Sequence record: PZ787841.1 | Length of the DNA: 47,035 nt | Source: a phage | Strand: one strand, 5' to 3' | In this document: in pieces, positions 1 to 47,035 of the stretch | Numbering within the stretch: position 1 is the first letter of the stretch | How the letters are laid out: every line of letters starts with the position of its first letter | Position numbers and translations under genes: made by a program | The notes under the pieces: model-generated | Seen by the model: only the letters and a program-made list of their open reading frames with translations | Databases searched by the model: none | Told to the model about the DNA's origin: nothing

Positions 1-168
1 CATGGAAACCATTTCGCCCTTGGAGGTGTCTTTTACCCAACCTGACAGCCAGTATCTTCAACCCCGGCGACGTTGATGCTGCCTTTGTAGTCGGGTTGTT
101 TGCTGCCGGGAGTCTTGCGGTCGTTGGTAAACAACGCGCCACGGTTGGTGTTATCGTATTGTGTCATC
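1..168 (-). CDS. Small conserved hypothetical protein, 5' part only; the ORF runs off the window start
   Basis: ATG at 166-168 behind a GGAGA RBS; reads MTQYDNTNRGALFTNDRKTPGSKQPDYKGSINVAGVE, then continues in another frame (YWLSGWVKDTSKGE). Confidence 0.4.
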
Positions 169-201
169 TCTAAGTCTCCGGTTGTTTGCTGCCTAAAGTA
201 T

Positions 202-231
202 GTTGTACCATAGGGTTGGGGGCCGTGTCAA
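202..231 (-). promoter_or_regulatory. Weak member of the repeated promoter family (TTGACA -35 at 226-231, poor -10), inside a GTTGGGGG/CCCCCAAC hairpin
   Basis: Minus strand reads TTGACA-18-TACAAC; the downstream leader CAACCGGAGAcTTAGAGATG is shared with the copies at 40.2 kb and 42.0 kb. Confidence 0.3.
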
Positions 232-244
232 CCCCCAACTTATG

Positions 245-2103
245 TTATTTGGTTATGACGTCCTGTCGGGTGGCTTCCCACCAGTTTGCTGCCAGTCCAC
301 CGAAGTCGGTGCGAATCGGCACACGCAGACCTTGTCCTGCACCAGTCGCTTCATCTCGCGCAGGTGGCGCACGGTGATGTCGCCTTCGTCCAGCATCGAC
401 ATTCAGTATTCGTCGTGGATGTTGAGCAGGAATCGGTTGTGCGGGCACTCGCTTTCGATGTATTCGGCGATTTCAGATGTTGCGCTTGTTAAAGTCCGCT
501 GCCGTGCCCTGATACACCAGCCCTGACGCCTTGTACGTGAACATGCCGCCGGGGAATGAATCTTGCGCCCATACATGGTCTTCACATAGCCACGGGATTT
601 GGCGAGCGACCCGGCGCGTCTGGCGACCTCACGCACACCCGGCACTGCCCGGTAGTAGGTTTCCATGACTTCCAGTGCTTCGTCACCCGCCTTCTTCGAT
701 CGGCGCTCTTCGCGCTCGCCGTCAAACATGGCAGTTTCCCAGTGGTACGGCAGATTCATCTGCGACGCCAGCTCGCCGCCGCCCATGTTGAACACCATGG
801 CGAGGTTAATCTGCTTGGCGTTGGCACCACCAGCTCAGGGGCCGACCGGGGCATACCCGTCATGTCCGCCACGATTTGGTGCATGTCGAGGTCCGGGTTG
901 GCAGCATACGCATCAATCAGGCTTTTTGGATTTCGGATAATGCGCGAAGATGCGGAATTCGTGCTGGTCAAGGTCGCCGTAGGTCCACTTCTGACCGGGG
1001 TCTGGCAGGAAATCGGGCGCACCAGCGCGGCTACTTCCTTGTCACGGGAAGGTACTTGCTGCAGTGCCGGGCGGGTGTAGGACAGGCGACCTGTTCCGGT
1101 GCCCTCCGTGCCGTCTCCGTTGTCTCCCTTGGTCTGGTTGATGTTCGGGTGCACGTAGCCATTGACGGCGTTTGCGAGGATGTGCCCGCTGATGAAGGTG
1201 TCACGGGTCTTCATCAGTTTACGTGCCTTGAGAATCAGGCCCGCCGCCGGGTGTTTAATCTTCTTCAGCGCTTCTTTGCCGAGTGACGGCTGGCCCGCGT
1301 CGGTGGTGTCGATCGGCGTTCCGTCTTTGGCGTACCACTGGTCGCCCTCTTTGTACGGCGCGAACAGCTTCTCGATGGACCCCGACGGGTTCGGGTTGAC
1401 CTCGAAGCCAGCTATCTGGTTCAGCTCCTTCTGCGTCTGCTGAACTATGCGGTCAATATCCTTCGACACGCTGGTTCGCCAGTTCTTCATCGATGCGGAT
1501 ACCAACACTCTCCGACGCGATGACGTGCGGTTGCAGGCGCATTTCCAGTTTCCAGACCTCGGTCAGGTCTTGGCGGCTGATTTCCTCTTCCTGCCACTGC
1601 CACAGAGCTAGCTCGGCGTCCACACGGGCGTAGCGGCGCATCATGCTTTCCGGGGCGCGGTGGAAGTTCGGCGCTTGTGCTTTGCGGGTCGGTTTGCCGC
1701 GAAAGAGTGCTGCCAGCTCTGCGTAGATATCATCGACCTTGTTCTCGCCGAGGTATTTGCTCGCCAGTGAGTCGAGGCTGTAGCTCATTAGGTGCTCGTT
1801 GATCAATGCGGCACGAGTTTGCGTGCATTCTGCCACCTTCGGGTCGATGCGGATATCGACTGTGCGGAGCATGTGGATATCGAAGCTTATGTTGTGGTTG
1901 ACCGGGCGACGGATTTGCGGCACTTCCTCGCGCAGCCATTGAAAGGCTTTCAGGTCTTTGCGCAGGTCGTAGTATTCGCTGTATCCGTTGGGTAGGGCGA
2001 TTGACACGCCGAACGCCTTGTCACCACGTGCCCATTCCAGACCTGTCGATTCGCAGTCGATAGCCACCTGCTCATAGTTGCGAAGTCTTGGGAAAATAGC
2101 CAT
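245..2103 (-). CDS. DNA polymerase, family A (Pol I-like), with N-terminal 3'-5' exonuclease domain; at least 3 frame breaks
   Basis: Exo motif DCESTGL (ORF 1453..2103); palm-like region in ORF 756..1508; motif C LLNIHDE (ORF 403..798); Pol I-like C-terminus VPI..GGLAANWWEA (ORF 245..448). Confidence 0.85.
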
Positions 2104-2109
2104 TATTTT

Positions 2110-3580
2110 TTCTCCAGTTTTACGGGTTTCATCAGGATAGGGAGGGCGTTGTCACCGTGGACGATGTCGAGGATGTTCTTCGTGCGCGTCACTGCTACGT
2201 AAAAGGTGCGCATTTCGGCATAGATGCCTTCCTTGTTGTCCATGCTCTTGGCGGTCTTGTTCGACACGTCGTTCGATGACTACGACACGCTCGGCCTGAC
2301 GACCCTTGGACCCGTAGAATCGTGGACAGGTGGATGGTCGGCTTCCAGTCGGTCCCGTACTTGGTTTCGATGCTGCGCAGGTATGCCAGCCACGGTCCGC
2401 CCAGCTTGAGGTGGTCCCACGGCTGGCGGGCAGTTATCTTGTCCCAGCGCCTGCTTGTCCACGCGGCCTTGGCGATTTCGGTCATGTTGCGCTTCATCAC
2501 ACGCACCTCGGCGTCGGTCAGTGCCGGAATCCCTATTTCGCAGATGTTGGTACGGGCTTTCGATAAGACGCAGCGATGCTGACACCGCGCCCTGCAGGAG
2601 GCCCGGACGCCCGGAATCGGTGACGTACGGGATTTGACGCTGAATCAGGTATTCCTCTATCTCCTTGCGCATATAGTGACTGCGGTATAGCACCATCGTA
2701 TCCTCGCCATGAGTCAGCTAAGGCTGTGCGGCGCGACGTGATGCTTGATGACACCTTCTTCGTCACGCGGGCGGTATTCTTTTTTCAACACGTGACGATA
2801 CCTGACCGATGACACGTTCTGAAATACGTGGGCATAGTGTGGCACTCGATAGCTCTGTCCGAGAACGACCCTTTCGGCCCCGTACTCTCTCTCAAAGCGG
2901 TGCATACCGTCCGGGTCCGCCCCACCCCATATGTAGATGGCTTGGTCATCGTCGCCAGCGATGGTGATGTTTCCATAGTTCCCGACCAATGTCGTCAATA
3001 ACCGCCCATTGTAAAGGGGAGAGGTCTTGGGCTTCGTCGACGAACAGGAAATCAAGCCGGGGAGCAGGGATATCAAGAGCAGCGCCGAGCATATCCGAGA
3101 GGTCGATGTAGCCATATGCGTTTTTCCAGTTGTCGTAGGTTTGGGCGAAATAGATGAATCGGTCACGAGTGCCGGGCTGGTCAGTTTGTCGTAGGTGTCA
3201 CCGTAGGAAGTCTATGCGGGCGTGCGCCAGACCGTACAGGGTCAGATAGTGGTCGCCTTCGCGTAGTTCTTCCTCTTCCTCCGGGTTCTCGCCACGAATC
3301 TCGATGCCTACCTCCTTCTCGAACTCCTTCAGGTGTGACCAGCCAATCACCTGTTGCTTCGACACGCCGAGCAGTCGGTAGCAGTAGCTGCGAATGGTGG
3401 CGATGTTGGAGGAAGCCAATACCGATGCGCTGCGCCAGTTCTTTGGCTGCTGCTTTGGTGAAGGAGACTAGACCGATTCGGTCGGATTGATTCCGTCGTC
3501 GAGGAGTGCCGAGAAGCGGCGGATGACTCGGTCGATTTGCCTGTGCCGGGAGGCCCATAAATGGCAGTGTACTGGTTCAT
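2110..3580 (-). CDS. UvrD/Rep-family (SF1) DNA helicase
   Basis: Walker A GPPGTGKS at the N-terminus (MNQYTAIYGPPGTGKS); motif III AGDDDQAIYIWGGA and QSYRVP (ORF 2714..3166); C-terminal TIHGSKGLE/VAVTR-like motifs seen after frame stitching. Confidence 0.8.
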
Positions 3581-3593
3581 GTTTTAATCTCTT

Positions 3594-3625
3594 AAAAAGC
3601 GGCCCCCGAAGGGGCCGAAGGAGGT
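3594..3625 (-). terminator. Rho-independent terminator on the minus strand, immediately upstream of the helicase start
   Basis: Minus strand reads GGCCCC-ttcg-GGGGCC followed by GCTTTTTAAG. Confidence 0.5.
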
Positions 3626-3656
3626 AGCGATACCTCAGGGTAGCTACTGAACGTTC

Positions 3657-4409
3657 TTACATGTCGCTGTGATCTTCCGACGTTGCGTCGAAGGTGCGGT
3701 CTGCTGCGACCTTGCCGGACATCAGCAGCTCGTAGAAGTTTTCAGCACGACGATAGAGAGCTTCGTTCACGAAGGCCACCGGGTCGATTGCCACGTTGTA
3801 GAAATCCTGGCCTGCTTTGTTCTGGTCCGCCACGCCACGGATACGGTACAGGCGGGAGAAGCGATCGCCACCGTTCAGGCGAACGAGGCTGTTGAACTTG
3901 CGGCTAACACGTGCTTTGGACTTCGCCATCGATACCACAGCTCGATGATTTGGCCCGTGCTTTCGCTGACGATAAGACCGAAGTGCTGCGGGGTGTCTAC
4001 CACTTCCCACTCTTCCGGCTTCTCTTGGGTGCTGCGGACGCCTTCGGCTTCTTCTTCGGTCGCGAAGCTGCCACCGAATCCGCCGCCGACCTTCTGGTCA
4101 CGCCACAGCAGGTATTCTTTGACGAAAGCCACTGGCACGAACAACACCGATTCGCCGTAGACTTCACGGGTGACGTTGTTATACAGGTCGCCTTCCTGAT
4201 GCCTTCGATGTAGTTGGGGAAGCCTTTGCGGACTTCGGACAGGGACTGCACCAGTTCGAGGCGCGGCACTGTCATGTCTTCGCTGCCGACACCTTCGTTC
4301 CCGCGACCGTCGCCCATCTTGTCACGCAAGAAATCAGGTACAGCGGAGTTAGAAGGTTGGCTACATTGAAGCCAGCTTCTTGGGTAGCTACTTCGTTCTT
4401 CTTGGTCAT
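3657..4409 (-). CDS. Hypothetical protein (about 250 aa, stitched from three frames)
   Basis: ATG at 4407-4409 (MTKKNEVATQEAGF...); overlapping minus ORFs 3997..4329, 3875..4147, 3657..4010; no motif recognised. Confidence 0.4.
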
Positions 4410-4522
4410 GTTGTTTCTCTCTTATCTATTGGATTTGGCTTATGCCGTTGTTGATGCTGTTTCTTGTTGCTCGATTCTAGCGGGGGAGACGGCCCCCGCA
4501 ACGCCGGACTGATCAATCGAAA

Positions 4523-4786
4523 TTAAGTTTCAATTGGTGCGTTTTTAGGCGCTTCAGCGTGAGTGCCAGTGAAGGTCGGGGTGATCGCACCTTCTTTGTT
4601 GGCGTACGCTTTAACCTTCTCGCCGTCCACTTTGAAGATGGTCGGAGAGGAGGAGGTGCCAAAACCGTACTGCCCACCAGCTTCCAGAACCTTGGTCACT
4701 GCGCCAGAGGCTACTACGTTAGCCGCAGAACGGTTTGCGAATGCTACTACTGCGGTTGCTGCTACTACGATGTTCAGTTTGCTCAT
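4523..4786 (-). CDS. Small secreted protein with N-terminal signal peptide
   Basis: Intact 87-aa ORF MSKLNIVVAATAVVAFA...; hydrophobic N-terminus. Confidence 0.5.
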   Translation of the reverse strand: MSKLNIVVAATAVVAFANRSAANVVASGAVTKVLEAGGQYGFGTSSSPTIFKVDGEKVKAYANKEGAITPTFTGTHAEAPKNAPIET

Positions 4787-4842
4787 GGTTAATCCTTAGT
4801 TGGTCTTGCGGGTTGGCGGGGTCTTGATGCCCCCAGAAGTGC

Positions 4843-4851
4843 ATTATACCA
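4843..4851 (-). promoter_or_regulatory. Extended -10 element TGGTATAAT (minus strand) upstream of the secreted-protein gene
   Basis: Plus-strand attatacca at 4843-4851; no good -35. Confidence 0.3.
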
Positions 4852-5022
4852 TGGTCGATGCCGGATGCGAGTATTGTTTTGCATCCCAACGTATTTTATT
4901 TTTTCTGAATGGCTACATAGGTCTTCGGCGACACGTTAGTGGGTCTTCCGGCAGGCCGTCATTGTCGGCGATAAGAGTCTTTGCTCACACCTTCAGACTG
5001 GACGAGTTGACTGTGTTCTGTA

Positions 5023-5435
5023 TCAGGTCGGCGTGACCGTGGTCTGACAGCCGGAGATATGCTCCCTCTTTGGCACCTGCACGGGTTGACGCATGATGCT
5101 GCTGCTCATATAGACACGACCAACACCCGGCACCGTGAATGACTCGATGCCCGCGTCATCCATTTTGTCGACCATGACGCTATGGCGAAGCCAGTCATAG
5201 GTCTTCTGCATGTCCTTCTTCGAGCGGTCGATTTTCTCGACCGATTCGTTCATCTTCTGATGAATCAGGGCCAGCACTTGAGGTCGCAGCACCGCAGGGC
5301 GTCGCCGACACGCTCTACGCTGAGAAGCTCGGTGGCCTCGTTCAGAAGATCAGCCAGTTGAACCACGCGGGCCAGTACGCTGGACCCGTTCAGGCCGATG
5401 GTTTCTTCGGTGTTGGTGGTGTTTTGTTCGTTCAT
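5023..5435 (-). CDS. Hypothetical protein
   Basis: ATG at 5433-5435 (MNEQNTTNTEETIGLNGSS...); continues in ORF 5023..5292 after a frame break. Confidence 0.35.
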
Positions 5436-5460
5436 CTCTAATCTCTCTCTTATTTGTACT

Positions 5461-5821
5461 TGATAGGAATGTTTGGTCGACCGATAGACTGATAAGTTCT
5501 GGATTGAAGCTGACATCGATGTACGCACCGTCGATGCGGGACCACCAAAGGACGCTAACTTCACCTCATCTGGATAGCCAGAGCGAAGACATACCCCATG
5601 ATGATGGGTTTCCAGACAGCAGGAGGTAGTCGCGGTCCGGGTCGAACTGGCGCATGGCGTCCTCGATGTCGCGCATCAGGGCTGCGTTGCGTGGGCTGTT
5701 TTGACCGGGCTGAACTCGATGGAGGTGATGAAGACGACCTCACCGATTTTTCGGCTGGAAGGTAGTTCAGGTTGGGGTTTTCCTGGACTACGAAGACTTT
5801 CGGCTTTGCGTTGTTGTCCAT
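5461..5821 (-). CDS. Hypothetical protein
   Basis: ATG at 5819-5821 (MDNNAKPKVFVVQENPNLNYLPAEK...); frame breaks downstream. Confidence 0.3.
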
Positions 5822-5854
5822 TAATTAATCTCTCAATCTCGATAAGAAAGGGCC

Positions 5855-5863
5855 ATTATACCA
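5855..5863 (-). promoter_or_regulatory. Extended -10 element TGGTATAAT (minus strand) sitting in the loop of hairpin GGGCCAT/ATGGCCC
   Basis: Plus-strand gggccattataccatggccc at 5850-5869. Confidence 0.3.
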
Positions 5864-5879
5864 TGGCCCGTATGCTTGT

Positions 5880-7720
5880 CTATCGCAGAAGCGCCAGAAG
5901 CTCTTCGGGTGAACGGTCCATGCAGTCACGCACATATGCTGGAAGGTCTTTCTTGTCGTGGATGGCCTTGGCGATGGTGACGTCCACAGTGCCACGTGCC
6001 ATCACATCCGTGTATACTACCGAGTTGGTCGACCGATACGGTGGTTGCGGTCCTCCGACTGCATCCGGTCAACGAGGATGAAAGAGTTGGACATATAGAA
6101 CGTGCGGCTGGCCTTGTTCAGGGTGAGGCCCGTGCCCCCGGTCTGCTGGTTCGATACGAAGAACATGGCGTCACCCCTGAAGGAATTTGCGTTTCTGCTC
6201 GTCGCGCTCGTCCGGGTTCAGCCCGCCGTGGTACTGGCACACCGCATCAGCTCCGTACTTCTCGGTCAGCGCTTCCACGATGTCGGCGATTTCGGGTCGG
6301 AACTGGCCCATATAATCATCGGGTGTCCGGCGTTCTCCTCCGCGTACTCCATCAGGTACGCGATTTTCGGGTTCTTGGCGGGTTCGATGATGCGCACGAT
6401 TTCGCGGTGGCGAGTGCTATGCTCGTCGTTCGGGTCGTCCAGCTTCCAGTACGACACATATCCGGCACAAACTTGCTGCAGGGCCGTATAAGCCGCCAGC
6501 ACGTTCTCGCAGACCAGTTCCACGAAGGAATCGGTGACTGCCCAGCACGCTGGGCCAGCAGCACCGAGAGGTCGGCCTGACGCTCCTTCTTCATTTGGTC
6601 GTATATCTTCTTCTGTTCGGCGGTCAGGTCCACTTCCACGGTGGTATACATCTTCGGCGGGAGGTCTTTCAGCACGTCTTCCTTCTTGACTTGGTACACG
6701 TACGGCTTGATGATCTCCATCAGCTCTTCGATATTGGTATACCCAGTGATTTGCTTGTTCTGGAACCCGCCCTTCTCGCAGTAGCGAGCTTGGAACGACC
6801 CGAAGTCGCCCAACCCGATGATGTCCGGTGACAGGAACTGGAACTGCTGGTACAGGTCCATCGGCCCCTGCGAGATGGGCGACCCGCTCATTATTGCCTT
6901 GTATTTGGACTCGCGGCCCAATATCTCGATGTCGATAGCGCGTGATGCGTCGTGACCCTTGATTTTGTGCGACTCATCCACTGCCTGCATGCGCTGATGG
7001 CTGCGGCGGACAAACTGGGAGGTAGCCGCATACGCTTTGCCCTTCGCTTTGCCCTGACTGAGTGACTCGATGCCGACGATAAACACCTTCATCTTGTTCA
7101 TACCAAAGTCAGCATCGTTGACAGTTTGGCCTTCTTCTCAAACCCGGACATGGTGGTGTCGCAAACAAACGCCTCGTACGGCACGCCGCAATGGATAGCC
7201 AGCTCGTTCACCCAGTTGGTACGGAGCGGTACGGGGCAGTAAATGACCAGCGCGTTTACGATACGAGCGCGGAACCGGGCCGAGGACAGGGTAGATCAGG
7301 GTTTTCGATTTGCCAGTGCCCATCTCCATGAAGAACGCCACCAGCGGAGAGGACCAGCTAAAATCCAGCGCGTCACGCTGGAACGGGAACGGGTTTGTCT
7401 TGAAGTTCGTGCCACGTCGGGAACAGTTCGCGCCGGGTGATGGCGACCGAGTTCACGGCCTCGTTGCACTCCTGTATCACTTGGTCACAGATAGAGACGC
7501 CCGGCTTGCCGACGATGTTGTTCAGCAGGTGCTCGGCGTTCCGACGGATGATCGGCACTACCCAAATCGAGCGGCGTTTCTCAAAGCGGCGGTTCGGGAA
7601 GGCACATAATAAGGTTGTGTACGAGATGGACGCCTCGATATGCATACGCCCGGTGTTGTCGTTCAGACTGATTTTCATGTATGCGCCGGGGCGCTTGTTG
7701 GTATTCGTAGAGTAGAACAT
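5880..7720 (-). CDS. SNF2-family (SF2) helicase/ATPase
   Basis: Motif I GTGKS (ORF 7138..7341), DExH box DESHKIKG (ORF 6352..7101), C-terminal QSEDRNHRIGR motif VI after stitching. Confidence 0.8.
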
Positions 7721-7778
7721 GTTTACATCTCGCTCATTTCTTTCGGTTTGATTTCGGAGGTAGTCAGCTTATCCACCT

Positions 7779-9273
7779 TCACATACCATACATTAGACAG
7801 ACTGCTTGCCGACACGTAGCTTGGTATGCTCGCACCCGTGTTGTTTGAGGATGACCCACACCTGCGGCCCCTTGACGTCGTCGGCACGGTTCTTCTTCAG
7901 GTAGTCGAGGAAGTCCTGACCACGGAAATATACCATGCGGGTTCCGTCCCGGTCCTGCACGACAGGCGTGCCATAGTGCAGCGATTCGCGGTCGTTCTGG
8001 TCCAGCCCGTCCGATTCGAGGTCGGTCTTGGCGAGAAAGGACTGGAGGCGATTCCACATAACACCCTCGATGGTGGCCTCTTCCGGCGCTTCTATCGAAT
8101 ACCGCTTTCGCCATCAGGTCGTGGAGTATCACCTGCCAGCGGTCGTTCTTCATCGGCGGTATCAGGCGGGTCAGTGCCTCGGCGACAGCTTCACGTACGG
8201 CCCGGAAGTCCATCAGCTGGTGGTCAGCAGGTTGACACGCGCCCCATCCACGTACATCGACCAGCGCACTGGCGTAGTCATGTATTTTTCGAGCGGGCCG
8301 AAGGCCGGGAGCGCCCCCATGTCCATCTCGCCCTTCTCCTCCGGTGTGATACCGTATTTGCGGGTCACACACTCGAACGAGCGGCACAGTGATTTCCAGG
8401 GTTCTTCCTTGCACTTATAACGATAATCGCGACGCCCGGCACTGGCGATGACCTTCTTCGCCTCGGCGTGTGACATCGGTTCGGTGAAGATGCGGGCATT
8501 CATATCGAAGGCGCGGTCAACGTAGGTTTCCGGGAAAGCCTGCTTAAGGTAGATGACCATGTTATACATGGCCTCGTTCCGGTGGCCCTTGCCGACCGTC
8601 CGCTATCGATACGCTGGATGCACGGCGGCGCTTCCTGATGCTCGTTATCGCCCTTCTCTATCAGCATGCCCGGCGTGGTGCGGCGAGACTCCGCCACATC
8701 GAGGAAATGCTCGAACGTGATGCGCTTTCCGCCTTCCATGCAGTACCGCAGGCAGTCCGGGTTTTCGGCATCGAACCATGCAAGGTAATCCAGCTTCCCA
8801 GCTGTTGTTCGCCCGTCATCTTGTCCGGTGGCAGGAAATCCTGCTTCGGGAAGACCTCACACCCGCCGTGGCCCAGTTGCACCGCCCACTTAGCCAGTAT
8901 CTTTCTGATGACCGTAGCGCGGATGGTTCGTTGGCGAACAGATAAAGGTGAGCGCCGCCTGACTGGAGCGGCACACGGTCAGCGGGTAGTCCAGCTCGCG
9001 AACCAGCTTTTCCAGTGCATACAGGTCGATGTCCTCGGCGTCACCGTGGGCGTCGATGTCGATGGCACCAAACCAGCAGAAGCCGTCATCCATAATCGGC
9101 ACCAGACCTAGCCCCTTCTTGCCATCGAGGTGGTCGATGAAGTGGTCTATCGTATAGCTTGATTTCTCGGTGATACTGTGGCGCGAACTCGGCACATTCG
9201 GCGTAAACTGACCGAAAGACCGCTCGTTGCCACGGAATAGTTGGACGAACCGCAACAGGTTTCTTTCGTCCAC
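7779..9273 (-). CDS. Primase, archaeo-eukaryotic (PrimPol-like) type, with PriCT-like C-terminal region
   Basis: FGAIDIDAHGD motif in ORF 8890..9273; cysteine-rich region KCKEEPW...CRSFEC in ORF 8213..8569; position next to the helicases. Confidence 0.5.
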
Positions 9274-9420
9274 TAGCGTTTCCTCGTTATCTCTTTATCT
9301 CGGTGCCCATTAAAGCACAGATGACGCCGCCCGCGCTAGTATCCTCTGTTCGGCACCACTCTTTCACGCCCGCGAGAGGTTTTTACTGTCTACCGCCGAC
9401 GACGACGGGGCCGACGGCAT

Positions 9421-9620
9421 CCAGTGTTATCTGTTCCGGGTCTGTTCCATCTGTTCCATCCTGTTCTGGTGGCTGATGGAACGCCTCGTGCCGGGAAGGA
9501 CGCGGTCTGTAGAGGTGTTGTTCCATTGTTCCATCTCGGAACGTATCGGTCGATATTGTCGGCCGCCGACAGCTTCGATTCTCGCGGCGTAAAAACGGAA
9601 CAGAGGAACAGCATCAGAGT
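9421..9620. repeat. Iteron-rich element, copy A: repeated TGTTCC/GGAACA half-sites flanking the perfect palindrome TGTCGGCCGCCGACA
   Basis: ctgttcc x4 at 9430-9468; gttccattgttccatc at 9512-9527; palindrome at 9556-9570; ggaacagaggaacag at 9597-9611; about 90 bp near-identical to 33866-33962. Confidence 0.7.
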
Positions 9621-9645
9621 GCTGGAAAAGGCAGTCCTCATCTTT

Positions 9646-9745
9646 CAGCAAACGAGAAGCCCTCCGTGAAGGTCGAGCATCGAGGCGGTGGGGTAGTGGC
9701 TGGACCCCCTCTTCATGTAGAGGAAAGTACCAGCCGTTTGAACAG
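9646..9745. repeat. Conserved ~100-bp element, copy A, directly 3' of the tail-fibre gene
   Basis: Ends gcaaacgagaagcCctccgtgaa and gaaagtaccagccgtttg match the 34948-35055 copy with the same 52-nt spacing; internal hairpin cctct-N6-agagg. Confidence 0.6.
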
Positions 9746-9762
9746 GAGGGATATCTACTGGG

Positions 9763-12750
9763 TCAGGCTAGCCAGCGCGTGGTCTGGGATGGCGGTTTCG
9801 GAATAGATGTCATAGTCCGCACCATATTTTTGTACAGAAGATACATCCCCAACCCACGGAAGATTTCACCCGTGTAGAACCCGAAGGCCATGCCGTTATC
9901 GTTCGATTCCCTCGGTGCCGGACTCCATGCTCCGTTGATGTTCTTGCCGGGAATGCTGGTCACCGTGAGTTGTCCGCAAGCTCCCTGACGCACCCCTCGA
10001 TAAGCACGTCTAGGTCTGGCACCGTTGACCCCGCCATCTTCGAAGAACTGCACCCGCGAGGAAGAGGCCGCACATATGGCCCGTGAAGTCGTCGGCACTG
10101 GTACTGACGGCCCGGTCGATGGGAAATCGGTCGGTGTCGCCTTGTACTTGCCCGAGTACACGATAAGCCAGTATGCCCAGTTCTCTACGTACTGCTCCAG
10201 CTTCTCCGGCACAGGCTGACCACGCACCTTAAGCTCATACCATGCGCGTGCTGCGGCGTTGAACGCACGGGGCTGATACCCGGCCCATGGGTGACCATCA
10301 CCCCAATGATAGTTGGTCCATGTGTCCGGAGGCCCGTACTTGTAGTTGTCCCAGCGGTTCCAGATGTAGGCTGCACAGCCCGGACCCAGTTCACCAATCA
10401 TCGTGGAGTAGGCCGCTTGGCTGTCGTGCATGAACTGCACCCGATTGTGAACCACGTGGCGTACTTGGACGGGTCTTGATGGATGGTATACATGAACGGG
10501 TACTCGATACCCCGGATACGGCATACCGTGCCACGCTCCATCTGTTCTGTACCTTCCGAGTAGATGTTCGAGAACGGGATAACACCCGGCGCATAGGCCA
10601 GTGAGTCCAGACGGTTAATCATCGTGCAATCACCGATGACCGCCTTGTACGACTCCGGGCAGTTCAGCATCATACGGTAGGTCATCGTCCAGCCGTTGGG
10701 GATATTGTATAGTGGCGGCACGTCGCTTACCACGTAGTAGCTGAAGTTGGCGTTCGGCGTGTTGGAGTCCAGCAGGATAGTTATCTGGTCAACCGCCACC
10801 ATGTTCGGCGTGCTCGGCTCCGGGTCGGCCTCGGTTCCGCCATCCGGGTGGTCAGGCTGGTAGCCGGACAGTGCTGCATCAGCCGGGTTAACTCGACGGT
10901 CGCCCAGTTGCCACGAGTAGCCGGGAGCATCCACCACCAACGCCAGTTGTCGCCGTCAAGCATACGCATGTTGAAGTCTTGGTCGGCTTTTACACACGAT
11001 CTTCTTCGGAATGACTGCTTCTTCGTTGGTCAGCCAGAAGCCAATCACGAAGCCCGCGTCATCGTCCGGGAAGTGCGCGTTGATCACCGTAGCCTGCCGC
11101 CCATCGTGGACGTTGGTTTCGAACGCCTCGGCCCACGTGCAACCACCGTAGTCGGTCACAGCACGCGCATCTGCAACCATGTAGTCGTCATCAGTAGCCG
11201 GGTTGGTCATCAGTGCCAGCGACGTGATGGGGATATCACGGGAAAACAGGTGTCATGCGATGGACTTCGGCAGGGCCAGTCCATACCATGTCGGGTTCGG
11301 CACTTCCTCCTTCGTGGGTGACACGTCCAGCATAACCTCGATGCCGACCTGCTCCCCGGTGTCGCCGATGCCACCATAGGTCGCACGGATTTTGGCGTTG
11401 TAGTCGACGCGGAACCATACCGATTGCTGCTCCATATAGTGCTGGGCCGAGCGGTCCACAGCGACCGTGATGTAGCCCGCAGCGTCGCGCCCGTACTCGA
11501 TGACCGCCGTGTTGGGGTAGCTGATCGTAGCCGATGCCATCGGTAAACGGCGTGTTAGCTACCACCGACTGGCGGAAGAACTTGTCGAGGCTGTCGATAT
11601 AGGTGTACTCGTGGCTTGTGTAGAAGGCACAATCGCACGCCTGCTTATATTTAGCCTCGCCAGTGATGCGCCACAGGAGGTAGCAGCTATCGATGAACCA
11701 AAGCTCGGCATCTGCCGCGTTCCCTAGCTGGTTGTACGACGGAGGCGTGGCCTTCAGCTGCTGAATGGCATATGCACCGGGCGGTTGTGCCATGGTTCAT
11801 TCCGCGCAAACATGTAGCCACCCTGCGCCACTGGTACACGTGATGCGTAGTTGAACAGCCATACCCCGTTTACGGTCGTGTCCTTGAGCTGAATAGTGCC
11901 GAGCTGCGCTGGCTGCGTAGCCGCCGTCGATGATGTCGCCCGCATCGACGTCGAGATCTTGTTCCCGGTCCATGCGATTATCCAGTCCACCGGGTATTCT
12001 TTCGCCTTCGTATCACCGCCTGACCACACCGGAGTGTATACGTCGCCGAGGTACGCCTGCCAGTTAATCCACGCGGAGGATTTCCACGGCTCGGTGACGC
12101 CCGTCGTGATGCGGTGGGAGTCGTACCGTCTGCCAGTTAATCTGCCCGGCGACGTCTTCCTTGATTTTCTGCACTGACGCGTTGATGGCTTCCCACGTCA
12201 TGTGGCCCCGGTGGGCGAACGTCGCGGTGTCCAGCCATTCACCGAAGAACGGTGCGCCCTGTGGGATTTTGGCCCGACCATTGGTAAACACAAGCGGGAC
12301 AGACTCGAACCCACCATGGGTAGCATCGACCGGGTCGATTGGGTAGTGGGCCAGAATCGGTTCTTTGCCGTTTACCAGCCAGTTGCAGATGTAGCGCTTT
12401 GGCGTGGTCGGCACTGGTTGCCCGGCGTAGAAGTAGGCAATATACGCATCCCGAGCCTTTTTCGCGGCGTTGAGAAAGGTCACGTCACGAGTAGCCAGAT
12501 ACATATGGCAGTAGCCGATGATATGGAGTGCCTGACCTTCGGTCGCAGCATCACCGTTCGGCTGGTACTCGGCACGTGTCATGCCGATGAAGTGGCGGTT
12601 GTTGGCGAGTACGCCCTCGTTGTTCTGCAGATAGTGCTGCACCTGCGCGTCGTTGGTGTCGCCCGTATTCCGGCGAGCAAAATCCTGATGCCCATAGGCA
12701 AGAGAAAGAGCGGCGGCAAGTGCGCCGCCGTTAGCAGTATATAGTGACAT
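9763..12750 (-). CDS. Large tail-fibre / tailspike-like protein (about 1000 aa, many frame breaks)
   Basis: ATG at 12750 (MSLYTANGGALAAALSLAYG...); contiguous minus ORFs 12064..12750, 11754..12029, 11236..11793, 10398..10940, 9763..10524; sits after the J-like gene. Confidence 0.45.
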
Positions 12751-12820
12751 TTAGTACCCCGATGCGGTGTGAATACCCAGCCATGTGGACCCCCTATCAT
12801 ACGTCACAAGTTGCACAATG

Positions 12821-15800
12821 TCAACCTTGTTCTGCACATAAGACAGGGACGGCACAAGGCCGTTGGGCCACTCTGACGTTGCCGGGCCACGTGACTTTAT
12901 TGGCCCCGGTGCCCTGCTTCAGAAAGAGAACTACTTCCTGTGCGGTGTCGAGCAGCGTCGAGGTGCCGGAAAGAACGACCGTGCACTGCGCCGAGTTCAG
13001 CGTCACGTTGAAGTGCGACGCCAGCGACAGGTTTATGGTCGCCGTAGCTGCCCCCGCCACGTCGCGCTTGCGATATAGCCCATATGCCTGCGTCGGGCCG
13101 GGGTCCGGGTCTTCCCCGGTCGCTTCCTCCAGCAGGTCTACCAGCCGTTTCCATGAAGGACCGGAGAACTCCGACCCATCAGCCAGCTGCACGGTGATGT
13201 TGCCCGGCGAGGAGAAATCTTCTGCCAGTTCAGCTTGTCGAAGATGGCGGCACGTAGCCGATAGTGCACATCATACGACATCTGGGCCGGAACCTCGAAC
13301 AGGAGCGACTGGGGCAGCACGTACCAGCCCAGACCCCCGGTCGTGGTGCCGAGGTACGGCTTGACCACGGTCAGTTCTGTATCACCGAGGACGTCCTCCA
13401 CGGTCAGGAGGTAGTTTACCCCGCCGACCGTGGCGCTGATGATGTCGCCCGCTTTACACTCGGTGGCAAAAACGGTCTGTGTACGAGTGACCGTCTTCGA
13501 TCCTGCGTTAATAAGATAGTACCTGCTGGCATCTTTGACCCCTTAAGACCATTTAGAGTTGTAGCGCGAAGTCACCATCAGTGAAATCGGGGAAATACTG
13601 GCGCGCCCGGTGTGGCTGATGAACACGCGAACCTCGATGCTATGGTTGGTGTTCCGCGCAAGGTCGACCGAGCAGGTCAGGGTCCGGGAGCTGGAACCTT
13701 CGCCACTGTGTGATGCCGTTATACCGATCGACACTCCGTTAACGAAAATCTCTACACCGCGAGAGCGCACAGTAGGTTTCCGGCGCTGTCGGTATAGCCT
13801 GATGCCGACATCGGGGCCGTCGCAGCAGGGTACGCTCCACGTCCGGGTCGGAGTCCAGCGTATAGTTGTAGTCAGTGCCCCAGTTTTCTATGGCGTTTCC
13901 GTAGTTAATCGTGACCACCTTCAGGTCGCAGAAGTTGCCACGGATGTTGCCCGCCGAGAGAGTGCCGAGGATAGTGCAGTTTTCGCGGATGATGACGTTG
14001 TTCAGGTCGCCATAGTTGGCATAGGTAGAACCGCGCACCGTCACGTTGGCGAAGTTGGCGTTCCCGTTCTTGTTGATGATCCAGACCGACGTTGGACCCG
14101 TTCCAGTTATCCGACTGGATTTGCTGGGCGATCAGTGCCGAGGTGATCAGCGCGTACTTCATTTTGGCGGTATCGATCGAGGCGTTGCGAATCATCGCGT
14201 CGTCGTAAGTGTCTGCCCGCTCGCGATAGCGAATACCAGTTTGTAGTTGCCCGGCGTGGTGCTGTTGTAGATGCCGAGCGGTCAGCCTTGAACAGCATGG
14301 TAGATTTCTAGCTGCCTGAACCGTCCGGTTCGATGGACATCGCCATACCAGCGCTGTAGTATTTGCCGCCACGGTTGATACCGAGGTTCAGGGTGTATGA
14401 CGCCTTCGCCGTACCTTCACTGGTCACGATGGAGGTCATCTTCTGCTGCACTGATGCGGTCAGGTCGTTTGCCACGCCCGGTCAGTTCATCGATGTAGCG
14501 GCCCTGCGCGATGACGTTTGCTTCAAGGTCAGCCATAGCCAGCTGGTCGTTGGCGATGGTAGTCTTGACTGTGATGATGTCAGCACGCACCTCGCCGTAG
14601 TTGCTCCATTGGTGGTCTACGTTAGCACCTGTTGAGCGGGCTTCGAGAATAGCCATAGTTCATCTCGATTGGCTTCATCAGGTTCTGGTAGGCCGTGGTG
14701 GTCTGGAACTCTGCGTCGATCATCGGGAGCAGGTCGGCGATGTCGGTGTGGCGTAGTACCTCTAAACTCGAGGAAGTCGGACGCACCGAAGGCGTCGCTG
14801 CACGGATATACCACCAATAGGTGTGGCTGTTCTTGAGGCCGGACTTGGTCCAGATGGTCCCCTGCCCTTCGTGGTTGGCACCAGCTCGACGGTCGCGGTC
14901 GCGGCGTTCGGCAGACGTGATTCCCCGGAAGTCCAGAAGTCGTAAGTCACCGACACGTTCGACAGGTCAGCGGAACGTGGCTTGATAGTGACGGCGAAGT
15001 AGCCTTGCTCATCTCGGCACCCGTCGGTTTGGACGGTGCACGGGTGGCGATGTCAACGGTGGTTTCGACCGAGCGTTGACCGCGAGCGTTGACCGCCAGC
15101 ACACCCACGGTATACTCGCCACGTGGTAGACCATTCAGTCGGCAGACCGTCCCCGGAACCTGTACCGTGTAGACAATGGACCCGGCTTTGCGCACGATGA
15201 CGTTGTTGTACACGATGTCCGACGTGTTGTTCCAGTCAGAGCACCCTGTACCACCTCGCCAATCTCCATCACTTGGTACTGCAGGTTCCACGGAGGCGTC
15301 ACTTGACGGTTACCGGAGGCACTGTCAGGTCGGGACGAAGTCGACGGTTTGCCGATTGCGTCATCCCACACGGCGACTGTTTCCTGACGCAGGGTCAGTC
15401 CGACACCGTTGACGCCGTTCAGCTCCCAGCTGGTGATGCGGAACTCTTGGTTGATGATGCCGAGGGTCTTGATGGTCGGCTTCACGTAGTAGCCCGGACG
15501 CATCGCATACCCGAAGTAGTTGGCGGTCAGCTTGATGGTGCGGCCCAACCGGGAGCGGTTGAGGGTGATTTGCGCCAGTCGCTGGGCGTGCCACTCGTCG
15601 GTCACGAAGCGGTATTTCTTGTCCTGCGTGAACTCGTTCCCGTCTTCTTCTACCCACTGCTCGATGCGCACAGGCGGGAAGTCGGCTTCGGTGTAGTCCT
15701 GCTCCTTGTCTACGAAGGTGCCGGTGACGATATTCACCTTCTGGTTATACGCGGTTTCAGGTGTGATTTCGACGTCACTGATGATCATGTCGTCGTTCAG

Positions 15801-16489
15801 CACCATCGTCGCCGGGCCATAGTATGCACCGACCAACAGGCCGTGTTTACCTGCCATATAAGTCGGTTCGCCTGCGCAAGCTTCGTGCATGTCGTCGAGG
15901 ATGGAGGAGATGGCCTCGTCCGCTTCGAACTGCCCGTTGATTGTGTAGCGCTTGGAGATGGACGAATCCGCGTTCAGCACTGGCTGGTCAGAGATGTTCG
16001 CGGCCTCGTAAACATCGGGTCGTCCACGTCTTCGGGTTCAACACCAAGCATCGGTGACAGGTAGAAGTCGCGGATAACCAGTGCAGCGTTGTCGGTCCAC
16101 TTGGTCACGCCGTCACGTGGGTCGTATACGCGTTTGCCGCGAATAGTCGCCTTGATGTTCGGGATACCGGAAGGGAACTTGTCTTGGTCGAACTTGAGCG
16201 ATACGACGATGTAGGCCAGACCCTTGCCTATCATGTCAGGTTTCCACTCGTTGCAGCGGTCGAGCAGGTACTGCGGCACAGTTGTGGTTGTTGTTGTTAG
16301 ACGCCACGTGGCGTACTCACCATACGCGTTGATGATTTCTTCGCCGAGGTAGACAGTCTCTACGGAGTCGATTTCGTGTGCCGCCAGCACGATGACCAGA
16401 TGGACCCACTCGTGGTCGTCTGCCTCTTGCTCGCCCGGCTGCTCCTGCGCAAGCTGCAGCAAGCCCGACGTGGCGACACGCCCATACAC
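12821..16489 (-). CDS. Host-specificity protein J-like central tail fibre / tip attachment protein
   Basis: J-like N-terminal region in ORF 15974..16489 (KGLAYIVVSLKFD...GKRVYDPRDG...TDNAALVIRDFYL); fibronectin-III-like segment in ORF 14947..15291; lambda-like gene order. Confidence 0.7.
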
Positions 16490-16499
16490 ATACGAGCAG

Positions 16500-16703
16500 G
16501 CTCCCGCTGCTGAACGGAGAACCTGCTTTCTTTCTGACTGGCTGCTGTAGTTTCCGATGCTGGGGACTGATGTTTTCGAGAAGGCTACCCGCTACGGTAG
16601 CCAGTGCCCCGATGACCACGGCTGCAGTCATCGAAATCACACCAACCGCACCAGCCACCGAAGCACCGACCGCGATGACTGCGGCGATAATCGCTGGTGG
16701 CAT
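16500..16703 (-). CDS. Small hydrophobic protein (lambda I-like position, or the N-terminus of the J-like protein)
   Basis: MPPAIIAAVIAVGASVAGAVGVISMTAAVVIGALATVAGSLLENISP in ORF 16317..16703. Confidence 0.3.
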
Positions 16704-16722
16704 TTATTAACCCTCCATACCC

Positions 16723-17100
16723 TTAGTATTTTGTCGTAGGTTTCGTCCAAGAATACCGAACCTTCCGGTCCCGCGCTAAGTACACCCCCATTGAAGTATA
16801 CCCCAGCGTCGGTCCCATGTCTCCGGCGAACAGAACTACATCTCCACGCTGGACAAAAGGCGTATCGACAGGTTCGAGTTTAGCATCGAGACAGGGCTTC
16901 GAGTCCACCCTTGGCTACCTTAGCCAGAGCGCGTGCCGCACCCGTCTGTGTTTTGTATTTGCCACGGAATTCGGCGGCGAAGTCGGTCCCGGTCATCGCC
17001 AGCACCGCGTCGGCGGCAAACAGGGCGCAATCCTGCTCACCCCACTTGAACGGAGTAGCCGCACGAGACTCGAGCAAACTCCATGAGTGCTGACTGCCAG
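16723..17100 (-). CDS. NlpC/P60-type tail protein (lambda K-like)
   Basis: FKWGEQDCALFAADAVL catalytic-Cys motif (ORF 16880..17077); continues in ORF 16723..16908. Confidence 0.55.
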
Positions 17101-17109
17101 AGGCGTGTT

Positions 17110-18250
17110 TTAAGAGACATAGCGGAACCCCGGCGCGTCTTTCTTGCTGCCCCAGTACAGAGAGCGTTCGGCCATCTGTGCATATACCGGAAGAATCGGT
17201 CGCCCGGATGACGGCGGGTGTGACTCTCGTCGGTGTAGCGGAACGGTTACCCTTTGACCAGAACTCGAGAGATTCGACACGGTGAAGCTGATTGCCGAGT
17301 TATCACCCATCACGCAGGACGCCCCAGTGATGCGGCCCTTGAACAGCAGGTTGTAGGCGATGGTCTTGATGGAGTCATCGAACACCGCCACGAATACCCG
17401 CACCTTCCGGTTTACCGAGGATTCGTTGAGCGCGATTGAGATAAGCTGCGGTTCCAGCCCGGACAGGGTTAACTGCAACTGGGTGGCGCTTGAGCTGTTC
17501 TCTTCCTTCACCGACCCGACGTCGGACAGCGACCCCAGCCCGGTGTATACGTTGCCGTCGATAAGCACTTCGCCCACCCCGGTATGGACGCGCGACATAC
17601 CAGACGCGAAGTCGAGTTCTCCAGCCAGAACCATGTTGACGTTCGGCTGCTGGATGGCCTGCGCCACCGACAGGCTGAATGGGTTCTGAGTCGTAGATGT
17701 CCTCTTCCAGGGTGATGGTGATGTCGTTGTTGATGCTGGTTTACGGTCCACGCCTGCGGTGTTCTCGCTAAGCAGGAAGGTTGACCACGTGTTGAGCGTG
17801 TCGATAGACGAATTAACAGCCGGAGAACGGCGGAGTGCCGGGGTGAACTGGATGATGGCAATGCCGGACGCGTTCGAACCGCAATCGACCGTGACCATCT
17901 TCAGTTCACCACCAATCAGCACCCAATCACCCACTTTCAGTACGGTAGTGTTGGCATTCCATCCGGACGTTGTGACTTGGTCGCCCTGTTGGTCGCCGAC
18001 TGACACGCGAGGCGTGCCTTTGGGACTGTCACCCAGTCTACCGAAATCGCGGCATTTGACGCGGTTCGCCTGACCGTCCAGTCTGAACAGCAGACCTTCC
18101 AGCAGGCGAGACTCCGAATCGTCGAGGTTGTTAATGTCAGGTCGATACGCCAACGTGACCCCGGAACCCGTACCGTCTGCACCACGCCTGACCATTTGGA
18201 CGGTTCGCCTGTGTGTTGGACACGAGGCTGACGGTCATGGTGGACGGTAC
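17110..18250 (-). CDS. Minor tail proteins, M-like then L-like (two adjacent genes, boundary unresolved)
   Basis: MATFNWPSGLVPSTMTVSLVSNTQ start (ORF 18137..18388), then 361-aa ORF 17110..18195; placed between the tape measure and K-like genes. Confidence 0.45.
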
Positions 18251-18259
18251 GAGGCCCGA

Positions 18260-20569
18260 AGGCCAGTTGAATGTCGCCATACTTATCTCCCGATTTTCTT
18301 GAGATATCGCCACGGTTTGACACATCCGACAGCACGGCGTTGTAGCCTGCAGCCGCACCCTGCTGGGCCGCTTCGTTAGGCATAGCATAGAGAAGCTGCT
18401 TGTCGCCCATCCCGGTTCCGTTTAGGTAGAAGTTCATGGTCGGCTGGAACCCACCGCCGTTGCCGCCGCCACCACCTTGGGAGGCGTTGACTCAGCCATA
18501 GTTTGTTGCCGTGACGTCACACAATAGCCGGACCGTTCACAAGCTCCGGGCCTAATTCGCCAACTATACCACTTTTGCCCGCCGGAATGAAGCCGCCTTG
18601 GTCAAATAGCCCGGCGATGGATTGCCCGGCGACCGTCGCCACGCCCGCGTAGCCCAAGGCGCGGACCGCAGAAGCCGCAATCGGACCAGCCACCGGACCG
18701 AGTGCCAGAGCTTTTCCAGCGCCTTCTTCGGTCGATACAATCATCGACGGGATAGCCATCGCCTTCTGTGCCGCGAACAGTGCTTTGTAGATGATGTTGC
18801 TTTCTTCCCCGGCCTCGGCGATTGCCGACGTGATGGTCAGCAGCGGCGGCTCCATGTAGCTCGCCATGGTCGCCACCTGACCAAGGTATAACTGCTGCTG
18901 CTCTTCCGCGTGGCGCTGCTGAGTGCCTTCGTCGGGTCTTGTCGCTGCGTCTCGGTCAGCTCCTCGTTCTCCAGAATCAGCTTGCGCTTACGTTCGAATC
19001 CTTCGGTCAGGGCATCTTCTTCCGAGAGCAGGTCTTGCCGGATTTGCTCCACCTTGGCGAGGCTGGTCGCCTTGGCATCAGCCAGTTCCTGCTCGTAGAA
19101 GTTCTTCGACTTTCTCGCAGGGTGTCCTGTTCGGTCGAGTTCAGGGCTGTGTTTTCCCTGATGATTGCGTTCCGTTCTTCGTACTCGCGGCGAATCGTCT
19201 CGGTCTGTGACTCCGTTGACTGCTTGGTGCGCTCGAACTCTTTGGCACGCTGTTCAGCCAGCCGTGCGGCCTCCTTCGCTGCCTTCGCCGCCGCCTTATC
19301 ATCGCCGCCGTCTGAGTTGCCGGAGTTGTCGCCGCCAGCGATTTTGAACTGCTTCAGGCGGTCCTGATGGTTCTTCTCGCCAGCTTCGTTCTTGCGGCGG
19401 AACTCCTCGGCCTTGTTGAGTGCGCCCTGTGCCAGAGCGTCGGTCATCACCTGCGTGGCTATGATCTCGCTGTTGATGGCGTCTTTCTCGGCCTGCAGCC
19501 CGCTATTGGTGGCGGTCAGGCGGGCATTGAGAGACTTGGCGACTTCGGCTTGGTCGGCAAGCGGGTTGAGTGCAGCTGCCGCTGCCTTGCCATACTCCAC
19601 CGTCTCGAGTGCCCACGCCCGGATATAGGCGATGGCAGTCTGCAGAGCAGCCCGCAGGGTAGACGGGAAGTTGGAGATATAGTCGCCGATTTTGGTGATG
19701 GTGTCGTCCGCTTCCACATCCATATCGCCGACATCGCCGAGAACCCGGCTTAGTTTACTTCACCCCACAAATAGTCGAGGTCGTTGCCCCAGCCGGACCA
19801 TGCCATGCCCCACGCCTCGAGGTGGGCCTCCATCGCGCCGGACTCCATCTGCACATTCCAGCTCGTTCAGGGAGTCGGTGACCAGATTGATGGACCCTGC
19901 CGCGAGGTCGGCGAACGTGCCGTCGGACATGTTGTACTTGAAGATTTCCCACGTGTCGGCGAGGTTGGCGATTGCCCCGTCCAGTGTTGCCATCTGGCGT
20001 TCCATCGCACCGCCGAAGTTGGTTTTACCCGAGTTAATCAGGTAGCTTTCGATTTCGGCGGCGTTGTTCTTCACAGTCTGTGCCACACCACGGAATGTGA
20101 ACGTGATGGTGTCGCCGTTGTTCTTGGCCTTGATGCCGAACTCTTTCAGACGCTCGAATTCGCCAGTGGCAGCGTCAGCCACAGCCTCGATGATCTCGTT
20201 AGAGACTTGCCCAGTGCCGAGGAGGTGTCACCGTAGGAGCGCATGGCTTCCTCAGACGGAGTCAGGCCGAGGTTGACCAGCTTCGTGAGGAGTCTGTGAC
20301 CTGCTCGATGCCGAAGGGCGTCTCCATCGCAAACTGCATGAGAGCACCCACGCCTGTTCCATGCCCTGCCGCTGACCCGGTGGCGGTGACAAGCCCGGCG
20401 CGCAGTTTTCGAACTGGCGGTTGGTTTCGACCAGTGCCTGAATGCCTTTAATAGCCGCACCCAGCGACAGGAAGCCAGCAGCCGCAGCACCTAGCTTGGC
20501 GGTCAGACCAGCCGTTGCCTTCTCTGCTGCACGTGCCAGACTTCGACAGGCTGTCGATTTGCCCGACAC
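18260..20569 (-). CDS. Tail tape measure protein
   Basis: ATG at 20569; long alpha-helical, Ala/Gly-rich ORFs (19760..20182 EFGIKAKNNGDTITFTFRGV; 19007..19723; 18517..18876); follows the chaperone gene. Confidence 0.65.
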
Positions 20570-20609
20570 CTGGTTGAACCCGGTCGAGGTAAAGCGAGTG
20601 GTTAATCGC

Positions 20610-21186
20610 CTACGCTTGAAGACATACTATTTCCTCATGATTCGGTCGAGCTTCGATTATCGCATCCACTTCATATGGCATGAGTGATATGTTCATTAGC
20701 TCGGAGTAGGATTTTATCTCGGTATAGCTGATGGGTTGACCGGAAAAGAGTGCTGCGAAAGTGTTCCAAAGGTAAAACATTTCTTTATTTAGCTTCACTT
20801 CATCAGGTGCGCCTTTGGACGACGACCCAGCGTTTCTATTTGCGCCCAGTGCTGGCGAAGAGTGGTCCCCTTTCATTCGGGGACCATTTTATTCAGCTCT
20901 GTTTCGGCTTGCGCGTACGCGTAGAGGTTGTCGAGGGCTTGGCGAAGAATGGCTGCGCCGGGAGATGAGTATCCACCGCATCAGCCAGATAAGGCGCACC
21001 AGCTATCAGCTCTTCCGCCGCTTCGAATGAGAATGGCACATCGAACGACCAGCCACGGATACACGAGGCCAGCACGTTGAACCGGGCGTCGTAGATTGCG
21101 TTCCGGCGTTGCTCGGCTGTTTCCAGTGCCGCGATGGATACGCCGCGCTGCTCCTGCTCATAGCGGGAGGCACGGATTCTTTTCAT
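20610..21186 (-). CDS. Tail assembly chaperone (G/GT-like), two-frame arrangement
   Basis: ORFs 20893..21186 and 20610..20876 in different frames between the major tail and tape measure genes. Confidence 0.45.
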
Positions 21187-21319
21187 TCAGTACCGACCAC
21201 CAACAGGTAGTCCTCGGTTGGTGTTCCGTCCGGCAGCACCAAGAACATCTTCACGGCTTCCTGCGCACGCTGGGCGGTTTTATAGTCATCAATGCTAATT
21301 TGCGGGTTGTGGTCATTGT

Positions 21320-22245
21320 TTACACCTGTGGGATACGAGTCACGGTCAGAGTGGTAGCTGCCGTACCGTCATAGGTCGCGGTAAATGGCAGGCGGTTTGT
21401 CACCGGGCCTTGGCCTGGAATATCGGTATTTCCGCCCGTATATTTCAGCTTCGGAATGGTGAATTTGTAGGCATTGCCGCCTTCGCCATCGGTCAGGGTG
21501 AACTCGATGTTGGAGGTGGTTTCATTGATGTACTTCTCGAGCAGGTAGCTGTCTTCGAAGTACGCCGTCGCCTGACCGGACACGTTGCACATGCCGAGCG
21601 ATGGGCGAATGGAGTTGCGGGAACCGACCACATAGCGCGGTTCGATGCCGTTCTCCATCGACAGGGTCAGCTCTGTGGTAGCTGCGATCGACGTGCCGCC
21701 TTCGGTGATGGTCCCGGTGAGGAATCCATACCTGCGGTATTGGTAGGTGCTGCCAGCACTGCGCCCGTCGGGGCGGTGGCGGACATCGACATACCTTTGC
21801 CGACCCAGTTCGCAGAAGTGGTTAATGGCTTCGGTCGACACGGTCAGCGATAACGAGTTGGCTTCCATCCCGGTGAACAGCTGAGCACTTCTTGTTGCTC
21901 GGGGCGGTGCCTTCGAGGTCGTCGAACGTACGCAGGATGGAGAAGCTGCGGCGGGTGGAGCCGACCTTCGGCACGTTAGCCCACGTGCCCATAAGCAGAG
22001 CTCCAGCACCTCGTCGAGGAACCGTAGGACAGCTCAGACACCACCTCACCAGCGGCCTGCTGCGTACCCATACGGAAGTCCACAATCTGGCGATTGGGGC
22101 GGATTTCTTCTGACTGCAGCGTGTTTTTCGCTACCGCCAGAGTGGTTGAGTTGTGACGGTAAAACTTCATCGATGGGGTCGCTGGTGTGACGCCAGACGC
22201 GACCTCTGCGATGAAGTATAGACCGTGACGGCTACCGTTTGCCAT
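21320..22245 (-). CDS. Major tail (tube) protein
   Basis: AGGAG RBS and ATG at 22243-22245 (MANGSRHGLYFIAEVASGV...); C-terminal part in ORF 21320..22009. Confidence 0.6.
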
Positions 22246-22312
22246 GTTTAAGCTCCTAAGCGTTGTAAGCGGGAATAAAAACCGATGGTCACGGGAACTC
22301 GCCACCATCCAT

Positions 22313-22660
22313 TCACTTCTTTACCTTGTGCACGATGGACGTATGTCGGCACGACAGCAAATCATTACACAAACGATGACCTGTCGGGAATAGGTCGGCG
22401 ATTTTGTCTGCCGTCTCGCGGGCGTCTTTGGTGCCGGAGAAGAGCGGGTAGTTTAGGTTGATTTGGACGAAGCCGACCACCTCGTCGTAGCCGTACGAAG
22501 ATGCGGTCACGGCTTGAGTGCTGGCTGGCACGAACCAGAGTTCAGCCCACGGCGCATTGTCCGGGGCTTCGAACGGCTGGTTTTCGTAGGCAGTTGGCAG
22601 GTCGAACCCACCATTTATCCAGAAATAGCGCAAGGCAGTCTCTGTCTTGTCTTCTTGTCT
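22313..22660 (-). CDS. Tail terminator / tail completion-like protein
   Basis: MRQEDKTETALRYFWINGGFDL...DEVVGFVQINLNYP...ETADKIADLF at the 3' end of the composite ORF 22313..23884. Confidence 0.4.
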   Translation of the reverse strand, partial: RQEDKTETALRYFWINGGFDLPTAYENQPFEAPDNAPWAELWFVPASTQAVTASSYGYDEVVGFVQINLNYPLFSGTKDARETADKIADLFPTGHRLCNDLLSCRHTSIVHKVKK

Positions 22661-23042
22661 CATTAGGCTGACTCCAGAACGTGCTTGAACCGGGCTAGGT
22701 TGCGGCGAAGCATACCCTCCGGCGCTTTTTGCGAGTGACCGAAGTATCTCGATGACCTCGGCATACGGATAGCGGTTGACGAACCACAAATCCTCACCCA
22801 GCACGCACCGCTGCACCGCAGACGCCACCTGCTTCATGGCGATGGACCCGTTTTTATCCGGGGCCAGTCCGCCGATGCCCGGCGTGCCGATATACGCCGC
22901 CCAGCCGCCACGCAGATAGCCATCCAGCACCGGGGTGTCGAGGATGACGGAGGCCATAATCTCCATCACCGCCGCACGCCACTTGCGGCTGGCCTCTTTT
23001 TCGTGTAGCTCCTTGAAGCGTTTTAGCTGGTCGGCGTAGGTC
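22661..23042 (-). CDS. HK97 gp10-like head-tail completion protein
   Basis: MTYADQLKRFKELHEKEA...ILDTPVLDGYLRGGW (TPV.tG.LR-type motif). Confidence 0.4.
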
Positions 23043-23044
23043 AT

Positions 23045-23397
23045 CGTCTCACCTGTGCTTTGCTGAAAATTCGGGTTTCGCCGTCGAGCGCCAGCTCGTC
23101 CACGTTGACGATTGTGTAGACCTTGCCACCGAACACGGACCTTCTGGTTCTTGGTCGGCTCGACCGTCGTTCTGCCATCAGCACCTTGTCGCCCTGCTTG
23201 ATGACGGTGCCATCGATTTGATACGATTTGTATTTTTAGCACAAGCGCACGGCCCGACGCCACCACCATGTCCGGCAAAGTGCCACCAGTGACCGGGTCG
23301 GACCCGCCGGATACCAGAACCTCGATATCTCCGCCGTATTCGCGGATGGCAGCTGCTGCGGCGTCGGCTTGTGCTGCGGTGTAGTCAGGATGTGCCA
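23045..23397 (-). CDS. Head closure / head-tail joining protein
   Basis: MAHPDYTAAQADAAAAAIREYGGDIEVLVSGG... then DGTVIKQGDKVLMAE...GKVYTIVNVDE after a frame break. Confidence 0.4.
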
Positions 23398-23884
23398 TCA
23401 CGCCCTCCGAACTTCGGTGCGACCGTACCAGCCACTGACCGCGAAGATAGCTCAAGAATGGTATCCACTTCCGGGAATACTGGCTGCGGGGCGATGGTCG
23501 GGTCGGTTTCGCTGACCGCGTATTCCCACTCCAGCACGTCCACCTTCTTGGATTTCGGCACTTTGGTGTCAGCGGTGGTGTCGTTGAACAGGGCTGTTCC
23601 TTCAGCTGCCTTAACAGCCAGAGTTGTTTGCGCCTTTTTGACAGCCGTCGGGATACCTTCATATCCTGCACCTTCACGGGGCCAGCCCAGTTCACCCTTG
23701 GGTGTGCCGGGCCACTGGGGGTTGTACTTGTCGAGGTAGTCCATGGCGAGTCGAGCTTGCTGGTCAGCTGGTCATCTGCCGGGAGGGTGATGCCACGGAG
23801 GGCGGCGTAGTCTTTGAGGTCTTGTACGCTGATGTAGGAGTTTGCCCCCTCCACCAACGTTCCGTCTTCGATGATAATTGGCAA
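23385..23884 (-). CDS. Head-tail adaptor (gp6-like connector)
   Basis: TTG start at 23882-23884 with GGAGG RBS; PIIIEDGTLVEGANSYISVQDLKDYAALRGITLP; continues in ORF 23385..23744. Confidence 0.5.
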
Positions 23885-24292
23885 GGGGGCGTCCTCCGCT
23901 TATTTGCCTAACTGGGCTTTCTTGATTTTTTCGTCCAGTGCACGCTGCTCGGCGGCGAGCTCTGCGATGGATGGGTTAGTGGCGTTCGGTTCAGGAACCG
24001 TTGCCGTCTTCTTATCGTCCTTTTTGGTCGTCATTAGGCTTTATCCTGCTTTGCGTCGAGGGCGGTTTGCAGACCGGTCGCCTGTGCGATGGTGTGCGTG
24101 TGAGTGCCTGCCAGTTTGGCGTTCTTCAGGTTGCCATAGACCACGATGGTTTCCTTCTCCAGCGCTGAGCGGGTTCGGGTTGGTAGCGTTCGGTACTTTA
24201 TCGGCCATTTGATACCTCGTACAAAAGAGGGGGCCAGCGCCCCCTGTTCGATATTAAGGGGGATTAGCCCTTAGTGGTGCAGAACGCCATGT

Positions 24293-25357
24293 TTACTTTC
24301 TTACGATCGTAAATGCGCTCCCAGTTGGTCGCCGACGGAGGTCAGCCCAACTTGCGTTCTTCACCGCCACGCCGTCATCGGTCGAACCGTTGCCAGTCAG
24401 TGTGGTGGCGTTGAACTTGTACCCGGTCGGGTCCAGCAGCCACGTTTTACGGGAGAACAGCGTCTCGACGCCGCCACCGTGACCGCCAGATGGGGAACGA
24501 TCGATTTCGTGCGGAACGCGCGGCGTACCGTTGCCGTAGGTCAGAGAACCTGCACCGAACAGCACGGTCAGGTAGGTACGGGTCGGGCCGCTACCGAACG
24601 TCGGCATGGAGTCATCAATGACCACACGGCAGTTCTTGTACGACAGGTACAGGAGGTTGCCTTCGGAGTCGCGGATGTACTCGATTTCGTTGTTCTTGGT
24701 GATGCGCTTCGCCACCATGGAATGCATGGCTACAACGCCCAGATTGCCGACGTGGTCGCCCATCGTAAACTGCGCGTCTACGAAGTTGTTCACGTTGAAA
24801 TCTGCTCGCCGACGTCCGCATAACCGGAGGCGTCGACCACCATGTCGCCGCCGTTCGCCGCCACGTTGTCGTTGTACAGGCCAACGACGGTAGCGATGAT
24901 GCGCTTCTGGAACTGACGTGCCCAGTAGTTGTCTACACGGTTCGCCATGCGCTGGTTCGGAGAAGAACCTGCCAGCTCGGTGACGAGGTCTGCCGCAGCC
25001 CAGCTGTTGTTCAGGAGGAACGCAATGCGTGCGGTCTGCTCAGAGTTCGTTTTGTCCGGCGTGGAGTGATCGGCTGGGTTGTCGTTCGAGTAGTTCGGCT
25101 CGTCTAGACGCGTCAAATCGATTCCAGTGCGGCAGGGTGATAGTGGAACCACCATTTGCCAGCATGCTGTTAATGAGTGGGGAAGAGCGCATCACGCCGG
25201 AATCGGCAAACGCGGTCAATTCCACGTTGTGGTTGACGGAATAGCTGGTAAACAGGTCCGGGATATATGCATCCGTCAGGGCCACTGTGCCAGCCGCGCC
25301 CGCCAACGTGGGCGCGATGTAGTCAGGAACTAAGATACCGCCTGCTGTCTTTTTCAT
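24293..25357 (-). CDS. Major capsid protein
   Basis: ATG at 25355-25357 (MKKTAGGILVPDYIAP...); ORFs 25040..25534, 24790..25155, 24293..24793; position between scaffold-like and neck genes. Confidence 0.6.
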
Positions 25358-25379
25358 GCTTGTCTCATTATCCGAAAAG

Positions 25380-25990
25380 TCGTTTGAGTTGTTCCGGGTC
25401 TTCTTTCGCAGTCTGGCACGCTCTGCTTCCGGCATGTTCCGCGCGGTTTCACGGTATACTGCTCGCTCTGCCCACCCGGTCCACGTTGTCCACCAGTACC
25501 AGACCCGCCCTTGGCAGTCAGGAACGGTTCCCATTCTTTCACCTGAGCGAGCTCTCCGCGAGATCGTCGAGTGTCATCGCAGACACCGCACCGTCTTTGT
25601 CCAAAACCCGCGTCACCACTTACCGTCTTCATCGATTTCTGCGGTCAGACGTCGGGCCACGTGGTGTTCCATAGCGGACGGCACCTTGAGGAGTTCAGAA
25701 GCCAGTTTAGCAGTGGCTTCGCCCACGGTCGAGGTTGAGATGCTCGCCTTTAGTTACCCTCGGCGGCTTCACTTGCTGCTGCTTAGCTCCGCGATTTGCT
25801 TCTTCTAGGACGCTTCGAGTGCTTCCACATCCGGGCCACCTTTGCCGCGAGACTTGTCATTCCGAGGTCGGTGACCTTCAGTTCCAGTCAGCCAGCTTCT
25901 GGCGCAATGCCTTGTTGGCGTCCTTCTCGTGGTCACGCGCACGGCGCATGGTGTCGAGTGAGGTTTCGTCGAACAGACCCTTCGATGTCG
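25380..25990 (-). CDS. Scaffolding-like protein
   Basis: Charged, helical, fragmented ORFs immediately upstream of the capsid gene; position-based call. Confidence 0.3.
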
Positions 25991-25999
25991 ATGGTCAGC

Positions 26000-27268
26000 T
26001 TAAAACTCGGACCCATCCTGCTCGTACAGGGAGCGGTATGCTTCCGGCACAGAAGTCAGGTTGGACACAGTACGCGCTAGCTTCGCGGACGCCGTGCCAG
26101 CCAGTTGCGGAAAGGTTGAACCGAGTTGATGATGTGGGTGTTTTTCATTGTCATACTCCAGTATGTGCCACGGGCACGGATTTTTTGAGCTATTCGGACC
26201 ACAGGACCGATTCCACTCGCACAGGTCGCAGACCAGCACGTTGAAAGCTGCGGATTGATCCATTCGTTTCATCTCGTCCAGTGTCAACGGTTCGACGAAC
26301 GTCCCAGATTGAGTCGGGCGAACTCTGCGGCGCTGATGCCGCCTTTGTCGAAGAGCTTGGCTCTCGTCGGCCCCAAAGCCAGTACCTTAACTCGTAGGAC
26401 TCGCCTTTTTAACCATTCATAGTAGCTGATGCTGCCTGCCACGTACCCGTCTTTCGAGGAACGAGTGCCGCCTGTTGTGCCGCTGCGGTATTCCGCTTTC
26501 GGCACTGGCACCGTCGTACTACGGGCAACCGGGGTGGAGTGGTGGGACCGGGCCTTGCCCGTTCTTGAACTCCCGACCGTCGAGGCTGGGCAGATGGTCG
26601 AGGTTCGCCCGTCCAGTGTCGCCGCAGTTTATAGCCTTCGACGATGTCGTCGTTTGCGTCCCACGCTGCCATTCTTGCCGTATTCGCCACGTGCTGGGTG
26701 GCTGTCCGGATGACCGTCTCGGTGTCGCGGTTGAACTTCGCCAGCAGCCCGTCGGTGTATCCGGCTTTCTTGGTGCCTCTGACCGCCTGAATCGGCTGGG
26801 ATTTCGTCATCCCTGACCAGTACCCTTTGCGGACCAGGTTCTGCACCGCCTCTACCTGAGCTGTTCTCCCAGTCCTTGGAAAGGCTTCAGCAGCTGCCCG
26901 GTGGCTTGGATAGGTGCTTCACTTGCCAGCTTCCAGCTGTCGATGCTGCTATGGGGTTTATTGTAGCAGAGGTGCCACAGCTGGCAAGGTGTTTAGTTCG
27001 AGGGTAGACTTTCAGCCGCTAATCCTCGTTCTTGGCCTGAATTCGGTGGTCCAGTCCGGCAATACCCCCCGCATTTTTCCGTCGAGCTTCTCGATTGCGG
27101 CGTCTAGGTCACGGAGTGAAGCGCTCGTGCTCGATACGCCTTGGTCGAGTGCCTCCAGCAGCTGACCGGATGGCCCGGTCGAATGCCTTCGGCTGTCTGT
27201 TCCGGAAGTCCTTGCCAGTTTGCGCCTTCAGGCGCTCGTGAGCACCTGCCGACGTGTGATGATATTGA
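26000..27268 (-). CDS. Head morphogenesis (minor head) protein
   Basis: ATG near 27268 (MINNDLINIITRRQ...); ORFs 26409..26846, 26284..26511, 26000..26287; position after portal. Confidence 0.4.
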
Positions 27269-27283
27269 TCAGGTCGTTGTTAA

Positions 27284-28779
27284 TCATTCTTCACTTCCCG
27301 GTGGGTTGTTCGGGTCAGCGGGTGGGTCTTCCTCTTCCGGGTCAGTTCCCAAATCCAGCGGCTGGCGGTTCGTCGGAGTAGATTTCCTCCCGTGCCTCCT
27401 CGTCCTCTTGGAACGCCGTGCCGCCTTTCTTGAACGCAAAGCGCATCTCGAGAGAAGCTGATGGCACCTGCTTGCCACGCCGCGATGTAAGCGGTCATCT
27501 CTTCCGGTGACATCCGGGACAGGTCGAAGTCGGTGTTCAGTTCGAACTCGATTTCTTCGAGGTTGTCGCCCGTGTAGTCACACAGCCAGCTGAGGCACTG
27601 CAGGTACGCCGCACTCACGTTCCGGGAGATGGTCGCTAGGATGGACGTCTGCGTGGCGCGGTCGCCGCTGTATTCCTTCGCCGTACGCTGCACGTCACGG
27701 TTCTGGACGATACGCGCGCCCAGTGCCACCATCTGGTTTTCCTTGTGCTCCATAGCTAGCTACCTTGGCTTCAAGGTTCCCGCTGGTTTCGAGCAGTTTG
27801 ATATCGCCGCCTTTCGGCATTTAATCAGTTCGCGCGAACCTAGGTAGATAGGCTTGTTCCCCAGTACCTCTTACCCAAGCCATATCCAGCCCGGTGACGA
27901 TAGGGGTCGGCTGGCCGATAAAAAAGACTGAGTTCTTCGTAGTCGGCGGAGTTGATGTAGTGGCCTTGGTTAATCTCGGCGATGTCTGCCAGTGGGCTAT
28001 CGTCCACGCCGGGGTCGTTGTTGTCGGAACCCACGCGGTGACTGCCGGGATTTCGTTAACGGCTTGCCATCGGCACGTGTCGGGCGGACCCAGTCGGAAG
28101 CGACCAGTGTATCGTCTACCGTAGTCCAACGACGCGCCCAAAAGTTCGCCGTCGATCAGACGCAGTTCACGGTAGCCCTTCTCTACGTACTCTTCGAAGG
28201 TGTCGTCACCGTTGCGGTCCACGTACTCACGCAGCACGAGCAGGGTCAGGCGGCGCTTGTCCACCCACCAGCGATTCGCGCCAGTTGATGATGTCTTCAG
28301 GCGGTACGTTGGTGGTCGAAGGGGCGGATTTCGCCGCTCGACACATCGGCGGCACTTGCTGCCCCGTCCACGTTGATAGTCGGCGAACAGGCAGTGGCGA
28401 CCAAAGCCGATGACGTCTGTCGTGACTTCTTTTGCCTGCTGATCAGCCCGGTGCCAGAACCCGTGACATCCTCTTGCAAAGCGGCCCACGAGGTAGGCAG
28501 GACGACCACCGGGTCACGGCTGAACACCTGACCCAGCATACCTTTTACCGTGTTTCCGGTGATGTTGTAGAAGCGGGCACGCATCGACATAGTCTTGAAG
28601 CGCTCGTCCCCCATCTTCGTGCCACGTGTGGCGGGGTCGGGGTGCGGCGACCACTCTGCACCACCGCGTTTGACTTCCTGCGGCCCGGTGAGGCACGCAC
28701 GGATGAAGGCGTACAGCCGCTGCACCTTCCGCAGGGCTGTTTTTTCGTACTCAACAGTGGCGACGCTGACTCTTGACAT
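27284..28779 (-). CDS. Portal protein
   Basis: About 480 aa directly downstream of terL; acidic C-terminus DLGTDPEEEDPPADPNNPPGSEE; ORFs 28297..28779, 27821..28489, 27280..27753. Confidence 0.55.
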
Positions 28780-28791
28780 TGGGTTCTCCGG

Positions 28792-30259
28792 TTATCCGTG
28801 GCGGCGCAACTGGACGTCAACACCTGCCATTGAGTTATCGATTTCGTTCAACACTGCATATCGTACGTCATCGTAAACGTGGTCTTCGGCTTTGGTGTCC
28901 ACGTCATCGAACTTTTTCGGGTCGCGCGGCGGCACTGGTAGGGTCGTGCGGAAGGCATTGCATCGATGCATGGCGTAGATGCCCGGCTCTTCCTCGTTTT
29001 CCTTGACTGCTTCGAGTCGGTCGCGCACAAGCTGCAAGCCGTTGGTACGGGAACCGGGGGACTTGTTGGCCCGCTCCCAGTAGACGCCCACGTCTGACAT
29101 CTTGTCGGCGATGGTCGGCTCGTCGTCGCCCTCGTTCTGGTTGAGTATCTGTCCGTCTGCGACCCCTGAATAAGGCATTTTACCCATCCAGCCGCTTTCG
29201 TACCATTCTGTGTCTCTCTCGAGGATACCTTCTCCAACCTTGCGAGCTGCCATCTTTAGAGCCCTTGTTAGACCCTACCTTCTCGGTGCCGTACCACTCC
29301 GCGATACGGATAAGGGAACCCGCCTGCAGAAATACGACCCATCGGGCGGCTTGACCTCCTCACCGTTGGCGATGGCCCACAGCCCGTAGCTGAACGGGTG
29401 AGTGCTGCCCAGTCGAGAAGGTGCGGAAGAATTCGCCACGATTCCGGTACTTTGAAATTCGGCACCATGACCCGGTCGGTCCACACGTCATCGATAGCAC
29501 CACCCGCGACGATGTTCCAGTCACCCGTCTTCATGGCCTTGACCAGCTCAGGAGAACCGAGGCCGGACAGACGTGCTCATAGCCGGGGTCGTTTTTCAGC
29601 AGCAGATCTGGTTGTCCGCCAGCTTCGCGGGGATGTATTGGCGGAGCATACCGCCCTCGTCCTCGGCTGTGCGTGAAATGGCATAGTGTGCCTGATAGTC
29701 GACAAACGCGGCCTTAACCCAGTTGTGGACCAATGCTGCCGGGGTTCGACCCGTTCGTGATAAACGGCAGCTTCTCGCGGTACTCTGGCGGTGGCGACCA
29801 CTGACCGAGACGCACACGACCACGGAGGAAGGTATACTCGGCTTCTAGGAAGTGGGTCAGCTCGTCCATCAGCAGAATGTGGATTTCGGCACCTTGGTAC
29901 TTCATCAGGTTCTTTTTATGCTGCAGGTGGCACAGGTGGATAGTGGACCCGTTGGTAAAAGAATCTTGTTGTCTGACAGAATGCGGCACTGACCAGCTCG
30001 ACCAGCGGGTTGAGCATGACCGGGAAAGAGGAACCACCCTCCATGTGGTTCAGGTAGAGGTCGCCGTAGTTGCGGCGGAAGATGTAAATCTGGACACCGG
30101 GGCACTCCATCGCGTAAATCATAGCCAGAGCACGCATCAGGTGCGACTTCCCGCCGCCAGCTGCTCCGCCGTACAGGATTTCAGTCGCCTTGCTCGATAA
30201 AAGCGAATCCCTGTTTCGGTTGCAGGGACAGGTTGACTTCCGGTGCCATTGCTTGCATC
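28792..30259 (-). CDS. terL: Terminase large subunit
   Basis: ATG at 30257-30259 (MQAMAPEVNLSLQPKQGFAFIEQ); Walker A YGGAAGGGKS after stitching; ORF 29916..30137; nuclease-domain region in ORF 28792..29253. Confidence 0.85.
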
Positions 30260-30338
30260 TTATTCCTCTTTACACTTCGTTGTACCCGGTGGTGCGGGAA
30301 CGGGTAGCGGGTTGTATCCGTTGTGCTTTCGCAGCACA

Positions 30339-30830
30339 TTAGTCAGGTCCGGGTAGCCGACCCACACGAGACAGTGGAGATAGGCGGTGTACGCCAGCAA
30401 GTCCTCGGTATTCTCTATGTGGCTCATTTGCCTTTAGCGGGTGCAGCAGGCTTTCCGGTGTCTTGCGTTCCACTTCCTGAGGCTGGACTGGACCCTGTGG
30501 ACATCCTACCAACAGAAGCAGGCAGCTGGACTTGAGAAAAGCTTTGATTTCTTCATCATTTTGTCCAAGTTTGCGGAGCAGGGCGCGGATTTCGGTCTGA
30601 CGACGCTCTATGTCGTCTCTTATGCTGTTCAGGTCTTGTATGGACGTATTCAGCTTGGTAAAGTCCTCACGCATGTGTTCCTCGGCACGGTTTGATTGGT
30701 TTCGTTGACTATGTTCAGATGCTGGATGCTTCCGGCCTGTGTGGTGATGACCTCACGTGCCGAATCCAACTGCATACAGGACGATTGAAACCCCCACCGC
30801 TAGCGCGGCGAGGATACCAAGACCTGATAA
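30339..30830 (-). CDS. Spanin: i-spanin (N-terminal TM plus coiled coil) with an embedded lipoprotein-type o-spanin candidate
   Basis: MGAKLKG then LLLSGLGILAALAVGVSIVLYAVGF (TM); coiled coil in ORF 30339..30674; LLLLVGC lipobox-like motif followed by a Pro-rich stretch. Confidence 0.4.
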
Positions 30831-30839
30831 GAGCAGCCC

Positions 30840-31195
30840 TTAAGCTTAGCTCCCATTTCTATCTCCTTGCCGGGGTCTAGGTCTATCCCCAGCTTCTGCT
30901 TAACAAACCGGATGACCGCAAATACAGTGGCCTCCGCACCCAACCACGAAAACACCCCAACGATGACGCCGGACCATACCCAATGAAGACCGGACGCCCG
31001 ACACATTAACAGGGCCACCACGCCGAGAAAGCCAGCACTCAAACCTTCGAGAACCGCACGGCCTACTGTTGCCTGTTCTTTCTTGCCTACTGTGCGCGCA
31101 TCAAATAGCCTAGTCCACCGCCTATCGCGGCAAAAGCCACGAATATAGCGATTTCGACCCACGTTAACGCGGCGGCTAATAGCCCTGTTTTCATT
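30840..31195 (-). CDS. Holin (three predicted TM segments)
   Basis: ATG at 31193-31195 (MKTGLLAAALTWVEIAIFVAFAAIGGGLGYL...); further TM stretches in ORF 30800..31228. Confidence 0.5.
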
Positions 31196-31198
31196 TAT

Positions 31199-31697
31199 AC
31201 GCGCTCCAACAATGCAGGTACTCCGCACTCCTGCGCTTTTTTGAGATAGCCCGCTACCGTACCCTTGCCCGCCGACGTGTTATAGTGCTTTTTCCAGTAC
31301 TCGGCCCGGCCCACGAAGGACGACGGGATGGCACCGGGAGCGCGTGCATACCGCAAACGGCAAAACAGCATCGCAAGCAGCGGGCTGGTTTCCAGTTCTT
31401 GGTACTTGGTCTTGGACAGATCGATGTTGAACGTCTTCAGGACCGCGTCGGCTACCGGGCCTTTGGAATACAGACCCTTCAGCCAGTCGACGTGCCTTCA
31501 TCCACCTGCGTCGATCCCGTGCCTGCACCGTACGGGGTCGGGTCGCGGAGTGTGCCCAGCAGGGTTTCGGCGGCGGCGGTTTCCACGAGCAGGGCAACAG
31601 CTGCCTCTCGTGTAGCCGGGTCGCCGACGACCGCGCAAACCTGCCGGGCGTACATAACCGCGTCTTCTTTACTCTTCAGCCCATAGTACATGGGTTT
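31199..31697 (-). CDS. Hypothetical protein; endolysin candidate by position only
   Basis: ATG at 31695-31697 (MYYGLKSKEDAVMYARQV...); sits between terS and the holin; no catalytic motif recognised. Confidence 0.3.
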
Positions 31698-31703
31698 ACT
31701 CCT

Positions 31704-32253
31704 TTTTGTCGGTGATAGCCGTAGGACACTCTTCTTCGGTCGGCACCTGACCAAAAGTCTTGACGTTGAGGGTCGGACGCACGCCCTTGATACTTAACTC
31801 AGCCTGCTCCTTGAACACATGCCCAGCTGCTTGCCCAGCATCTCAGTGCTTTATTCGCTGCCGCGAGAAGTCGGACTATACTCGCCAGTCGGCTGACCGT
31901 CTTTGTCGAATACAGGGACGGCGTTCATGGCACGCTCTGCCACGTGACGCAGTCGCAACATGACAAACTCAGCACGACACTATCTGCGGGCGTTGATGCT
32001 CTGATGCGGCGTACTTGCTGTACTTGACGACGTTCGGCTTCTTGAGGATGTCGCACGCGGCTACCTTTGCAGCGAGATACGATTCGCAGTTCGGGCGAAT
32101 CAACATATAGGCTGCGGTTGCGTTCCGATAAGGGTCGGCGATGATGGCATCGACCAGCTGAACTTCATGGTCTTCGATGTGAACTCAATCGCTATCGGGT
32201 TGAACCGGGCGCTAGGTGGCGGATTGCTTTTCTTTTGCTTCTGTTTGGTCATG
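31704..32253 (-). CDS. terS: Terminase small subunit
   Basis: ATG at 32251-32253 (MTKQKQKKSNPP...); NATAAYMLIRPN...AAKVAACDILKKPNVVKY after stitching. Confidence 0.5.
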
Positions 32254-32344
32254 ATGGCCCCCGTGTTAGTTCTAAGATTAGACCACGGCGGGCTTGTGCG
32301 GGCAACAGCTTTGTGTTCGAATACACGTGCGGGTTGTACTTTTT

Positions 32345-32374
32345 GCCCACCCCCTTAAAGGTGGGCCTTTTTCC
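32345..32374 (+). terminator. Plus-strand terminator-like hairpin (orientation opposite to all genes)
   Basis: GCCCACC-cccttaaa-GGTGGGC followed by CTTTTTCC on the plus strand. Confidence 0.3.
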
Positions 32375-32447
32375 TACCTCGTCGTCCTGAAGGACGCCAG
32401 CCAACGACTCGCGGCCTCCCGGTCCAGTTTCTCCTTTTCTTTTTTTC

Positions 32448-32912
32448 CTAAGCAGGAAAGCCTGCTGGTCCAGTGCCGCCTTCACGGGCTGGCGGTCGTC
32501 GATTATGCGGCCCGTCGGTGAGGTCTTCATGCTTCAATCCCCCGTCCGATGGCTTCGTCGTAGTCGCGAGAGTCCTGCATTTGAAAAAGAGTTCGTCCGG
32601 GCAGGGCTCCGGGCGCTTCGAGGCCATTCTCGCAGCATAAGCTGCACGGTACGGGCGCATGGCACGCCACCAGTTGTACCCGTGGACGTCGCCCAACAGG
32701 TAGGTTGACACGGCGCACGGGGTGTGCATCGCGTAGGCCAGTACTTCGAGCAGCTCTTCTTCGCGCTCTTTCAGGAAGACCTCGCGGGTGCGGTACTCGC
32801 TGCCGTTTGCGTAGTAGTCTTCCAGCTGGTCGCGGATGTAGGCCAGCATGTCCAGAAGCTCGTTGCGGTTGGTCATGGTGCAGCGGGTAAAGCCAATAAG
32901 TTCGAGTTTCAT
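32448..32912 (-). CDS. Hypothetical protein
   Basis: ORF 32448..32912 (MKLELIGFTRCTMTNRNELLDMLAYIRDQ...), no motif recognised. Confidence 0.3.
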   Translation of the reverse strand: MKLELIGFTRCTMTNRNELLDMLAYIRDQLEDYYANGSEYRTREVFLKEREEELLEVLAYAMHTPCAVSTYLLGDVHGYNWWRAMRPYRAAYAARMASKRPEPCPDELFFKCRTLATTTKPSDGGLKHEDLTDGPHNRRPPAREGGTGPAGFPA

Positions 32913-32928
32913 CTCTTATCTCCGGTGT

Positions 32929-33295
32929 TTAGTGCCCCAACCCTTGACTGTACGATGGATGGGGGTCGGTGTCAATTAGTTTGCAGCGTCCCAGTACTTC
33001 ATGTCGATGACGCCAGCCGCCTGCATCTTCTCCAGCAGGCCATAGGCTGAGTCGCTGCACTGCGGTAGATGTCGTGGTATCCGCACTCGTCGTCGCCGAC
33101 CACCGTCTGGAAGCCACCAGTGAACAGGCGGTAGTGATGCCACACTTTACCGTCGATGCGACGCAGGGCCACACATGCGTTCACGTCGGTGTCCATGCCG
33201 TCCTCGGTCATCACTTCGTGCAGGTCGTCCGAGCGCTCGATGAAGAGTTCAAACAGCGGGGTTTGCTCTGGATAGCCCATAATACCCACTGGCAC
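32929..33295 (-). CDS. Hypothetical protein
   Basis: ORF 32999..33295 (MPVGIMGYPEQTPLFELFIERSDDLHEVMTEDG...). Confidence 0.3.
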
Positions 33296-33338
33296 GGTCT
33301 GGTTCAGGTTGGATAAGGTTCGCGTTCATCTAATCTCC

Positions 33339-33461
33339 TTAGTACGCCACGCCAGAGTGCAGACGGGTTTTCATGTAGCGGGCCACGATAGCCTTCGCTT
33401 GTTCTGCGGTGTCTGCGTCGTAGGTCGCGATGGTCTTGCTGCAAAACTTGAACTTGGTCAT
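33339..33461 (-). CDS. Small protein (40 aa) behind a consensus promoter
   Basis: MTKFKFCSKTIATYDADTAEQAKAIVARYMKTRLHSGVAY; leader CAACCaCCCGGAGATgcAGAGATG resembles the other promoter-proximal leaders. Confidence 0.35.
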   Translation of the reverse strand: MTKFKFCSKTIATYDADTAEQAKAIVARYMKTRLHSGVAY

Positions 33462-33501
33462 CTCTGCATCTCCGGGTGGTTGGGGTCGTGCTGTAATCTT
33501 T

Positions 33502-33563
33502 ATTATACCAAAGCCCCAACTCCCTGTCAATGGTCGATGCACGAGGATGCGACCTTTGTCACA
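33502..33563 (-). promoter_or_regulatory. Consensus sigma70 promoter TTGACA-17-TATAAT (minus strand) with an upstream TGTGA-N6-TCGCA palindrome
   Basis: Plus-strand attata at 33502-33507 and tgtcaa at 33525-33530; palindrome (plus strand tgcgacctttgtcaca) at 33548-33563. Confidence 0.55.
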
Positions 33564-33747
33564 CGAAGCACGGGTTCAAATAGTTGGGATGTGGCACTCG
33601 TCACGCAGCACTCGGAGGTCGGTCTGTGTTCCATCGAGCGGTCGTTCGAGCATAAGAGGAGGGGGACTCGACGGAACGTTCTTTTTATGTGTATCTACAT
33701 AAGCTAATCTTGACAAGATAGGCACTCTCATGCGTTCGGGTCTTTTT

Positions 33748-33962
33748 GTTCCATTGCGTTCCACCATCGTTCCACTATGCCCGGAACAACCCTCCTAAAC
33801 ACGCGCGTAAAAGGGAAACCGCGTCGGTCGCGGACTCTCTCGCCTCGGACGGCAGTTCAGCTATGTCTGTTCCATTGTTCCATCTCCGAATATTAAGTCT
33901 CATATTGTCGGCCGCCGACAGTTTCGATTCTCGCGGACGTAAGAGTGGAACAGGGGAACAGG
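33748..33962. repeat. Iteron-rich element, copy B (same architecture as 9421-9620)
   Basis: tgttccat/cgttccac repeats at 33758-33780; gttccattgttccatc at 33869-33884; palindrome TGTCGGCCGCCGACA at 33906-33920; ggaacaggggaacag at 33947-33961. Confidence 0.7.
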
Positions 33963-33989
33963 CCATCGAGCGCTGCCCATGGCGCTGCT

Positions 33990-34910
33990 ACCCCGGCCCC
34001 AATCCCCCTTTTTAATGTATTCAGCAGACCTGAGACCGTGGTTTTCAGCTGCTGCTCCCGGCGCTTGGCCACAGTGCCGCTTATCGTGTTCCCACAGGCC
34101 ACGACCATGCCCGACAGCTCCAGGACCGACAGGAATTTGTCCTTGCTCTCCATCAGTGCGACCATCAGGCTATCGACCAGCATCACATCACCATCATCCA
34201 CAGGTCGGTCGACCACTACCGCCTGCAGTGCTGCCTTAATCCCCATTCACGGTACTGGCGACTGTGAACTGCTCACGACCAGCTGCGTTTGTCTCTTGCT
34301 CCCGACATCGGTCAGGGAGAGCACGTATTCGTATTCATTTTCGTCTTCTTCACAGTCCCACCCCGTCCATCAGCTCATTAACACCGTCACCTCACGAGCG
34401 CCCATCGGCAGCTCGACCCGATACCAAGCCTTCAGTCCGGTCTTCGCAGTCGAAGCGAGTGCGTCCATTGCCACCCGGTGGTATTCGTTCACCAGAGGAA
34501 CCAGCCACGGGGTCACGCCAGCCAGAGCAGCAATCAGCTGGTTTTCCAGCATCTCGGCACTCAAATCCTGCCCAGCACCCGCAGGTCAGGACAGGCTTCG
34601 CTGCCACGGTTGCTCGAGCTTCCACCCACCAGCACCGACACATCAGCGTATTTTCTCGTATAATCGGTCCCCGCTATCGCAGTTATGGTCCGCACGCCAC
34701 CAGTGCTGCGTACAAGCTCACCACCCACCGCAACCACGTTCCCACAGTCCCGGATAAGCATCTCGGTCAGTCCACGCTCTACATCCACCCCACAACGTCT
34801 GAACGCCTCGACCGTCTTTCCCAACCTCTGTAGCCGTACCAACGACCGTCGACTCGAACCCATCAGCCCAGATGGTGGTTATCTGGAATTTCTGACCTTC
34901 GCCTTTAGTA
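33990..34910 (-). CDS. Cluster of about three small hypothetical ORFs lying between the two halves of repeat copy B
   Basis: Minus ORFs 34561..34863, 34370..34564, 33893..34246; no motif recognised. Confidence 0.3.
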
Positions 34911-34947
34911 TTCATTTTGTTCACCTTTTGCATCCGACAGTTTATTT

Positions 34948-35055
34948 CAGTATTTAGCAAACGAGAAGCTCTCCGTGAACCTCTCGTATTGACCCGCTAC
35001 ATCAGTATTCCCGACCCCCCTCAGGTCAAGGGAAGTACCAGCCGTTTGCACTCTT
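34948..35055. repeat. Conserved ~100-bp element, copy B, directly 3' of the AP2-like gene
   Basis: gcaaacgagaagcTctccgtgaa ... 52 nt ... gaagtaccagccgtttg; internal hairpin ccct-N7-aggg. Confidence 0.6.
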
Positions 35056-35449
35056 GCGTATTCTCCACCACGTCGAGGTTTTCACCCTCTTCTCTGGACT
35101 TCCTCAGGGCGTCGACTACATTAGCCGAGTTTGTACCTTGCTCAGGATTTCGGCCTGAAGGTAGGCCACGTGGGGTTCTGGACAGTCCGACCATCGGATA
35201 CAGCACCACAGACTCGAAGGCCCGCAGGGTATCTTTCAGCCGCTGGTTGGTGCTTTTATTAATCAGGTCACGGAAGGGTGCTGCGGTGCGGTAGGTGGTG
35301 AACAGATGGACGTAGGCACCGACAGACGTCAGTCCACGTGCCACGAAGTAGGTGTTGCGGTCCCCGTGCATCAGGCGGGCCATCCATGTGCCATCGCTGC
35401 GTGCGATATGTACATAGACCTTCGGGGTGTTTTTGGTGTCTTTCATGTT
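35021..35449 (-). CDS. AP2-like DNA-binding domain protein
   Basis: MKDTKNTPKVYVHIARSDGTWMARLMHGDRNTYFVARGL...AYVHLF (W-A-R / YLG-like AP2 pattern); no catalytic domain seen. Confidence 0.35.
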   Translation of the reverse strand, partial: NMKDTKNTPKVYVHIARSDGTWMARLMHGDRNTYFVARGLTSVGAYVHLFTTYRTAAPFRDLINKSTNQRLKDTLRAFESVVLYPMVGLSRTPRGLPSGRNPEQGTNSANVVDALRKSREEGENLDVVENTQECKRLVLPLT

Positions 35450-35494
35450 GTCATCTCTTATCCAGCAGATCCAGCGGCTTGCCGGGGGAAGTTT

Positions 35495-35542
35495 AGTATA
35501 GCACACTTCCCCCAACCTGCTAACCTATGAACAACGTTGTTT
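35495..35542 (-). promoter_or_regulatory. Sigma70 promoter TTAGCA-17-(TGc)TATACT (minus strand) with upstream perfect palindrome AACAACGTTGTT
   Basis: Plus-strand agtata at 35495-35500 and tgctaa at 35518-35523; aacaacgttgtt at 35531-35542. Confidence 0.45.
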
Positions 35543-35622
35543 GGCGTGCTTATACGTTTCCTTATATAAGGATCGCCGGCTGTGTGCCAGTCGTGCCAGG
35601 TCCACCTGTACGACACCGAGGG

Positions 35623-35898
35623 TCAGGCAGCATGAACTGTGGGTTCGTCGCCGGGCGCTACACCCGTGCCATCCCTCGATACAGGCCAGCGGCTGTATAC
35701 CAGTACAATCCCGGCGGGGAGCAGCCATTCACGGTGCGCGATTCGCCCGACGTTCGGACCGAGCAGGTTCGCCCGGTACAATGCAGCACATACATCGGAA
35801 TCGAGGAAGACGGCGAGAAGCAGGGCGATAGCCACGCCAAAAGCGACCTCCCACGTGGTCAGCGCCGCGATTTGCAGCATCAGGTTGTTCGATAACAT
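35623..35898 (-). CDS. Small membrane protein
   Basis: MLSNNLMLQIAALTTWEVAFGVAIALLLAVFL... (C-terminal part of ORF 35623..36180). Confidence 0.3.
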   Translation of the reverse strand: MLSNNLMLQIAALTTWEVAFGVAIALLLAVFLDSDVCAALYRANLLGPNVGRIAHREWLLPAGIVLVYSRWPVSRDGTGVAPGDEPTVHAA

Positions 35899-35920
35899 TC
35901 TCCGGTTTGGGTTTTTGGTA

Positions 35921-36382
35921 CTACGCCCCAGCATAACACGGGGCGCACTGACTAGCAAGCTTGACCATAAGACAAAAGGCACTGACCTTTTTCGGTTCGG
36001 CCTCTTTCGTAGCCTCGCGCCGGGCTTCTTCGGCCTGCTGGCGGATTCGATCGATGCGGGCCTCGGCACGTTTTGCCTTGCGCACGGCCTTGTCCTTCTC
36101 ATTGGTACAGTGAAGGCAGATAAACCGGACGTGACGCCAGACCCGTGGGCCTCCACAGTGCCGGCAGATGGTCTTGTCACGTTTTATGCGCAGGTAAATC
36201 CCGTGCTGGTGGGCGTACATCCGCAGCGCCGGAACCGAGCGATCAAGTGCCGCCGCCATTTCCGCAGCGGTCTTTATTCCCGCACCCGCTACAATGTAGC
36301 TCGTGTTCCCGCTGGGTCCCATCTTCCCCTGCCAGCGGCCCTTTATGGTCCTGTTGTGACGCGGTGCTTTCGAGGTCATCAA
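35921..36382 (-). CDS. Zinc-finger protein, possible DNA-binding regulator
   Basis: Intact 153-aa ORF; CRHCGG...CLHCTNE cysteine pairs followed by a basic, helical tail. Confidence 0.35.
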   Translation of the reverse strand: MMTSKAPRHNRTIKGRWQGKMGPSGNTSYIVAGAGIKTAAEMAAALDRSVPALRMYAHQHGIYLRIKRDKTICRHCGGPRVWRHVRFICLHCTNEKDKAVRKAKRAEARIDRIRQQAEEARREATKEAEPKKVSAFCLMVKLASQCAPCYAGA

Positions 36383-36580
36383 GCAAGTCCCCCATCGGGT
36401 TCTGGATTATGAAGTCCGGCGACGAGGTCTTCTTTGCTGTAGTGCTTAATTTGTGATACAGCCGCGATCGATGCAGGAGACACTGCCTCCATGACACCAT
36501 TCACGTTCACTATGTACGCCGCCCCGTGAACTGGGCTATCTTCAGCGCCCTGTCCATCGAGTTTTCGGTATCGTCGGTTT

Positions 36581-37211
36581 TCAGTTGGTCCACTTGGTAT
36601 CTCCATAAAAGACCAGCCGTTGCTGACTGATGAAATCACACCACCAGACCAGAATGTAGCCGATGAAGTAGGCGGCCGGTTCATCATTCGTCACATCGTG
36701 CTCGATGTCATAGTTCTGGTAGATGTAGTTCACTGCGTGGTAGGCTTCATGGGCCATGCTCGCAGGTTCCTGTCCGGTCCCACAGCGCACCAGCATGAAG
36801 ACGCAGTAGAAGTTAGCGCCCGATAATCGTAGACGCGGCCCCCGGACACCGGACCCATATCCTGAAGCCCGAAGTATGGACCAGCTCCTGCAAATCGTCG
36901 GTATGGACGAAGACCAGCTGGGCCGGGTAAACACCCGCCTGTATCAGGGCGTTGTGGTCCCCGACCCATTCTTTCAGTTCTTCAAAGTTCTTGGCATAAG
37001 CAAAAAGGCGGTTGCCCGCCTCCTCCGGTTTACACGATTTCCGCGTGTTTCGCTTTCTTCGAGATCGACAGGAACGTCTCCATGTCGATATGAACCAGTC
37101 AGCGTTCGCCAGCTTCGGCGGCGGCGCATCTTCCGGCGGTCGGTACATGGTGGCCTCGATCGACCAGGCCGAATTCCAGCGAGAGGTTGATGTACGGCTT
37201 GTTGTGCCCAT
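36581..37211 (-). CDS. HExxH-motif protein (possible zinc metallopeptidase, SprT/ImmA-like)
   Basis: MAHEAYHAV in ORF 36581..36934; upstream part in ORF 36813..37211 in another frame. Confidence 0.25.
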
Positions 37212-37860
37212 CGTTCGGTAGGTTGGTCTTCACCAGCACCGACTCGTCGCGGGCCAGTAGCTCCATCACCTGTTCCAGTCGCTCGGTGTACCCCTGCAGC
37301 TCCAGTTTTTCGTCGCAGGTGTCAGGTAGCGGCGGGTCACGTCATCCAGCACGCCTTCGCGGTCATTCTGGTCAGCCATCTTTCTTCTCCATCAGTTCAT
37401 ACCATACCACATAAGGCCACACTACGATCGCAATAAGGGTGGCGATTGCGAAGGCCCACACTGGCGCGTAGCGCTTGTTGATGACGTCATCCAGTACCGC
37501 CAGCGCCGCCACGAACAGACCAACCCACAGATACCACAGAATCAGCCATGCATCTTCGTCTTCCTCTTCTTCCTGCGTGTCGTAGTCTTGGACAGGTCGG
37601 CGGTCACTACCGGGCGTTCATGGTAGCGGCGGTCGGTCGGGCTTGACAACTCGGCACCCATGAAACGGGCGACCGTGCCGTCTTCCCGGCGCACGTCGTA
37701 GGTGTAGCTGTCGAACATTGGGTGGAAGGTGGCGGCAGCGATAAGCCCCAGCCCGGTGATGGCGGCGTCGGCAGACGACCTGTAAACCACCTTCGTGCCC
37801 ACCGGGTACTTCGGCTTCTTTGCGGTCTTGCGACGGAAGTCTGGCACTTTCTTTTTCATC

Positions 37861-38521
37861 TCAACGTCTCTTGGTCAGTGTAGCCAGTTGCGCCTTAAGC
37901 GGCGCTTTGATGGCTTCGGTCACCGCCACCCGGCCCAGATAGGTCGGCTGGATAGAGCTCGACTCAACGTTCTTTTGTGGGGTGTTCCAGTAGGGCATCG
38001 TCTCCCAGCTGTAGACCCAGCCTTCGAGGTCGCAGGTGATGATGTTCGCCTCGTTGGACACATTATACCATGCCTTCCCCGCGAGTTCAACCCCGTCCCA
38101 CAAATACGGGCTACGCTGCCCGATCACCTGGTCTTTTTCGCAGGCTGTCGGCGAACTGCTTTGCCTTTGCCTGCTCGGTCAGGTGGGCAATAATAAGGCC
38201 GATAAACGTCAACAGACCCCCGCATATCGCCATCGTCGCCAGCATGGCTATCCCGGTTAGTACCTTCTCCATTCGTCGCGCTCCTGTAGTCAGTACGGAT
38301 ATCACACGGCTGTCGGCGCGTGGAAACCACAGGAAATGGTCCTCCTGCGTCTTCAAGTTCCACACCGTCAGCAGCACGTCATACACGCCACGGTAGCCGA
38401 CCTCACGGGCATAGTAGACACCATCTGGCACCTTCTCGTCGTTCTTCACTTCGATGTAATGGTCGGTCAGTTCGGGCCAGTCATGCACCCTTGGCATATG
38501 CAGATAAAAGAACTCCGGCAT
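37861..38521 (-). CDS. Hypothetical protein with a central transmembrane segment
   Basis: ORF 38111..38521 (TGIAMLATMAICGGLLTFIGLIIAHL), continuing in ORF 37861..38127. Confidence 0.3.
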
Positions 38522-38880
38522 GAGCAGGGAGGCACCTGCGTCTCTTCACGCTCCGACTTCGCCAGCGCGATATGCAGGTCGAAATATTCCGCCACTTCGT
38601 CATCGCGGCGCTCAATTGCCCGCACCTGCTTGCGCATTGTCTTCATTGCGCGGCGGTTGGACCGCCACCAGCTATGTTTTTTCATACGTCATCCCATCTC
38701 TTGGCTGCACTGAATTTCGGGGTTTCTGCCCGTGCCACTCGTCCCAAGATGTAGTCCGGGCGGCGGGCGTCTGGTTGTGGACAGATGGCGAGGATACGCC
38801 AGCCTTTGTCCAGAGACCTCTGGATGAGGTCTGTACAAGCATCTTCACACAGCATAAGCTCATTCATTGCCATCAGTCCC

Positions 38881-39381
38881 TCACCGGGCTGGCGGGAGTT
38901 GGTGACGGTATTCGAACATCATGCGACTAGCCCGGCCCAGCTGGTCGATGACCTTCTCGTTCAGCTTAATCAGGCTTTCCATGAAGAGAATGCCCGATTG
39001 CTCCGGTTGCGCGGCGGGTGGCACCACGTCCACGGTCCGGGACTTCCGCACATGCACCTCGATACCGAGGTCCAGCAGGTTCATATACTCGGTATCCTGA
39101 ATCTCCGCGTCGAAGTCGCGGTAGTACGGGTACTGCTCCAGCAGTGAGGCCAGCTTCGTGTGGTCCTGCGTCAGCTCCTGCCAGCTGTTCTGGCGGTTGT
39201 CCTCACCCACCGCGTATTTGGCTGGTGGGTAGTAGCGGAACCCAAAAGGCGGGTCACGCCGGGCGTCCTCGGTCGGCAGCACTCGCAGCTCCGGGTGAAG
39301 CTCTGCCATCTTCTGCTGGGCCGGGGTCAGCTTGTCAGCGTACCCCATAGCCACGTTGACGTCAATCAGCCGGACTTTCAC
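38881..39381 (-). CDS. Hypothetical protein
   Basis: Intact 166-aa ORF MKVRLIDVNVAMGYADKLTPAQQ... Confidence 0.35.
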   Translation of the reverse strand: MKVRLIDVNVAMGYADKLTPAQQKMAELHPELRVLPTEDARRDPPFGFRYYPPAKYAVGEDNRQNSWQELTQDHTKLASLLEQYPYYRDFDAEIQDTEYMNLLDLGIEVHVRKSRTVDVVPPAAQPEQSGILFMESLIKLNEKVIDQLGRASRMMFEYRHQLPPAR

Positions 39382-39635
39382 TTATCACCACCTACATTGT
39401 TGGAAGTTGATGATGGTGATGTGCTGCGGTTTGGGCGCTTTCGACGAAGGCCCAGATGAAGGCACCGACCCAACCCAGCAAGGTCCAGCCCAACAGCAGA
39501 TCGAGGAAGAATACCGCCAGTTTGTTGTGATGCCCGTTCAGGCACGCCGCGATAGTCGGCAGGAAGTACGAGCAGATGATGACGATAAGGGTGGCTGGAG
39601 GAGTCATGATTGTTTCCTCTCTTTCATGGGTTAGG

Positions 39636-40020
39636 TCAGGCCGACTTTTTGGTGCGCTTGGCATATGACCCGCGCGGTTTGTCGGATACACGGCACTCGT
39701 TCCCGGCGTAGTTGAAGCCGTCGTCCTCGCGGAACTCGGCCCGGCCCGGATGTCGTACTCTTTGATGTTGGTAGATGGCACGGGTTGACGTGCTCACGGG
39801 CGCGGCGAGTGGCACCGAACTCGGTGGACTCACCGTAGTGGTTGCGGTTGCAGGTCGGGCAGTTGATGTCGGGATGACGGCGTTGTGGAAGTGTGCATCA
39901 TGGTAGCCGTCCTTCAGCGTGGCGGTGGCGCCGCACGAGTCACAAATAAGGGTGGCGGTGAAGTCGTTCCCGTGCTGGTGGGTGATGGTCTGGACTTTTC
40001 TCTGTATCTCCGGGTGGTGC
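39636..40020 (-). CDS. Zinc-ribbon protein
   Basis: CDSCGAT...CPTCNRNHYGE after stitching; GGAGA RBS before the start. Confidence 0.3.
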
Positions 40021-40035
40021 TGGGTTTATTAGCCT

Positions 40036-40200
40036 TTATACTGGATTGCGGTGCCGTCGAAGTAGATACACATAACCATAGCACCCTTGCGCAGCAGAAC
40101 TGAACCGAGGTCGGTTCTCGAACTCGGTCCAACCCTGCGCGGTCGCTTTTGCCACCGATACTGCCTGCTGGTTAGTTGCTTTCATCTCTAAATCTCCGGT
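40036..40200 (-). CDS. Small protein behind promoter b
   Basis: CAACCGGAGAtTTAGAGATG leader, MKATNQQAVSVAKATAQGWTEFENRP... Confidence 0.3.
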   Translation of the reverse strand, partial: TGDLEMKATNQQAVSVAKATAQGWTEFENRPRFSSAAQGCYGYVYLLRRHRNPV

Positions 40201-40228
40201 TGGTGCTTTGTGCTGCTTCTGAATTTTT

Positions 40229-40300
40229 ACTATACCATAGGGTTGGGGTGTTGTCAATCCCCCAACTTATCTCTATGTAGAAGATGTGACACGCATCACA
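40229..40300 (-). promoter_or_regulatory. Consensus sigma70 promoter TTGACA-17-TATAGT (minus strand) with an upstream TGTGA-N6-TCACA palindrome
   Basis: Plus-strand actata at 40229-40234 and tgtcaa at 40252-40257; palindrome tgtgacacgcatcaca at 40285-40300. Confidence 0.55.
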
Positions 40301-40809
40301 CTCTTAGTGTCCGACCCATATCTTGTCGGTGAACCGCAGCACCGGGACATACAACGACTTGTCGAGGCTTTTGAGTCTGCACGAGGGCATCAGGTTCGGA
40401 CTCCCACACAAACGGCACGTTGTCATCGTAGCCTAGGGCCGGGTCATGCACCACCGGGGTGAAGTCGCGGCAGTCGACCACCAGCGCGTGGAACTCCACC
40501 TTTGACCGCGAAGACCAGATAGATGTTCCCGGTTTCCAGCCAGTGGCCCGCTGCGATGTCCACGGTCGCCGTTCGGATCGACAGGAGACTGGCACAGGCT
40601 TTCAGGTTCGCCGACCGGGTGTACAGGTCGTGGATATTGGTATAAAGCTCTTCCGTGATATCAATATCGGACATCATGAGCAAGCAGGCGGTCACGCAGG
40701 ACCGACGGGTGGCTTGTAGGACTTCGCGGATGGGTTTCATATACATTGCCTTTAGAAGAGAACGATTCGGCGGGTATTGTTGCCCCCGCCGTCGAACAAA
40801 AGATGGGTA

Positions 40810-41665
40810 CTATGGGAGGCGGCCGACGACTTCCAGCACCTTGCACACGGCATCAGAAGACCCGGAGATGGTCGTCGTCTGCTCCGGTGACACCGTCGAA
40901 TAGGTCAGGTAGTCATCGCCGACCACTTCGCCGACCTGCGGCACGCAGTCGATGCCCACCCCGCCGTGGTACACTTCGCTGTGAACGCTGACACCACGCA
41001 TCATGTCGCCGAAGTCGGTGTCACCCGCCACCGTGTCCGCGAAGGTATCGGCACCGTGCAGTCGGTCGATGACCCCCTGCTTCTGGTCGATGGTCATCTC
41101 GTGCAGGCGGACTGTATCCCGTAGGGTATGATTGGCCTGTTGCGCCTCTTCCAGCGCCTCCATCAGGTAGGAACTGCTGCTTGGCCTTCGCCACATCTTC
41201 GTGTGCGTCTGCTATCTCGGCACGCAGACGGGCCACGATACCATCGGCGTGCTTCAGCGGTGACGCGTCTGCAACCACGGCTTCCGGTTCACGCAGGCCA
41301 TCGAACATGCCGGAGATGTCCATGCCGAGCGCCTGCAGGATCACCAGCACCGACATAGCCGAGACTACATCCCGCAGGCCCACGTAGTAGTGGAAGCGCA
41401 CAATCATCTCTGACACGTAGACGTCGGCCTTGTCCAGTTCGCGGGCTTCGATGATGTCCACCGAGTCGCCAAAACGCTGGTTCAGGTACACGATAGCCTG
41501 CCCCACCTTCGGGCTTTCCATCTTGCCGTCCGGTCCTTCCACCTTGACCGGGGTCGCGGTCACCCACGGTGGCTGCTGGTTCACCTGCGGCGGTTGCGGC
41601 ACGTTCGGGGTTTTCTCGCCCACTACTGGACGGCGGCGTTTCATTGGTTCGGTCATTTTACTCAC
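40810..41665 (-). CDS. Hypothetical protein (about 280 aa)
   Basis: ORFs 41021..41665 and 40810..41196 in two frames; no motif recognised. Confidence 0.35.
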
Positions 41666-41863
41666 CTAAAGCTTGCGGATTTTTACTAGCCCATGATGCG
41701 GTGGTCAGGGGCAGGGAGTGCACACGGCCTTTCTTGTCGTCGTGGAAGGCCGCGAAGTCGGTGTCGAGCGGGTTGCGGATACGACGACCAACTTGACATT
41801 GGTGTGCAGGCCGCGAGACTGGTACACAGACCAGATACCCGGAGATGTGGCGCGGATAAGCTA

Positions 41864-41981
41864 CCATAAGACCCCCGCCAGCAGGATCACTGCCAATACT
41901 ACCGCGAAGCCGTACCATGTTGCGCGGCCTGCTTCACGTGCTGGGTTCTCGGTGGTGTACTCGAACAGTGTATTTGTTCAT
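41864..41981 (-). CDS. Small membrane peptide behind promoter c
   Basis: CAACCCGGAGATgaAGAGATG leader, MNKYTV... then WYGFAVVLAVILLAGVLW after a frame break. Confidence 0.3.
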
Positions 41982-42022
41982 CTCTTCATCTCCGGGTTGG
42001 TGGGGGCTTTGCCCCTGAATTT

Positions 42023-42083
42023 AGTATAACATAGGGGTTGGGGCGCGTAATATTTGGTATGCGAAGATGTGACCTATGTCACA
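42023..42083 (-). promoter_or_regulatory. Extended -10 promoter TGtTATACT (minus strand) with an upstream perfect TGTGA-N6-TCACA palindrome
   Basis: Plus-strand agtata at 42023-42028; palindrome tgtgacctatgtcaca at 42068-42083, centred near -60. Confidence 0.5.
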
Positions 42084-42501
42084 GTTTACCCCGCTGCACT
42101 GCCTCCTTCTCGCGTCTGGTCATCATGGTTTTTACCCTAATGGTGGTGTCGATGACCTGCTCGTTGTAAAGCAGGTCCATCCACTGGATGATCGGGCCAT
42201 GTCGCCCTCGAACTTCTGCGACTGAATCTGCCAGTAGGTGACGTGGGGTAGTACATCACCGTCCGGGTCAGGTTGAAGCGCACACTGCGCATTTTCGGGT
42301 CGATTTCGAACTCACAACCCTTGAACTGCCGCCGCTGTCGTCCATCTGCTGGACCAGAGCGGAGGCAATGCCCATAACTGGGCTTGTGTTGTTTTCAGCT
42401 TGGCAGTCATTAGTATTCCACCTTAGGCAGGGATTCCATTTCATAGCGGCGCATAGCGCCACGCAGCACGTTTCCGAGGTTCATGCGTTGCATTCCGGGG
42501 T

Positions 42502-43348
42502 TCAGATGCCGTAGCGGTTCTGCAGGTCGGAGAGGCTGCAGGTTGTTTTCTTGTTGCCAGTCCCCACGTGGTCGATGCCCAGCACTCGCAGCACTTCGGC
42601 GGTGTAGCGGTAGACGTCGGAGATATCCATGCCGCGCAGAGCAGACGCCACGTAGTCCACGATGTAGATGGTCTTGCGCCCGGTAGTAGTGACGCCCAGC
42701 CCGACCGTGTAGCGGTCCATGTCCGGGTCAACCTTGTAGTTGCCGTTGAAGTCCACGCCCCAGTCGCACGCTTCGCAGTTGCAGACGGTGCTTTCGTGTT
42801 CCAGCACTCCGTCCGGGTTCACCTTGCCGAATACCAAGTCTTTGCTGTTGACGCTCGGGCAGGCTTTGAGGGCGAACAGATTAGCGCGGGTGATGCGCGG
42901 TGCTTTGGTCACGCGTTCGATGCGCTCGGCTTCTTTGCGCTCGGCTACACGTTCCATCACTTCGCGGCCTTTCGCGTTGCCACGGTTCATCAGCATAGCC
43001 GCCATGCCGGATGGCTTGCGCGGGGTTTCGTCGTGCTCTTCGGCGATATGCTCTGCCAGCGATTCGGCGCTCAGGAACTCGCAATCGCACTTCTCGCACA
43101 GGTGGGTGTTGTCGAGGTTGAAGGATACCTCGGGTGATTCTTGTCGCCAGCGGCGGACAGGGTTTCGATGGCTTGGTCGAAGCCAACTTCAGCGAGAGCT
43201 TCGAGCGCGGCTACGGTCGCCGGGTCGCTGTCTACTTTGCCAGAACGGATTTTGCGGGTTGCACCATTTTCGTCGGTATAGGTCACCCAACCGTTATTGA
43301 TGCTCGCGCGACTTGCACTAATTTGCCGTCTACGATAGCCTTGCTCAT
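42502..43348 (-). CDS. Zinc-finger protein (about 280 aa), candidate early regulator
   Basis: AGGAGA RBS and ATG at 43346-43348 (MSKAIVDGKLVQVARASI...); HLCEKCDCEF...EHIAEEH and CNCEACDWG motifs; ORFs 43071..43286 and 42502..43005. Confidence 0.4.
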
Positions 43349-43396
43349 TGTGTATCTCCTAATCTCTCATTGCCGGGGGCGTTGCCCCGAATCTTA

Positions 43397-43461
43397 AGTA
43401 TAACATAGAGTTGGGATTTGCGCCAAGCATCGACATAATCGAGAGTGTGACCTTTGTCACG
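43397..43461 (-). promoter_or_regulatory. Sigma70 promoter TTGGCG-18-(TGt)TATACT (minus strand) with an upstream TGTGA-N6-TCACg site
   Basis: Plus-strand agtata at 43397-43402; tgtgacctttgtcacg at 43446-43461; leader hairpin GGGGC-gtt-GCCCC at 43375-43388. Confidence 0.45.
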
Positions 43462-43755
43462 GAACGGCACCATAAAGGCCGTAGAAATGGCAGGCTAACA
43501 GCACATGTATCCGGCACTGGGTGTCATGCCGCAGGAGTGGCAGCACGTGATACAACGTCGTGCCTTTCCCGTTTATGGACGGAGTATACCAGCGGTTCAT
43601 GTGTTTCCACGCGTCCCGTATATCAGCCAGCTCGTTCCCGATATCGTCCGGTATACCCTTGTAGTAGTCGAGGAAGTCATCGACCGCCACATGGTGGGCC
43701 ATCTCCGCCGTGCTGGTCTTTGCAATGAAATTCCCGTCTTTCGACGGGATGAGGA

Positions 43756-44169
43756 TCATACCCTCGCTAACAAACCGAATAGCCATTCGCGTTTAACCTC
43801 TTCGCTGAAGGAGTGGCGGACGGCGTCCAAGTCCATCGTGGTCGGTCTTGATGGAAGGGTCCACGCCAGCGTGCCCTCGATGGCATACCATCCGACACTC
43901 CGACTTCTACAAACAGCCAGACATTGCCCGCCATCCCGTGGCGGCGAAGCCATGAACGTTGGCCCTGCGAAGTGGGTCAGGTCCAGTCGGCCCTTGTCGT
44001 CCAGCTCCCCAGCCTTCATCTCGATAAACCCGTGTTTTGTGCCATAGGTGAAGCACAGGTCAGGGAATGATGGCGCGGTGGCTGGCGACTCGATGCGGTC
44101 GTATGCCACGTTCATGTGCCGAAGGACCGGGCGAAGCTGGTCCCACATTTTCTGCTCCGGTTTACGCAT
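43756..44169 (-). CDS. VRR-NUC-type (PD-(D/E)xK) nuclease
   Basis: FPDLCFTYGTKHGFIEMKAGE in ORF 43756..44214. Confidence 0.45.
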   Translation of the reverse strand: MRKPEQKMWDQLRPVLRHMNVAYDRIESPATAPSFPDLCFTYGTKHGFIEMKAGELDDKGRLDLTHFAGPTFMASPPRDGGQCLAVCRSRSVGWYAIEGTLAWTLPSRPTTMDLDAVRHSFSEEVKREWLFGLLARV

Positions 44170-44171
44170 TT

Positions 44172-44743
44172 TCAGCACCCAAATAGTCGATGCGACCAAG
44201 GTAGTGGTCGGCACTCAGGGTCAGACAGCTCGTTCCACAGGGCCATCGCCGCCGACTTCCAGAGCGGTGATACATGGTCGAGGTACTGGATGAAACGCTG
44301 GTTCAGCCCGTGTAGCTGGTCGCGGGCGTAGCTACCTTCCCCATGCTCCATCAGCCAGTACAGCGCCTCGATGAAATCGGCGATTCGACACATACCTTGA
44401 TCGGGCCTTTGGTGTCGATTGACCGATAGTAGCCATCGCCTGCAGTCGCTTCCAGAGCTTCGAGTTTTGCCTTTGCGCCGAGGTACTGCTTGGTCGGCGT
44501 GTTGATGTCGCCAGTGAAGACTTCCGGCGCATCGTGCCACAAGGCCATGACCGCCACGCGACCCAGCTCCACGTCGGTGGCGGCTTCGCCGGGGTTCCCA
44601 CCAGTGCGGCGTAGCCACAGGTCCATCGCCAGCATAGCCACGGCCCATGAGTGTTGCGCCACGTTCTGTGGACGGGTGGTCGGCACTATCTGCCAGCGGT
44701 TTACATACTGTGCGCGCATCAGGTCGCGGGGGGTCATATTCAT
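44172..44743 (-). CDS. datZ: HD-domain phosphohydrolase, DatZ-like dATP hydrolase candidate
   Basis: HD motif QHSWAVAML...LWHDAPEVFTGD in ORF 44351..44743; small size; sits beside the PurA-homologue and MazG-like genes. Confidence 0.6.
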
Positions 44744-44854
44744 CTTGTTATACCTTCTTCGAGTTGTGTTGTGACAGATAGTGCCGTTTGCGGGCGTCCT
44801 GCGAGGAGAACCGTCTACCGCAGACTACACAGAGATATTTCTCTATCGGTATGT

Positions 44855-45660
44855 TCAGCGGCTGCTGGACCACTCCGACACTCTGGCTACCACACTGATG
44901 CCCTTATGAACCACCGGGGCGACACCTCGAGTGCGACCGCCATCAATCACATGTTGATGCGTGCCGTCTTCCAGCTTCTCCCACACCCGTTTCTCATTCA
45001 TTGCCATCTTGTTGGCTACGGCCTTGGCGATATCGATCCCGGCTAGGTGTCCGATGTCGAGCAGCAGGATAGCCACATCAGCGAATTCCCCGGCGTCGAG
45101 GTATTTGCTGGTGTCCAGCTCGGTTAATTCCTTCTTCAGCTTCAGCACTGCTTCGCCGATGGTGCGCTCGGGGAACGTGCGGTCGGCCCAGCCGGAAATC
45201 AGCTGTTGGACTTCGGCGATTGTTCCGGTTGAGTATTGGCGAGTCGCTCGCGTCTGTCCATCTTGTAGCGCTTTCTCAGGCACTGGTTGCACACGTAGTC
45301 CGACTTCGCCAGACGGCTGGGGCTGAATGTCACGTCCGACTGCAGGCACACGCGGCACACGGGCGGTCCAGCGGCGGTCATCTTGGTCTGGTCGGTTTTC
45401 GGCAATCCATCGGATAAACATAAGTCCACTTGCGGCGTGCGCGGCGTGGTGGAGGTCGGTTTCATGGTAATCGTTGCTCTTCTCTAATTCCAGTATGCGA
45501 CGCTCACTCCATCCAGAAGGCGCTCGACTGTCAGCCCGCGCCAGTTTCATTTCCCGTATTTTGCCTCACCCGTCGCCAGTACCCGCGCCACCTCCTCGGT
45601 GAAGCGCGGGTCAATCAGGCTAACGGGGCTTTGTCGGCATCGAGTTTCGATTGCTTTCAT
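44855..45660 (-). CDS. mazZ: MazG-like nucleotide pyrophosphohydrolase, MazZ candidate; an N-terminal KYG..NW region and an internal CxxC...CxxC segment may belong to it
   Basis: C-terminal GEAVLKLKKELTEL...GEFADVAILLLDIGHLAGIDI...NKMAMNEKR (ORF 44855..45550); ATG at 45658-45660; zinc-ribbon segment in ORF 45199..45465 in another frame. Confidence 0.5.
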
Positions 45661-45673
45661 CGCCCCTGCTCCT

Positions 45674-46781
45674 TATTCCTGCTCGTGTTTCATGTCGGTG
45701 AAGATGTCGTTCACGGTCGCGCCGTAGCCGTAGTATGTAGCCAGCGGCATATTGCCCGGAATCCCGGCGACCATTGCGGCACGTTCGATGGTTCCCACCA
45801 CTCAGCCACTTCGTCCGGCGTCATGTAGTTGGAGAAGTTGAGGAATACTCATCCGGGCGAATCGACTTCGAGCGCCGCCAGCGTCTGCAGGTAGCCGAAG
45901 GTGAAGATGCGGCGCGGGAGCTTGGTCACGGTGGTCAGTTCCGCTTCCATTCCGAGGTCTTTCTTCCAGTCCAGTTCCTTCTGGTCTTCGTAGTACGGGC
46001 CGGACCAATTTGCTCACCTGCTCGTTGTTGTAGCGGTTGGCTACGCGGATTGGGTAGGTGCGCATCGTGGCGATCGTGGTCTCGACGAAGGCCAGCGGCA
46101 GGTTGACGTCGACACAGACCTGTGCCGGGGTGCACTCGCGGGAGGTCGCATACGGGTAGAAGCCGTTGTTGATGCCGAGGCTGAGTCCCTGCGCACCCTC
46201 CACCGAATGCGTTCCGCGTCGTAGACTACCGACATATACTCGGCGTTGTTGGCGGTGCTGGTGGAGATGCCCGCTTCACGGATTGGCTTGCTTGTAGATG
46301 TGCTCTTCCATGTAGTCGGCGTTTCCGCCTACCGTGTTGTTGTCGTCCGGGTTGCGCGATGGATTTGGAAATCATCGCAGCACCGCAGCCTTTCTTGGTA
46401 GACCCGATTTTGGTCATCGGGCCTGCTTCCTCTTCCACGTGCTTCTGCATGATAATAGCAGCGGAGGAGTGTAGCATGATGCGTTTGCCGCGCAGCAGGT
46501 CCACACAGGACAGGATTTCGTCGCGCAGCAGTTCGACGTTCATCTGGCTACCGGGGCCAATCGGCACGGTGGTTAGCTTCGGCGATACGATGCCGTTTGC
46601 CAGCATGCAGTGGACAAGCTTGCGGCCTTCTGCATCGATGAGGTGTGGCCTGCGTTGGCACTCCACGCGGTCATCACTACGTCCGGCTGGTCGCGCGGGG
46701 CGACGTAGCCCGCAATGAGACCCTTGCCAGTGCTGCCAACTGCGCGTCAACGATGATAGTGGCTTTTTGTGTTGCTTTCAT
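45674..46781 (-). CDS. purZ: Adenylosuccinate-synthetase homologue, PurZ candidate (N6-succino-2-amino-2'-deoxyadenylate synthase)
   Basis: ATG at 46779-46781; P-loop-like GSTGKG, ANAGHT (GHNAGHT-like), LVHCMLANGIVSP, FEGAQGLSLGINNGFYPYATS (ORF 45802..46203); stop TAA at 45674-45676. Confidence 0.7.
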
Positions 46782-47035
46782 TTTATTGCTCCTGTGCATT
46801 TGCACGTTGTTTTAAGTTTAGGGTTGTACTGCGGTACTGCGTGTTCTCGGAGTGGGATGTCGTCGTCGAAGTCCATCGGCGGTTCGCTGCTCTGGTTCGA
46901 CGGGTTGTTGCCCCATCCACCTTGCTGCTGGTTCTGCTGCGGCTGCTGGTTGGCACCCAGCTGGCGCGGACCCTGTGCACGGGCCTGTGTGTTCTGGCGG
47001 GTGTTGGCACCGGGGCCGTCTTTCGGTTCTACCGA
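46778..47035 (-). CDS. ssb: Single-stranded DNA-binding protein, C-terminal part only (gene starts beyond the window end)
   Basis: Gln/Gly/Pro-rich tail ending PPMDFDDDIP, characteristic of the bacterial-type SSB C-terminal tip. Confidence 0.6.
   Translation of the reverse strand, partial: SVEPKDGPGANTRQNTQARAQGPRQLGANQQPQQNQQQGGWGNNPSNQSSEPPMDFDDDIPLREHAVPQYNPKLKTTCKCTGAIK

Follow-up and report, generated by a model that had tools for sequence, protein, structure and literature searches.

Dense frameshifts throughout a siphovirus genome record very probably reflect consensus errors in a phage likely to carry 2-aminoadenine DNA

The genes of the phage deposited as PZ787841.1 are interrupted by frameshifts along the whole length of the record. 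We conclude that these frameshifts are very probably errors in the deposited consensus and not properties of the phage. The window, i.e., the entire stretch of 47,035 nucleotides that was analysed, corresponds to a real and complete genome, about 47 kb long, of a new siphovirus whose relatives include Salmonella phage PMBT28 (MG641885), Pseudomonas phage PSA28 (MZ089737), and Klebsiella phage VLCpiS6a (ON602731). A DNA-binding-protein homologue crosses the window ends (167..1, continuing into 47035..46850) and no host flanks are present in the window (1-47035), which is therefore a circularly permuted whole genome. All recognised genes lie on the minus strand, and across the genome (1..47035) at least 203 frame-breaking indels are evenly spread; in the aligned coding DNA, they occur at about 5.4 per kb.

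The frameshift load was quantified by frameshift-aware protein-to-DNA alignment, with 51 PMBT28 proteins as queries against the window. The 203 frame changes fell within 12,579 aligned codons (37.7 kb), which corresponds to about one per 186 nt, or some 16 per 1,000 codons. Breaks were found in 45 of the 51 genes; the only six genes without one are all short, and their number is that expected by chance at such a density. Among the breaks, the one-base changes comprise 55 insertions and 112 deletions and the two-base changes 18 of each, giving a ratio of deletions to insertions of about 1.8 to 1. Besides the frame changes, 15 in-frame stops were detected. The identical pipeline returned no frame changes in 14,797 codons of PSA28 and four in 12,921 codons of VLCpiS6a. 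Among sequences from IMG/VR, the pieces L002 and L008 had none in 7,457 codons, and the distant control L003 had two in 2,311 codons, so that the density across the five control sequences ranged from 0 to 0.9 per 1,000 codons. The original prediction, made from the letters of the sequence, of frameshifts every few hundred bases throughout the genome is thus confirmed.

The positions of the breaks do not depend on which reference proteins are used. When PSA28 proteins were used as queries, 200 of 208 break sites were no more than 18 nt away from a site found with PMBT28, and the same was true for 170 of 182 sites obtained with VLCpiS6a proteins. A homology-free check on the coding strand gave a longest open frame of 528 codons in the window, compared with 779 to 1,080 in the relatives, and open frames of at least 150 codons covered 55% of the genome as against 82 to 91%. 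The ORF landscape of the window is close to that of PMBT28 carrying simulated random indels at one per 100 to 150 nt. The distribution of breaks over 2-kb bins is Poisson-like (chi-square 24.6, 23 df, p 0.37), and their density is uniform whatever the function of the gene, with essential genes such as those for the capsid, portal, large terminase, and DNA polymerase also broken.

The split of recognisable genes into two to five ORFs each, as originally described, holds in that the genes are indeed split, but it understates the load of the large ones, which reaches 16 breaks. This maximum is found in the tail fibre or host-specificity protein J homologue (13546..16703, minus strand), which also has an in-frame TAG at 14310 within the conserved motif DGSGS[Y]KST. 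On the same strand, there are 13 breaks in the portal gene ('62 kDa structural protein', 27287..28779), 13 in the gene of a UvrD-type helicase (2106..3580), 10 in that of the large terminase, TerL (28801..30267), and 7 in that of a superfamily II helicase (5883..7717); further large genes are those for tail fibres (14 breaks) and the tape measure protein (12 breaks). The major capsid protein gene (24267..25357, minus strand) has three, near 25105 (+1), 24801 (-1), and 24334 (-1). The longest ORF in the window (22313..23884, minus strand, 523 aa) is a chimera across four separate head-tail connector genes, which it spans because their stop codons have been shifted out of frame. Plus-strand ORFs at 33945..34833 were rejected as genes, their translations being low-complexity, antisense-type sequence; the minus-strand ORFs in the same region had no PHROG match.

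After frame correction, the window proteins are 72% identical overall to those of PMBT28, in agreement with the earlier statement that the products stay recognisable. Differences to PMBT28 amount to 0.22, 0.17, and 0.48 per site at codon positions 1, 2, and 3, respectively. This pattern, with little excess divergence at positions 1 and 2, is that of a functional, more divergent relative. Some in-frame stops lie within otherwise invariant motifs, e.g., TAC to TAG in ALEAS[Y]KKQIA as well as in the protein J homologue motif; therefore, substitution errors are also present. The rate of frame-breaking indels in the consensus is about 0.6%, and substitution errors, gauged from the stop-codon count alone, probably occur at a similar order.

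The sequence context of the indels is distinctive. Deletions in runs of 1, 2, 3, 4, and at least 5 bases account for 58%, 35%, 4%, 2%, and 1% of the total, the same as in uniform simulations; 42% fall in runs of at least two bases (32 to 42% in the simulations) and only 7% in runs of at least three. Insertions lengthened an adjacent run in 23% of cases, compared with 32 to 42% in simulations, i.e., more rarely than at random, and the homopolymer run-length spectrum of the window equals that of its relatives. Clustering of indels at homopolymers, proposed earlier as a check, was thus looked for and not found. Homopolymer-driven errors of the 454, Ion Torrent, or typical residual nanopore kind were rejected, given the absence of any concentration in runs of at least three bases, and the run-length data rule out both slippage-type mutation and classic homopolymer errors.

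A modest A/T bias, of about 2.5 to 4.5 SD depending on the test, was observed instead. A/T content near break sites is 0.035 above background, compared with -0.034 to 0.000 in 10 uniform simulations, and A or T makes up 65% of the bases inferred to have been lost, the corresponding share being 47 to 59% in simulations, which correct for the A/T bias of the deleted-base inference itself. Three 4-mers are enriched at break sites (TGAG, z 5.7; AGAT, z 4.9; TCGA, z 4.4), whereas in simulations the values for these 4-mers do not exceed 3.0. No single motif underlies the errors, TCGA being only about 2-fold enriched near the sites, and Dcm (CCWGG) sites were rejected as a source, as the window contains only 11 of them and shows no enrichment. 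No excess of A-to-G or T-to-C differences was found, and miscalling of 2-aminoadenine (Z) as G was rejected on this ground.

The genome encodes a gene set for Z. The gene for DpoZ, the aminoadenine-incorporating family A DNA polymerase (248..2103, minus strand), is frame-broken at seven places (near 1464, 1013, 936, 836, 558, 475, and 336), and a TGA stands in frame at 405. Once frame-corrected, the product reaches 869 bits with the NCBIfam model NF038380 (cut-off 500) and forms a single 620-aa alignment with 81 to 84% identity to four relatives. It is separated from the gene of PurZ, the succino-amino-deoxyadenylate synthase originally noted as a PurA homologue (45682..46781, minus strand; seven breaks and an in-frame TGA at 45851), only by the DNA-binding protein gene spanning the window junction. 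Frame-corrected PurZ scores 359 bits against NF038379 (NCBIfam, cut-off 300). Also on the minus strand are genes for a MazZ-like dATP/dGTP diphosphohydrolase (44751..45660; two breaks and an in-frame TGA at 45549), with scores above the Pfam gathering thresholds for PF18909 (57.6 bits) and PF04447 (29.8 bits), and for a DatZ-like HD-domain dATPase homologue (44165..44746; three breaks), which passes the Pfam cut-offs for PF12917 (68.8 bits) and PF13023 (42.8 bits). The assignment of the latter is based on 73% identity to, and synteny with, a PMBT28 'hydrolase', the libraries used containing no DatZ-specific model. Since PurZ, DpoZ, and the MazZ-like and DatZ-like enzymes are all encoded, it is likely, judging by gene content, that 2-aminoadenine replaces adenine in the DNA of this phage.

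Searches for a clean copy of the genome returned relatives only. Megablast against phage records found no near-identical genome (best identity about 76%), and peptide-seeded searches of IMG/VR, JGI metagenomes, and GTDB genomes found no near-identical copy (best 80% amino-acid identity). Exact searches gave no match for a 41-mer in IMG/VR, for a 34-mer in genome contigs, or for ten window ORF products. The N-terminus of DpoZ retrieved only 46 to 49% matches from a large protein database, although relatives at 76% exist in GenBank.

The uniform density of the breaks, the conservation of the corrected proteins, the lack of a slippage signature, and the absence of host flanks all support the initial reading of indel-type sequence errors over pseudogenisation. 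Frameshifts and some in-frame stops in nearly all genes might also be expected of a defective or cryptic phage that gathers frameshift mutations, but we regard such genuine decay as very unlikely: the genome is whole, circularly permuted, of normal length, and fully syntenic, no large deletions or rearrangements relative to its relatives were seen, and the indels show neither the homopolymer nor the slippage bias that natural ones have. Natural gene decay is dominated by substitutions, but here the stop codons imply about as many substitutions as there are indels. A degraded prophage or pseudogenised element was rejected likewise, as there is neither host DNA nor homopolymer bias and divergence is still dominated by third positions. 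It is similarly improbable that indels were simulated onto a clean genome. The density of breaks and the ORF landscape are indistinguishable from those of uniform simulations, but the A/T enrichment, the specific 4-mers, the excess of deletions, and the avoidance of neighbouring runs by insertions all differ from them, and a clean parent sequence was not found in any of the collections searched. Biological decoding, by programmed ribosomal frameshifting, transcriptional slippage, or an unusual code, has a negligible probability. A classical siphovirus -1 frameshift may account for one site at most, located in the tail-assembly chaperone region (20630..21317), but the roughly 200 sites have no common slippery motif, their +1/+2 and -1/-2 shifts follow each other in random order, and close relatives have a single frame for each of these proteins.

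If the frameshifts are consensus errors, their source would be noisy long reads that had not been polished with accurate reads or with reads of amplified DNA; these would most likely, we infer, be nanopore reads from native DNA. Base modifications missing from the training of a base-caller cause systematic consensus errors (PMC6591954), and a base-caller untrained on 2-aminoadenine would make errors of this kind that depth does not average out. The Z base, which may have worsened the read errors, would then be the likeliest cause of both the error density and the absence of a homopolymer link, and such a causal role is plausible. Nanopore accuracy on dZ-DNA is reported to be 'markedly reduced across A/T/C/G bases', with PacBio CCS only marginally affected (PMC13128860), and Z-DNA read by nanopore has fewer k-mers in common with the sequence as designed (PMC13369860). 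We give close to an even chance to the possibility that the dense, A/T-leaning frameshifts without homopolymer bias directly reflect native nanopore sequencing of a genome in which 2-aminoadenine has fully replaced adenine. Generic long-read consensus errors that arise from low coverage or missing polishing and are unrelated to base modification, in which case other contigs of the run should be equally affected, are a substantial possibility as well, somewhat below even. Ordinary DNA could look similar in a long-read consensus of low coverage, given the uniform, Poisson-like spacing of the breaks, the occurrence of both indels and substitutions, the modest size of the context effects, and the lack of a Z-to-G type substitution signature. 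However, when the DNA is canonical, residual errors are found mainly at modified motifs and at homopolymers of at least three bases (PMC6591954), and runs of that length hold only about 7% of the window deletions; the A/T and 4-mer enrichments exceed those of uniform simulations; and the genome encodes a full Z pathway. The link to 2-aminoadenine, flagged as speculation in the original prediction, is thus partly supported by the encoded Z genes, the A/T-richer break sites, and the published drop in accuracy, but it cannot be proven from the sequence itself.

As artefacts, the broken genes have no importance as biology. Gene callers applied to this record will yield false fragments and chimeras in their hundreds, the 523-aa ORF being one example, and the record needs to be polished or flagged ahead of annotation, taxonomy, or protein-family work. 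If the Z base did cause the errors, an error pattern of this type would be a cheap warning of non-canonical DNA in native long-read data, and frameshift-riddled, PurZ-positive contigs beside clean contigs of the same run could mark dZ-DNA phages in silico in long-read metagenomes.

We compared the window with PMBT28, PSA28, VLCpiS6a, and a second Klebsiella phage, vB_Kpn_K21lambda1 (OY978848). All share genome size (46.9 to 48.4 kb), gene order, the location of genes on one strand, and the block encoding DpoZ, the DNA-binding protein, PurZ, MazZ, and DatZ. Nucleotide identity of the window to these relatives is about 75% across alignable parts, and its third-position difference to PMBT28 (0.48, compared with 0.32 to 0.40 among the relatives) makes it more divergent from them than they are from one another. 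It contains 55 GATC sites as against 2 to 18 in the relatives, half their count of GGCC sites, and about one-eighth of their GAGCC/GGCTC sites; the restriction environment of its host probably differs from that of the PMBT28 group. Reading frames are intact in the relatives and broken in the window. The phage is thus a new and distinct member of a known group, viewed through a noisy consensus, and a genuine new relative, at the species level or higher, within the PMBT28 group of Z-genome siphoviruses.

Acinetobacter phage SH-Ab 15497, a siphovirus with experimentally established dZ-DNA, also encodes DpoZ (62% identical to that of the window) and PurZ. The two phages fall into different genus-level groups; the deposited genome of SH-Ab 15497 is free of such frame breaks, and Z in the window is predicted from its genes. 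Reduced nanopore accuracy on its native DNA, as attributed to Zhou et al. 2021 in PMC13128860, provides a precedent for poor base-calling on Z-DNA. The systematic nanopore errors that Wick, Judd & Holt (2019, PMC6591954) described at modified motifs, Dcm CCWGG among them, belong to the same class of mechanism, with consensus errors surviving at 0.4 to 0.7%. In that case, the errors were confined to one short motif, with the rest in homopolymers. In contrast, those in the window extend over nearly all contexts, with a mild A/T and 4-mer preference, a pattern that modification of every A:T pair would be expected to produce.

Every recognisable gene of the window (47,035 bp; G+C 57.5%) lies on the minus strand. 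Megablast returned only four related phage records, those of Salmonella phage PMBT28, Pseudomonas phage PSA28 and Klebsiella phages VLCpiS6a and vB_Kpn_K21lambda1, each ~74–76% identical to the window over the alignable parts, and the gene order is that of PMBT28 throughout. Because the homologue of a PMBT28 DNA-binding protein crosses the window ends (167..1, continuing into 47035..46850), the window is a circularly permuted complete genome without host flanks. No cleaner copy of it was found in phage records, IMG/VR, JGI metagenomes, GTDB genomes or the protein collection, and ARAGORN detected no tRNA or tmRNA genes in the whole window.

In tblastn searches with 68 PMBT28 proteins, almost all window homologues were broken into HSPs of differing frames. 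Breaks were counted using a custom frameshift-aware protein-to-DNA aligner (semi-global, BLOSUM62, codon gap penalty 7, frameshift penalty 14). For 51 PMBT28 proteins, 203 frame changes were found over 12,579 aligned codons (+1, 55; −1, 112; +2, 18; −2, 18), together with 15 in-frame stops. The identical pipeline gave 0 frame changes in 14,797 codons for PSA28, 4 in 12,921 for VLCpiS6a, 0 in 7,457 for a relative represented by two IMG/VR pieces and 2 in 2,311 for a distant IMG/VR relative. The genome-wide frameshifts of the original prediction are thus borne out, and are denser than it had stated. Break positions depended little on the query, as 200 of 208 sites obtained with PSA28 proteins and 170 of 182 obtained with VLCpiS6a proteins fell within 18 nt of PMBT28-derived sites. 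A homology-free check agreed: the longest open frame on the coding strand is 528 codons in the window versus 779 to 1,080 in relatives, and open frames of at least 150 codons cover 55% of the genome versus 82 to 91%, a landscape matching that of PMBT28 once random indels are simulated into it (1 per 100 to 150 nt). Since one simulation put the recovery of expected indels within aligned regions at ~91%, the true frame-breaking indel rate is about 0.6%.

The breaks are spread evenly, their counts per 2-kb bin being compatible with one constant rate (chi-square 24.6, 23 df, p 0.37). The genes for capsid, portal, terminase, polymerase, PurZ and the two helicases all carry breaks; only six genes, all short, are break-free, the number expected by chance. 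Few PMBT28 homologues map to 33–42 kb, a variable block of small early genes, and frameshift density there is similar wherever such homologues exist. The longest window ORF (523 aa; 22313..23884, minus strand) is a chimera: with their stop codons moved into other frames, four separate head-tail connector genes are read through as one, and annotation would mistake the product for a single large protein.

Beneath the breaks, the frame-corrected proteins are 72% identical overall to those of PMBT28, and the corrected polymerase aligns to the four relatives as one 620-residue piece with 81 to 84% identity. Differences from PMBT28 per site at codon positions 1, 2 and 3 are 0.22, 0.17 and 0.48, the corresponding values being 0.10, 0.07 and 0.32 for PSA28 and 0.15, 0.11 and 0.40 for VLCpiS6a. 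Such a pattern points to a functional, somewhat more divergent relative and not to neutral decay.

The character of the indels was analyzed for 141 events with clean neighbourhoods, taking the single-base correction that best restored the conserved protein, and the same procedure was applied to relatives bearing simulated uniform indels. Deletions in runs of 1, 2, 3, 4 and at least 5 bases (58%, 35%, 4%, 2% and 1%) were indistinguishable from the uniform simulations, insertions lengthened an adjacent run in 23% of cases versus 32 to 42%, and the window as a whole has the same homopolymer spectrum as its relatives. The indels are therefore neither of the homopolymer type, ruling out the homopolymer clustering proposed as one check, nor slippage-like. 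A-rich contexts, the other proposed check, showed a modest lean: A/T content near all 203 sites is 0.035 over the coding background (−0.034 to 0.000 in ten simulations). A or T accounts for 65% of the deleted bases (47 to 59% in simulations) and for 73% of the unambiguous ones (43 to 65%), and the 4-mers TGAG, AGAT and TCGA are enriched near breaks (z 5.7, 4.9 and 4.4; at most 3.0 for these 4-mers in simulations). The error process is thus mildly context-dependent, unlike uniform noise. The record also holds substitution errors, as several in-frame stops lie within invariant motifs far from any frame change: TAC to TAG at 25807 (ALEAS[Y]KKQIA) and 14310 (DGSGS[Y]KST), and TGA at 405 (IHDEY[S]MSM of the polymerase). 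The in-frame stops at 45549 and 45851 also fall within otherwise invariant motifs. From the stop count, we roughly estimate several substitution errors per thousand bases.

These data support sequence errors, as originally predicted, over real biology. Genuine gene decay would also fragment frames, but natural indels are slippage-biased and those of the window are not; natural decay consists mostly of substitutions, whereas in the window indels and the substitutions deduced from stops occur at about equal frequency. Moreover, divergence shaped by selection, with little excess at codon positions 1 and 2, and a full-length, syntenic, unintegrated genome argue against decay. Nor can ~200 mixed plus and minus shifts without a common motif be programmed recoding, and the same proteins occupy single frames in relatives.

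Motif content sets the window apart from three relatives (L001, L006 and L007): it has 55 GATC sites (2, 3 and 18, respectively, in the relatives), 11 CCWGG (0, 2 and 5), 10 CTCGAG (0), 205 GGCC (381 to 451) and 14 GAGCC/GGCTC (96 to 121). These differences far exceed what ~500 errors would create or destroy, and suggest that the host differs in its restriction-modification landscape. A ~190-nt intergenic stretch between the end of the tail-fibre gene and the replication module (9553–9743) recurs ~24 to 25 kb away at 33902–33936 and 34953–35051 with 80 to 97% identity, possibly as a regulatory region present twice or as an insertion. About 960 nt split the second copy, and GC skew in this segment is the most negative of the whole window; its ORFs had no PHROG match, and those on the plus strand look like antisense artefacts. 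Another shared sequence, ...TACCATAGGGTTGGGG, occurs at intergenic sites 187–221 and 40214–40248 and is a possible promoter or terminator element in two copies.

A contribution of 2-aminoadenine (Z) to the errors had been proposed as speculation. By profile matches, the window encodes the complete set of genes that Z-genome phages are known to carry: PurZ, once frame-corrected, reaches 359 bits against NF038379 (cut-off 300), the polymerase reaches 869 bits against NF038380 (DpoZ; cut-off 500), and adjoining genes match MazZ-type diphosphohydrolase (PF18909, PF04447) and HD-domain dNTPase (PF12917, PF13023) domains. Given the established functions of these families, adenine is likely replaced by Z in the phage DNA. 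In the large protein collection, the best matches of the DpoZ N-terminus are only 46 to 49% identical, though relatives at 76% exist in GenBank; the PMBT28-like family seems absent from, or out of reach in, that index.

An unpolished long-read consensus built at low coverage, from whatever DNA, is a serious rival source of the errors, and the window differences show no A-to-G or T-to-C excess, which would be expected if Z were called as G. We consider a Z contribution, within the artefact explanation, about evenly balanced: the proposed link is plausible and partly supported by the gene set, the A/T lean and published nanopore results. When Z-DNA is read by nanopore, fewer k-mers agree with the designed sequence (PMC13369860), and modifications missing from base-caller training cause systematic errors that survive consensus, whereas leftover errors in canonical DNA fall mostly in homopolymers of at least 3 bases (PMC6591954). 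The window pattern, deletion-biased and A/T-leaning over all contexts without homopolymer bias, is better matched by Z-DNA read natively on a nanopore than by the usual residual nanopore error. The phage beneath these errors adds a new member to the PMBT28-like Z-genome siphoviruses.

Follow-up and report, generated by a model that had tools for sequence, protein, structure and literature searches.

DpoZ polymerases belong to phages whose DNA has 2-aminoadenine (Z) where adenine would otherwise stand. The type member of the polymerase family to which we compare this locus is the DpoZ of Vibrio phage phiVC8 (PolA cluster #18), and 7PBK is its crystal structure (PMC10201439). According to PMC8599892, phiVC8 DpoZ and the DpoZ of Acinetobacter phage SH-Ab 15497 (characterised in vitro by Pezo et al. 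2021, as cited there) use dZTP one to two orders of magnitude more efficiently than dATP in vitro. The explanation put forward for the preference of the phiVC8 enzyme is that it backtracks towards its exonuclease site more readily once an A:T pair has formed than once a Z:T pair has (PMC8599892). In phiVC8 numbering, the phiVC8-like clade carries insertions at residues 349-353, at 442-448 in helix O after R440, and at 473-491 (Czernecki et al. 2021, PMC8599892); it is further marked by L455 and F459 in motif B and G548 in motif 6, and in the exonuclease domain by an extended E1/E2 element with R161 (or K) and M165 (or I/A), while S583 of phiVC8 is not characteristic of the clade (PMC8599892). 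Czernecki et al. identified no single residue that accounts for the preference for Z, and each signature residue occurs in some polymerase of ordinary DNA (PMC8599892).

The closest system studied in vivo is that of Salmonella phage PMBT28. Co-expression of its polymerase in E. coli raised the dZ content of plasmids from about 19% to 29-44%, and co-expression of the polymerase together with the phage helicase and SSB brought it to about 50%; this evidence is a rise in dZ content in vivo and not a measured selectivity (PMC12944874). The DpoZ family, the gene neighbourhood and the activity of the closest orthologue are already published, and the sequence analysed here leaves the understanding of how DpoZ polymerases work unchanged. 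What it adds is one more DpoZ sequence, about 16% removed from the nearest known protein, in a family that counted about 20 non-redundant members in a 2023 classification and that is of practical interest for the production of Z-substituted DNA in vivo.

Family assignment of the polymerase gene

We analysed sequence record PZ787841.1, a stretch of 47,035 nucleotides that we call the window. The gene of interest, dpoZ, lies on the minus strand at 245..2103, with its ATG at 2103-2101 and its TAA at 247-245, exactly the limits given in an earlier note on this DNA. Frameshift-aware alignment of the PMBT28 polymerase to the DNA showed that the product is a family-A DNA polymerase of about 620 amino acids after frame repair. 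The window sequence as it stands does not hold an intact reading frame for it: the gene is split over at least four pieces in the list of open reading frames (1453-2103, 756-1508, 403-798 and 245-448), and rebuilding it took seven frameshift corrections and the reading through of one in-frame TGA, so that the word "stitched", used of the polymerase in the earlier note, is apt. Pfam gives the stitched protein a 3'-5' exonuclease domain (PF01612, amino acids 5-165, minus strand 1609..2091) and a polymerase domain (PF00476, DNA_pol_A, stitched amino acids 211-609, minus strand 281..1473, approximate due to the frame breaks). No other Pfam domain was found in it, and the 5'-3' nuclease domain is absent, in agreement with the earlier description of a 3'-5' exonuclease without a visible 5'-3' exonuclease domain. 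There is also no room for a 5'-3' nuclease, because only 15 residues precede Exo I and the helicase gene upstream reaches into the polymerase start codon.

Against the NCBIfam model NF038380 ("aminoadenine-incorporating DNA polymerase DpoZ"), the stitched polymerase scored 869.1 bits (cut-off 500), and the match spans positions 1-607 of the 607-position profile despite six unknown residues in the protein. Controls gave 943 bits for PMBT28, 939 for SH-Ab 15497 and 909 for phiVC8, and the nearest polymerases of purZ-less phages (PaMx11, S144 and HTVC023P) scored 315-324 bits. The best match in the PDB was the phiVC8 structure 7PBK (E 1e-150, 506 bits, full length, 42% identity), and the second was Klenow (about 1e-37, 133 bits). 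Three other assignments were tried and rejected. The Wayne polymerase matches a separate model, NF038381, and not NF038380, and NF038381 was not among the matches of the window protein. The bacterial Pol I models TIGR00593 and NF004397 gave 161 bits (cut-off 720) and 126 bits (cut-off 600), respectively, and the 5'-nuclease domain is lacking. T7 gp5 is 21.6% identical to the window polymerase over the aligned columns.

Sequence identity in the phage collection falls into tiers. PMBT28 (AUZ95520.1, published as dpoZ; 81%), Pseudomonas phage PSA28 and the Klebsiella phages VLCpiS6a and vB_Kpn_K21lambda1 are 81-84% identical to the window protein over its full length; Kokobel2 and ten Acinetobacter phages, including SH-Ab 15497 (62%), are 62-63% identical; and the phiVC8-type vibriophages, Alteromonas ZP6, Stenotrophomonas BUCT555 and two Burkholderia phages are 40-42% identical, after which identity falls to 29%. 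Every one of the 58 phage records whose polymerase is at least 39.8% identical also has a purZ match, and the Pseudomonas, Salmonella and Bordetella phages that make up the groups at about 29% do not figure in the organism counts of the purZ matches. Seven relatives among the uncultivated viruses of IMG/VR (42-84% identity) share the motif B residues of the window protein, and purZ lies within the fetched flank in five of the seven, with one contig ending before purZ could appear. The seventh contig (L026), with a polymerase of the DpoZ clade, has no purZ within 4 kb and is absent from the best 80 of 149 purZ matches. Neither source held a closer relative, with no IMG/VR polymerase closer than 84% and nothing in the phage collection nearer than 79% nucleotide identity. 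An exact-match search with the N-terminal ORF of 216 aa had no hit. Nucleotide identity to PMBT28 and its close relatives is about 78%, which makes this a different phage species. Judged by these sequence comparisons, the phage is new at the species level, and its polymerase is 84% identical to the nearest record.

The earlier note had suggested a phylogeny against DpoZ, T7-like and bacterial Pol I sequences, and the result bears out its proposal. We built a neighbour-joining tree, a distance method, from 17 polymerases and 546 columns with 500 split-based bootstraps. The eight purZ-linked polymerases form a split with 100% bootstrap, and T7 gp5, Klenow and the Wayne DpoZ all fall outside it. 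Within it, the window polymerase groups with those of PMBT28 and PSA28 at 100%, and the same three plus SH-Ab 15497 and Kokobel2 are again grouped at 100%. The split unites the window polymerase with the phiVC8 and SH-Ab 15497 enzymes, both characterised by experiment, and leaves other PolAs out.

Residues known to mark the clade are in place. In our alignment, L434 and F438 of motif B and G528 of motif 6 correspond to phiVC8 L455, F459 and G548, and the exonuclease catalytic residues D16 and E18 (Exo I) and D75 (Exo II) are kept (phiVC8 D26, E28 and D85). The E1/E2 region aligns without a gap with phiVC8 residues 140-175, and R140 and A144 of helix E2 align with phiVC8 R161 and M165. Insertions 1 (palm), 2 (helix O, after R419) and 3 (fingertip) are all present by sequence alignment, and insertion 2 reads SAPxAGG, where x is a frame-break site. 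Motif C is H564-D565-E566 (HDE), compared with HDS in phiVC8; SH-Ab 15497, which is Z-selective in vitro, likewise has E in motif C. In the aligned set, F459, G548 and insertion 2 are what sets the eight purZ-linked polymerases, without exception, apart from the five nearest ones of purZ-less phages.

Comparison with individual systems gives the same picture at finer grain. PMBT28 and its close relatives share with the window the signature residues, the HDE of motif C and the Ala at the M165 position. SH-Ab 15497 DpoZ agrees with the window protein in the L, F, G and HDE residues and in the length of insertion 1, but has Ile where the window has Ala at the M165 position and comes from another host genus. 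The phiVC8 enzyme is collinear with the window protein over the whole chain (42% identity), with all three insertions, the E1/E2 region and L455, F459 and G548 in common; it differs in the HDS of motif C, in M165 (Ala in the window) and in insertion 1, which is longer by four residues in the window. The nearest sister group is formed by the phiJL001-like PolAs (cluster #11) of ordinary-DNA phages, sampled here from Mesyanzhinovviridae, Loughboroughvirus and Pelagibacter phage HTVC023P, which are 28-33% identical to the window protein. They share insertion 1, those of Mesyanzhinovviridae also have an insertion at the site of insertion 3, and all but S144 have Leu at the L455 position. However, they have the canonical Tyr where phiVC8 has F459 and Asn where it has G548, lack insertion 2, score below the NF038380 cut-off, and come from host groups absent among the purZ matches. 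Wayne-like DpoZ (cluster #19) has the same proposed role and the same Tyr-to-Phe change in motif B, but is only about 23% identical, lies on the other side of the 100% split and has its own model.

The earlier note had put this gene forward as a candidate Z-specific replicase, and the NF038380 score, the top rank of 7PBK and the 100% split place it in the DpoZ family. We conclude that it is very probably a phiVC8-like DpoZ (PolA cluster #18) and the replicative polymerase of a PMBT28-like siphovirus in which Z replaces adenine. As part of the same joint reading, and with the same high confidence, we assign it to the DpoZ sub-branch that also holds PMBT28, PSA28, SH-Ab 15497 and Kokobel2 (cluster #18 of Czernecki et al. 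2023).

Gene neighbourhood and circular closure

The polymerase gene lies at one end of the window and purZ at the other, and the earlier note had reasoned that the two would be about two genes apart if the genome were circular or circularly permuted. DNA alignment against PMBT28 and PSA28 showed that window ends 1 and 47035 join seamlessly inside an ssb-like gene, with residues 1-55 of the PMBT28 ssb product corresponding to positions 167..1 and residues 56-113 to positions 47035..46850. Because the ssb-like gene is continuous across the joined ends, the window is either a closed circle or a genome that is circularly permuted and cut within ssb. After closure, the minus strand reads helicase, dpoZ, ssb, purZ, mazZ, datZ, as in PMBT28 and PSA28; dpoZ is two genes from purZ (dpoZ, ssb, purZ), and the Z cluster (purZ, mazZ and datZ) lies directly downstream of ssb. 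The polymerase thus neither belongs to a clade unrelated to DpoZ nor sits far from the Z module. SH-Ab 15497 also has polymerase, ssb and purZ adjacent, whereas in phiVC8 an integrase gene stands between polymerase and purZ, and the Wayne Z cluster has a dUTPase homologue in place of DatZ and MazZ.

All genes of the block are on the minus strand. It starts with a UvrD/PcrA-like helicase gene (2103..3580; 13 frame breaks; Pfam was run on the PMBT28 orthologue), whose stop codon shares one base with the dpoZ start, an arrangement also seen in PMBT28. The stretch from the dpoZ stop to the start of ssb contains an inverted repeat at 215..239 on the same strand, GTTGGGGG-TTGACACGG-CCCCCAAC; our reading of the sequences and their alignment is that a stem at this site is kept in PMBT28 and PSA28 with different bases. 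The 5' part of the ssb-like gene occupies 1..167, with its ATG at 167, and continues at 47035 into the 3' part (46847..47035), which encodes an acidic tip, MDFDDDIPL, and has CGA in place of the expected stop codon; the PMBT28 orthologue matches PHROG 18154, single-strand DNA-binding protein. Next come purZ (45673..46781), whose product is 81% identical to PMBT28 PurZ at the amino acid level after repair of 10 frame breaks, a gene for a MazZ-type (d)GTP diphosphohydrolase (~44748..45660; the PMBT28 orthologue matches PF18909 and PF04447), and a gene for a DatZ-type HD-domain dATP triphosphohydrolase (44162..~44746; the PMBT28 orthologue matches PF12917 and PF13023). The 47-kb circle accordingly very probably represents a complete PMBT28-like Z-genome phage with a full block for replication and Z synthesis (helicase, DpoZ, SSB, PurZ, MazZ and DatZ). 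Counts of predicted promoters and terminators in positions 1-4500 were not above those in shuffled sequence. The sole good-looking terminator in that region is a hairpin at 3617-3600.

Expected Z preference and probable replicase role

The genes of this block suggest a route from nucleotide synthesis to replication. According to chemistry known from the literature, for which the genes are present here, MazZ would supply dGMP and PurZ would condense it with aspartate; host PurB and host kinases would complete dZTP, and DatZ would destroy dATP. The products of the adjoining genes, helicase, DpoZ and SSB, would then replicate the genome, with DpoZ expected from its orthologues to extend opposite template T far more efficiently with dZTP than with dATP. 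The window itself contains the Z-cluster genes and a polymerase of the DpoZ family with its catalytic and signature residues in place, and we infer that this enzyme would prefer Z over A as its orthologues do.

The enterobacterial PMBT28-like sub-branch combines Ala at the M165 position with the HDE form of motif C and a longer insertion 1, and it might tell Z from A through a balance between polymerase and exonuclease that differs somewhat from that of phiVC8 DpoZ. If true, a different balance could explain why the PMBT28 enzyme raised dZ in E. coli and the phiVC8 enzyme, when co-expressed there, gave no significant rise (2025 preprint). We rate as rather unlikely the proposition that the sub-branch discriminates Z from A differently than phiVC8 DpoZ or, alternatively, that the indel noise described below stems from Z-DNA.

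The same phiVC8 result can be read in another way, namely that the window polymerase is a DpoZ by descent with no useful intrinsic preference for Z, DatZ removing dATP and the polymerase taking whichever purine triphosphate remains. The window encodes datZ, no single structural determinant of selectivity is known (PMC8599892), and cyanophage S-2L fully replaces A by means of an unselective PrimPol and DatZ (PMC8599892, PMC10201439), DpoZ being dispensable there for complete A-to-Z replacement and DatZ enough (PMC10201439). Even so, we think this improbable: both phiVC8-like enzymes assayed in vitro favour dZTP to the extent given above from PMC8599892, the window enzyme is 62% identical to one of them (SH-Ab 15497) with every clade signature kept, and its 81%-identical PMBT28 orthologue raised dZ incorporation in vivo (PMC12944874).

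S-2L also provides the precedent for a different division of labour, in which a primase-like protein of the AEP type (~9273-7735) would take the part that PrimPol plays in S-2L, that of main replicase, leaving the PolA only gap filling or repair. The gene is present in the window, and its PMBT28 orthologue has an archaeo-eukaryotic primase domain (PF22548, E 7e-12). That domain covers only about 125 of 518 residues, however, and a sequence comparison of the protein with solved structures gave no match. The PolA, by contrast, is encoded in one block with helicase and SSB, the three PMBT28 genes together raise dZ incorporation (PMC12944874), and phiVC8-like PolAs are all described as the phage replicase (PMC10201439), so we consider the primase-like protein a very unlikely replicase and retain DpoZ in that role.

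Frame breaks in dpoZ and in the rest of the genome

A three-way alignment of dpoZ with its counterparts in PMBT28 and PSA28, made at the DNA level, located the breaks. On the minus strand, an A at 1463..1464 is extra relative to PMBT28 and PSA28, one base is missing at 1012 (C in both relatives), a further A is extra within an A-rich stretch at 933..936, and one base is missing at 832..835, inside insertion 2 (the x of SAPxAGG). Further downstream, one base is missing at 557 (again C in both PMBT28 and PSA28), two at 475 (GC in both) and one from an A run at 334..335. The in-frame TGA at 403..405, two residues past the catalytic HD of motif C, stands at a site that codes for Ser (AGC or AGT) in the relatives.

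Such breaks are not peculiar to dpoZ. With the same alignment method, we counted 62 frameshifts in about 11 kb of nine other conserved genes (large terminase, portal, capsid, SNF2 helicase, UvrD-like helicase, ssb-like, purZ, mazZ and datZ), and the density of breaks in every conserved gene examined, terminase, portal and capsid included, is similar to or above that in dpoZ. A phage with all of these genes broken could not exist, which marks the breaks as an artefact. Despite them, the genome retains its full length and is collinear with that of PMBT28. For the polymerase, dN/dS comes to 0.092 in the comparison with PSA28 and to 0.101 in that with PMBT28, the intact PSA28 and PMBT28 genes giving 0.099 between them, and the window polymerase has two private substitutions at columns that are invariant in 14 other polymerases of the DpoZ clade, which is within the range of intact sequences. 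Given the genome-wide frameshifts and a dN/dS of about 0.09, the frame breaks in dpoZ are best read as sequencing or assembly error and not as the state of the gene in the phage. That dpoZ is instead a true pseudogene in a decaying or defective phage genome, as seven frameshifts and an in-frame stop within 1.86 kb could suggest, is hardly credible when terminase, portal and capsid are broken to a similar or greater degree, the genome is fully syntenic with PMBT28 and closes into a circle, dN/dS matches that between intact relatives, private changes at invariant positions are not in excess, and the large deletions and relaxed selection expected from decay are both not seen.

The practical consequence of reading the breaks as error is that every gene of the PZ787841.1 sequence needs frame repair before use. 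The noise consists mostly of insertions and deletions, and it might be as dense as it is in this assembly because Z in the DNA disturbs base calling. Among the dpoZ indels, seven in all (missing C, G/A, C, GC and A; extra A and A), there is no clear A/T bias, and they are too few and too mixed to support a Z-related error bias. Two further length differences from PMBT28 keep the frame, a deletion of 6 nt in the exonuclease domain (loss of QL) and one of 9 nt in insertion 1, and both are probably real.

Genome closure and sequence noise

The two ends of the window, positions 1 and 47035, meet seamlessly within the ssb-like gene, and there is no terminal overlap. The window is thus a complete genome, circular or circularly permuted, of 47,035 bp. 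Its reading frames are interrupted throughout: we counted 62 frame-breaking indels in nine conserved genes, or about 5.6 per kb, from measurements at 2103-3580, 5886-7693, 24300-30200, and 44162-46781, and indels occur genome-wide. The longest ORF anywhere in the 47 kb encodes only 523 aa. Since conserved positions show no excess of amino acid substitutions, the noise consists mostly of indels. Every gene requires frame repair before it can be used.

We compared the C-terminal tip and stop site of the ssb-like gene (46847-46873, minus strand) with those of the related Salmonella phage PMBT28 and Pseudomonas phage PSA28. The protein ends in MDFDDDIPL in the window, where CGA occupies the expected stop-codon site and lengthens the ORF by about 25 codons, whereas the termini MDFDDDIPF (PMBT28) and MNFDDDIPF (PSA28) are each followed by a stop. 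This acidic tip is the same as the C-terminus of Escherichia coli SSB. A base error probably underlies the change from stop to CGA.

Relative to the same two phages, dpoZ, the phiVC8-type polymerase gene (minus strand), carries two in-frame deletions. The first, of 9 nt at about 1114, shortens insertion 1, a palm insertion, to the length found in Acinetobacter phage SH-Ab 15497; the second, of 6 nt at about 1603, removes the residues QL from the exonuclease domain.

A DpoZ-clade polymerase in an uncultivated virus

A further member of the DpoZ clade is encoded at 4001-5893 of an uncultivated-virus contig (L026; IMGVR_UViG_3300022707_002195), where it matches the phiVC8-type DpoZ model NF038380 at 786 bits. 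In motif 6 of this polymerase, Ser replaces the signature Gly, and 12 private changes fall at otherwise invariant columns. We found no purZ, mazZ, or datZ in the 4 kb downstream, and the contig was not among the best 80 of 149 matches in a purZ scan of IMG/VR. L026 may carry a DpoZ-type polymerase without an adjoining Z cluster.

Genes and hairpins upstream of ssb

On the minus strand, an archaeo-eukaryotic primase domain (PF22548 in the PMBT28 orthologue) marks a 518-aa protein encoded at about 7735-9273, and a gene for a SNF2-family helicase (5886-7693) follows. The 518-aa protein probably serves as the primase of the phage; no solved structure matches it in sequence. The SNF2 helicase gene is separated from that of the UvrD-like helicase by three genes (3666-5815, minus strand) resembling gp32, gp33, and gp34 of phage Pam3, as judged from Pfam matches of the PMBT28 orthologues to families named only after that phage. 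Conservation is very high in the gp34-like gene, where one segment reaches up to 95% identity.

An inverted repeat, GTTGGGGG-TTGACACGG-CCCCCAAC (215-239, minus strand), occupies the gap separating the dpoZ stop from the ssb start, with no T-run after it. A stem made of other bases is kept at this site in PMBT28 and PSA28, with a TTGAC motif within or close to the loop. A strong terminator-like hairpin (3600-3617, minus strand), with seven G-C pairs followed by CTTTTT, is located 20 nt ahead of the UvrD-like helicase ATG, and a helicase–dpoZ transcription unit may begin there.

Follow-up and report, generated by a model that had tools for sequence, protein, structure and literature searches.

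The intergenic region between the tail-fibre and primase genes

The window, i.e., the whole stretch of DNA that was analyzed, has a length of 47,035 bp. It contains a non-coding gap at positions 9274–9762, which is flanked by two minus-strand genes, a tail-fibre gene ending at 9763 and a primase gene with a GTG start codon at 9273. An earlier note had placed an element of about 200 bp (9421–9620) in this gap, where the structural modules border on those for replication, and about 150 bp upstream of the primase start. Both statements agree with the gene map: as the primase starts at 9273, the left edge of the element lies 148 bp upstream of the start codon. The motif TGTTCC is present in seven exact copies within 9432–9610, five on the plus strand (9432, 9443, 9452, 9519, and 9527) and two on the minus strand (9597 and 9605). 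The palindrome TGTCGGCCGCCGACA (9557–9571) consists of two arms of 7 nt and a single central C, because any odd-length palindrome has one central base. At least seven TGTTCC/GGAACA half-sites in both orientations around a perfect 15-bp palindrome, as had been described, were thus recovered. In the whole window, TGTTCC occurs 37 times on both strands, compared with 25.5 occurrences expected from shuffled sequences. The shorter core GTTCC has nine copies in this intergenic region, in addition to a degenerate TGTTCT at 9462, and GTTCCA is enriched in two intergenic regions that comprise 2% of the genome (binomial P = 3e-11).

While the repeats do lie within the 200 bp, the unit turned out to be larger. 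The full module spans 9365–9610, of which the described element covers only a part, and includes a second palindrome and a pair of CACGCCCGCGAG boxes. Between the module and the primase gene, an extended −10-like promoter element of the primase operon, TGcTTTAAT, was read from the sequence at 9309–9317 (minus strand). It had been missed by a consensus promoter scan because a −35 element is absent; at the same position, relatives have TGnTATACT or TTGACN-17-TGtTTTAAT. The left boundary box CACGCCCGCGAG (9365–9376) is the inverted partner of a box at 9581–9590 and lies 10 nt from the proximal palindrome P2, TGTCTACCGCCGACG (9387–9401), which is degenerate and has one mismatch to TGTC-N7-GACA. 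It is followed by an iteron cluster on the plus strand (9429–9468), in which the three TGTTCC copies at 9432, 9443, and 9452 and the degenerate copy at 9462 have a spacing of 9–11 bp, and by a single inverted iteron, GATGGAACG (9476–9484, minus strand; GGAAC at 9478–9482), which aligns with inverted iterons of the relatives. The center is occupied by a GC-rich block with hairpin-like character, CAGACCGCGTCC...CCTC in gene orientation (9486–9512), which is conserved in the alignment and has also been kept in the loci L032–L035 and in the phages SH-Ab and JeffCo.

On the other side of this block, two tandem iterons with an 8-bp period, TTGTTCCAT (9517–9534, plus strand), correspond to three in the relatives, and a single inverted GGAAC core (9538–9542, minus strand) lies between the tandem pair and the distal palindrome P1. 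P1 is the TGTCGGCCGCCGACA palindrome, it has the form TGTC-N7-GACA, and it is the most conserved feature of the module. The right boundary box, CTCGCGGCGT (9581–9590), is the reverse complement of the left box and lies 9 nt from P1. Two inverted iterons, again with an 8-bp period, GGAACAGAGGAACA (9597–9610, minus strand), were read from the sequence at the end of the module. The center of P1 (9564) is the exact midpoint of the tandem pair 9519–9532 (9525.5) and the inverted pair 9597–9610 (9603.5). Each box is located about 10 nt from a palindrome, on the outer side of that palindrome, so that two inverted composite sites, each comprised of a box and a TGTC-N7-GACA palindrome, bracket arrays of 8-bp iterons in both orientations. 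The flanking box pair was also found in the relatives.

A second copy half a genome away

The label "copy A" in the earlier note implied a partner, and a partner was found. Copy B (33620–33961) contains ten GTTCC/GGAAC cores and, at 33906–33920, the same palindrome as copy A. Its core (33866–33961) has a tandem pair at 33868–33881 and an inverted pair at 33947–33960, and the two copies have in common a core of about 95 bp with about 90% identity. These are the only two exact TGTC-N7-GACA copies in the window, for which 0.63 would be expected. The distance between A and B is 24,349 bp, about half of the 47,035-bp genome. Copy B does not adjoin a replication gene. Downstream of it, a perfect sigma-70 promoter, TTGACA-17-TATAAT with a TG (33502–33530, minus strand; 12 of 12 consensus matches), is directed into the operon leading to terS and to the genes for structural proteins; this promoter is conserved in the relatives.

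The end of the tail-fibre gene is followed by a block of about 100 nt (9644–9743, minus strand) that ends in a terminator-like hairpin and the box CTTCTCGTTTGCT. It is conserved in all relatives, it is repeated at 34953–35051 with about 80% identity, and it is probably the end of the late operon, outside the binding module. The CTTCTCGTTTGCT box was considered as a sigma-54 promoter and rejected after manual inspection, because the spacing is off by 1 nt in PMBT28.

Identity of the genome and quality of the sequence

The window has about 75% DNA identity to Salmonella phage PMBT28, "Pseudomonas" phage PSA28, and Klebsiella phage VLCpiS6a, and, judged by this similarity, the source genome is that of a PMBT28-like siphophage. 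In this group all genes are on one strand, and PurZ, MazZ, and DatZ are present. The window has homologues of all three on the minus strand between 44220 and 46772 (PurZ 45679–46772, MazZ 44754–45660, DatZ 44220–44743), and therefore the phage is predicted to replace adenine by 2-aminoadenine (dZ), like PMBT28, which serves in the literature as a dZ phage, and like SH-Ab 15497. Compared with the intact proteins of VLCpiS6a, nearly every gene of the window is split over two to four frames; examples are the primase (7735–9273), an SNF2 helicase (5886–7693), and DpoZ (248–2103). The widespread frameshifts indicate an error-rich assembly with many indels, so that single-base details of the element have to be viewed with caution. 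Possibly, the high number of indels is due to Z-substituted DNA.

Conservation of the module in related phages

The complete relatives are VLCpiS6a, PMBT28, PSA28, Providencia phage Kokobel2, and the Acinetobacter phages SH-Ab 15497 and JeffCo, and five complete genomes, from phages of Salmonella, Klebsiella, Providencia, and Acinetobacter, were compared with the window. A BLASTN search of GenBank phages with the intergenic region alone, and with the copy-B region including its 1-kb insert, gave no matches; the intergenic homology emerged only via the flanking genes and alignment. The complete relatives have a tail-fibre/primase gap of 410–455 bp with the same layout as in the window. Region B is a gap of 430–555 bp at a distance of 0.47–0.55 genome from A (six phages), and it is located after the replication/early block and before the operon leading to terS. 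A comparison with related genomes had been proposed as a check of the element, and its absence from this position in related phages, named in the earlier note as grounds for rejection, was not observed: the module is present at both positions in every complete relative, and most partial loci have at least the palindrome at A. A terS-based search of IMG/VR for further copy-B regions yielded only three loci.

The palindrome was quantified separately. Exact TGTC-N7-GACA sites occur 2–4 times per genome versus 0.63 expected, and 16 of the 18 occurrences are in regions A or B. In 520-nt search windows upstream of the primase gene, the exact palindrome was found at 17 of 21 loci, three of which are near-identical contigs, compared with 49 of 2000 control windows (2.5%). 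It is present in most partial loci with a primase identity of at least about 50%, and three of four further Logan/ENA contigs also carry it upstream of the primase. P2 is exact, at about −110 from the primase start, in VLCpiS6a, PMBT28, L006, JeffCo, and L019. The palindrome of L035, which is located about 275 nt upstream of the primase, has a center of 6 nt instead of 7 (TGTCATCGTCGACA); this reflects either a variation in spacing or an error in the assembly. Primase homologues with only 28–31% identity lack an upstream intergenic gap, and thus the module could not be followed outside this clade.

The iterons behave differently from the palindrome. They cluster only in regions A and B (P from 1e-8 to 1e-18 in the relatives), and both copies within any complete genome share one iteron, but the core differs between phages. 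It is GGAAC in the enteric phages, GTAAC in L028, GGTAAC in JeffCo, GCAACC in SH-Ab 15497, CCAGAAC in L032 and L033, and CCGGAAC in L034; in more distant IMG/VR contigs it is TATCAC, TCTACA, or TCACTAC. The half-sites of the palindrome are invariant while the iteron core switches, and the layout remains constant. The clearest case is L028: its primase is 83% identical to that of VLCpiS6a and the palindrome and layout are the same, yet every iteron is GTAAC instead of GGAAC. The repeats noted earlier are real, and the half-sites of the palindrome and the iterons, which the earlier note had not distinguished in this way, behave as two separate recognition elements.

The two almost diametrically opposed copies (0.47–0.55 genome, six phages) would also suit a centromere-like or genome-organizing site, at which a protein of the ParB/KorB type or a bridging protein pairs A with B. 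The parS half-site is TGTTNCAC, and the full parS is a 16-bp palindrome, TGTTNCACGTGAAACA; ParG- or omega-type sites have repeats with an 8-bp period in both orientations. The octamer TGTTCCAT resembles the parS half-site, and the 8-bp period in both orientations recalls the ParG- and omega-type sites. The module, however, contains only half-site-like octamers in tandem and not the full 16-bp palindrome, other members of the clade use the unrelated iterons TATCAC, TCTACA, and GCAACC, no ParB, ParA, or RHH protein was detected among about 34 proteins scanned, and the phages are virulent, a plasmid stage being unreported. A centromere-like function is thus very improbable. The IMG/VR contig L020 (89 kb) has a near-perfect parS-like TGTTTCACGTGAATCA about 375 nt upstream of a primase homologue and two more GTTTCACG repeats beside the primase start; this primase is only 40% identical, and the TGTC-N7-GACA palindrome is absent.

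A packaging site (pac) was considered as well, with the small terminase on repeats on either side of a central cut region, as in SPP1 pacL/pacR and P1 pac. In known pac sites repeats flank a central region, and the repeats flanking the center of the module resemble this arrangement; the sites are usually located inside terS or at its start. In favor of such a site, SH-Ab 15497 and JeffCo have copy B immediately upstream of terS, and PMBT28 has been reported to be a headful (pac-type) phage (PMC6025938). Nevertheless, several genes separate B from terS in the enteric phages, B being about 2 kb upstream, and there are two copies half a genome apart, one of which is always at the primase gene and far from terS. 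There is thus only a small chance that the module is a pac site.

Two predicted recognition elements in DNA

The module exists in either orientation: relative to copy A and the genes, copy B is inverted in SH-Ab 15497 and JeffCo and direct in the enteric phages. It is therefore expected to act as DNA, and not as an oriented transcript or a promoter of fixed geometry. Together with the conserved architecture, the concerted phage-specific iterons, and the invariant palindrome, this argues for a cis-acting protein-binding module, i.e., a predicted DNA-level binding site for at least two factors. We infer that a conserved factor would read the palindrome and the box, whereas a second factor, the specificity of which varies by phage, would read the iterons.

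The central 7 nt of the palindrome vary freely, which indicates that the half-sites are conserved and not a hairpin. A G/C swap between the window and the relatives had at first sight looked compensatory, but hairpin formation was discarded, as the center in copy B of the relatives is non-complementary (TGTCGACGGGCGACA). Recognition of the half-sites by a dimer would fit the palindrome better than a hairpin.

A function at the RNA level, i.e., a structured RNA or simply a terminator and leader between two operons, was considered as well. Transcription either covers the region or flanks it, a hairpin resembling a terminator is present at 9660–9672, and the long-range inverted boxes could pair. 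On the other hand, no Rfam match at the gathering threshold was found anywhere in the window, and folding was not significantly better than that of shuffled sequences for the core as DNA (z = −1.8) or for the flanking block 9644–9743 as RNA (z = −1.0). Conservation concerns short repeats, which occur in both orientations, and half-sites that are fixed around a free 7-nt center, not covarying stems. An RNA function is the least probable of the readings considered here.

Two further types of sites were compared with the palindrome. A core site of a tyrosine recombinase was rejected, because in the relatives A and B do not have the same central regions and no recombinase is encoded; in addition, recombination between direct copies would split the genome. 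The LexA SOS box is defined as CTGT-N8-ACAG, and its spacing does not match the palindrome, as the dyad TGTC-N7-GACA corresponds to CTGT-N9-ACAG where a C precedes it.

Possible functions: replication origin or control region

The architecture had originally been taken as that of a replication origin or a clustered regulator-binding site. The common part of this proposal, a conserved cis-acting binding module, is borne out as a prediction, but the AT-rich unwinding element of an origin is absent. With a probability of roughly 45%, the most likely function of module A is that of a replication origin or a site of initiator assembly similar to the SaPI ori, and copy B would be its counterpart, comparable to the pair oriL/oriR of SPP1.

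Several observations are in favor of an origin. In every complete relative, the position directly upstream of the primase-helicase-polymerase operon is taken by the module, and copy A lies beside a replication gene, that of the AEP primase, in complete relatives and partial loci alike. Each copy has 9–10 GTTCC cores, i.e., the cluster of short repeats by which iteron origins are recognized, and all six genomes contain two copies with the same iterons and palindrome. In addition, the concerted switching of the iterons is the behavior that would be expected of origin iterons and their cognate initiators. The similarity in layout to the SaPI ori and the precedent of two similar origins in SPP1, both described below, also favor this reading.

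Other observations are not in favor of an origin. An AT-rich unwinding element was detected in neither copy in any of the six genomes; the AT content of A and B mostly does not exceed the genome mean, and where it does, the excess is no more than 3 points, and the most AT-rich 40-mers of the two regions are promoters and not the module core. GC skew is equal in both halves of the genome and gave no signal for replication strand, origin, or terminus. Furthermore, an operon promoter is located downstream of each copy, an arrangement that would suit a regulatory role just as well.

The module might accordingly be a transcriptional control region, in which a phage-encoded regulator would polymerize on the iterons and a second factor would bind the palindromes, switching two large co-directional operons on or off; in detail, it could be an operator/enhancer array or a boundary between the late and replication transcription units. 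Each copy is located between the end of one operon and the next promoter (an extended −10 at A, a perfect TTGACA-17-TGnTATAAT at B), and terminator-like hairpins are present inside or beside both regions. In the L006 sequence, P2 is centered about 74 bp upstream of the estimated transcription start, which is compatible with an activator site, and the L014 iterons abut a TATAAT. Phage-specific repeats in a conserved layout would also suit the co-evolution of a repressor and its operators. The distance between module and promoter, however, is not constant: at A it is below 100 bp, with about 50 bp in the window, and at B of the window it is about 340 bp. In the Acinetobacter phages, moreover, all of copy B is turned around. 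This variation in distance and orientation weakens the regulatory reading but would still be compatible with an enhancer-like role. Moreover, similar promoter-like sites at 187–221 and 40214–40248 have no iterons, no HTH or RHH regulator was found among the approximately 34 proteins scanned, and at A the module always goes together with the primase gene. All in all, a control region is the main alternative to an origin and a real possibility, but a rather doubtful one.

For the preferred reading as an origin, the following mechanism can be envisaged. A conserved phage replication protein would bind the palindromes as a dimer, for which half-sites 11 bp apart from center to center, about one helical turn, would be suitable. 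A second protein with phage-specific specificity would coat the iterons, and both proteins together might distort or open the DNA, enabling the PrimPol, the UvrD-type helicase, DpoZ, and SSB to start. Copy B could be a second origin, or, as has been proposed for oriR of SPP1, a bound site that stalls forks and thereby leads to a switch to concatemer synthesis.

The best candidate for binding the palindrome would be the primase encoded immediately downstream, the C-terminal part of which is winged-helix-like. The gene downstream of copy A encodes an AEP primase (Pfam AEP-TOTE; PHROG "primase"). In an AlphaFold model derived from 36 homologues (pLDDT 87.8), residues 427–500 have a secondary structure with a winged-helix pattern, and we infer that a winged-helix match may be placed at these residues. 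L007 and L014, with different iterons but the same palindrome, are nearly identical in this region; thus, if it binds DNA, its target is more likely to be the palindrome than the iterons. Scans of about 34 early and replication proteins with Pfam and PHROG revealed no HTH, RHH, ParB, or ParA domain; nor was an initiator helicase of the DnaB or SF3 type or any classical initiator detected, which is a further point against an origin. The search for the reader of the iterons did not yield a convincing candidate: no specificity-linked column was found in the primase, SNF2, the gp32-34-like proteins, UvrD, DpoZ, the SSB-like protein, or PurZ, and neither the sliding identity of the primase, SNF2, UvrD, and the gp32-34-like proteins between pairs with the same and with different iterons nor a comparison of the SH-Ab and JeffCo proteomes pointed to one.

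Comparison with known systems

The module was compared with four systems. In the satellite phage P4, the octamer TGTTCACC occurs as direct and inverted repeats at two loci, ori and crr, both of which are needed in cis, and the primase-helicase alpha binds the repeats through its C-terminal winged-helix domain. Repeats in both orientations at two separate loci would be the analogous feature here. In contrast to the AEP primase, which has no helicase domain, P4 alpha combines a primase of the Toprim type with an SF3 helicase in one fusion protein, and P4 is not known to have a conserved TGTC-N7-GACA palindrome. The papillomavirus origin contains an E1 palindrome flanked by E2 sites, and also an AT-rich element. 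By analogy, a palindrome for a conserved replication protein and flanking sites for a second protein that confers specificity may be present in the module; as the proteins and the hosts are unrelated, this is an analogy only.

The origins of SaPIs have 6–12 short iterons in two oppositely pointing sets around a center, beside pri-rep, and the iterons are read by a winged-helix domain (PMC9371898). The module is similar in its short iterons (SaPI cores have 5–6 nt, and the unit here has 8 bp, including a core of 5 nt), in having 6–12 copies, with at least two per side of the center and in opposite directions, in its position beside a primase gene, and in the variation of the iteron sequence between related elements. 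It differs in that the center is a conserved GC-rich palindrome and not AT-rich, in that no SF3 or AAA+ Rep helicase is encoded, in its position upstream of the primase gene, whereas the SaPI ori is downstream of rep, and in having two copies per genome with two recognition elements, variable iterons and an invariant palindrome.

Bacillus phage SPP1 resembles the phage analyzed here in being a virulent siphophage of the pac type whose genes are all on one strand, and it also has two similarly organized repeat origins, oriL and oriR (PMC6316719), one copy being tied to the initiator gene and the other being intergenic among late genes. The initiator at oriR has been proposed to stall forks and trigger a theta-to-sigma switch (PMC6316719, PMC3485210). 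Unlike the module, the SPP1 origins are comprised of direct repeats together with an unwinding element that is AT-rich, oriL lies inside gene 38, and the distance between the copies is about 13 kb instead of half a genome. In SPP1, the initiator gp38 cooperates with a DnaB-type helicase and a helicase loader, and none of the three was detected here. What is unusual about this predicted origin-like module of the iteron type is the conserved palindrome in place of an AT-rich center, the two recognition elements, and the duplication half a genome apart.

A full-text search did not reveal a description of the module in the literature on PMBT28 and SH-Ab 15497, as represented mostly by titles and abstracts. 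As far as apparent from these, the publications comprise genome announcements, dZ biochemistry, and tail-fibre studies, and those on dZ phages in general deal with nucleotide synthesis (PurZ, MazZ, and DatZ) and the DpoZ polymerase. The module would provide the PMBT28/SH-Ab 15497 clade with a defined and conserved candidate for a cis-acting replication start, together with a candidate binding protein. Natural iteron variants that differ in a single base (GGAAC versus GTAAC, with primases that are 83% identical) would represent ready-made specificity swaps. If the module is an origin without an AT-rich element, it bears on the question of how origins melt when A:T pairs are strengthened, and it could be useful in building dZ-DNA replicons. 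If it is a regulatory array instead, it would define the switch between the two halves of the phage transcription program.

Further observations, mostly in the vicinity of copy B

Several features, most of them near copy B, were observed in addition. An insertion of about 1 kb (33960–34950), which is not present in the relatives and has no match among GenBank phages, splits the copy-B core from a TTTAGCAAACG box. Its coding (minus) strand is unusually G-rich, with a GC skew of −0.26 on the plus strand, and its last open reading frame (34246–33893) contains an HTH-like stretch and extends into the iterons. The most AT-rich 40-mer of the window (33679–33718; 72.5% AT) is located inside region B and is missing in the relatives; it contains the inverted repeat TTATGT-N6-ACATAA and a TTGACA. 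Lastly, the promoter-like sites at 187–221, 40214–40248, and 33502–33530 have the common spacer CCCCAAC(C)CTATGGTATA. The recurrence of this spacer, which is also found in the copy-B promoter of the relatives, suggests that these are strong early promoters belonging to one family in which the spacer is conserved.

Follow-up and report, generated by a model that had tools for sequence, protein, structure and literature searches.

Predicted sigma-70 promoters in a repeated promoter-leader cassette of a purZ siphovirus

The genome and its promoter cassettes

The window, by which we mean the whole of the analysed record PZ787841.1 (47,035 nt), is a complete phage genome in circularly permuted form, that of a virulent siphovirus in the PMBT28 group, and the gene for SSB spans both of its ends. 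It carries a purZ, datZ and mazZ set (phrog_1211, E = 3e-23; phrog_7076, E = 3e-38; phrog_801, E = 2e-33) with 46-94% identity to the PMBT28 counterparts, the genes of which lead to dZ-DNA being made in E. coli (PMC12944874). When PMBT28 proteins were used as tblastn queries, nearly every window gene was found split over 2-5 frames, and the splitting was traced to single-base deletions, roughly one per few hundred bases of window sequence. Because such deletions are frequent, spacer lengths, weak -35 boxes and an odd TACAAC -10 (207-202) may be errors.

A profile HMM built solely from four related phages, with no window sequence in it, yields six full cassettes when run on the window, each of them on the minus strand (E = 7.5e-9 to 1.3e-4). 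The preliminary description had placed at least six minus-strand promoters within 33339-43461; only four of the cassettes lie inside this interval (-10 at 43397, 42023, 40229 and 33502) and two lie outside it (-10 at 32947 and 202). Their form is (aatata)-TTGACA-17-CCCCAACCtATGgTATAAT, then a 5' hairpin, then CCGGAGATatAGAGATG, and each occupies an intergenic position on the coding strand, with a start codon 25-60 nt further 3'. In comparison with shuffled sequence the core motif has 4 matches against 0.05 expected and CCGGAGAT has 9 against 1.44. A promoter-like site at 38090-38062 was rejected as a cassette, as it lies within coding sequence and has no match to the cassette profile.

The sigma-70 consensus score is 12/12 with TG at 33530-33502, where TTGACA-17-TATAAT had been reported, and 9-10/12 in the others except at 40257-40229; here the TTGACA-17-TATAGT described as a second perfect consensus is present with TG, but scores 11/12. 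The spacer is 17 bp, or 18 bp at P43397 and P202. The -10 is preceded by TATGg, TATGt or TGTGc in P43397, P42023, P40229, P35495 and P33502, which bears out the extended TGnTATACT noted at 43397, 42023 and 35495, and nearly all cassettes of relatives have the same TRTGn type. TRTGn is reportedly an extended -10 element. The core CCCCAACC(C)-TATGnTATA proposed as common to the promoters is more restricted, being found in the interval only at 40229, 42023 and 43397, with a fourth copy outside it at 202-220; the spacers of P33502 and P35495 hold the reverse complement, GTTGGGG.

P43397 (43397-43426) reads TTGGCG-18-TATACT with an extended -10 TATGt and CCCAACTC in its spacer (profile match 43430-43351, E = 1.3e-4). 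Its leader hairpin, GGGGC-aac-GCCCC (43376-43388, dG -9.1), begins 2-3 nt past the predicted +1 and is followed by the RBS/start GAGAGATTAGGAGATACACAATG (43346-43372) of a first gene of ~305 aa, which runs from 43348 to about 42416 and is broken over four frames in the window. P42023 (42023-42051) has ATTACG-17-TATACT, TATGt and the spacer CCCCAACCCC (profile match 42048-41979, E = 7.5e-9), its weak -35 being one that could have arisen from TTGACG through loss of one G by assembly deletion; the hairpin GGGGC-aaa-GCCCC (42003-42015) and RBS/start CAACCCGGAGATGAAGAGATG (41979-41999) follow. In P40229 (40229-40266; TTGACA-17-TGgTATAGT, E = 6.9e-8) the -35 is flanked by the inverted repeat GTTGGGG (40266-40260)/CCCCAAC (40248-42), no hairpin was found on folding the leader, and the RBS/start is CCAACCGGAGATTTAGAGATG (40183-40203). 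P33502 (33502-33530) is the perfect TTGACA-17-TGgTATAAT (E = 8.7e-6), with GTTGGGG in its spacer complementary to CCCCAAC in its leader and with RBS/start CCACCCGGAGATGCAGAGATG (33459-33479). Just beyond the interval, the cassette at 32947 (32910-32975; TTGACA-17-TACAGT with CACCGGAGATAAGAGATG, E = 2.4e-6) heads a 154-aa ORF, and P202 (165-240), which heads the SSB-purZ-mazZ-datZ operon, reads GTTGGGGG-TTGACA-18-TACAAC with spacer CCCCCAACCC, then CAACCGGAGACTTAGAGATG (E = 2.7e-6). The TACAAC of P202 is without the T at -7 and may be an assembly error. All of these cassettes are on the minus strand.

P35495 and three others, likewise on the minus strand, are variant promoters. P35495 itself (class B; 35484-35523, TTAGCA-17-TGcTATACT, start codon at 35446) has a 9-bp inverted repeat, GGGGGAAGT (35513-35505)/ACTTCCCCC (35492-35484), with the -10 in its loop. 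A possible second class B promoter at 35930-35958 (TTGCTA-17-TGtTATGCT) has the inverted repeat GCGCCCC/GGGGCG around its -10 and no match to the class A cassette profile. The variant at 5855-5882 (TAGACA-16-TGgTATAAT, with GGGCC/GGCCC flanking the -10) is orthologous to PMBT28 24520, and that at 4843-4871 (CTCGCA-17-TGgTATAAT with a leader hairpin and a partial profile match) is orthologous to PMBT28 25516.

The genes behind the cassettes had been read as ORFs of 40-60 aa. These are mostly truncations by single-base deletions. Since frameshifts account for the short ORFs as artefacts, the proposal that each promoter drives a short early reading frame does not hold; a genuinely small gene (56 aa in PMBT28) stands behind P33502 alone. 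The true first genes are of 56-305 aa and each heads an operon of 1-9 genes, the operons including replication genes as well as SSB-purZ-mazZ-datZ.

Conservation of the cassette and its leader

Salmonella phage PMBT28, two Klebsiella phages and phage PSA28 carry the cassette between genes at orthologous sites, again on the coding strand, and its positions are largely orthologous across five genomes. In each of four relatives (L001-L004) about nine cassettes are present, of which 4-5 score a perfect 12/12 with TG, and Acinetobacter phage Barton also carries the cassette, with the shared spacer motif CCCCCAATCTATGT-TATAAT. More distant purZ relatives keep perfect hexamers with a different spacer. 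A total of 526 kb of purZ loci holds 59 near-perfect promoters, whereas a single one occurs across 486 kb of IMG/VR loci that are unrelated. By their sequence the repeated elements are near-consensus sigma-70 promoters, an ordinary kind of element, and it is the retention of one cassette across a whole clade of purZ phages that lends them added interest. Between the cassettes gene content differs strongly from PMBT28, many early genes of which have no match in the window, and a GP30.8-like gene that stands behind the 35257-type cassette in PMBT28 is found behind P33502 in the window.

The leader hairpins lie 3' of the -10, at +2 to +25 when the start site is predicted from the -10 position only, and have no U-tract. 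In 6/9 cassettes per relative their position is constant while the stem sequences differ. These hairpins, like those of three window cassettes, have dG values of -9 to -17 and begin between +2 and +4 on the predicted transcript; when these G/C-rich leaders are shuffled, the energies of the real ones are not clearly better (z = 0 to -3), and one compensatory pair was found. Leader folding gave no hairpin in four window cassettes, and GGGGC-N3-GCCCC, which had been said to follow most of the promoters, is confined to P43397 (43388-43376) and P42023 (42015-42003).

CRP-like palindromes upstream of four cassettes

At one mismatch or fewer, TGTGA-N6-TCACA occurs four times in the whole window, each time 5' of a cassette. 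The palindromes of P42023 (42068-42083, TGTGAcataggTCACA) and P40229 (40285-40300, TGTGAtgcgtgTCACA) are perfect CRP consensus sites with centres about -59.5 and -70.5 from the predicted +1. Those of P43397 (43446-43461, cGTGA-N6-TCACA), whose first half runs into the upstream gene's stop codon, and of P33502 (33548-33563, TGTGAcaaaggTCGCA) score 9/10 and are centred at about -63.5 and -60.5; P33502 also has a weaker distal palindrome (33590-33605, 8/10, centre about -102.5). The palindromes stand where relatives have an AT-rich 'aatata' or 'aatac' tract 5' of the -35, a tract that is replaced in the window. No CRP-like site with two mismatches or fewer was found within 90 bp 5' of the cassettes in L001-L004 or L216, nor one beside a cassette in the IMG/VR or metagenome scans, and the presence of the palindrome on four copies in this phage, when relatives are without it, is a further point of interest. 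The preliminary description made no mention of the CRP-like palindromes, of the two outside cassettes or of the purZ context.

Class I CRP sites, which are of 22 bp, reportedly lie near -61.5 and -71.5, and centres on the same helix face are near -61.5, -71.5, -82.5 or -92.5. Binding of host CRP-cAMP is, we think, the most likely role of the palindromes. Among the palindromes of the '-61.5' group the spacing differs by 4 bp, and two of them precede already perfect core promoters, which should need no activator.

A tentative alternative retains the sigma-70 promoters but takes the palindromes as operators for a phage-encoded dimeric regulator, or as non-functional remnants copied with the cassette. 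A candidate regulator would be the window-specific HTH and CxxC...CxxC protein of 36382-35921, which matches phrog_323 ('transcriptional regulator, D5-like') weakly (E = 6e-5) but has no support in Pfam, NCBIfam or PDB; its ORF and the palindromes are both confined to this phage. Seven of the eight half-sites extend to TGTGAC/GTCACA and the palindromes share the flank GTCACATCTTC, which suggests that one unit was copied, perhaps with a 6-bp half-site unlike the CRP preference (TGTGAT), and the spacing from palindrome to -10 is not rigid. Against operators stand the matches at the CRP consensus positions, 10/10 at two sites and 9/10 at two, which beat most natural CRP sites, and the location of all palindromes at activator-type positions, when the operators of repressors usually overlap the core promoter.

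Proposed explanation and comparison with known systems

We propose, with a probability of roughly 0.8, that host sigma-70 RNA polymerase reads one repeated cassette heading each non-structural operon of this purZ siphovirus. The non-structural genes would be organized in operons with one copy at the head of each, its core consisting of the -35 TTGACA, a 17-bp (sometimes 18-bp) spacer ending in TRTGn and the -10 TATAAT/TATACT, followed by an A/T-rich discriminator. Many copies would also have a G/C hairpin that starts 2-4 nt past the predicted start site, most likely as a 5' stem-loop shielding the mRNA from 5'-end-dependent decay, and an unstructured C/A-rich stretch (CAACC) would lead to GGAGAT-N5-ATG, the start codon with its strong Shine-Dalgarno. 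The copies are presumably paralogues whose similarity is held by selection and/or recombination, and four of them would have gained, in this phage alone, a CRP-consensus palindrome 25-35 bp 5' of the -35, at the position of a class I activator site. The sequences themselves show the elements, how far they are enriched, on which strand and between which genes they lie, and that they are conserved; that the promoters are active, where transcription starts, what the hairpin does and whether CRP binds are inferred. No RNA polymerase gene is annotated in the genomes of related phages, where the only large enough proteins are tail proteins, and the window phage is without one. The lack of an encoded polymerase in relatives supports reliance on that of the host, so that the earlier proposal of host transcription through a repeated promoter-leader cassette gains support from comparison (orthologous conservation and no phage polymerase). 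A caveat to the sigma-70 reading of the boxes is that virion DNA is possibly fully 2-aminoadenine substituted; this presumed substitution, the Z-DNA context, also gives an interesting angle on the promoters.

It is rather improbable that the cassettes are mainly mobile modules akin to PeSLs, homologous repeats that mediate gain, loss and exchange of small genes, with promoter function secondary. The differing gene content between cassettes in the window and PMBT28 and the moved GP30.8-like gene favour such modules, and PeSLs, too, combine a strong sigma-70 promoter with a GGGG...CCCC stem-loop and recur in variable regions (PMC2839356, PMC4122927). However, cassette positions are largely orthologous across the five genomes, and the stem-loop, being 3' of the start site and without a U-tract, is not the upstream terminator of a PeSL; moreover, mobility is compatible with reading by host sigma-70 polymerase rather than exclusive of it. 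Far less probable is that the conserved C-rich spacer (CCCCAAC) marks use of a phage-modified polymerase or a phage-encoded factor in place of the unmodified host holoenzyme, in the way that T4 middle promoters need MotA/AsiA. Promoter spacer sequence is normally free to vary, and here CCCCAAYC is kept among paralogues and from Salmonella and Klebsiella phages to an Acinetobacter phage. The C-rich motif also occurs in both orientations. Yet both hexamers, their spacing and TRTGn match the sigma-70 consensus exactly, when factor-dependent phage promoters are typically without one hexamer, distant purZ relatives hold perfect hexamers with a different spacer, and no candidate factor was identified. 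The idea that AT-rich patches arising by chance in GC-rich DNA explain the matches, already judged unlikely in the preliminary description, is refuted, for although a loose consensus scan also finds 7.4 +/- 2.6 sites per 17 kb in shuffled sequence, the motif is enriched over shuffles (the 4 versus 0.05 above), the relatives-only profile recovers the six cassettes with E-values down to 7.5e-9, and the sites, which all precede start codons by 25-60 nt on the coding strand, recur at orthologous positions in relatives.

The strong T7 A1-A3, T5 P25/P26/N25 and T4 early promoters of virulent coliphages are read by host RNA polymerase and capture it at the start of infection. The set described here resembles them in its multiple near-consensus sigma-70 promoters, often with an extended -10 and upstream A/T tracts, and resembles those of T4 in sharing sequence beyond the hexamers; it differs in that the same cassette also heads replication and nucleotide-modification operons, with a shared 5' UTR and RBS, in GC-rich DNA with presumed 2-aminoadenine substitution. 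Class I CRP-dependent promoters are of the lac P1 type. The likeness to these lies in TGTGA-N6-TCACA centred about 60-70 bp upstream of the predicted start and in the poor -35 of 2/4 palindrome-bearing promoters, although the predicted centres (-59.5, -60.5, -63.5 and -70.5) are not exactly -61.5/-71.5, two sites precede perfect core promoters and the sites are not conserved in relatives. Stem-loops at the 5' end are said to act as mRNA stabilisers, those of the ompA type being stable hairpins within about 0-4 nt of the 5' end with no U-tract after them. The leader hairpins may be of this type, as they begin at a matching place on the predicted transcript, but their energies do not clearly set them apart from shuffled leaders.

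PeSLs are the promoter-early stem-loop cassettes of T4-type phages (Arbiol et al. 2010, PMC2839356; Comeau et al. 2014, PMC4122927). Like them, the present cassette is a repeated composite built on a consensus sigma-70 promoter with a GGGG...CCCC stem-loop, has in relatives an AT-rich tract 5' of the -35 and is scattered through a region of small, variable non-structural genes. The PeSL stem-loop is upstream and a terminator, whereas that seen here is part of the transcribed leader, linked to a conserved RBS and without a U-tract, and the host genome is that of a 47-kb siphovirus rather than a T4-like myovirus. The purZ podovirus phiVC8 (GenBank JF712866) belongs to another virus family with another gene order and has unrelated spacer and leader sequences, but it too is annotated with many predicted host-type promoters, several of which overlap inverted repeats, and scanning of its early strand gives six strong promoters of the extended -10 type.

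Promoter-leader cassettes of the minus strand

The promoter-leader cassettes are a genuine, conserved family of host-type promoters, which the preliminary description had partly mis-described and partly rested on frameshift artefacts. The two near-perfect promoters (P33502 and P40229, named here by the position of the -10 element) and the three with an extended -10 (P42023, P43397 and P35495) were all found where they had been placed. A loose consensus scan gave 16 sites against 7.4 +/- 2.6 in shuffled sequences, and the specific features, i.e. the core and the leader motif, are far more telling: the core CCCAACCCTATGNTATANT has four matches with 0.05 expected, and CCGGAGAT has nine with 1.44 expected. 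At least six promoters had been credited with a shared core; only three within 33339-43461 carry it, and a fourth copy lies outside the interval at 202-220.

A profile HMM was built from 20 cassettes of the main type (class A) taken from four relatives alone, with no window sequence: Salmonella phage PMBT28, phage PSA28 and Klebsiella phages VLCpiS6a and vB_Kpn_K21lambda1. It recovers six full-length window cassettes, each of them on the minus strand, at 42048-41979 (E = 7.5e-9), 40260-40183 (E = 6.9e-8), 32981-32910 (E = 2.4e-6), 233-165 (E = 2.7e-6), 33534-33459 (E = 8.7e-6) and 43430-43351 (E = 1.3e-4), as well as a partial one at 4854-4820. The site at 38090-38062 (TTGAAC-17-TATAAT) was rejected as a family member, being intragenic, without leader or RBS and without a profile match. 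At 40020-39998 the orthologue of the PMBT28 38316-type cassette is reduced to its RBS (CACCCGGAGATACAGAG), with no recognisable promoter and no ATG, perhaps through a deletion error. Promoter-like sites with an extended -10 also occur at 26987-26960 and 18591-18563, within head-morphogenesis and tape-measure genes; intragenic sites of this kind (PMBT28 3296, 11786 and orthologues) are kept in 5/5 genomes and may either act as promoters within the genes or simply reflect conservation of the coding sequence. A search for known RNA families and tRNAs found none.

The window (47,035 bp, G+C ~57.5%, nearly all genes on the minus strand) has the same gene order as the four relatives, which are siphoviruses of 47-48 kb. 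DNA identity is ~75% to PMBT28 and PSA28 across the structural and replication modules and ~67% to all four in the region of the promoters. Because an SSB-like gene leaves at position 1 and resumes at 47035 (1-167 and 46850-47035), we conclude that the window holds a complete genome in circularly permuted form. When all 68 PMBT28 proteins were compared with it by tblastn, nearly every gene proved to be broken into 2-5 reading frames (e.g. 46781-46340, 43348-42416 and 2103-248), and DNA alignment revealed single-base deletions outside homopolymers in purZ. PZ787841.1 resembles an assembly that is unpolished or error-prone, possibly one of long reads of modified DNA, and because of the deletions and split frames the ORF lengths, and in part the details of single promoters, are unreliable.

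The ORFs of 40-60 aa once assigned to each promoter are mostly such frame-split genes. In PMBT28, each of the nine cassettes stands at the head of an operon whose first gene encodes 56-305 aa. Behind P43397 lies the homologue of the 305-aa PMBT28 protein (43348 to ~42416, in four frames), and P33502 alone is followed by a gene that is really small (56 aa in PMBT28). The conserved ~305-aa protein gave no family match. It carries a C2H2-like zinc finger (CxxC-12-HxxxxH; window 43122-42511) and further Cys pairs, and its C-terminal domain is common to all distant purZ contigs with promoter arrays. The P40229 operon includes a small membrane protein with a superinfection-immunity (Imm) domain (39781-39392, minus strand; PF14373, E = 2e-16). 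The cassette offers a reliable operon-start marker for annotating PMBT28-like phages, which are under development to supply dZ-DNA enzymes and for use in biocontrol.

Conservation, inverted repeats and leader hairpins

The same cassette is present in 4/4 relatives (promoter scan, coding-strand orientation), where it is stronger than in the window and reads (a)aTATA/aATAC - TTGACA - gGgCCCCAACCtATGg - TATAAT - aaaatyTCt - hairpin - caaCCGGAGATAtAGAGATG. Each genome holds about nine copies at intergenic positions identical in all four, with four or five copies scoring 12/12 with TG, and they precede the SSB-purZ operon, two replication-module genes and six small-gene blocks. Acinetobacter phage Barton, a purZ siphovirus of 48% G+C, has TTGACA-gcaCCCCCAATCTATGT-TATAAT. 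Distant environmental relatives, located via the 305-aa protein and then shown to be purZ contigs, carry 4-7 perfect TTGACA-17/18-TGnTATAAT promoters per 10 kb and a common leader of their own, CTTTTaACCAACCgATAGAGGACA..ATG. Near-perfect promoters number 59 in 526 kb of 80 IMG/VR purZ loci against 1 in 486 kb of unrelated IMG/VR loci (n=63), a contrast confounded by relatedness; in the purZ loci, all are on the purZ strand among the matches listed at the stricter score cut-off. A large environmental purZ siphovirus clade (IMG/VR L172-L196, L218-L297) has ggggtAC-TTGACA-17/18-cGTGgTATAAT-aaagtCTTTTaACCAACCgATAGAGGACA-ATG, recurring every 0.3-1 kb across its small-gene region. That such promoters occur in all Z-genome phages was rejected, as cyanophage S-2L, which encodes a sigma-like protein, has none at a score of at least 11.5.

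The TATGg or TATGt beside the -10 is the extended -10 motif TRTGn. The C-rich CCCCAAC part of the spacer is conserved and occurs in either orientation, the reverse complement GTTGGGG sitting in the spacers of P33502 and P35495; in some copies it is part of an inverted repeat, placed around the -35 in P40229, P202 and PMBT28 30186 and around the -10 in P33502. Pairing of spacer with leader across the -10 found no support as a general rule (on average 5.15 bp for matched vs 4.72 bp for mismatched pairs) and is striking only in a variant, class B, in which the -10 hexamer lies within the loop of a G/C inverted repeat of 5-9 bp. Class B comprises PMBT28 24520 and 42220 with their orthologues and, in the window, P5882 (5882-5850), P35495 (35523-35484) and perhaps also P35958 (35958-35921). 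The position of the repeat is kept and its sequence varies, GGGCCC/GGGCCC in the relatives vs GGGGGAAGT/ACTTCCCCC in the window; RNAalifold detected no formal covariation in these repeats.

A GGGGC-N3-GCCCC hairpin, earlier said to follow most promoters, is seen only after P43397 and P42023. The leader hairpins start 2-4 nt past the predicted start site with a dG of -9 to -17 kcal/mol. Their stems vary among paralogues (GGGGGC, AGGGGC, GGCCCC, GGTGGC, GGCGGG), with one compensatory change among orthologues. Neither terminators nor lambda nut-like boxB sites fit, given that U-tracts are absent and the loop sequences vary, and the best reading is that of a putative mRNA-stabilising 5' stem-loop.

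CRP-like palindromes upstream of four cassettes

Upstream of four window cassettes lies TGTGA-N6-TCACA, at 42083-42068 and 40300-40285 with 10/10 consensus positions (centres -59.5 and -70.5) and at 43461-43446 and 33563-33548 with 9/10 (centres -63.5 and -60.5), the centres being computed for a start 7 nt past the -10. No other site anywhere in the window has one mismatch or fewer, with 1.54 such sites expected; a weaker fifth is found at 33605-33590 (8/10). All share the flank GTCACATCTTC, which argues that the palindromes spread within a copied unit. They lie in an extra 30-45 bp absent from the relatives, where the -35 nearly abuts the upstream stop codon and is preceded by 'aatata', and no CRP-like site with two or fewer mismatches was found at any cassette in the four relatives or Barton. 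Megablast and blastn searches against phages gave nothing above ~75% identity, and neither exact-protein look-up nor a protein scan of metagenomes found a closer relative. When IMG/VR and metagenomes were scanned for the palindrome by itself, with CCCCAACC or with the flank, only chance matches without cassettes came up.

The position and sequence of the palindromes fit a predicted class I CRP site, with caution due to the loosely kept spacing, the lack of conservation and the fact that two of the sites precede perfect core promoters. If functional, these sites would be a rare example of a virulent phage that wires its promoters to a host global regulator. Alternatively, the palindromes may be bound not by CRP but by the product of a window-specific ORF at 36382-35921 (minus strand), a candidate regulator with a helix-turn-helix-like segment (IKTAAEMAAALDRSVPALRMYAHQHGI), two CxxC pairs (CxxC...CxxC) and a tail that is basic and coiled. 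Its weak PHROG match (phrog_323, 'transcriptional regulator, D5-like') is the only sign of a DNA-binding protein among the early-region ORFs, for which Pfam, NCBIfam and PDB gave nothing, and no homologue of this ORF was found in the four relatives.

A separate, near-identical repeat of ~95 bp occurs on the minus strand at 9616-9520 and 33950-33865, in the long non-coding regions 9770-9290 and 34010-33560. Its form is CTGTTCCnCTGTTCC ... CGCGAGAATCGAArCTGTCGGCGGCCGACAATAT ... GAGATGGAACAATGGAAC, a perfect palindrome flanked by inverted GTTCC/GGAAC iterons; TGGAAC is over-represented (42 vs 25 expected), and in the relatives GTTCC repeats stand just upstream of the 43933-type promoter. This repeat may serve as an origin, as a packaging site or as an array bound by a regulator.

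Promoters on a presumed 2-aminoadenine genome

The window encodes PurZ (phrog_1211, E = 3e-23), MazZ (phrog_801, E = 2e-33) and DatZ (phrog_7076, E = 3e-38) in a minus-strand cluster at 46781-44220, directly downstream of the SSB-like gene and P202; this operon would itself be driven by one of the consensus promoters. From this cluster we predict that adenine is very probably replaced by 2-aminoadenine in the phage. In E. coli, purZ, mazZ and datZ of PMBT28 lead to DNA that contains 2-aminoadenine (dZ) (PMC12944874, bioRxiv 10.1101/2025.10.22.683976).

None of the four relatives has an annotated RNA polymerase gene, and their only proteins of ~1000 aa are tail proteins. In kind, such cassettes are nothing unusual for a virulent phage that lacks a polymerase of its own; their moderate interest comes from the clade-wide perfection in presumed Z-DNA genomes and from the lineage-specific CRP-like sites. 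The promoter architecture might be an adaptation to a 2-aminoadenine genome, a reading to which we give roughly one chance in eight. Because every base pair of Z-DNA has three hydrogen bonds, a TATAAT box would be no easier to melt than its surroundings, and the amino group in the minor groove should disturb the reading of UP elements by the alpha C-terminal domain. The purZ siphovirus clade would therefore need every sequence-specific promoter contact, i.e. a perfect -35, TRTGn and a perfect -10. The window phage may have taken this further and use host CRP, a major-groove reader, to recruit the alpha C-terminal domain; its gene expression would then be coupled to the cAMP state of the host.

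We found no paper on host polymerase initiating on or transcribing 2-aminoadenine DNA, a question apparently not yet addressed, and none describing the promoters of the PMBT28 phage group, whose genome announcement for PMBT28 does not mention promoters. The consensus promoters of this group form a compact set, repeated and highly conserved, that can be synthesized as A-DNA or Z-DNA. In the GenBank record of the purZ podovirus phiVC8, predicted promoters are annotated that overlap inverted repeats. Among elements already described, the nearest counterparts are the PeSL cassettes of T4-type phages (PMC2839356, PMC4122927), in which a consensus sigma-70 promoter occurs in repeated copies together with a GGGG...CCCC stem-loop and, upstream, an AT-rich tract. 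The window cassettes differ from these in the position and probable role of the stem-loop, in the phage family and in the conserved RBS attached to them.

Follow-up and report, generated by a model that had tools for sequence, protein, structure and literature searches.

Candidate class I CRP sites gained by insertion upstream of four promoters in a PMBT28-like siphophage

What binds the CRP-type palindromes that stand upstream of several promoters in this phage, and could the virus read a signal of its host through them? The window examined here (47,035 nucleotides, record PZ787841.1) is the entire genome of a PMBT28-like siphophage, of a type in which 2-aminoadenine (dZ) replaces adenine in the phage DNA. 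The first-pass annotation had reported four TGTGA-N6-TCACA palindromes at the positions of sites 1 to 4 in Table 1, had recognised in them the geometry of class I activation by the CRP/FNR family, and had proposed the host CRP or a phage regulator as possible binders. All four sequences were located there, upstream of strong extended -10 promoters. The promoters are in a region of small genes, with the dZ genes on one side and the small terminase gene on the other, and the genes there are on the minus strand. At each site the order is palindrome, TGnTATAnT extended -10 promoter, GGAGA ribosome-binding site and ATG. The window assembly contains numerous frameshifts; two cleaner sister genomes, L006 and L007, were taken from public read sets.

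Table 1. Palindromic sites, promoters and a candidate regulator gene in the window
Feature	Position	Strand	Sequence or elements	Context
Site 1	33548-33563		TGCGACCTTTGTCACA; coding strand TGTGACAAAGGTCGCA	upstream of P1
Site 2	40285-40300		TGTGACACGCATCACA; coding strand TGTGATGCGTGTCACA, perfect CRP-type core	upstream of P2
Site 3	42068-42083		TGTGACCTATGTCACA; coding strand TGTGACATAGGTCACA, perfect CRP-type core	upstream of P3
Site 4	43446-43461		TGTGACCTTTGTCACG; coding (minus) strand CGTGACAAAGGTCACA	upstream of P4
Site 5 (weaker)	33590-33605		coding strand CGTGACGAGTGCCACA, 2 mismatches	42 bp (four helical turns) upstream of site 1
P1	33502-33530	-	-35 TTGACA, 17-bp spacer, TG-extended -10 TATAAT; 12/12 consensus positions	first gene ATG 33462
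P2	40229-40257	-	-35 TTGACA, 17-bp spacer, TG-extended -10 TATAGT; 11/12 consensus positions	first gene ATG 40185
P3	42023-42028	-	TG-extended -10 TATACT; window -35 TTACGC	first gene ATG 41981
P4	43397-43426	-	-35 TTGGCG (43421-43426), 18-bp spacer, TG-extended -10 TATACT (43397-43402)	first gene ATG 43348
Candidate binder ORF	35921-36379	-	~143-150 aa; helix-turn-helix-like segment, CxxC...CxxC zinc ribbon, long C-terminal helix	

Across the window, L006 and L007, the core TGTGA-N6-TCACA is matched at 9-10 of its 10 positions in the four main sites and at 8-9 in site 5, a weaker copy that the first-pass annotation had missed. Site 5 is centred at about -103 to -103.5 and reads TGTGACGAGTGTCTCA in L006 (12811-12826, one mismatch). 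Site 1 has a perfect 5+5 core in L006 (TGTGACAAAGCTCACA). Site 2 is identical in L006 and reads TGTGACACGTGTCACA in L007; site 3 reads TGTGACTTAGGTCACA in L006 and TGTGACCTTCGTCACA in L007, with the same core and three of four central bases differing between them, and matches the ICAP consensus at 16-17 of 22 positions in the three genomes. Site 4 is identical in L006 (2666-2681) and L007 (9886-9901); its left half-site in L006 contains the TGA stop codon of the upstream 109-aa gene, and its sole mismatch (C for T) falls within the last codon, a conserved proline codon, CCG. The A/T-rich flanks of the ICAP consensus (AAA...TTT), by which CRP binding is strengthened, are absent, the flanks reading ttc/ctc, gag/tct and tcg/tcc. 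Most half-sites have C or G at base 6, and the sites are followed by a TCTTCG-like tail, which suggests that the copies share ancestry rather than having arisen in four independent events.

The spacing between site and promoter is regular. In the window, the palindromes of sites 1 to 4 lie 40, 50, 39 and 43 bp from the -10 hexamer, and their centres fall at about -60.5, -70.5, -59.5 and -63.5 when the hexamer is set at -12 to -7 and the transcription starts are predicted from sequence, in agreement with the distance of 60-71 nt annotated at first. In L006 the gap is 41 bp at every main site but site 2, where it is 50 bp, and L007 has 41, 41 and 50 bp at P4, P3 and P2; this puts the centres in the clean genomes at about -61.5 (P4, P3, P1) and -70.5 (P2). 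Since the spacing is constant in both of them, the scatter in the window is probably caused by assembly indels. The weak -35 elements of P4 and P3 in the window are probably assembly errors as well: at P4 both sister genomes show TTGACA and a spacer of 17 bp, and at P3 they show TTGACG. The core promoters of L006 and L007 come close to the consensus (TTGACA or TTGACG, 17-bp spacer, TGnTATAAT/TATACT).

The first-pass annotation had held that four near-perfect copies at equivalent positions could not be due to chance. By number alone, the loose pattern (TGTGA-N6-TCACA, at most one mismatch) is not significant in the window taken by itself, with 4 matches where 1.54 were expected; 4 were reached in 9 of 100 shuffles. 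A tighter pattern, TGTGAC-N4-GTCACA with at most one mismatch, which was picked post hoc when the sites were already known, gave 4 matches against 0.17 expected, and no shuffle reached 4. In L006 the loose pattern itself is enriched (5 found, 0.73 expected, 0 of 100 shuffles), and all five matches lie at the orthologous promoters.

Both sister genomes retain every site within their covered loci. Between L006 and L007, the TGTGA/TCACA half-sites differ at 0 of 30 positions and the central N6 at 5 of 18 (Fisher test, p = 0.005), the linker differs at 10 of 63 and the -35 to -10 region at 1 of 87; the window, L006 and L007 are about 92% identical to each other, which limits the power of conservation. 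A CRP site has most of its information in the two 5-bp cores, and judged from these substitutions the 5-N6-5 pattern is as expected for CRP. The PMBT28-like relatives L001-L005 have orthologous promoters for P4, P3 and P1 (in PMBT28 at ~33947, ~35277 and ~45063, respectively), whereas an equivalent of P2 was sought among them and not found; L008-L013 have promoters of the same type. None of these genomes, L001-L005 or L008-L013, has a palindrome. Compared with the relatives, the window has an insertion of 19-25 bp bearing the palindrome, which directly follows the stop codon of the upstream gene and precedes the -35 element. By this comparison the sites are shown to have been gained by insertion in one sub-lineage.

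We consider it about 65% probable that the host cAMP receptor protein (CRP) binds the palindromes as class I sites. The cAMP-CRP dimer would then sit upstream, about 61.5 bp (P4, P3, P1) or 70.5 bp (P2) from the start of transcription, and touch the C-terminal domain of the RNA polymerase alpha subunit. This contact would alter the efficiency with which host sigma-70 RNA polymerase is recruited at the four promoters, and phage gene expression would thereby be coupled to the carbon and energy state of the host. P1 would have room for a second, weaker CRP, centred about 103.5 bp from the start, an arrangement also used in synthetic tandem promoters of class I. The hosts annotated for relatives are Salmonella and Klebsiella, with one record named Pseudomonas phage, and it is Enterobacterales phages that the tail-fibre segments resemble most; together these point to a host among the Enterobacterales, which have a canonical CRP, and we infer that the phage infects an enterobacterium.

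Class I sites share one helical face and lie further upstream than the -35 element, with centres near -61.5, -71.5, -82.5 or -92.5, and gaps of 41 and 50 bp place the phage sites accordingly if the hexamer stands at -12 to -7. The E. coli lac P1 promoter, with its site at -61.5, has the TGTGA-N6-TCACA core and the 41-bp core-to-hexamer gap found in the phage; its sequence was confirmed in E. coli genomes, where it lies upstream of lacZ at 100% identity, and the gap was counted directly. Phage promoter P2 shares the second register of E. coli class I promoters, one helical turn further out, and the malT CRP site lies at -70.5. Genome-wide, CRP motifs of E. coli cluster at -41.5, -61.5 and -93.5 (PMC5957442). 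A second CRP site at -103.5 made a synthetic -61.5 promoter more active, and in this construct, CC(-103.5)CC(-61.5), the tandem upstream site is 42 bp away, the same arrangement as at phage P1 (PMC3445967).

Unlike E. coli class I promoters, those of the phage have near-consensus cores with an extended -10 and flanks that are not A/T-rich; their template is presumably dZ-substituted phage DNA. The modified base is no argument against binding, since CRP selects TGTGA-N6-TCACA also on DNA with diaminopurine for adenine and inosine for guanine (PMC2504297). A/T flanks are not selected by CRP on diaminopurine-containing DNA (PMC2504297), so their absence may not count against a CRP site in a dZ genome. 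The core promoters bear on the direction of the effect: class I promoters are expected to be weak, whereas those of L006 and L007 are near-consensus, so that the benefit of an activator is not obvious, and activation, rather than fine-tuning or repression, is not assured. We nevertheless infer CRP as the probable binder and activation as its presumed effect.

The FNR label of the first-pass annotation had to be dropped, since the half-sites are TGTGA and not TTGAT, while the CRP-type core, the spacing and the conservation confined to the core are consistent with its class I assignment; a site of the FNR type (TTGAT-N4-ATCAA) has one match with one mismatch in the window, which is at chance level and away from the promoters. 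A NifA upstream activator sequence would be TGT-N10-ACA at least ~100 bp upstream of a sigma-54 promoter (-24 GG / -12 GC). The palindromes fit this sequence trivially and the adjacent promoters are of the sigma-70 type; sigma-54-like promoters numbered 13 against 11.9 expected, i.e. chance level, and none lies downstream of a site, so a NifA reading is not supported. The late activators Ogr of phage P2 and Delta of phage P4 recognise a dyad, TGT-N12-ACA, near -55. They resemble the present case in that a dyad element stands upstream of the -35 at several phage promoters and acts via the alpha subunit of RNA polymerase; the elements here are TGT-N10-ACA, at another position, and match the consensus of a host factor, and no Ogr-like zinc-finger activator was identified in this phage.

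As the main alternative, the palindromes could be operators of a dimeric regulator encoded by the phage, acquired by the sub-lineage and activating or repressing the four promoters within the phage's temporal programme. We regard this as unlikely, although a candidate gene is at hand (Table 1), with a homologue, P0002, 88% identical, in L006. This gene and the sites have the same distribution: the window and L006 have both, and L001-L005, L010 and L011 have neither; L008 and L009 lack sites and their contigs are too short to show the gene, and L007 has sites and ends before the gene position. The protein weakly matches phrog_323, 'transcriptional regulator, D5-like' (window copy, E=7e-5; L006 copy, E=7e-7), and its low-confidence model runs from three short helices through the CxxC...CxxC region to a long C-terminal helix, which may serve in dimerisation. 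With a mean pLDDT of 55, however, the model is unusable; no PDB relative was found for the protein, and it has no Pfam DNA-binding domain above threshold. A Pfam search of all minus-strand frames of 32200-44250 likewise returned no CRP, cNMP-binding or HTH domain. Moreover, the gene occupies the promoter-distal end of the P2 operon, and its product would come too late for the initial transcription from P2. About nine further lineage-specific genes with no assigned function are additional regulator candidates, but any unrelated regulator would need the exact 5-N6-5 consensus of CRP and lac-like spacing by coincidence.

Only slightly less probable, and still unlikely, is that CRP binds with a negative or indirect effect. 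It could restrain promoters that are strong already, through repression at a distance or in the manner of cAMP-CRP at T1 promoters, or replicating phage genomes could titrate it from host operons. Near-consensus promoters should need no help in recruitment, and there are five sites per genome copy to serve as a sink. A pure decoy, on the other hand, has no need for a constant 41-bp register to the -10 hexamer. CRP bound upstream can lower expression via the same contact with the alpha C-terminal domain, but the source of that repression was a second CRP site at -122.5 upstream of the -61.5 site, and sites at -61.5 and -103.5 activate (PMC3445967). A phage precedent for direct control by CRP, relevant to the class I reading as well, is T1, an enterobacterial siphophage counted among the virulent phages, in which cAMP-CRP acts directly on the promoters of pir, dam and recE and infection is tied to host metabolism; there the effect is repression, and the searched text of the report mentions neither 'binding site' nor 'TGTGA' and no positions of CRP sites (Laganenka et al. 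2019, PMC6737242). T1 is unrelated to the phage described here. We know of no evidence of dZ substitution in T1.

It is very improbable that the palindromes act as RNA or DNA hairpins, for instance to terminate or process transcripts where the upstream genes end, or that they are inert remnants of duplicated sequence. Each of them does lie at, or just past, the stop codon of the upstream gene, and their common TCTTCG-like tail suggests common descent. Nevertheless, the stems are just 5-6 bp long and lack a U tract, the terminator scan called none of the four sites, and the RNA folding z-scores were -0.5, +0.8, -2.1 and +0.3; an intrinsic terminator is not supported on these grounds. A hairpin would allow compensatory changes anywhere in the stem, whereas variation was observed only in the central 6 bp, where stem position 6 was changed on one side only, and the constant distance to the promoter would be left without explanation.

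The CRP reading, for its part, suggests that the virus may read the nutritional state of its host. The wider proposal, that in a sub-lineage of dZ-genome siphophages four promoters of a small-gene (presumed early/middle) region were recently wired to host cAMP-CRP through inserted lac-like class I sites, is put forward tentatively, at somewhat short of even odds. If true, these sites, which lack the customary A/T flanks, would have been placed into otherwise conserved promoters, and the site-free sister phages would provide built-in controls. Nature would then also provide an example of fully dZ-substituted DNA being read by a transcription factor of the host, and one of a virulent phage that adjusts its programme to the carbon status of its host.

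The four 16-bp palindromes of the form TGTGA-N6-TCACA that the first-pass annotation had placed upstream of phage promoters were all recovered by a pattern search of the window (sites 1–4 in the table). The annotation also held that such copies could not be due to chance. For the loose pattern alone this did not stand in the window: with at most one mismatch allowed, it was matched 4 times in 47 kb against 1.54 expected, and at least four matches were found in 9 of 100 shuffles. The tighter form TGTGAC-N4-GTCACA did bear it out (4 matches, 0.17 expected, no shuffle with four), a count to be weighed in the knowledge that this pattern was picked after the sites were known. A fifth, poorer copy (site 5) lies 42 bp from site 1 and is present with one mismatch in L006, a sister genome. 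CRP scoring was performed by counting agreements with the core and with the 22-bp ICAP consensus from the literature, in place of a weight matrix. The palindromes match the layout of the CRP consensus, in which the 5-bp cores are kept on both sides and the 6-bp centre is free, and site 3 agrees with ICAP at 16–17 of 22 positions. FNR-type sites occurred at chance level only, and the FNR part of the proposed CRP/FNR-family assignment was abandoned. According to the gene calls, the upstream gene ends at sites 4 and 3 with the TGA contained in the left TGTGA half-site; the lone persistent core mismatch, the C of CGTGA at site 4, falls in the last codon of the upstream gene, a conserved proline codon.

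Coordinates of the features discussed, in the window and in the sister genome L006
Feature	Window	L006	Strand	Remarks
Site 1	33548-33563			upstream of P1
Site 2	40285-40300			upstream of P2
Site 3	42068-42083			upstream of P3
Site 4	43446-43461			upstream of P4
Site 5	33590-33605			upstream of P1
Left half-site with stop codon, site 3	42079-42083	4049-4051		L006: stop codon
Left half-site with stop codon, site 4	43457-43461	2668-2670		L006: stop codon
P2	40236-40268		minus	CCCCAA(C/T) in spacer
SSB gene promoter	215-245		minus	CCCCAA(C/T) in spacer
Extended -10 promoters with no CRP-type site	35495-35523; 5855-5860; 4843-4848; ~210-245 (SSB gene)		minus	at least four
Lineage-specific protein gene	35921-36379			P0002 in L006
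Non-coding repeat region (~600 bp)	~33600-34000	12357-12957	minus	upstream of site 5 and P1
Superinfection-immunity gene (Imm_superinfect)	39395-39793	6760-6987	minus	only in palindrome-bearing sub-lineage
purZ/mazZ/datZ cluster	44175-46777		minus	split over several reading frames
DNA polymerase gene	756-2103			split across several frames
Large terminase gene	28795-30342			split across several frames

The window genome is complete and circularly permuted, and its DNA is about 75% identical to that of Salmonella phage PMBT28, Klebsiella phages VLCpiS6a and K21lambda1 and a record named 'Pseudomonas phage PSA28'. All four share the purZ/mazZ/datZ cluster, and expression of the PMBT28 genes in E. 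coli led to 2-aminoadenine (dZ) in DNA (PMC12944874); the window carries this cluster too (table), and its genome is presumably fully dZ-substituted. The tail-fibre segments of the window are closest to those of Enterobacterales phages, which makes it very probable that the host has a canonical CRP. The PSA28 record (MZ089737) is near the Salmonella and Klebsiella phages of the group in sequence and gene order and has an Enterobacterales-like tail fibre; its Pseudomonas host label may be wrong.

The window assembly is poor. Frameshifts break up the genes for DNA polymerase, large terminase and PurZ, the longest ORF is 523 aa, and alignment with the intact L006 gave 303 gap positions in 19.6 kb. 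Differences from L006 showed a modest excess of A-to-G (300) over G-to-A (237), which gave little support to the idea that the errors are dZ miscalled as G; the indels and the A-to-G excess may come from reads of modified DNA being error-prone. L006, a 47.5-kb Logan contig from SRR10875135, was found through the putative helix-turn-helix ORF of the window (protein 88% identical), and a further search yielded a third member, L007 (SRR14520856). Scans of IMG/VR and JGI metagenomes with a 109-aa protein and a DatZ alignment returned only a palindrome-free relative (L005) or nothing, an exact look-up of one window protein gave no match, and an ENA homologue with 88% identity came without accompanying DNA.

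In both sister genomes the genes are intact, and the palindromes are retained at all orthologous promoters covered by their loci. The gap between palindrome and -10 hexamer is invariant in L006 and L007, being 41 bp at P4, P3 and P1, 50 bp at P2 and 83 bp for site 5. The scatter in the window (43, 39, 40 and 50 bp at P4, P3, P1 and P2, respectively) is best explained by indel errors of its assembly. Errors probably also account for the weak -35 hexamers of window P4 and P3, since the corresponding hexamers in L006 and L007 are TTGACA and TTGACG; with such good -35 elements, the argument that P3 and P4 depend on an activator because their -35 is degenerate was dropped. Between L006 and L007 no differences were seen at the 30 TGTGA/TCACA core positions, whereas 5 of 18 central bases differed (Fisher test, p = 0.005); the linker as far as the -35 differed at 10 of 63 positions and the -35 to -10 region at 1 of 87. 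At site 3 the cores are unchanged and the central bases are different in all three genomes.

Genes in the palindrome-bearing part of the window lie on the minus strand, and every palindrome stands upstream of a TGnTATAnT extended -10 promoter, followed by a GGAGA ribosome-binding site and ATG. This promoter type was seen in all relatives examined (L001–L005, L008–L013), and at those promoters none of these genomes has the palindromes. P4, P3 and P1, three of the four promoters, have orthologues in PMBT28-like phages, and in the alignments the palindrome is carried on an insertion of 19–25 bp in the window that follows the preceding gene's stop codon and comes before the AT-rich stretch and the -35 element. 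Because the orthologous promoters of the relatives are free of the insert, the palindromes represent a gain in one lineage, at several promoters. CRP-type sites are confined to one run of small-gene operons, flanked by the dZ genes and the small terminase gene; the window has further extended -10 promoters without them (table). A CCCCAA(C/T) element lies in the spacer, directly before the TGn-extended -10, in all promoters of this type that were found, including those of L001–L013; at P1 it is present as the reverse complement GTTGGGG. The element could act as a second operator or have a structural role. In several such promoters there is in addition an inverted GTTGGGG on the upstream side of the -35, so that the -35 lies within a dyad.

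With the -10 hexamer set at -12 to -7, gaps of 41 and 50 bp put the dyad centre at -61.5 and -70.5 relative to the inferred starts. The 41-bp gap of P4, P3 and P1 is that between the 16-bp CRP core and the -10 hexamer of lac P1, the sequence of which was confirmed by matches of 100% identity preceding lacZ in E. coli genomes. CRP motifs in E. coli cluster at -41.5, -61.5 and -93.5 (PMC5957442), and a synthetic promoter with a site at -61.5 was more active with a second CRP site at -103.5 (PMC3445967), a tandem layout like that of sites 1 and 5 at P1. From the 5-N6-5 core pattern, the lac-like spacing and the tandem arrangement, we consider the palindromes to be putative class I CRP sites, with a probability of about 0.65. 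cAMP-CRP on the palindrome would contact the C-terminal domain of the RNA polymerase alpha subunit, and the default reading of an effect at -61.5 would be activation. The dZ genome is no obstacle in principle, since on DNA with diaminopurine for adenine and inosine for guanine CRP still selects TGTGA-N6-TCACA; its selection for A/T-rich flanks is lost on the same DNA (PMC2504297), and we infer that dZ could explain the absence of such flanks at the phage sites.

The strongest competing explanation, binding of the palindromes by a regulator that the phage itself encodes, seems unlikely. The sites are accompanied by a lineage-specific protein of ~143–150 aa (P0002 in L006), whose features are a helix-turn-helix-like segment, two pairs of CxxC motifs, a long C-terminal helix and a weak match to a PHROG transcriptional regulator family. 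However, no Pfam domain was found in it, the structure model of P0002 (mean pLDDT 55) was too poor for use and comparison of its sequence with the PDB gave noise only, and an unrelated protein would need both the CRP consensus and the lac spacing by coincidence. A Pfam scan of the translated minus-strand frames of 32200-44250 found no CRP, cNMP-binding or HTH domain, the sole match being Imm_superinfect. Somewhat less likely still is that CRP represses these promoters or is titrated by the sites. P1–P4 should be strong unaided, since they are near-consensus in L006 and L007, and in phage T1, the one documented case found of host CRP acting on phage promoters, the effect of cAMP-CRP is repression (PMC6737242). 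A hairpin or terminator was rejected because the stems are short, a U tract is lacking and the folding energies are not unusual. A NifA UAS with a sigma-54 promoter was rejected as well, since promoters of the sigma-54 type occurred at chance level only and none was suitably positioned.

The non-coding region next to site 5 contains at least six ATGGAACA repeats and inverted GTTCC copies, and at the corresponding position in PMBT28-like relatives there are GTTCCAT repeats; the layout is suggestive of iterons, which would make it a replication origin or else an array bound by a regulator. Alongside the superinfection-immunity gene, about nine other small lineage-specific genes lie in the P3 and P2 operons.

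Class I CRP sites are textbook elements, and to our knowledge there are few documented cases of host CRP acting directly on a phage's own promoters. Our literature search found nothing on promoter control in the PMBT28-like family, nor, for dZ-genome phages, on the control of promoters or the binding of host transcription factors. What is new is the setting and the history: acquisition of the palindromes through insertions at several conserved promoters of a dZ-genome phage, in one sub-lineage. The site-free sister phages are natural controls, with the same promoters with and without the site. If CRP acts here, this would be a clean comparative system for a host factor and RNA polymerase on 2-aminoadenine DNA, and it would be testable whether cAMP-linked phage expression alters the outcome of infection in starved and glucose-fed hosts, a question relevant to the use of such phages against Salmonella or Klebsiella.

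Follow-up and report, generated by a model that had tools for sequence, protein, structure and literature searches.

Genomic context of the two elements

The window, i.e., the whole stretch of phage DNA that was analyzed (47,035 nt, record PZ787841.1; all coordinates refer to it), is collinear with the Salmonella phage PMBT28 and with phage PSA28, and its DNA identity to PMBT28 is about 70-80% in the alignable parts. All genes, including all conserved genes, are located on the minus strand, in agreement with an earlier note on this DNA, which had described a genome transcribed from one strand. Homologues of PurZ, MazZ, DatZ, a DpoZ-type PolA, SSB, two helicases, and an AEP primase are encoded at 42368-47035 and 1-9273, and the phage is therefore assigned to the PMBT28-like siphoviruses with a 2-aminoadenine (Z) genome. 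For the PMBT28 genes, incorporation of 2-aminoadenine into DNA has been demonstrated (PMC12944874). Comparison with the PMBT28 proteins revealed at least 29 frame changes in 11 conserved genes, about one per 800 nt, and the genes broken in this way include those for the primase, PolA, the tail fibre, the portal, and PurZ (e.g., 7722-9273, 1-2103, and 9763-12750). With this many frame changes, the sequence looks like an error-prone assembly, for which long reads of base-modified DNA are a possible source. Despite the error-prone assembly, the differences between the two copies of the element described here are mostly real.

The two copies, A (9518-9611) and B (33866-33962), are located 24.3 kb apart at two module boundaries, as the earlier note had stated. 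The boundary at A separates the tail-fibre and primase genes, and that at B separates the early genes from a block with small genes, terS, and the lysis and structural genes. Copy A is flanked by the end of the last tail gene at 9763 and by the start of the gene for the AEP-type primase at 9273. The primase gene (7722-9273, minus strand; found with tblastn against PMBT28 and frameshifted here) lies directly downstream of array A, and its PMBT28 orthologue matches Pfam AEP-TOTE (7e-12) and the primase family phrog_21866 (3e-244). The replication module begins with this gene and continues with those for an SNF2 helicase, Pam3 gp32/33/34-like proteins, a UvrD-like helicase, PolA/DpoZ, and SSB. 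Upstream of element A, a terminator-like hairpin (9644-9683, minus strand; terminator-like match at 9672-9660) ends the late (tail) operon, and the same motif is also present 3′ of the tail gene in PMBT28, PSA28, and the metagenomic contig L139. A paralogous terminator-like segment with 80% identity is found at 34953-34992 (minus strand), and a terminator-like hairpin lies ahead of each array.

Copy B is located about 340 bp upstream of a sigma-70 consensus promoter (33502-33530, minus strand; TTGACA-17-TATAAT, 12/12 matches, with TG), which points away from array B toward the small genes and terS, with the lysis genes and the structural operon further downstream. The same promoter is present in the same place in PMBT28 and PSA28. 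The homology between the two copies extends beyond the elements, as 9644-9683 matches 34953-34992 and 9707-9743 matches 35015-35051 (about 80% in both cases). These outlying matches show that copy B holds an insertion of about 990 bp (33963-34952, minus strand) relative to A, situated between the terminator-like duplicate and element B. The block contains two to three small orphan ORFs in three-frame translation, for which no homologues were found in PMBT28, PSA28, Providencia phage Kokobel2, or Acinetobacter phage SH-Ab 15497, and it looks like a moron insertion.

The promoter at 33502-33530 belongs to a family of near-consensus sigma-70 promoters with a TG-extended -10 motif, further members of which are located at 40229-40257 and 5855-5882 (minus strand). 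Conserved 5′ leader/RBS repeats accompany this family (155-221, 33449-33485, 39999-40018, 40185-40248, and 41969-42005), and its members are probably early promoters for the host RNA polymerase. Just downstream of array B lies a T4 Gp30.8-like gene (32999-33295), the PMBT28 homologue of which is about 10 kb off on the map (35333-35674), indicating a local rearrangement of the early region.

Alignment of the two copies

Global alignment of 33866-33962 with 9512-9611 yielded 82 matches in 103 columns, 9 of which are gap columns. The identity is thus 87% over the ungapped positions (82/94) and 80% when all columns are counted. The left edge of copy A is at about 9518, while 9512-9517 are unaligned to copy B. 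Across 115 nt, the identity of the two copies is 83%. The earlier note had put the identity at about 90% and had described a contiguous element with the same palindrome in both copies. The alignment supports this description with the values given: the similarity forms one element of about 95-115 nt and not scattered short words, and the 15-bp palindrome TGTCGGCCGCCGACA is present at 33906-33920 and at 9557-9571.

Three blocks are common to both copies, i.e., GTTCCATTGTTCCATCTC (9520-9537 in A, 33869-33886 in B), the central block ATATTGTCGGCCGCCGACAG.TTCGATTCTCGCGG with 97% identity over 35 nt, and the right-hand block GGAACAGnGGAACAG (9597-9611 in A, 33947-33961 in B). They follow one another in the same layout, with about 18 nt between the first and the central block and about 9 nt between the central and the right-hand block.

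The repeat is real and far above chance. The local score of copy B against A is 98-115, while comparison with the remaining windows reached 30 at best, and no further copy of the repeat rose above background elsewhere in the 47 kb (150-nt windows, both strands). The motif TGTC-N7-GACA occurs twice in the 47 kb, once per copy. The hexamer GTTCCA occurs 42 times in the stretch compared with 24.4 +/- 4.7 times in shuffled sequences, and it is clustered at 9433-9609 and 33628-33959.

Anatomy of the arrays

The core of copy B is a dyad element (33866-33962, no strand assigned), which was delimited from the sequence, the alignment to A, and the list of boxes. Two GTTCCA boxes on the left (33869-33874 and 33877-33882) and two inverted boxes on the right (TGGAAC at 33946-33951 and GGAAC at 33955-33959) are separated by a spacer of 64 nt, which contains the palindrome. 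A distal box cluster follows at 33748-33787, with GTTCCA at 33748, 33758, and 33769 and GGAAC at 33783, and equivalent extra boxes are present in PMBT28, PSA28, and Kokobel2. An outlying GTTCCA box at 33628-33633 lies about 95 bp upstream of the promoter -35 hexamer. Between the distal boxes and this outlying box is an AT-rich patch (33678-33713) with 23% GC over 30 nt, a 30-mer that is among the ten with the lowest GC content in the 47-kb stretch; it is a possible unwinding element.

The core dyad element of copy A (9518-9611) has the same organization, with boxes at 9520-9525 and 9528-9533, the palindrome at 9557-9571, and inverted boxes at 9597-9601 and 9605-9609. Its distal box cluster (9433-9482) is on the primase-proximal side, and a degenerate second palindrome, TGTCTACCGCCGACG (9387-9401, 12/15 matches), is situated beside the upstream region of the primase gene; a second palindrome is present at the equivalent place in the relative L005 and in PSA28. 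A GC scan of array A detected no AT-rich patch. The iteron in the window is TGTTCCA with a spacing of 8-11 bp, and the GC content of the central spacer is 56% in A and 48% in B, compared with 57.5% for the genome.

A putative third array at 6761-6844, four GTTCC boxes in one orientation within the SNF2 helicase gene, was rejected. The boxes represent Phe-Gln codons (QQFQFL, SFQ, and GFQ), and the DNA is not conserved in PMBT28 or Kokobel2.

Paired arrays in related phages

Two arrays per genome, one at the primase gene and one near terS, were found in PMBT28, PSA28, Kokobel2, SH-Ab 15497, and a metagenomic clade of PurZ phages of about 59 kb (the L139 clade). PMBT28 and PSA28 each contain the TGTCG-N5-CGACA palindrome twice, with flanking GTTCC/GGAAC boxes, at both equivalent places, and the palindromes of the two Kokobel2 arrays are TTGTCTTCGGGAGACAA and TTGTCGCCGGAAGACAA. 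In SH-Ab 15497, a reference Z-genome phage, the arrays are located between the tail and primase genes and directly upstream of terS; the boxes are GCAACCG with a period of 8 bp, and copy B is inverted. In the L139 clade, the primase of which is 44% identical, two stereotyped 250-bp arrays with twelve GTTCC boxes in the order ++--++--++-- are located upstream of the primase gene and directly upstream of terS. Both arrays were observed on eight contigs, and both have AT-rich centres.

A strong consensus sigma-70 promoter fires into each array of the L139 clade (L139:1103-1131, minus strand; L245:3814-3842). At copy A, the promoter (12/12 matches) is directed away from the primase gene and runs antisense to every gene. 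The terS-side array is inverted together with its promoter, and promoter and array appear to be conserved as one unit.

Array A is located directly ahead of the AEP primase gene in all relatives examined that have a primase of at least about 44% identity, even when the upstream neighbours differ. Further primase-bearing relatives have the same layout upstream of the primase gene with the boxes CTATCAC, GGTAACA, and TTCTACA and arm spacings of 41-45 nt. The box word therefore depends on the lineage (GTTCCA, GCAACCG, GGTAACA, CTATCAC, or TTCTACA), and it is identical in both arrays of the genomes with two. The match across both arrays includes the flanking base, i.e., TGTTCCA in PZ787841.1, CGTTCCA in PMBT28, GGTTCCA in Kokobel2, and AGCAACCG in SH-Ab 15497. 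Such sharing of one box variant within a genome would be expected if the arrays co-evolve with a trans-acting factor. The TGTC-N7-GACA motif is conserved in most relatives; only half-sites of 4-5 bp are kept, and the centre and the adjacent position vary. Judged from the sequences, such half-site-only conservation is the signature of a putative dimeric protein site rather than of a hairpin.

The copies of PZ787841.1 and the orthologous copies of PMBT28 have the boxes alone in common, although A and B are 83% alike, and thus the two copies evolve in concert. This would be expected with one rapidly evolving phage reader protein, with recombinational homogenization, or with both. The lineage-specific boxes and the conserved palindrome point to putative trans-acting proteins and not to an RNA structure. 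A shared role of the two copies, which the earlier note had suggested, is supported by the five cultured relatives and the metagenomic sister clade, which keep two equivalently placed arrays with the same lineage-specific box per genome.

The arrays are located at 9564/33913 in PZ787841.1, 20859/43616 in PMBT28, 20930/43154 in SH-Ab 15497, and 39157/14155 in Kokobel2. In all five genomes, the arrays are 45-55% of the genome apart and thus nearly opposite on the circular map, a spacing that may reflect the size of the structural module alone.

Beyond this group, GTTCC/GGTAAC arrays are present in unrelated viral contigs between the genes for a VirE-like primase, VRR-NUC, and an SNF2 helicase. 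Several other GGTAAC matches of the scan were rejected, as they turned out to be collagen-like coding repeats, and scans with palindrome words returned chance or coding matches only. Searches with the exact words GTTCCATTGTTCCA and TTGTCGGCCGCCGACA in viral contigs and with the 20-mer ATATTGTCGGCCGCCGACAG in metagenome contigs revealed no relative closer than PMBT28, PSA28, and L005.

Search for a putative box-reading protein

When phages that use GTTCC were compared with the other phages, the box type was tracked neither by the windowed identity of the primase nor by the sequence of its C-terminal domain. A homologue search with a 99-aa C-terminal fragment of the primase yielded zero candidates, and the single-sequence AlphaFold model of this domain had a pLDDT of 43, which is too low for use. 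Searches of PDB sequences with the primase, a conserved early protein of 305 aa, and the gp34-like protein returned nothing useful. TerS was rejected as the reader of GTTCC, because the TerS proteins of PMBT28 and of the L139 clade have no detectable similarity (E = 0.08), yet the box is the same. Among about 40 proteins of PMBT28 and contig L245, Pfam and PHROGs detected no HTH or RHH regulator, with the exception of an HTH_21-like ORF of 61 aa near array B in the L139 clade.

The 305-aa early protein (PMBT28 34011-34928, L003 in our set; homologues at about 42511-43122 of the window and at L245:1780-2358) has CxxC pairs resembling those of zinc ribbons, its C-terminal motif, LNVGMQRMNLGN-LR, is strongly conserved, and it is present in every array-bearing genome checked. 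On the basis of these sequence features, it is a candidate DNA-binding factor.

Discussion

Direct observations are the repeat and its anatomy, the presence of conserved pairs, the lineage-specific co-variation of the boxes, and the genomic context. From these observations, we infer that the arrays are bound by a phage protein and function in replication, and we propose that they are putative dual origin-type initiator-binding sites, a reading to which we assign a probability of roughly 45%. One or several early phage-encoded proteins would coat both arrays. At one array, coating would nucleate the loading of the primase, the helicase, and the DpoZ replisome, as at the iteron origins of staphylococcal pathogenicity islands (SaPIs) and phage P4. 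The second array, about half a genome away and ahead of the packaging module, would be a second origin or, alternatively, a bound roadblock or partner site, for which oriR of SPP1 and crr of P4 are models.

Several findings are in favor of origin-type sites. Each array combines a candidate dimer site, TTGTC-N7-GACAA, with tandem and inverted iterons of 6-8 bp, and in both copies at least two hexamer boxes in opposite orientation are present on each side of a centre of about 64 nt. Copy A adjoins the primase gene in the window and in all relatives, as is characteristic of iteron origins next to a primase or initiator gene, whereas copy B adjoins the terS-side block instead. Gene control would hardly account for the antisense promoter at copy A of the L139 clade, and such a promoter is a typical feature of transcription-activated origins. 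Support also comes from the paired and co-varying arrays of the relatives, from the AT-rich array centres in the L139 clade, from the AT-rich 30-mer in array B, and from the arrays beside primase, VRR-NUC, and SNF2 helicase genes in unrelated viral contigs. Other findings argue against origins. A transcription regulator would be just as compatible with the position of the arrays, which precede the promoters of the two big operons by about 90-350 bp; array B is beside terS and not beside replication genes; neither the primase nor its C-terminal domain tracks the box type; and the centre of the element in the window is not AT-rich but holds a GC-rich palindrome, and array A lacks an AT-rich patch. 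If the DNA carries 2-aminoadenine, A:T richness may fail to ease melting. GC and AT skew in five genomes gave no replication signal, as the amplitudes were 160-360 nt and the turning points followed the module composition and not the arrays. In the literature, including a search for GTTCCA iterons, no description of these arrays and no published origin or cis-acting control site was found for PMBT28, SH-Ab 15497, or their relatives. The earlier note had left the choice between regulation and DNA metabolism undecided; on the present evidence, DNA metabolism, i.e., an origin, would be the more likely of the two.

Regulation of transcription is the main alternative, to which we give a smaller chance. 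The arrays would be operator or enhancer sites for a phage transcription regulator, with a small ribbon-helix-helix or HTH protein on the 8-9-bp boxes and a dimer on TTGTC-N7-GACAA, and the replication and the packaging/structural operons would be switched together. This would agree with the location of each array in a terminator-array-promoter gap where an operon begins. About 95 bp separate the last box from the promoter at 33530-33502 downstream of it, the promoters of the primase gene and terS in SH-Ab 15497 are about 90-185 bp downstream of the arrays, in PMBT28 a copy B box stops about 26 nt short of the -35 hexamer, on its upstream side, and in the relative L013 the boxes even overlap an extended -10 promoter. 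The orientation of the array relative to the promoter is variable (inverted in SH-Ab 15497 and the L139 clade, direct in PZ787841.1), which enhancer-like sites tolerate. With their tandem 8-bp repeats and mixed orientation, the arrays resemble operators of the MetJ/omega type. As with omega of pSM19035 and MetJ, short asymmetric repeats stand in tandem, direct and inverted, upstream of several operons; those of omega and MetJ are read by one small protein. The omega heptad is WATCACW, and the box TATCACA of the relative L012 fits it. However, omega heptads are contiguous, with a period of 7 bp, and overlap promoters, whereas the boxes described here are 8-11 bp apart, are split by the centre of about 64 nt, and are mostly more than 90 bp away from promoters. 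No ribbon-helix-helix gene was found with Pfam and PHROGs among the proteins of PMBT28 and contig L245, and the same two databases detected no regulator-like protein among the early genes of PMBT28. Three further points argue against operators: the copy A promoter of the L139 clade faces away from the primase gene, in antisense orientation to all genes; replication modules of unrelated phages contain similar arrays between primase and VRR-NUC/SNF2 genes; and dyad arrays of twelve boxes and about 250 bp are large for a simple operator.

A role in packaging is very unlikely. In this reading, the small terminase would bind copy B as its pac site, and copy A would be a second or relic pac-like site. 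In SH-Ab 15497 and the L139 clade, array B indeed immediately precedes terS, in PZ787841.1, PMBT28, and Kokobel2 it is at most about 2 kb away from terS, and in an unrelated contig a GGTAAC array is located about 330 bp upstream of terS. Boxes that flank a centre also resemble the R sites of lambda cosB and the hexamers of P1 pac. Furthermore, PMBT28 is thought to package its DNA by a pac mechanism (PMC6025938). However, pac and cos sites are single sites at or within terS that are read by the cognate small terminase, and this arrangement was not found. Every genome contains an equally conserved second copy at the primase gene, about 24 kb off, the GTTCC box is common to phages whose TerS proteins are not detectably similar (E = 0.08), and similar arrays are present within replication modules far from any terS.

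The least probable reading, which we regard as hardly tenable, is that the element acts as a nucleic acid structure, either as an RNA hairpin or terminator or as a DNA cruciform or single-strand hairpin recognized by the AEP primase, as the hairpins of RSF1010 ssiA/ssiB are recognized by RepB′: the neighbouring gene does encode an AEP primase, and a long hairpin can be folded from either strand of each copy (-36 to -44 kcal/mol, z = -3.5 to -4.1), but the arms are not kept complementary (the bases between the boxes are TCT/CCT on one side and ATT on the other), the boxes of relatives are spaced by 8 in one arm and by 11 in the other, PMBT28 copy A has a degenerate left arm and PMBT28 copy B has none, and the palindrome is conserved in half-sites of 4-5 bp only, with the next position often mismatched. 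An intrinsic terminator or structured RNA was rejected, because compensatory changes, a T-run after the palindrome, and Rfam matches were all absent.

The interpretation as origin-type sites can be compared with several well-characterized systems. The pairing is like that in the Bacillus siphovirus SPP1, in which two distant sites with the same repeat organization are present in one genome; the arrays described here are likewise distant from one another and are kept in pairs among relatives. In SPP1, one site is in the region of the replication genes and the other in a non-coding late region, and the arrays described here are similarly split. Both sites, oriL and oriR, are bound by gp38, and oriR is located in a late-region segment that is bracketed by transcription signals and contains three moron genes (PMC6316719). 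Copy B is likewise bracketed by the terminator-like hairpin and the promoter and is accompanied by the two to three orphan ORFs. Binding of gp38 to the second site was proposed to stall forks and to trigger the switch from theta to sigma replication and concatemer synthesis (PMC3485210). The likeness does not include sequence or protein homology. SPP1 uses the initiator gp38, the loader gp39, and a DnaB-type helicase, whereas the phage analyzed here encodes an AEP primase, SNF2 and UvrD-like helicases, and its own PolA. In addition, the SPP1 origins have a clear AT-rich unwinding element, in contrast to the GC-rich palindrome in the centre of the element, and oriL is inside gene 38, whereas both sites described here are intergenic.

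The arrangement of the boxes is similar to that of SaPI and P4 origins, where short iterons of five to eight nucleotides, 6-12 in total, are found beside a pri or rep gene. P4 has a second iteron cluster, crr, that is required in cis. The SaPI/P4 initiator (Rep/alpha) is a self-loading helicase of the SF3 type, and its C-terminal winged helix reads the iterons. In SaPI origins, the iterons are immediately downstream of rep and are bound by the winged-helix domain of Rep, at least two are present on each side of the centre in opposite orientation, and the iteron word is element-specific and matched to the own initiator (PMC9371898). In contrast to SaPIs and P4, an SF3-type helicase is not encoded by the phage, and the C-terminal domain of the primase does not co-vary with the box. 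The arrays also differ in the additional conserved TGTC-N7-GACA motif, a putative dimer site, and in the second copy about half a genome away. The arrays share neither sequences nor associated proteins with the origins of SPP1, SaPIs, and P4, yet, by analogy, they would fit their logic.

A more specific version of the origin reading is speculative, and we consider it improbable. The paired arrays would be Z-phage origins that are adapted to a DNA in which A:T-rich unwinding elements melt poorly, TTGTC-N7-GACAA and the iterons would recruit the AEP primase and the helicases, and the terS-side copy would couple replication to packaging, e.g., as a fork barrier that triggers concatemers next to pac.

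Phages of the PMBT28 type supply purZ, datZ, mazZ, dpoZ, a helicase, and SSB, which have been used to build 2-aminoadenine DNA in E. coli (PMC12944874; bioRxiv 10.1101/2025.10.22.683976). With a defined origin and its cognate binder, origin-specific replication of Z-DNA plasmids could be tested. The pairing rule, with both copies changing together, represents a compact natural experiment on the co-evolution of a binding site and its reader, and the arrays are a landmark for the annotation of replication and packaging module boundaries in the PMBT28-like group. Taken together, the presence of two copies per genome and their co-varying boxes make the arrays testable candidates for sites that act in cis in the replication of Z-genome phages.

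Follow-up and report, generated by a model that had tools for sequence, protein, structure and literature searches.

A Non-Coding Gene-End Element Conserved in Two Copies in a Family of 2-Aminoadenine Siphophages

The window analyzed here (the whole stretch of 47,035 nucleotides in record PZ787841.1) comes from a relative of Salmonella phage PMBT28, a 2-aminoadenine ("Z-genome") siphophage, and it carries two copies of a unit of about 105 nt, each at a gene end. The unit is a family-specific non-coding motif, hitherto undescribed, and with its placement at two sites it forms a conserved part of the genome architecture of the PurZ siphophages of enterobacteria and Acinetobacter; we know of no previous description of unit or layout. 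Our tentative proposal, which we hold with something short of even confidence, is that the unit is a sense-strand RNA element that marks operon ends, either as a leaky terminator or as a processing or stability site. The small genes beside the second copy, which had been described in an earlier note on this sequence as an inserted cassette, are the family's variable early-gene slot.

Results

The Window Phage and Its Relatives

In megablast and blastn searches, the phage records that matched the window were those of distant relatives (73–78% nucleotide identity): Salmonella phage PMBT28, Pseudomonas phage PSA28, and the Klebsiella phages VLCpiS6a and vB_Kpn_K21lambda1. These relatives are siphophages of ~47–48 kb that have a single coding strand and encode PurZ, DatZ, and MazZ, and the genes of PMBT28 have been demonstrated to make dZ (2-aminoadenine) DNA (PMC12944874). 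Two homologues from this pathway were located in the window:

45682–46781, purZ homologue
44754–45660, mazZ-like homologue

The real genes of the window all lie on the minus strand, and the unit is a 3' element of these minus-strand genes. Nearly all of the long genes, including those encoding the 1000-aa tail fiber, the primase, the helicase, the tape measure protein, and the DNA polymerase, are broken over two to six frames when compared with the intact PMBT28 proteins. The window sequence thus contains an indel every few hundred bases, and errors of this kind may be present in the unit sequences as well. Because the reading frames are split relative to PMBT28, ORF counts in the window are unreliable, among them the "roughly three small ORFs" that the earlier note had counted beside the second unit, and ORF-level readings of this sequence are in general unsafe. 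Comparisons covered eight complete relatives: PMBT28, PSA28, VLCpiS6a, K21lambda1, one IMG/VR contig, Providencia phage Kokobel2 (68% primase identity), and the Acinetobacter dZ phages Barton and SH-Ab 15497 (~59–61% primase identity).

Two Units and Two Iteron Elements in the Window

The features on which the analysis rests are as follows.

9755–9757, minus strand: stop codon TAG of the tail-fiber gene, directly upstream of unit A (tblastn of the PMBT28 tail-fiber protein)
9634–9750 (core 9644–9745), minus strand: unit A, non-coding gene-end element (repeat families D11 and D14; covariance-model match)
9420–9615, minus strand: iteron element A, upstream of the primase gene (GTTCC(A/G) words in both orientations)
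9273, minus strand: start of the primase gene, downstream of iteron element A
35523→35495, minus strand: sigma70-like promoter upstream of the gene at 35021–35515 (promoter scan)
35021–35515, minus strand: small gene ending inside unit B (ORF list; synteny with PMBT28)
34943–35058 (core 34953–35051), minus strand: unit B, the second copy (repeat families D11 and D14; covariance-model match)
33620–33965, minus strand: iteron element B, paralogue of iteron element A (shared 35-nt core)
33502–33530, minus strand: perfect sigma70 consensus promoter (TTGACA-17-TATAAT with TG), downstream of iteron element B (promoter scan)

The two copies were found by a repeat search as two pairs of matching segments, one at 9644–9683 and 34953–34992 (80% identity) and the other at 9707–9743 and 35015–35051 (81% identity). 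The offsets of the two pairs are 25309 and 25308, and so the conserved ends keep their spacing within 1 nt; by our boundaries this spacing is 55–56 nt, and not the 52 nt given previously. A covariance model built from the relatives gave exactly two matches in the window, both on the minus strand, with 67 bits for unit A at 9634–9750 (E = 4e-14) and 80.6 bits for unit B at 34943–35058 (E = 2e-17). The two-unit repeat is thus non-random, lying far outside chance, and the places at which the earlier note had put the two copies were borne out. That note had also stated that both copies sit directly after a stop codon. This is correct for unit A, which follows the stop of a tail-fiber gene whose product ends in ...LTQ*, matching PMBT28, but unit B overlaps the end of its upstream gene, the last ~10 codons of which are covered by the 5' part of the unit. 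That gene is the positional counterpart of PMBT28 gene 42281–42616, for which we found no Pfam or PHROG family.

Along the minus strand, copy A runs from the tail-fiber stop through unit A (~9750→9634) and the iterons (~9615→9420) to the primase gene, which starts at 9273. In copy B the order is the gene at 35515→35021, unit B (35058→34943), ~0.95 kb of genes, the iterons (33965→33620), and the promoter at 33530→33502. The last iteron word of copy A ends at 9611 and the unit begins at 9644, a gap of ~32 nt; the corresponding gap in copy B runs from 33961 to 34953 (~0.99 kb), which agrees with the earlier description of a unit close to the iterons in one copy and about 1 kb away, with genes in between, in the other. 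The iteron elements themselves are paralogous: a 35-nt core is 97% identical between 9553–9587 and 33902–33936 (repeat family D13), and KGTTCCR words cluster at 9432–9602 and 33627–33952. Iteron element A includes the inverted repeat TGTCGGCSGCCGACA at 9557–9571. Each iteron element lies upstream of a sigma70 promoter (the PMBT28 equivalent of the promoter downstream of iteron element B is at 43933), and the elements could serve as operator arrays. Candidate sigma54, sigma70, and T4 MotA-box-like promoters inside the unit were examined by eye and rejected, as the spaced -10/-12 elements are not conserved between the copies.

The Layout Is Conserved across the Family

In a profile search, every one of the eight complete relatives had two units, no more and no fewer, arranged in the same way, with one unit after the last tail gene and the other in the early region. 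In the five PMBT28-like genomes, Kokobel2, Barton, and SH-Ab 15497, the units are oriented with transcription and lie directly after a gene end or overlap it. A profile made from the Acinetobacter A copies alone matched both copies of PMBT28, both copies of Kokobel2, and unit B of the window, indicating that the units are homologous family-wide. In a covariance-model search of more distant primase relatives (54–60% identity and below) no unit was detected, and one genome, L035, has only a partial, reduced version.

We measured how far the 3' end of each unit lies from the TGTCG..CGACA inverted repeat with which the iteron element begins. For copy A it was 72, 72, 72, 45, and 72 nt in the five PMBT28-like genomes, and by reading of the sequence it is similarly short in Kokobel2, Barton, and SH-Ab 15497. 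For copy B it was 1032, 938, 932, 1171, 1172, and 1171 nt in the six PMBT28-like genomes, counting the window, ~0.7 kb in Kokobel2, and ~0.8–1.15 kb in SH-Ab 15497 and Barton. Unit B is therefore separated from the iterons by 0.7–1.2 kb of small genes in all eight relatives, which indicates that the gene-filled slot is ancestral to the family and does not result from an insertion specific to the window genome.

Unit A keeps its place directly behind a stop codon when the tail gene before it has no relation to that of PMBT28, which is the case in K21lambda1 and VLCpiS6a; the genes that precede unit A encode the 1000-aa fiber, a tail spike, or a 225-aa protein. The unit thus tracks gene ends rather than particular neighbor genes. 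Downstream of unit A come the iterons and then the primase promoter. Downstream of unit B, Kokobel2, Barton, and SH-Ab 15497 have a perfect TTGACA-17-TATAAT promoter ~55–70 nt after the unit, whereas in the PMBT28-like clade and the window a promoter scan placed no promoter between unit B and the first cassette gene. In the latter genomes, unit B accordingly is not an efficient terminator, and read-through is needed. The surroundings of the unit have the layout of operon boundaries, with a terminator-then-promoter arrangement for unit B in Kokobel2, Barton, and SH-Ab 15497.

Gene Content of the Slot beside Unit B

The slot in the window was delimited by three-frame translation and by tblastn and tblastx comparison with the relatives:

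33966–34942, minus strand: small early-gene slot, from unit B to iteron element B
34917→34561, minus strand: g1, frameshifted, with an N-terminus homologous to PMBT28 gene 42975–43214
34564→34370, minus strand: g2 (approximate, three-frame translation)
from 34338, minus strand: g3, a possible gene of ~30 codons (approximate, three-frame translation)
34246→~33990/33893, minus strand: g4 (approximate, three-frame translation)

Long ORFs on the plus strand of 33966–34942 were rejected as antisense artifacts. Three or four orphan genes are common to the slots of the five PMBT28-like genomes, and all that the window shares with them is the N-terminus of one gene, 52% identical across 23 residues, in a gene that carries a frameshift in the window. 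Other genes occupy the slot in Kokobel2 and the Acinetobacter phages. Pfam and PHROG searches assigned no family to g4 or to the PMBT28 cassette proteins that were scanned. From these sequence comparisons, the slot appears to be an ordinary, fast-evolving early operon in an ancestral position, in which only the gene content turns over.

The earlier note had proposed that a small gene cassette was inserted into one copy of a duplicated element, and it had set against its own proposal the case in which related genomes show the small ORFs to be ancestral. In all eight relatives, small genes fill this slot. The duplication and the restriction of the genes to copy B stand, and the insertion in this genome does not. 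At best, an insertion after the duplication would be an ancient event common to the whole family, and it could not be polarized against a loss of genes from copy A.

Sequence Anatomy and Folding of the Unit

On the sense strand, the unit begins with a 5' block, (C)AAACG-N3-GGUACUUCUCC. Its most widely conserved part is a central hairpin, G(C/G)UAC-loop-GUAGC, which is present even in the reduced version of L035; the middle, previously described as different between the copies, thus contains a short GCTAC...GTAGC hairpin that is conserved in the relatives. The 3' block differs by lineage: the PMBT28 clade has CAACGGAGAGGCUCCCGUUUGCUAAAG, Kokobel2 has CAAGGAAGAGCUUCUCGUUUGUUAAAG, and the Acinetobacter phages have CAAGGACGGGCCUCUCGUUUUACAAAA. 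Immediately before this block lies a variable segment, and in many copies base pairing between the two forms a hairpin that ends at or near a U-tract. The stems of this hairpin differ among copies with pairing maintained (GGCCUCUC/GAGAGGCU, AGCCCCCGGAG/CUCCGGGGGCU, AAGCUC/GAGCUU, GAGGCC/GGCCUC, and CGAGAGGUUC/GAGCUUCUCG). It is strong (-12 to -25 kcal/mol) and adjacent to the U-tract in PMBT28-clade B copies, VLCpiS6a A, L008 A, window B, and pB23; PMBT28 A and B, window A, JeffCo A, and SH-Ab B form it weakly or not at all. The U-tract tails (UUUGCUAA, UUUUCUAA, UUUUACAA, or UUAUACAA) are short, with 3–4 U, and so fall below a threshold of ~5 U within 8 nt; a simple terminator consensus scan flagged window copy A only.

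The end blocks are complementary (CAAACG with CGUUUG and CUUCUCC with GGAGAGG), and 93% of cells are paired. As these blocks hardly vary, covariation cannot test their pairing. Neither copy of Kokobel2 has the end-to-end helix, and SH-Ab B lacks it too. Because GGAGAGG takes part both in the end-to-end pairing (P1/P2) and in the local 3' hairpin, the two are mutually exclusive; most of the sequences are compatible with each. The end blocks are strictly conserved in sequence and nearly devoid of covariation, which is as compatible with recognition by a protein as with pairing.

Folding of the unit as a whole gave a mixed picture. Against dinucleotide shuffles, folding was significantly better for 8 of the 24 copies (z about -2 or lower; mean z -1.0) but not for several others, among them both PMBT28 copies and window A; whole-unit fold z-scores of -0.2 to -2.2 are unremarkable. 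RNAalifold returned almost no consensus fold (-3.25 kcal/mol, 4 pairs), and essentially none on either strand. In a proposed 26-pair structure, 76.9% of cells were paired, compared with 74.2% in shuffles, and two-sided changes occurred in the inner variable helices only. Thus, no conserved multi-helix fold backed by covariation was found in the units. The sense fold is more stable than the antisense fold in 19 of the 24 units, by a mean of 3.8 kcal/mol, against a background of -1.7 to +0.7 in random genome windows, and this asymmetry speaks, if mildly, for a role of the unit in the sense transcript.

The earlier suggestion of a structured RNA 3' element is therefore plausible as regards gene-end position, absence of coding, the compensated hairpin, and the sense folds. 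It is not supported as a global structure, given the RNAalifold result; the folding and covariation analysis that was called for yielded no global consensus fold, and an end-to-end pairing almost devoid of covariation.

Discussion

A Proposed Sense-Strand RNA at Operon Ends

Four observations lead us to read the unit as RNA: its position at gene ends, the lack of a coding signal (see below), the compensated 3' hairpin, and the greater stability of the sense folds. We infer that the unit terminates, attenuates, or processes transcripts. In the mechanism that we propose, the unit would be a non-coding cis element that closes two transcription units in 2-aminoadenine siphophages, with unit A closing the late operon after the last tail gene and unit B following one early gene. 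It would act mainly as RNA on the sense transcript. In its 3' half, the conserved GCUAC..GUAGC hairpin would be followed by a second hairpin and then by the short U-tract (CGUUUGCU or CGUUUUCU), and the result would be a partial terminator, a processing structure that also protects the 3' end, or both. The 5' block (CAAACG..GGUACUUCUCC) could pair with the 3' block (GGAGAGG..CGUUUG).

The closest known counterparts are intrinsic terminators and 3'-UTR hairpins, which, like the unit, come after the last gene in sense orientation and combine a compensated hairpin with a U-tract; the promoter that follows the unit in several genomes is a further shared trait. The unit differs from intrinsic terminators in being conserved over ~105 nt, with invariant blocks far upstream of the hairpin. 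It also differs in that its U-tract is short (3–4 U), its hairpin is weak in several copies, and genes downstream of it depend on read-through in some genomes.

A more specific version of this proposal, which we consider improbable, is that the unit is a transcription-boundary RNA specialized for phages with dZ genomes, acting as a multi-part terminator or attenuator or as a platform for a phage factor. Since an rU:dZ hybrid has three hydrogen bonds and would be the stronger for it, ordinary U-tract termination should be weakened on such templates, and this could explain why a larger conserved element is found at operon ends. Competing end-to-end and local pairings would then tune read-through into the early and replication genes. 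In a literature search, we found no study that deals with these elements or with how transcription terminates on dZ templates. If the element does control transcript ends, it offers a handle on how the host RNA polymerase is managed on dZ-DNA.

A Possible Protein-Binding Site in DNA

The main rival to the RNA reading, less probable in our judgment, is that the unit is a double-stranded DNA site for a phage or host protein and, with the iterons, makes up a duplicated module for replication origin or regulation. In its favor, the primary sequence of the conserved blocks is invariant and shows almost no covariation. The unit and the iterons were duplicated together and are adjacent in copy A of every genome examined, the iteron words co-vary between sub-clades as they would with a co-evolving DNA-binding protein, and the AEP primase gene adjoins module A (unit A with its iterons). 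Phage P4 ori/crr and plasmid iteron origins likewise have two clusters of short iterons kilobases apart, one of them beside a primase gene, although this likeness concerns the iteron elements and not the ~105-nt unit. In copy B, however, variable genes, often with a promoter, lie between the unit and the iterons everywhere examined, and a separation on the kilobase scale indicates that physical coupling of the two is dispensable. Moreover, the unit follows gene ends and the direction of transcription, its sense folds are more stable than its antisense folds, and the stems of its 3' hairpin change with compensation.

A Possible RNA Switch or Antiterminator

We think it rather unlikely that the unit is a regulated RNA switch or a processive antiterminator, that is, a riboswitch or attenuator, or a site in the style of lambda nut and HK022 put. 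In the switch version, pairing of the end blocks would compete with the 3' hairpin and so set the level of read-through, possibly with adaptation to a dZ-DNA template. The mutual exclusivity of P1/P2 and the 3' hairpin over GGAGAGG would suit such a mechanism, the cassette genes of the PMBT28 clade require read-through of unit B, and the family produces dZ-DNA. Lambda nutL/nutR and HK022 putL/putR also occur as two copies per genome in transcribed positions. They resemble the unit in their length of ~70–100 nt and in their combination of blocks and stems, but unit A is at the end of the late operon and not just after an early promoter, and the unit comes with no identified N-like factor.

Several results oppose a switch. 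We found no covariation in support of an aptamer-like junction, Kokobel2 lacks P1, there is no candidate ligand or factor, and the effect of dZ on termination is at the stage of conjecture. At Rfam gathering thresholds the whole window had no matches, and E-value scans of PMBT28 unit A and window unit B gave chance-level matches only (E > 1). A purine riboswitch was accordingly rejected, as no riboswitch family appeared in the whole-window gathering scan or in either of the two unit-level scans. ARAGORN detected no tRNA or tmRNA in the window.

A Possible Released Small RNA

Still more doubtful is the idea that the unit is released as a 3'-UTR-derived small RNA of ~100 nt, in which CU-rich CUUCUCC pairs with Shine-Dalgarno regions. 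This sequence is conserved, can be single stranded, and is complementary to ribosome-binding sites of the GGAGAAG type, and both the gene-end position and the 3' hairpin with its U-tract would suit such an RNA. Against it, no promoter or processing signal defines a 5' end, and the U-tail is poor for a small RNA of the Hfq type.

A Mobile Repeat or a Small Protein as Improbable Readings

Two further explanations have very little to recommend them. The first, that a mobile cassette was recently inserted into copy B of the window genome or that the unit is itself a MITE-like mobile repeat, could appeal to the differences in cassette content between sub-clades and to the short inverted repeats at the unit ends (CAAACG/CGTTTG, 6–7 nt only), but it is opposed by the presence of the slot at the same place in 8/8 relatives, by the constancy of exactly two copies at fixed positions, and by the lack of target-site duplications, none of which were seen at the units. 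The distribution of the unit is likewise that of a family-restricted element: among 185,579 bacterial and archaeal genomes scanned for the pattern there were five matches, none with the rest of the unit; a search of viral and metagenome collections with the exact pattern found units in this phage family only, besides chance matches; and the matches of a 15-base pattern in viral contigs were mostly due to chance. ERIC, Correia-type repeats and MITEs, and the PeSL cassettes of T4 are, like the unit, short transcribed intergenic repeats with inverted-repeat ends and adjoining variable genes. The unit differs from them in having two copies only, at fixed orthologous sites, with none in host genomes, and in showing neither target duplications nor presence/absence polymorphism.

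The second explanation, that the unit encodes a small protein, we regard as hardly credible: in 20 of 24 copies, one sense frame runs through the unit without a stop, but it is stopped in both Kokobel2 copies and in window A, it has no conserved start codon or ribosome-binding site, and in the B copies the upstream gene reads the 5' block of the unit in a different frame. Codon periodicity is also lacking. The variable columns of the unit are distributed over the three codon positions as 35/36/36, compared with 1/1/13 and 1/1/15 in the first 96 nt of the primase gene from the same genomes, and we conclude that the unit is not protein coding. Within the PMBT28-like group, 23–30% of unit columns vary, as against ~40–50% of the third codon positions of the primase gene; the unit is thus under constraint and is better conserved than synonymous sites. 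Coding sequences have been annotated over the unit in two relatives: the one in PSA28 (QVJ13167.1) is probably spurious, and gene 57 of Barton, whose copy B lies outside the codon-position test, may be spurious as well.

Z-Genome Genes and Sequence Quality

The window carries two genes that bear on the nature of its DNA:

45682-46781, minus: PurZ homologue, adenylosuccinate-synthetase-like
44754-45660, minus: MazZ-like pyrophosphohydrolase homologue

Because both homologues are present, we classify the phage, by sequence, as a 2-aminoadenine (dZ, Z-genome) siphophage, a divergent relative of Salmonella phage PMBT28. By sequence comparison with the intact PMBT28 proteins, the long genes of the window are split into two to six frame segments (for example at 9755-12750, 5886-9273, and 13543-16703), and across the whole window indels occur at about one per few hundred bases relative to those proteins. 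The assembly seems unpolished or error-prone, perhaps through a basecalling problem on dZ-modified DNA, and ORF-based findings in the window need caution.

Conserved and Variable Parts of the Iteron Elements

Every iteron element (short-repeat cluster) across the family opens with the inverted repeat TTGTC-N8-9-GACAAT(AT):

window: 9553-9587 and 33902-33936
PMBT28 (L003): 20850-20880 and 43605-43635
Kokobel2 (L126): ~14150
Barton (L127): ~20605
L128: ~20925
L022: ~2295

The inverted repeat is kept even where the iteron word changes between lineages. The enterobacterial phages and L035 have GTTCCAT, SH-Ab 15497 has GAGCAACC, Barton has GGTAAC/GGTAGC, and L022 has TCTACA. The constant inverted repeat beside differing words suggests two putative binders, a conserved protein and a lineage-specific one on the iterons.

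Gene Exchange Upstream of Unit A

Units A and B are the two copies of a ~105-nt non-coding gene-end element. Sequence comparison indicated that the last tail gene before unit A in K21lambda1 or VLCpiS6a (L123 20519-21817, L004 25662-26339) is unrelated to its PMBT28 counterpart (L003 17674-20676). Despite the unrelated tail genes, the start of unit A keeps its position relative to the stop codon in all three phages, which places the junction of tail-gene exchange just upstream of the unit.

Annotated small CDSs in relatives overlie either the unit or an iteron element:

L101 8094-8264: PSA28 QVJ13167.1
L127 41285-41536: Barton gene 57
L126 39194-39388
L130 392-610

Codon periodicity was absent from the unit in the groups tested, namely the A copies of both clades and the PMBT28-clade B copies. 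Hence QVJ13167.1, which overlies the unit, is probably a spurious annotation.

Early Genes

Plus-strand GC skew is strongly negative (-0.26) at 34001-35000, so the small-gene slot (the early genes between unit B and iteron element B) has a G-rich sense strand. The long plus-strand ORFs at 33945-34757 and 34264-34833 were rejected as antisense artefacts, the genes of the slot lying on the opposite strand.

A 20-nt motif (repeat families D1/D4) is repeated in the window where minus-strand early genes start:

33461-33480
39999-40018
40185-40204
41981-42000

Its reverse complement, ACCACCCGGAGATGCAGAGA, looks like a conserved leader with a ribosome-binding site. A similar leader, GGAGATTAGAGATG, lies downstream of perfect TTGACA-17-TATAAT promoters in relatives, and Kokobel2 carries three tandem copies of ATCTTTTGTACCC (L126 13400-13440) between unit B and the next perfect sigma70 promoter.
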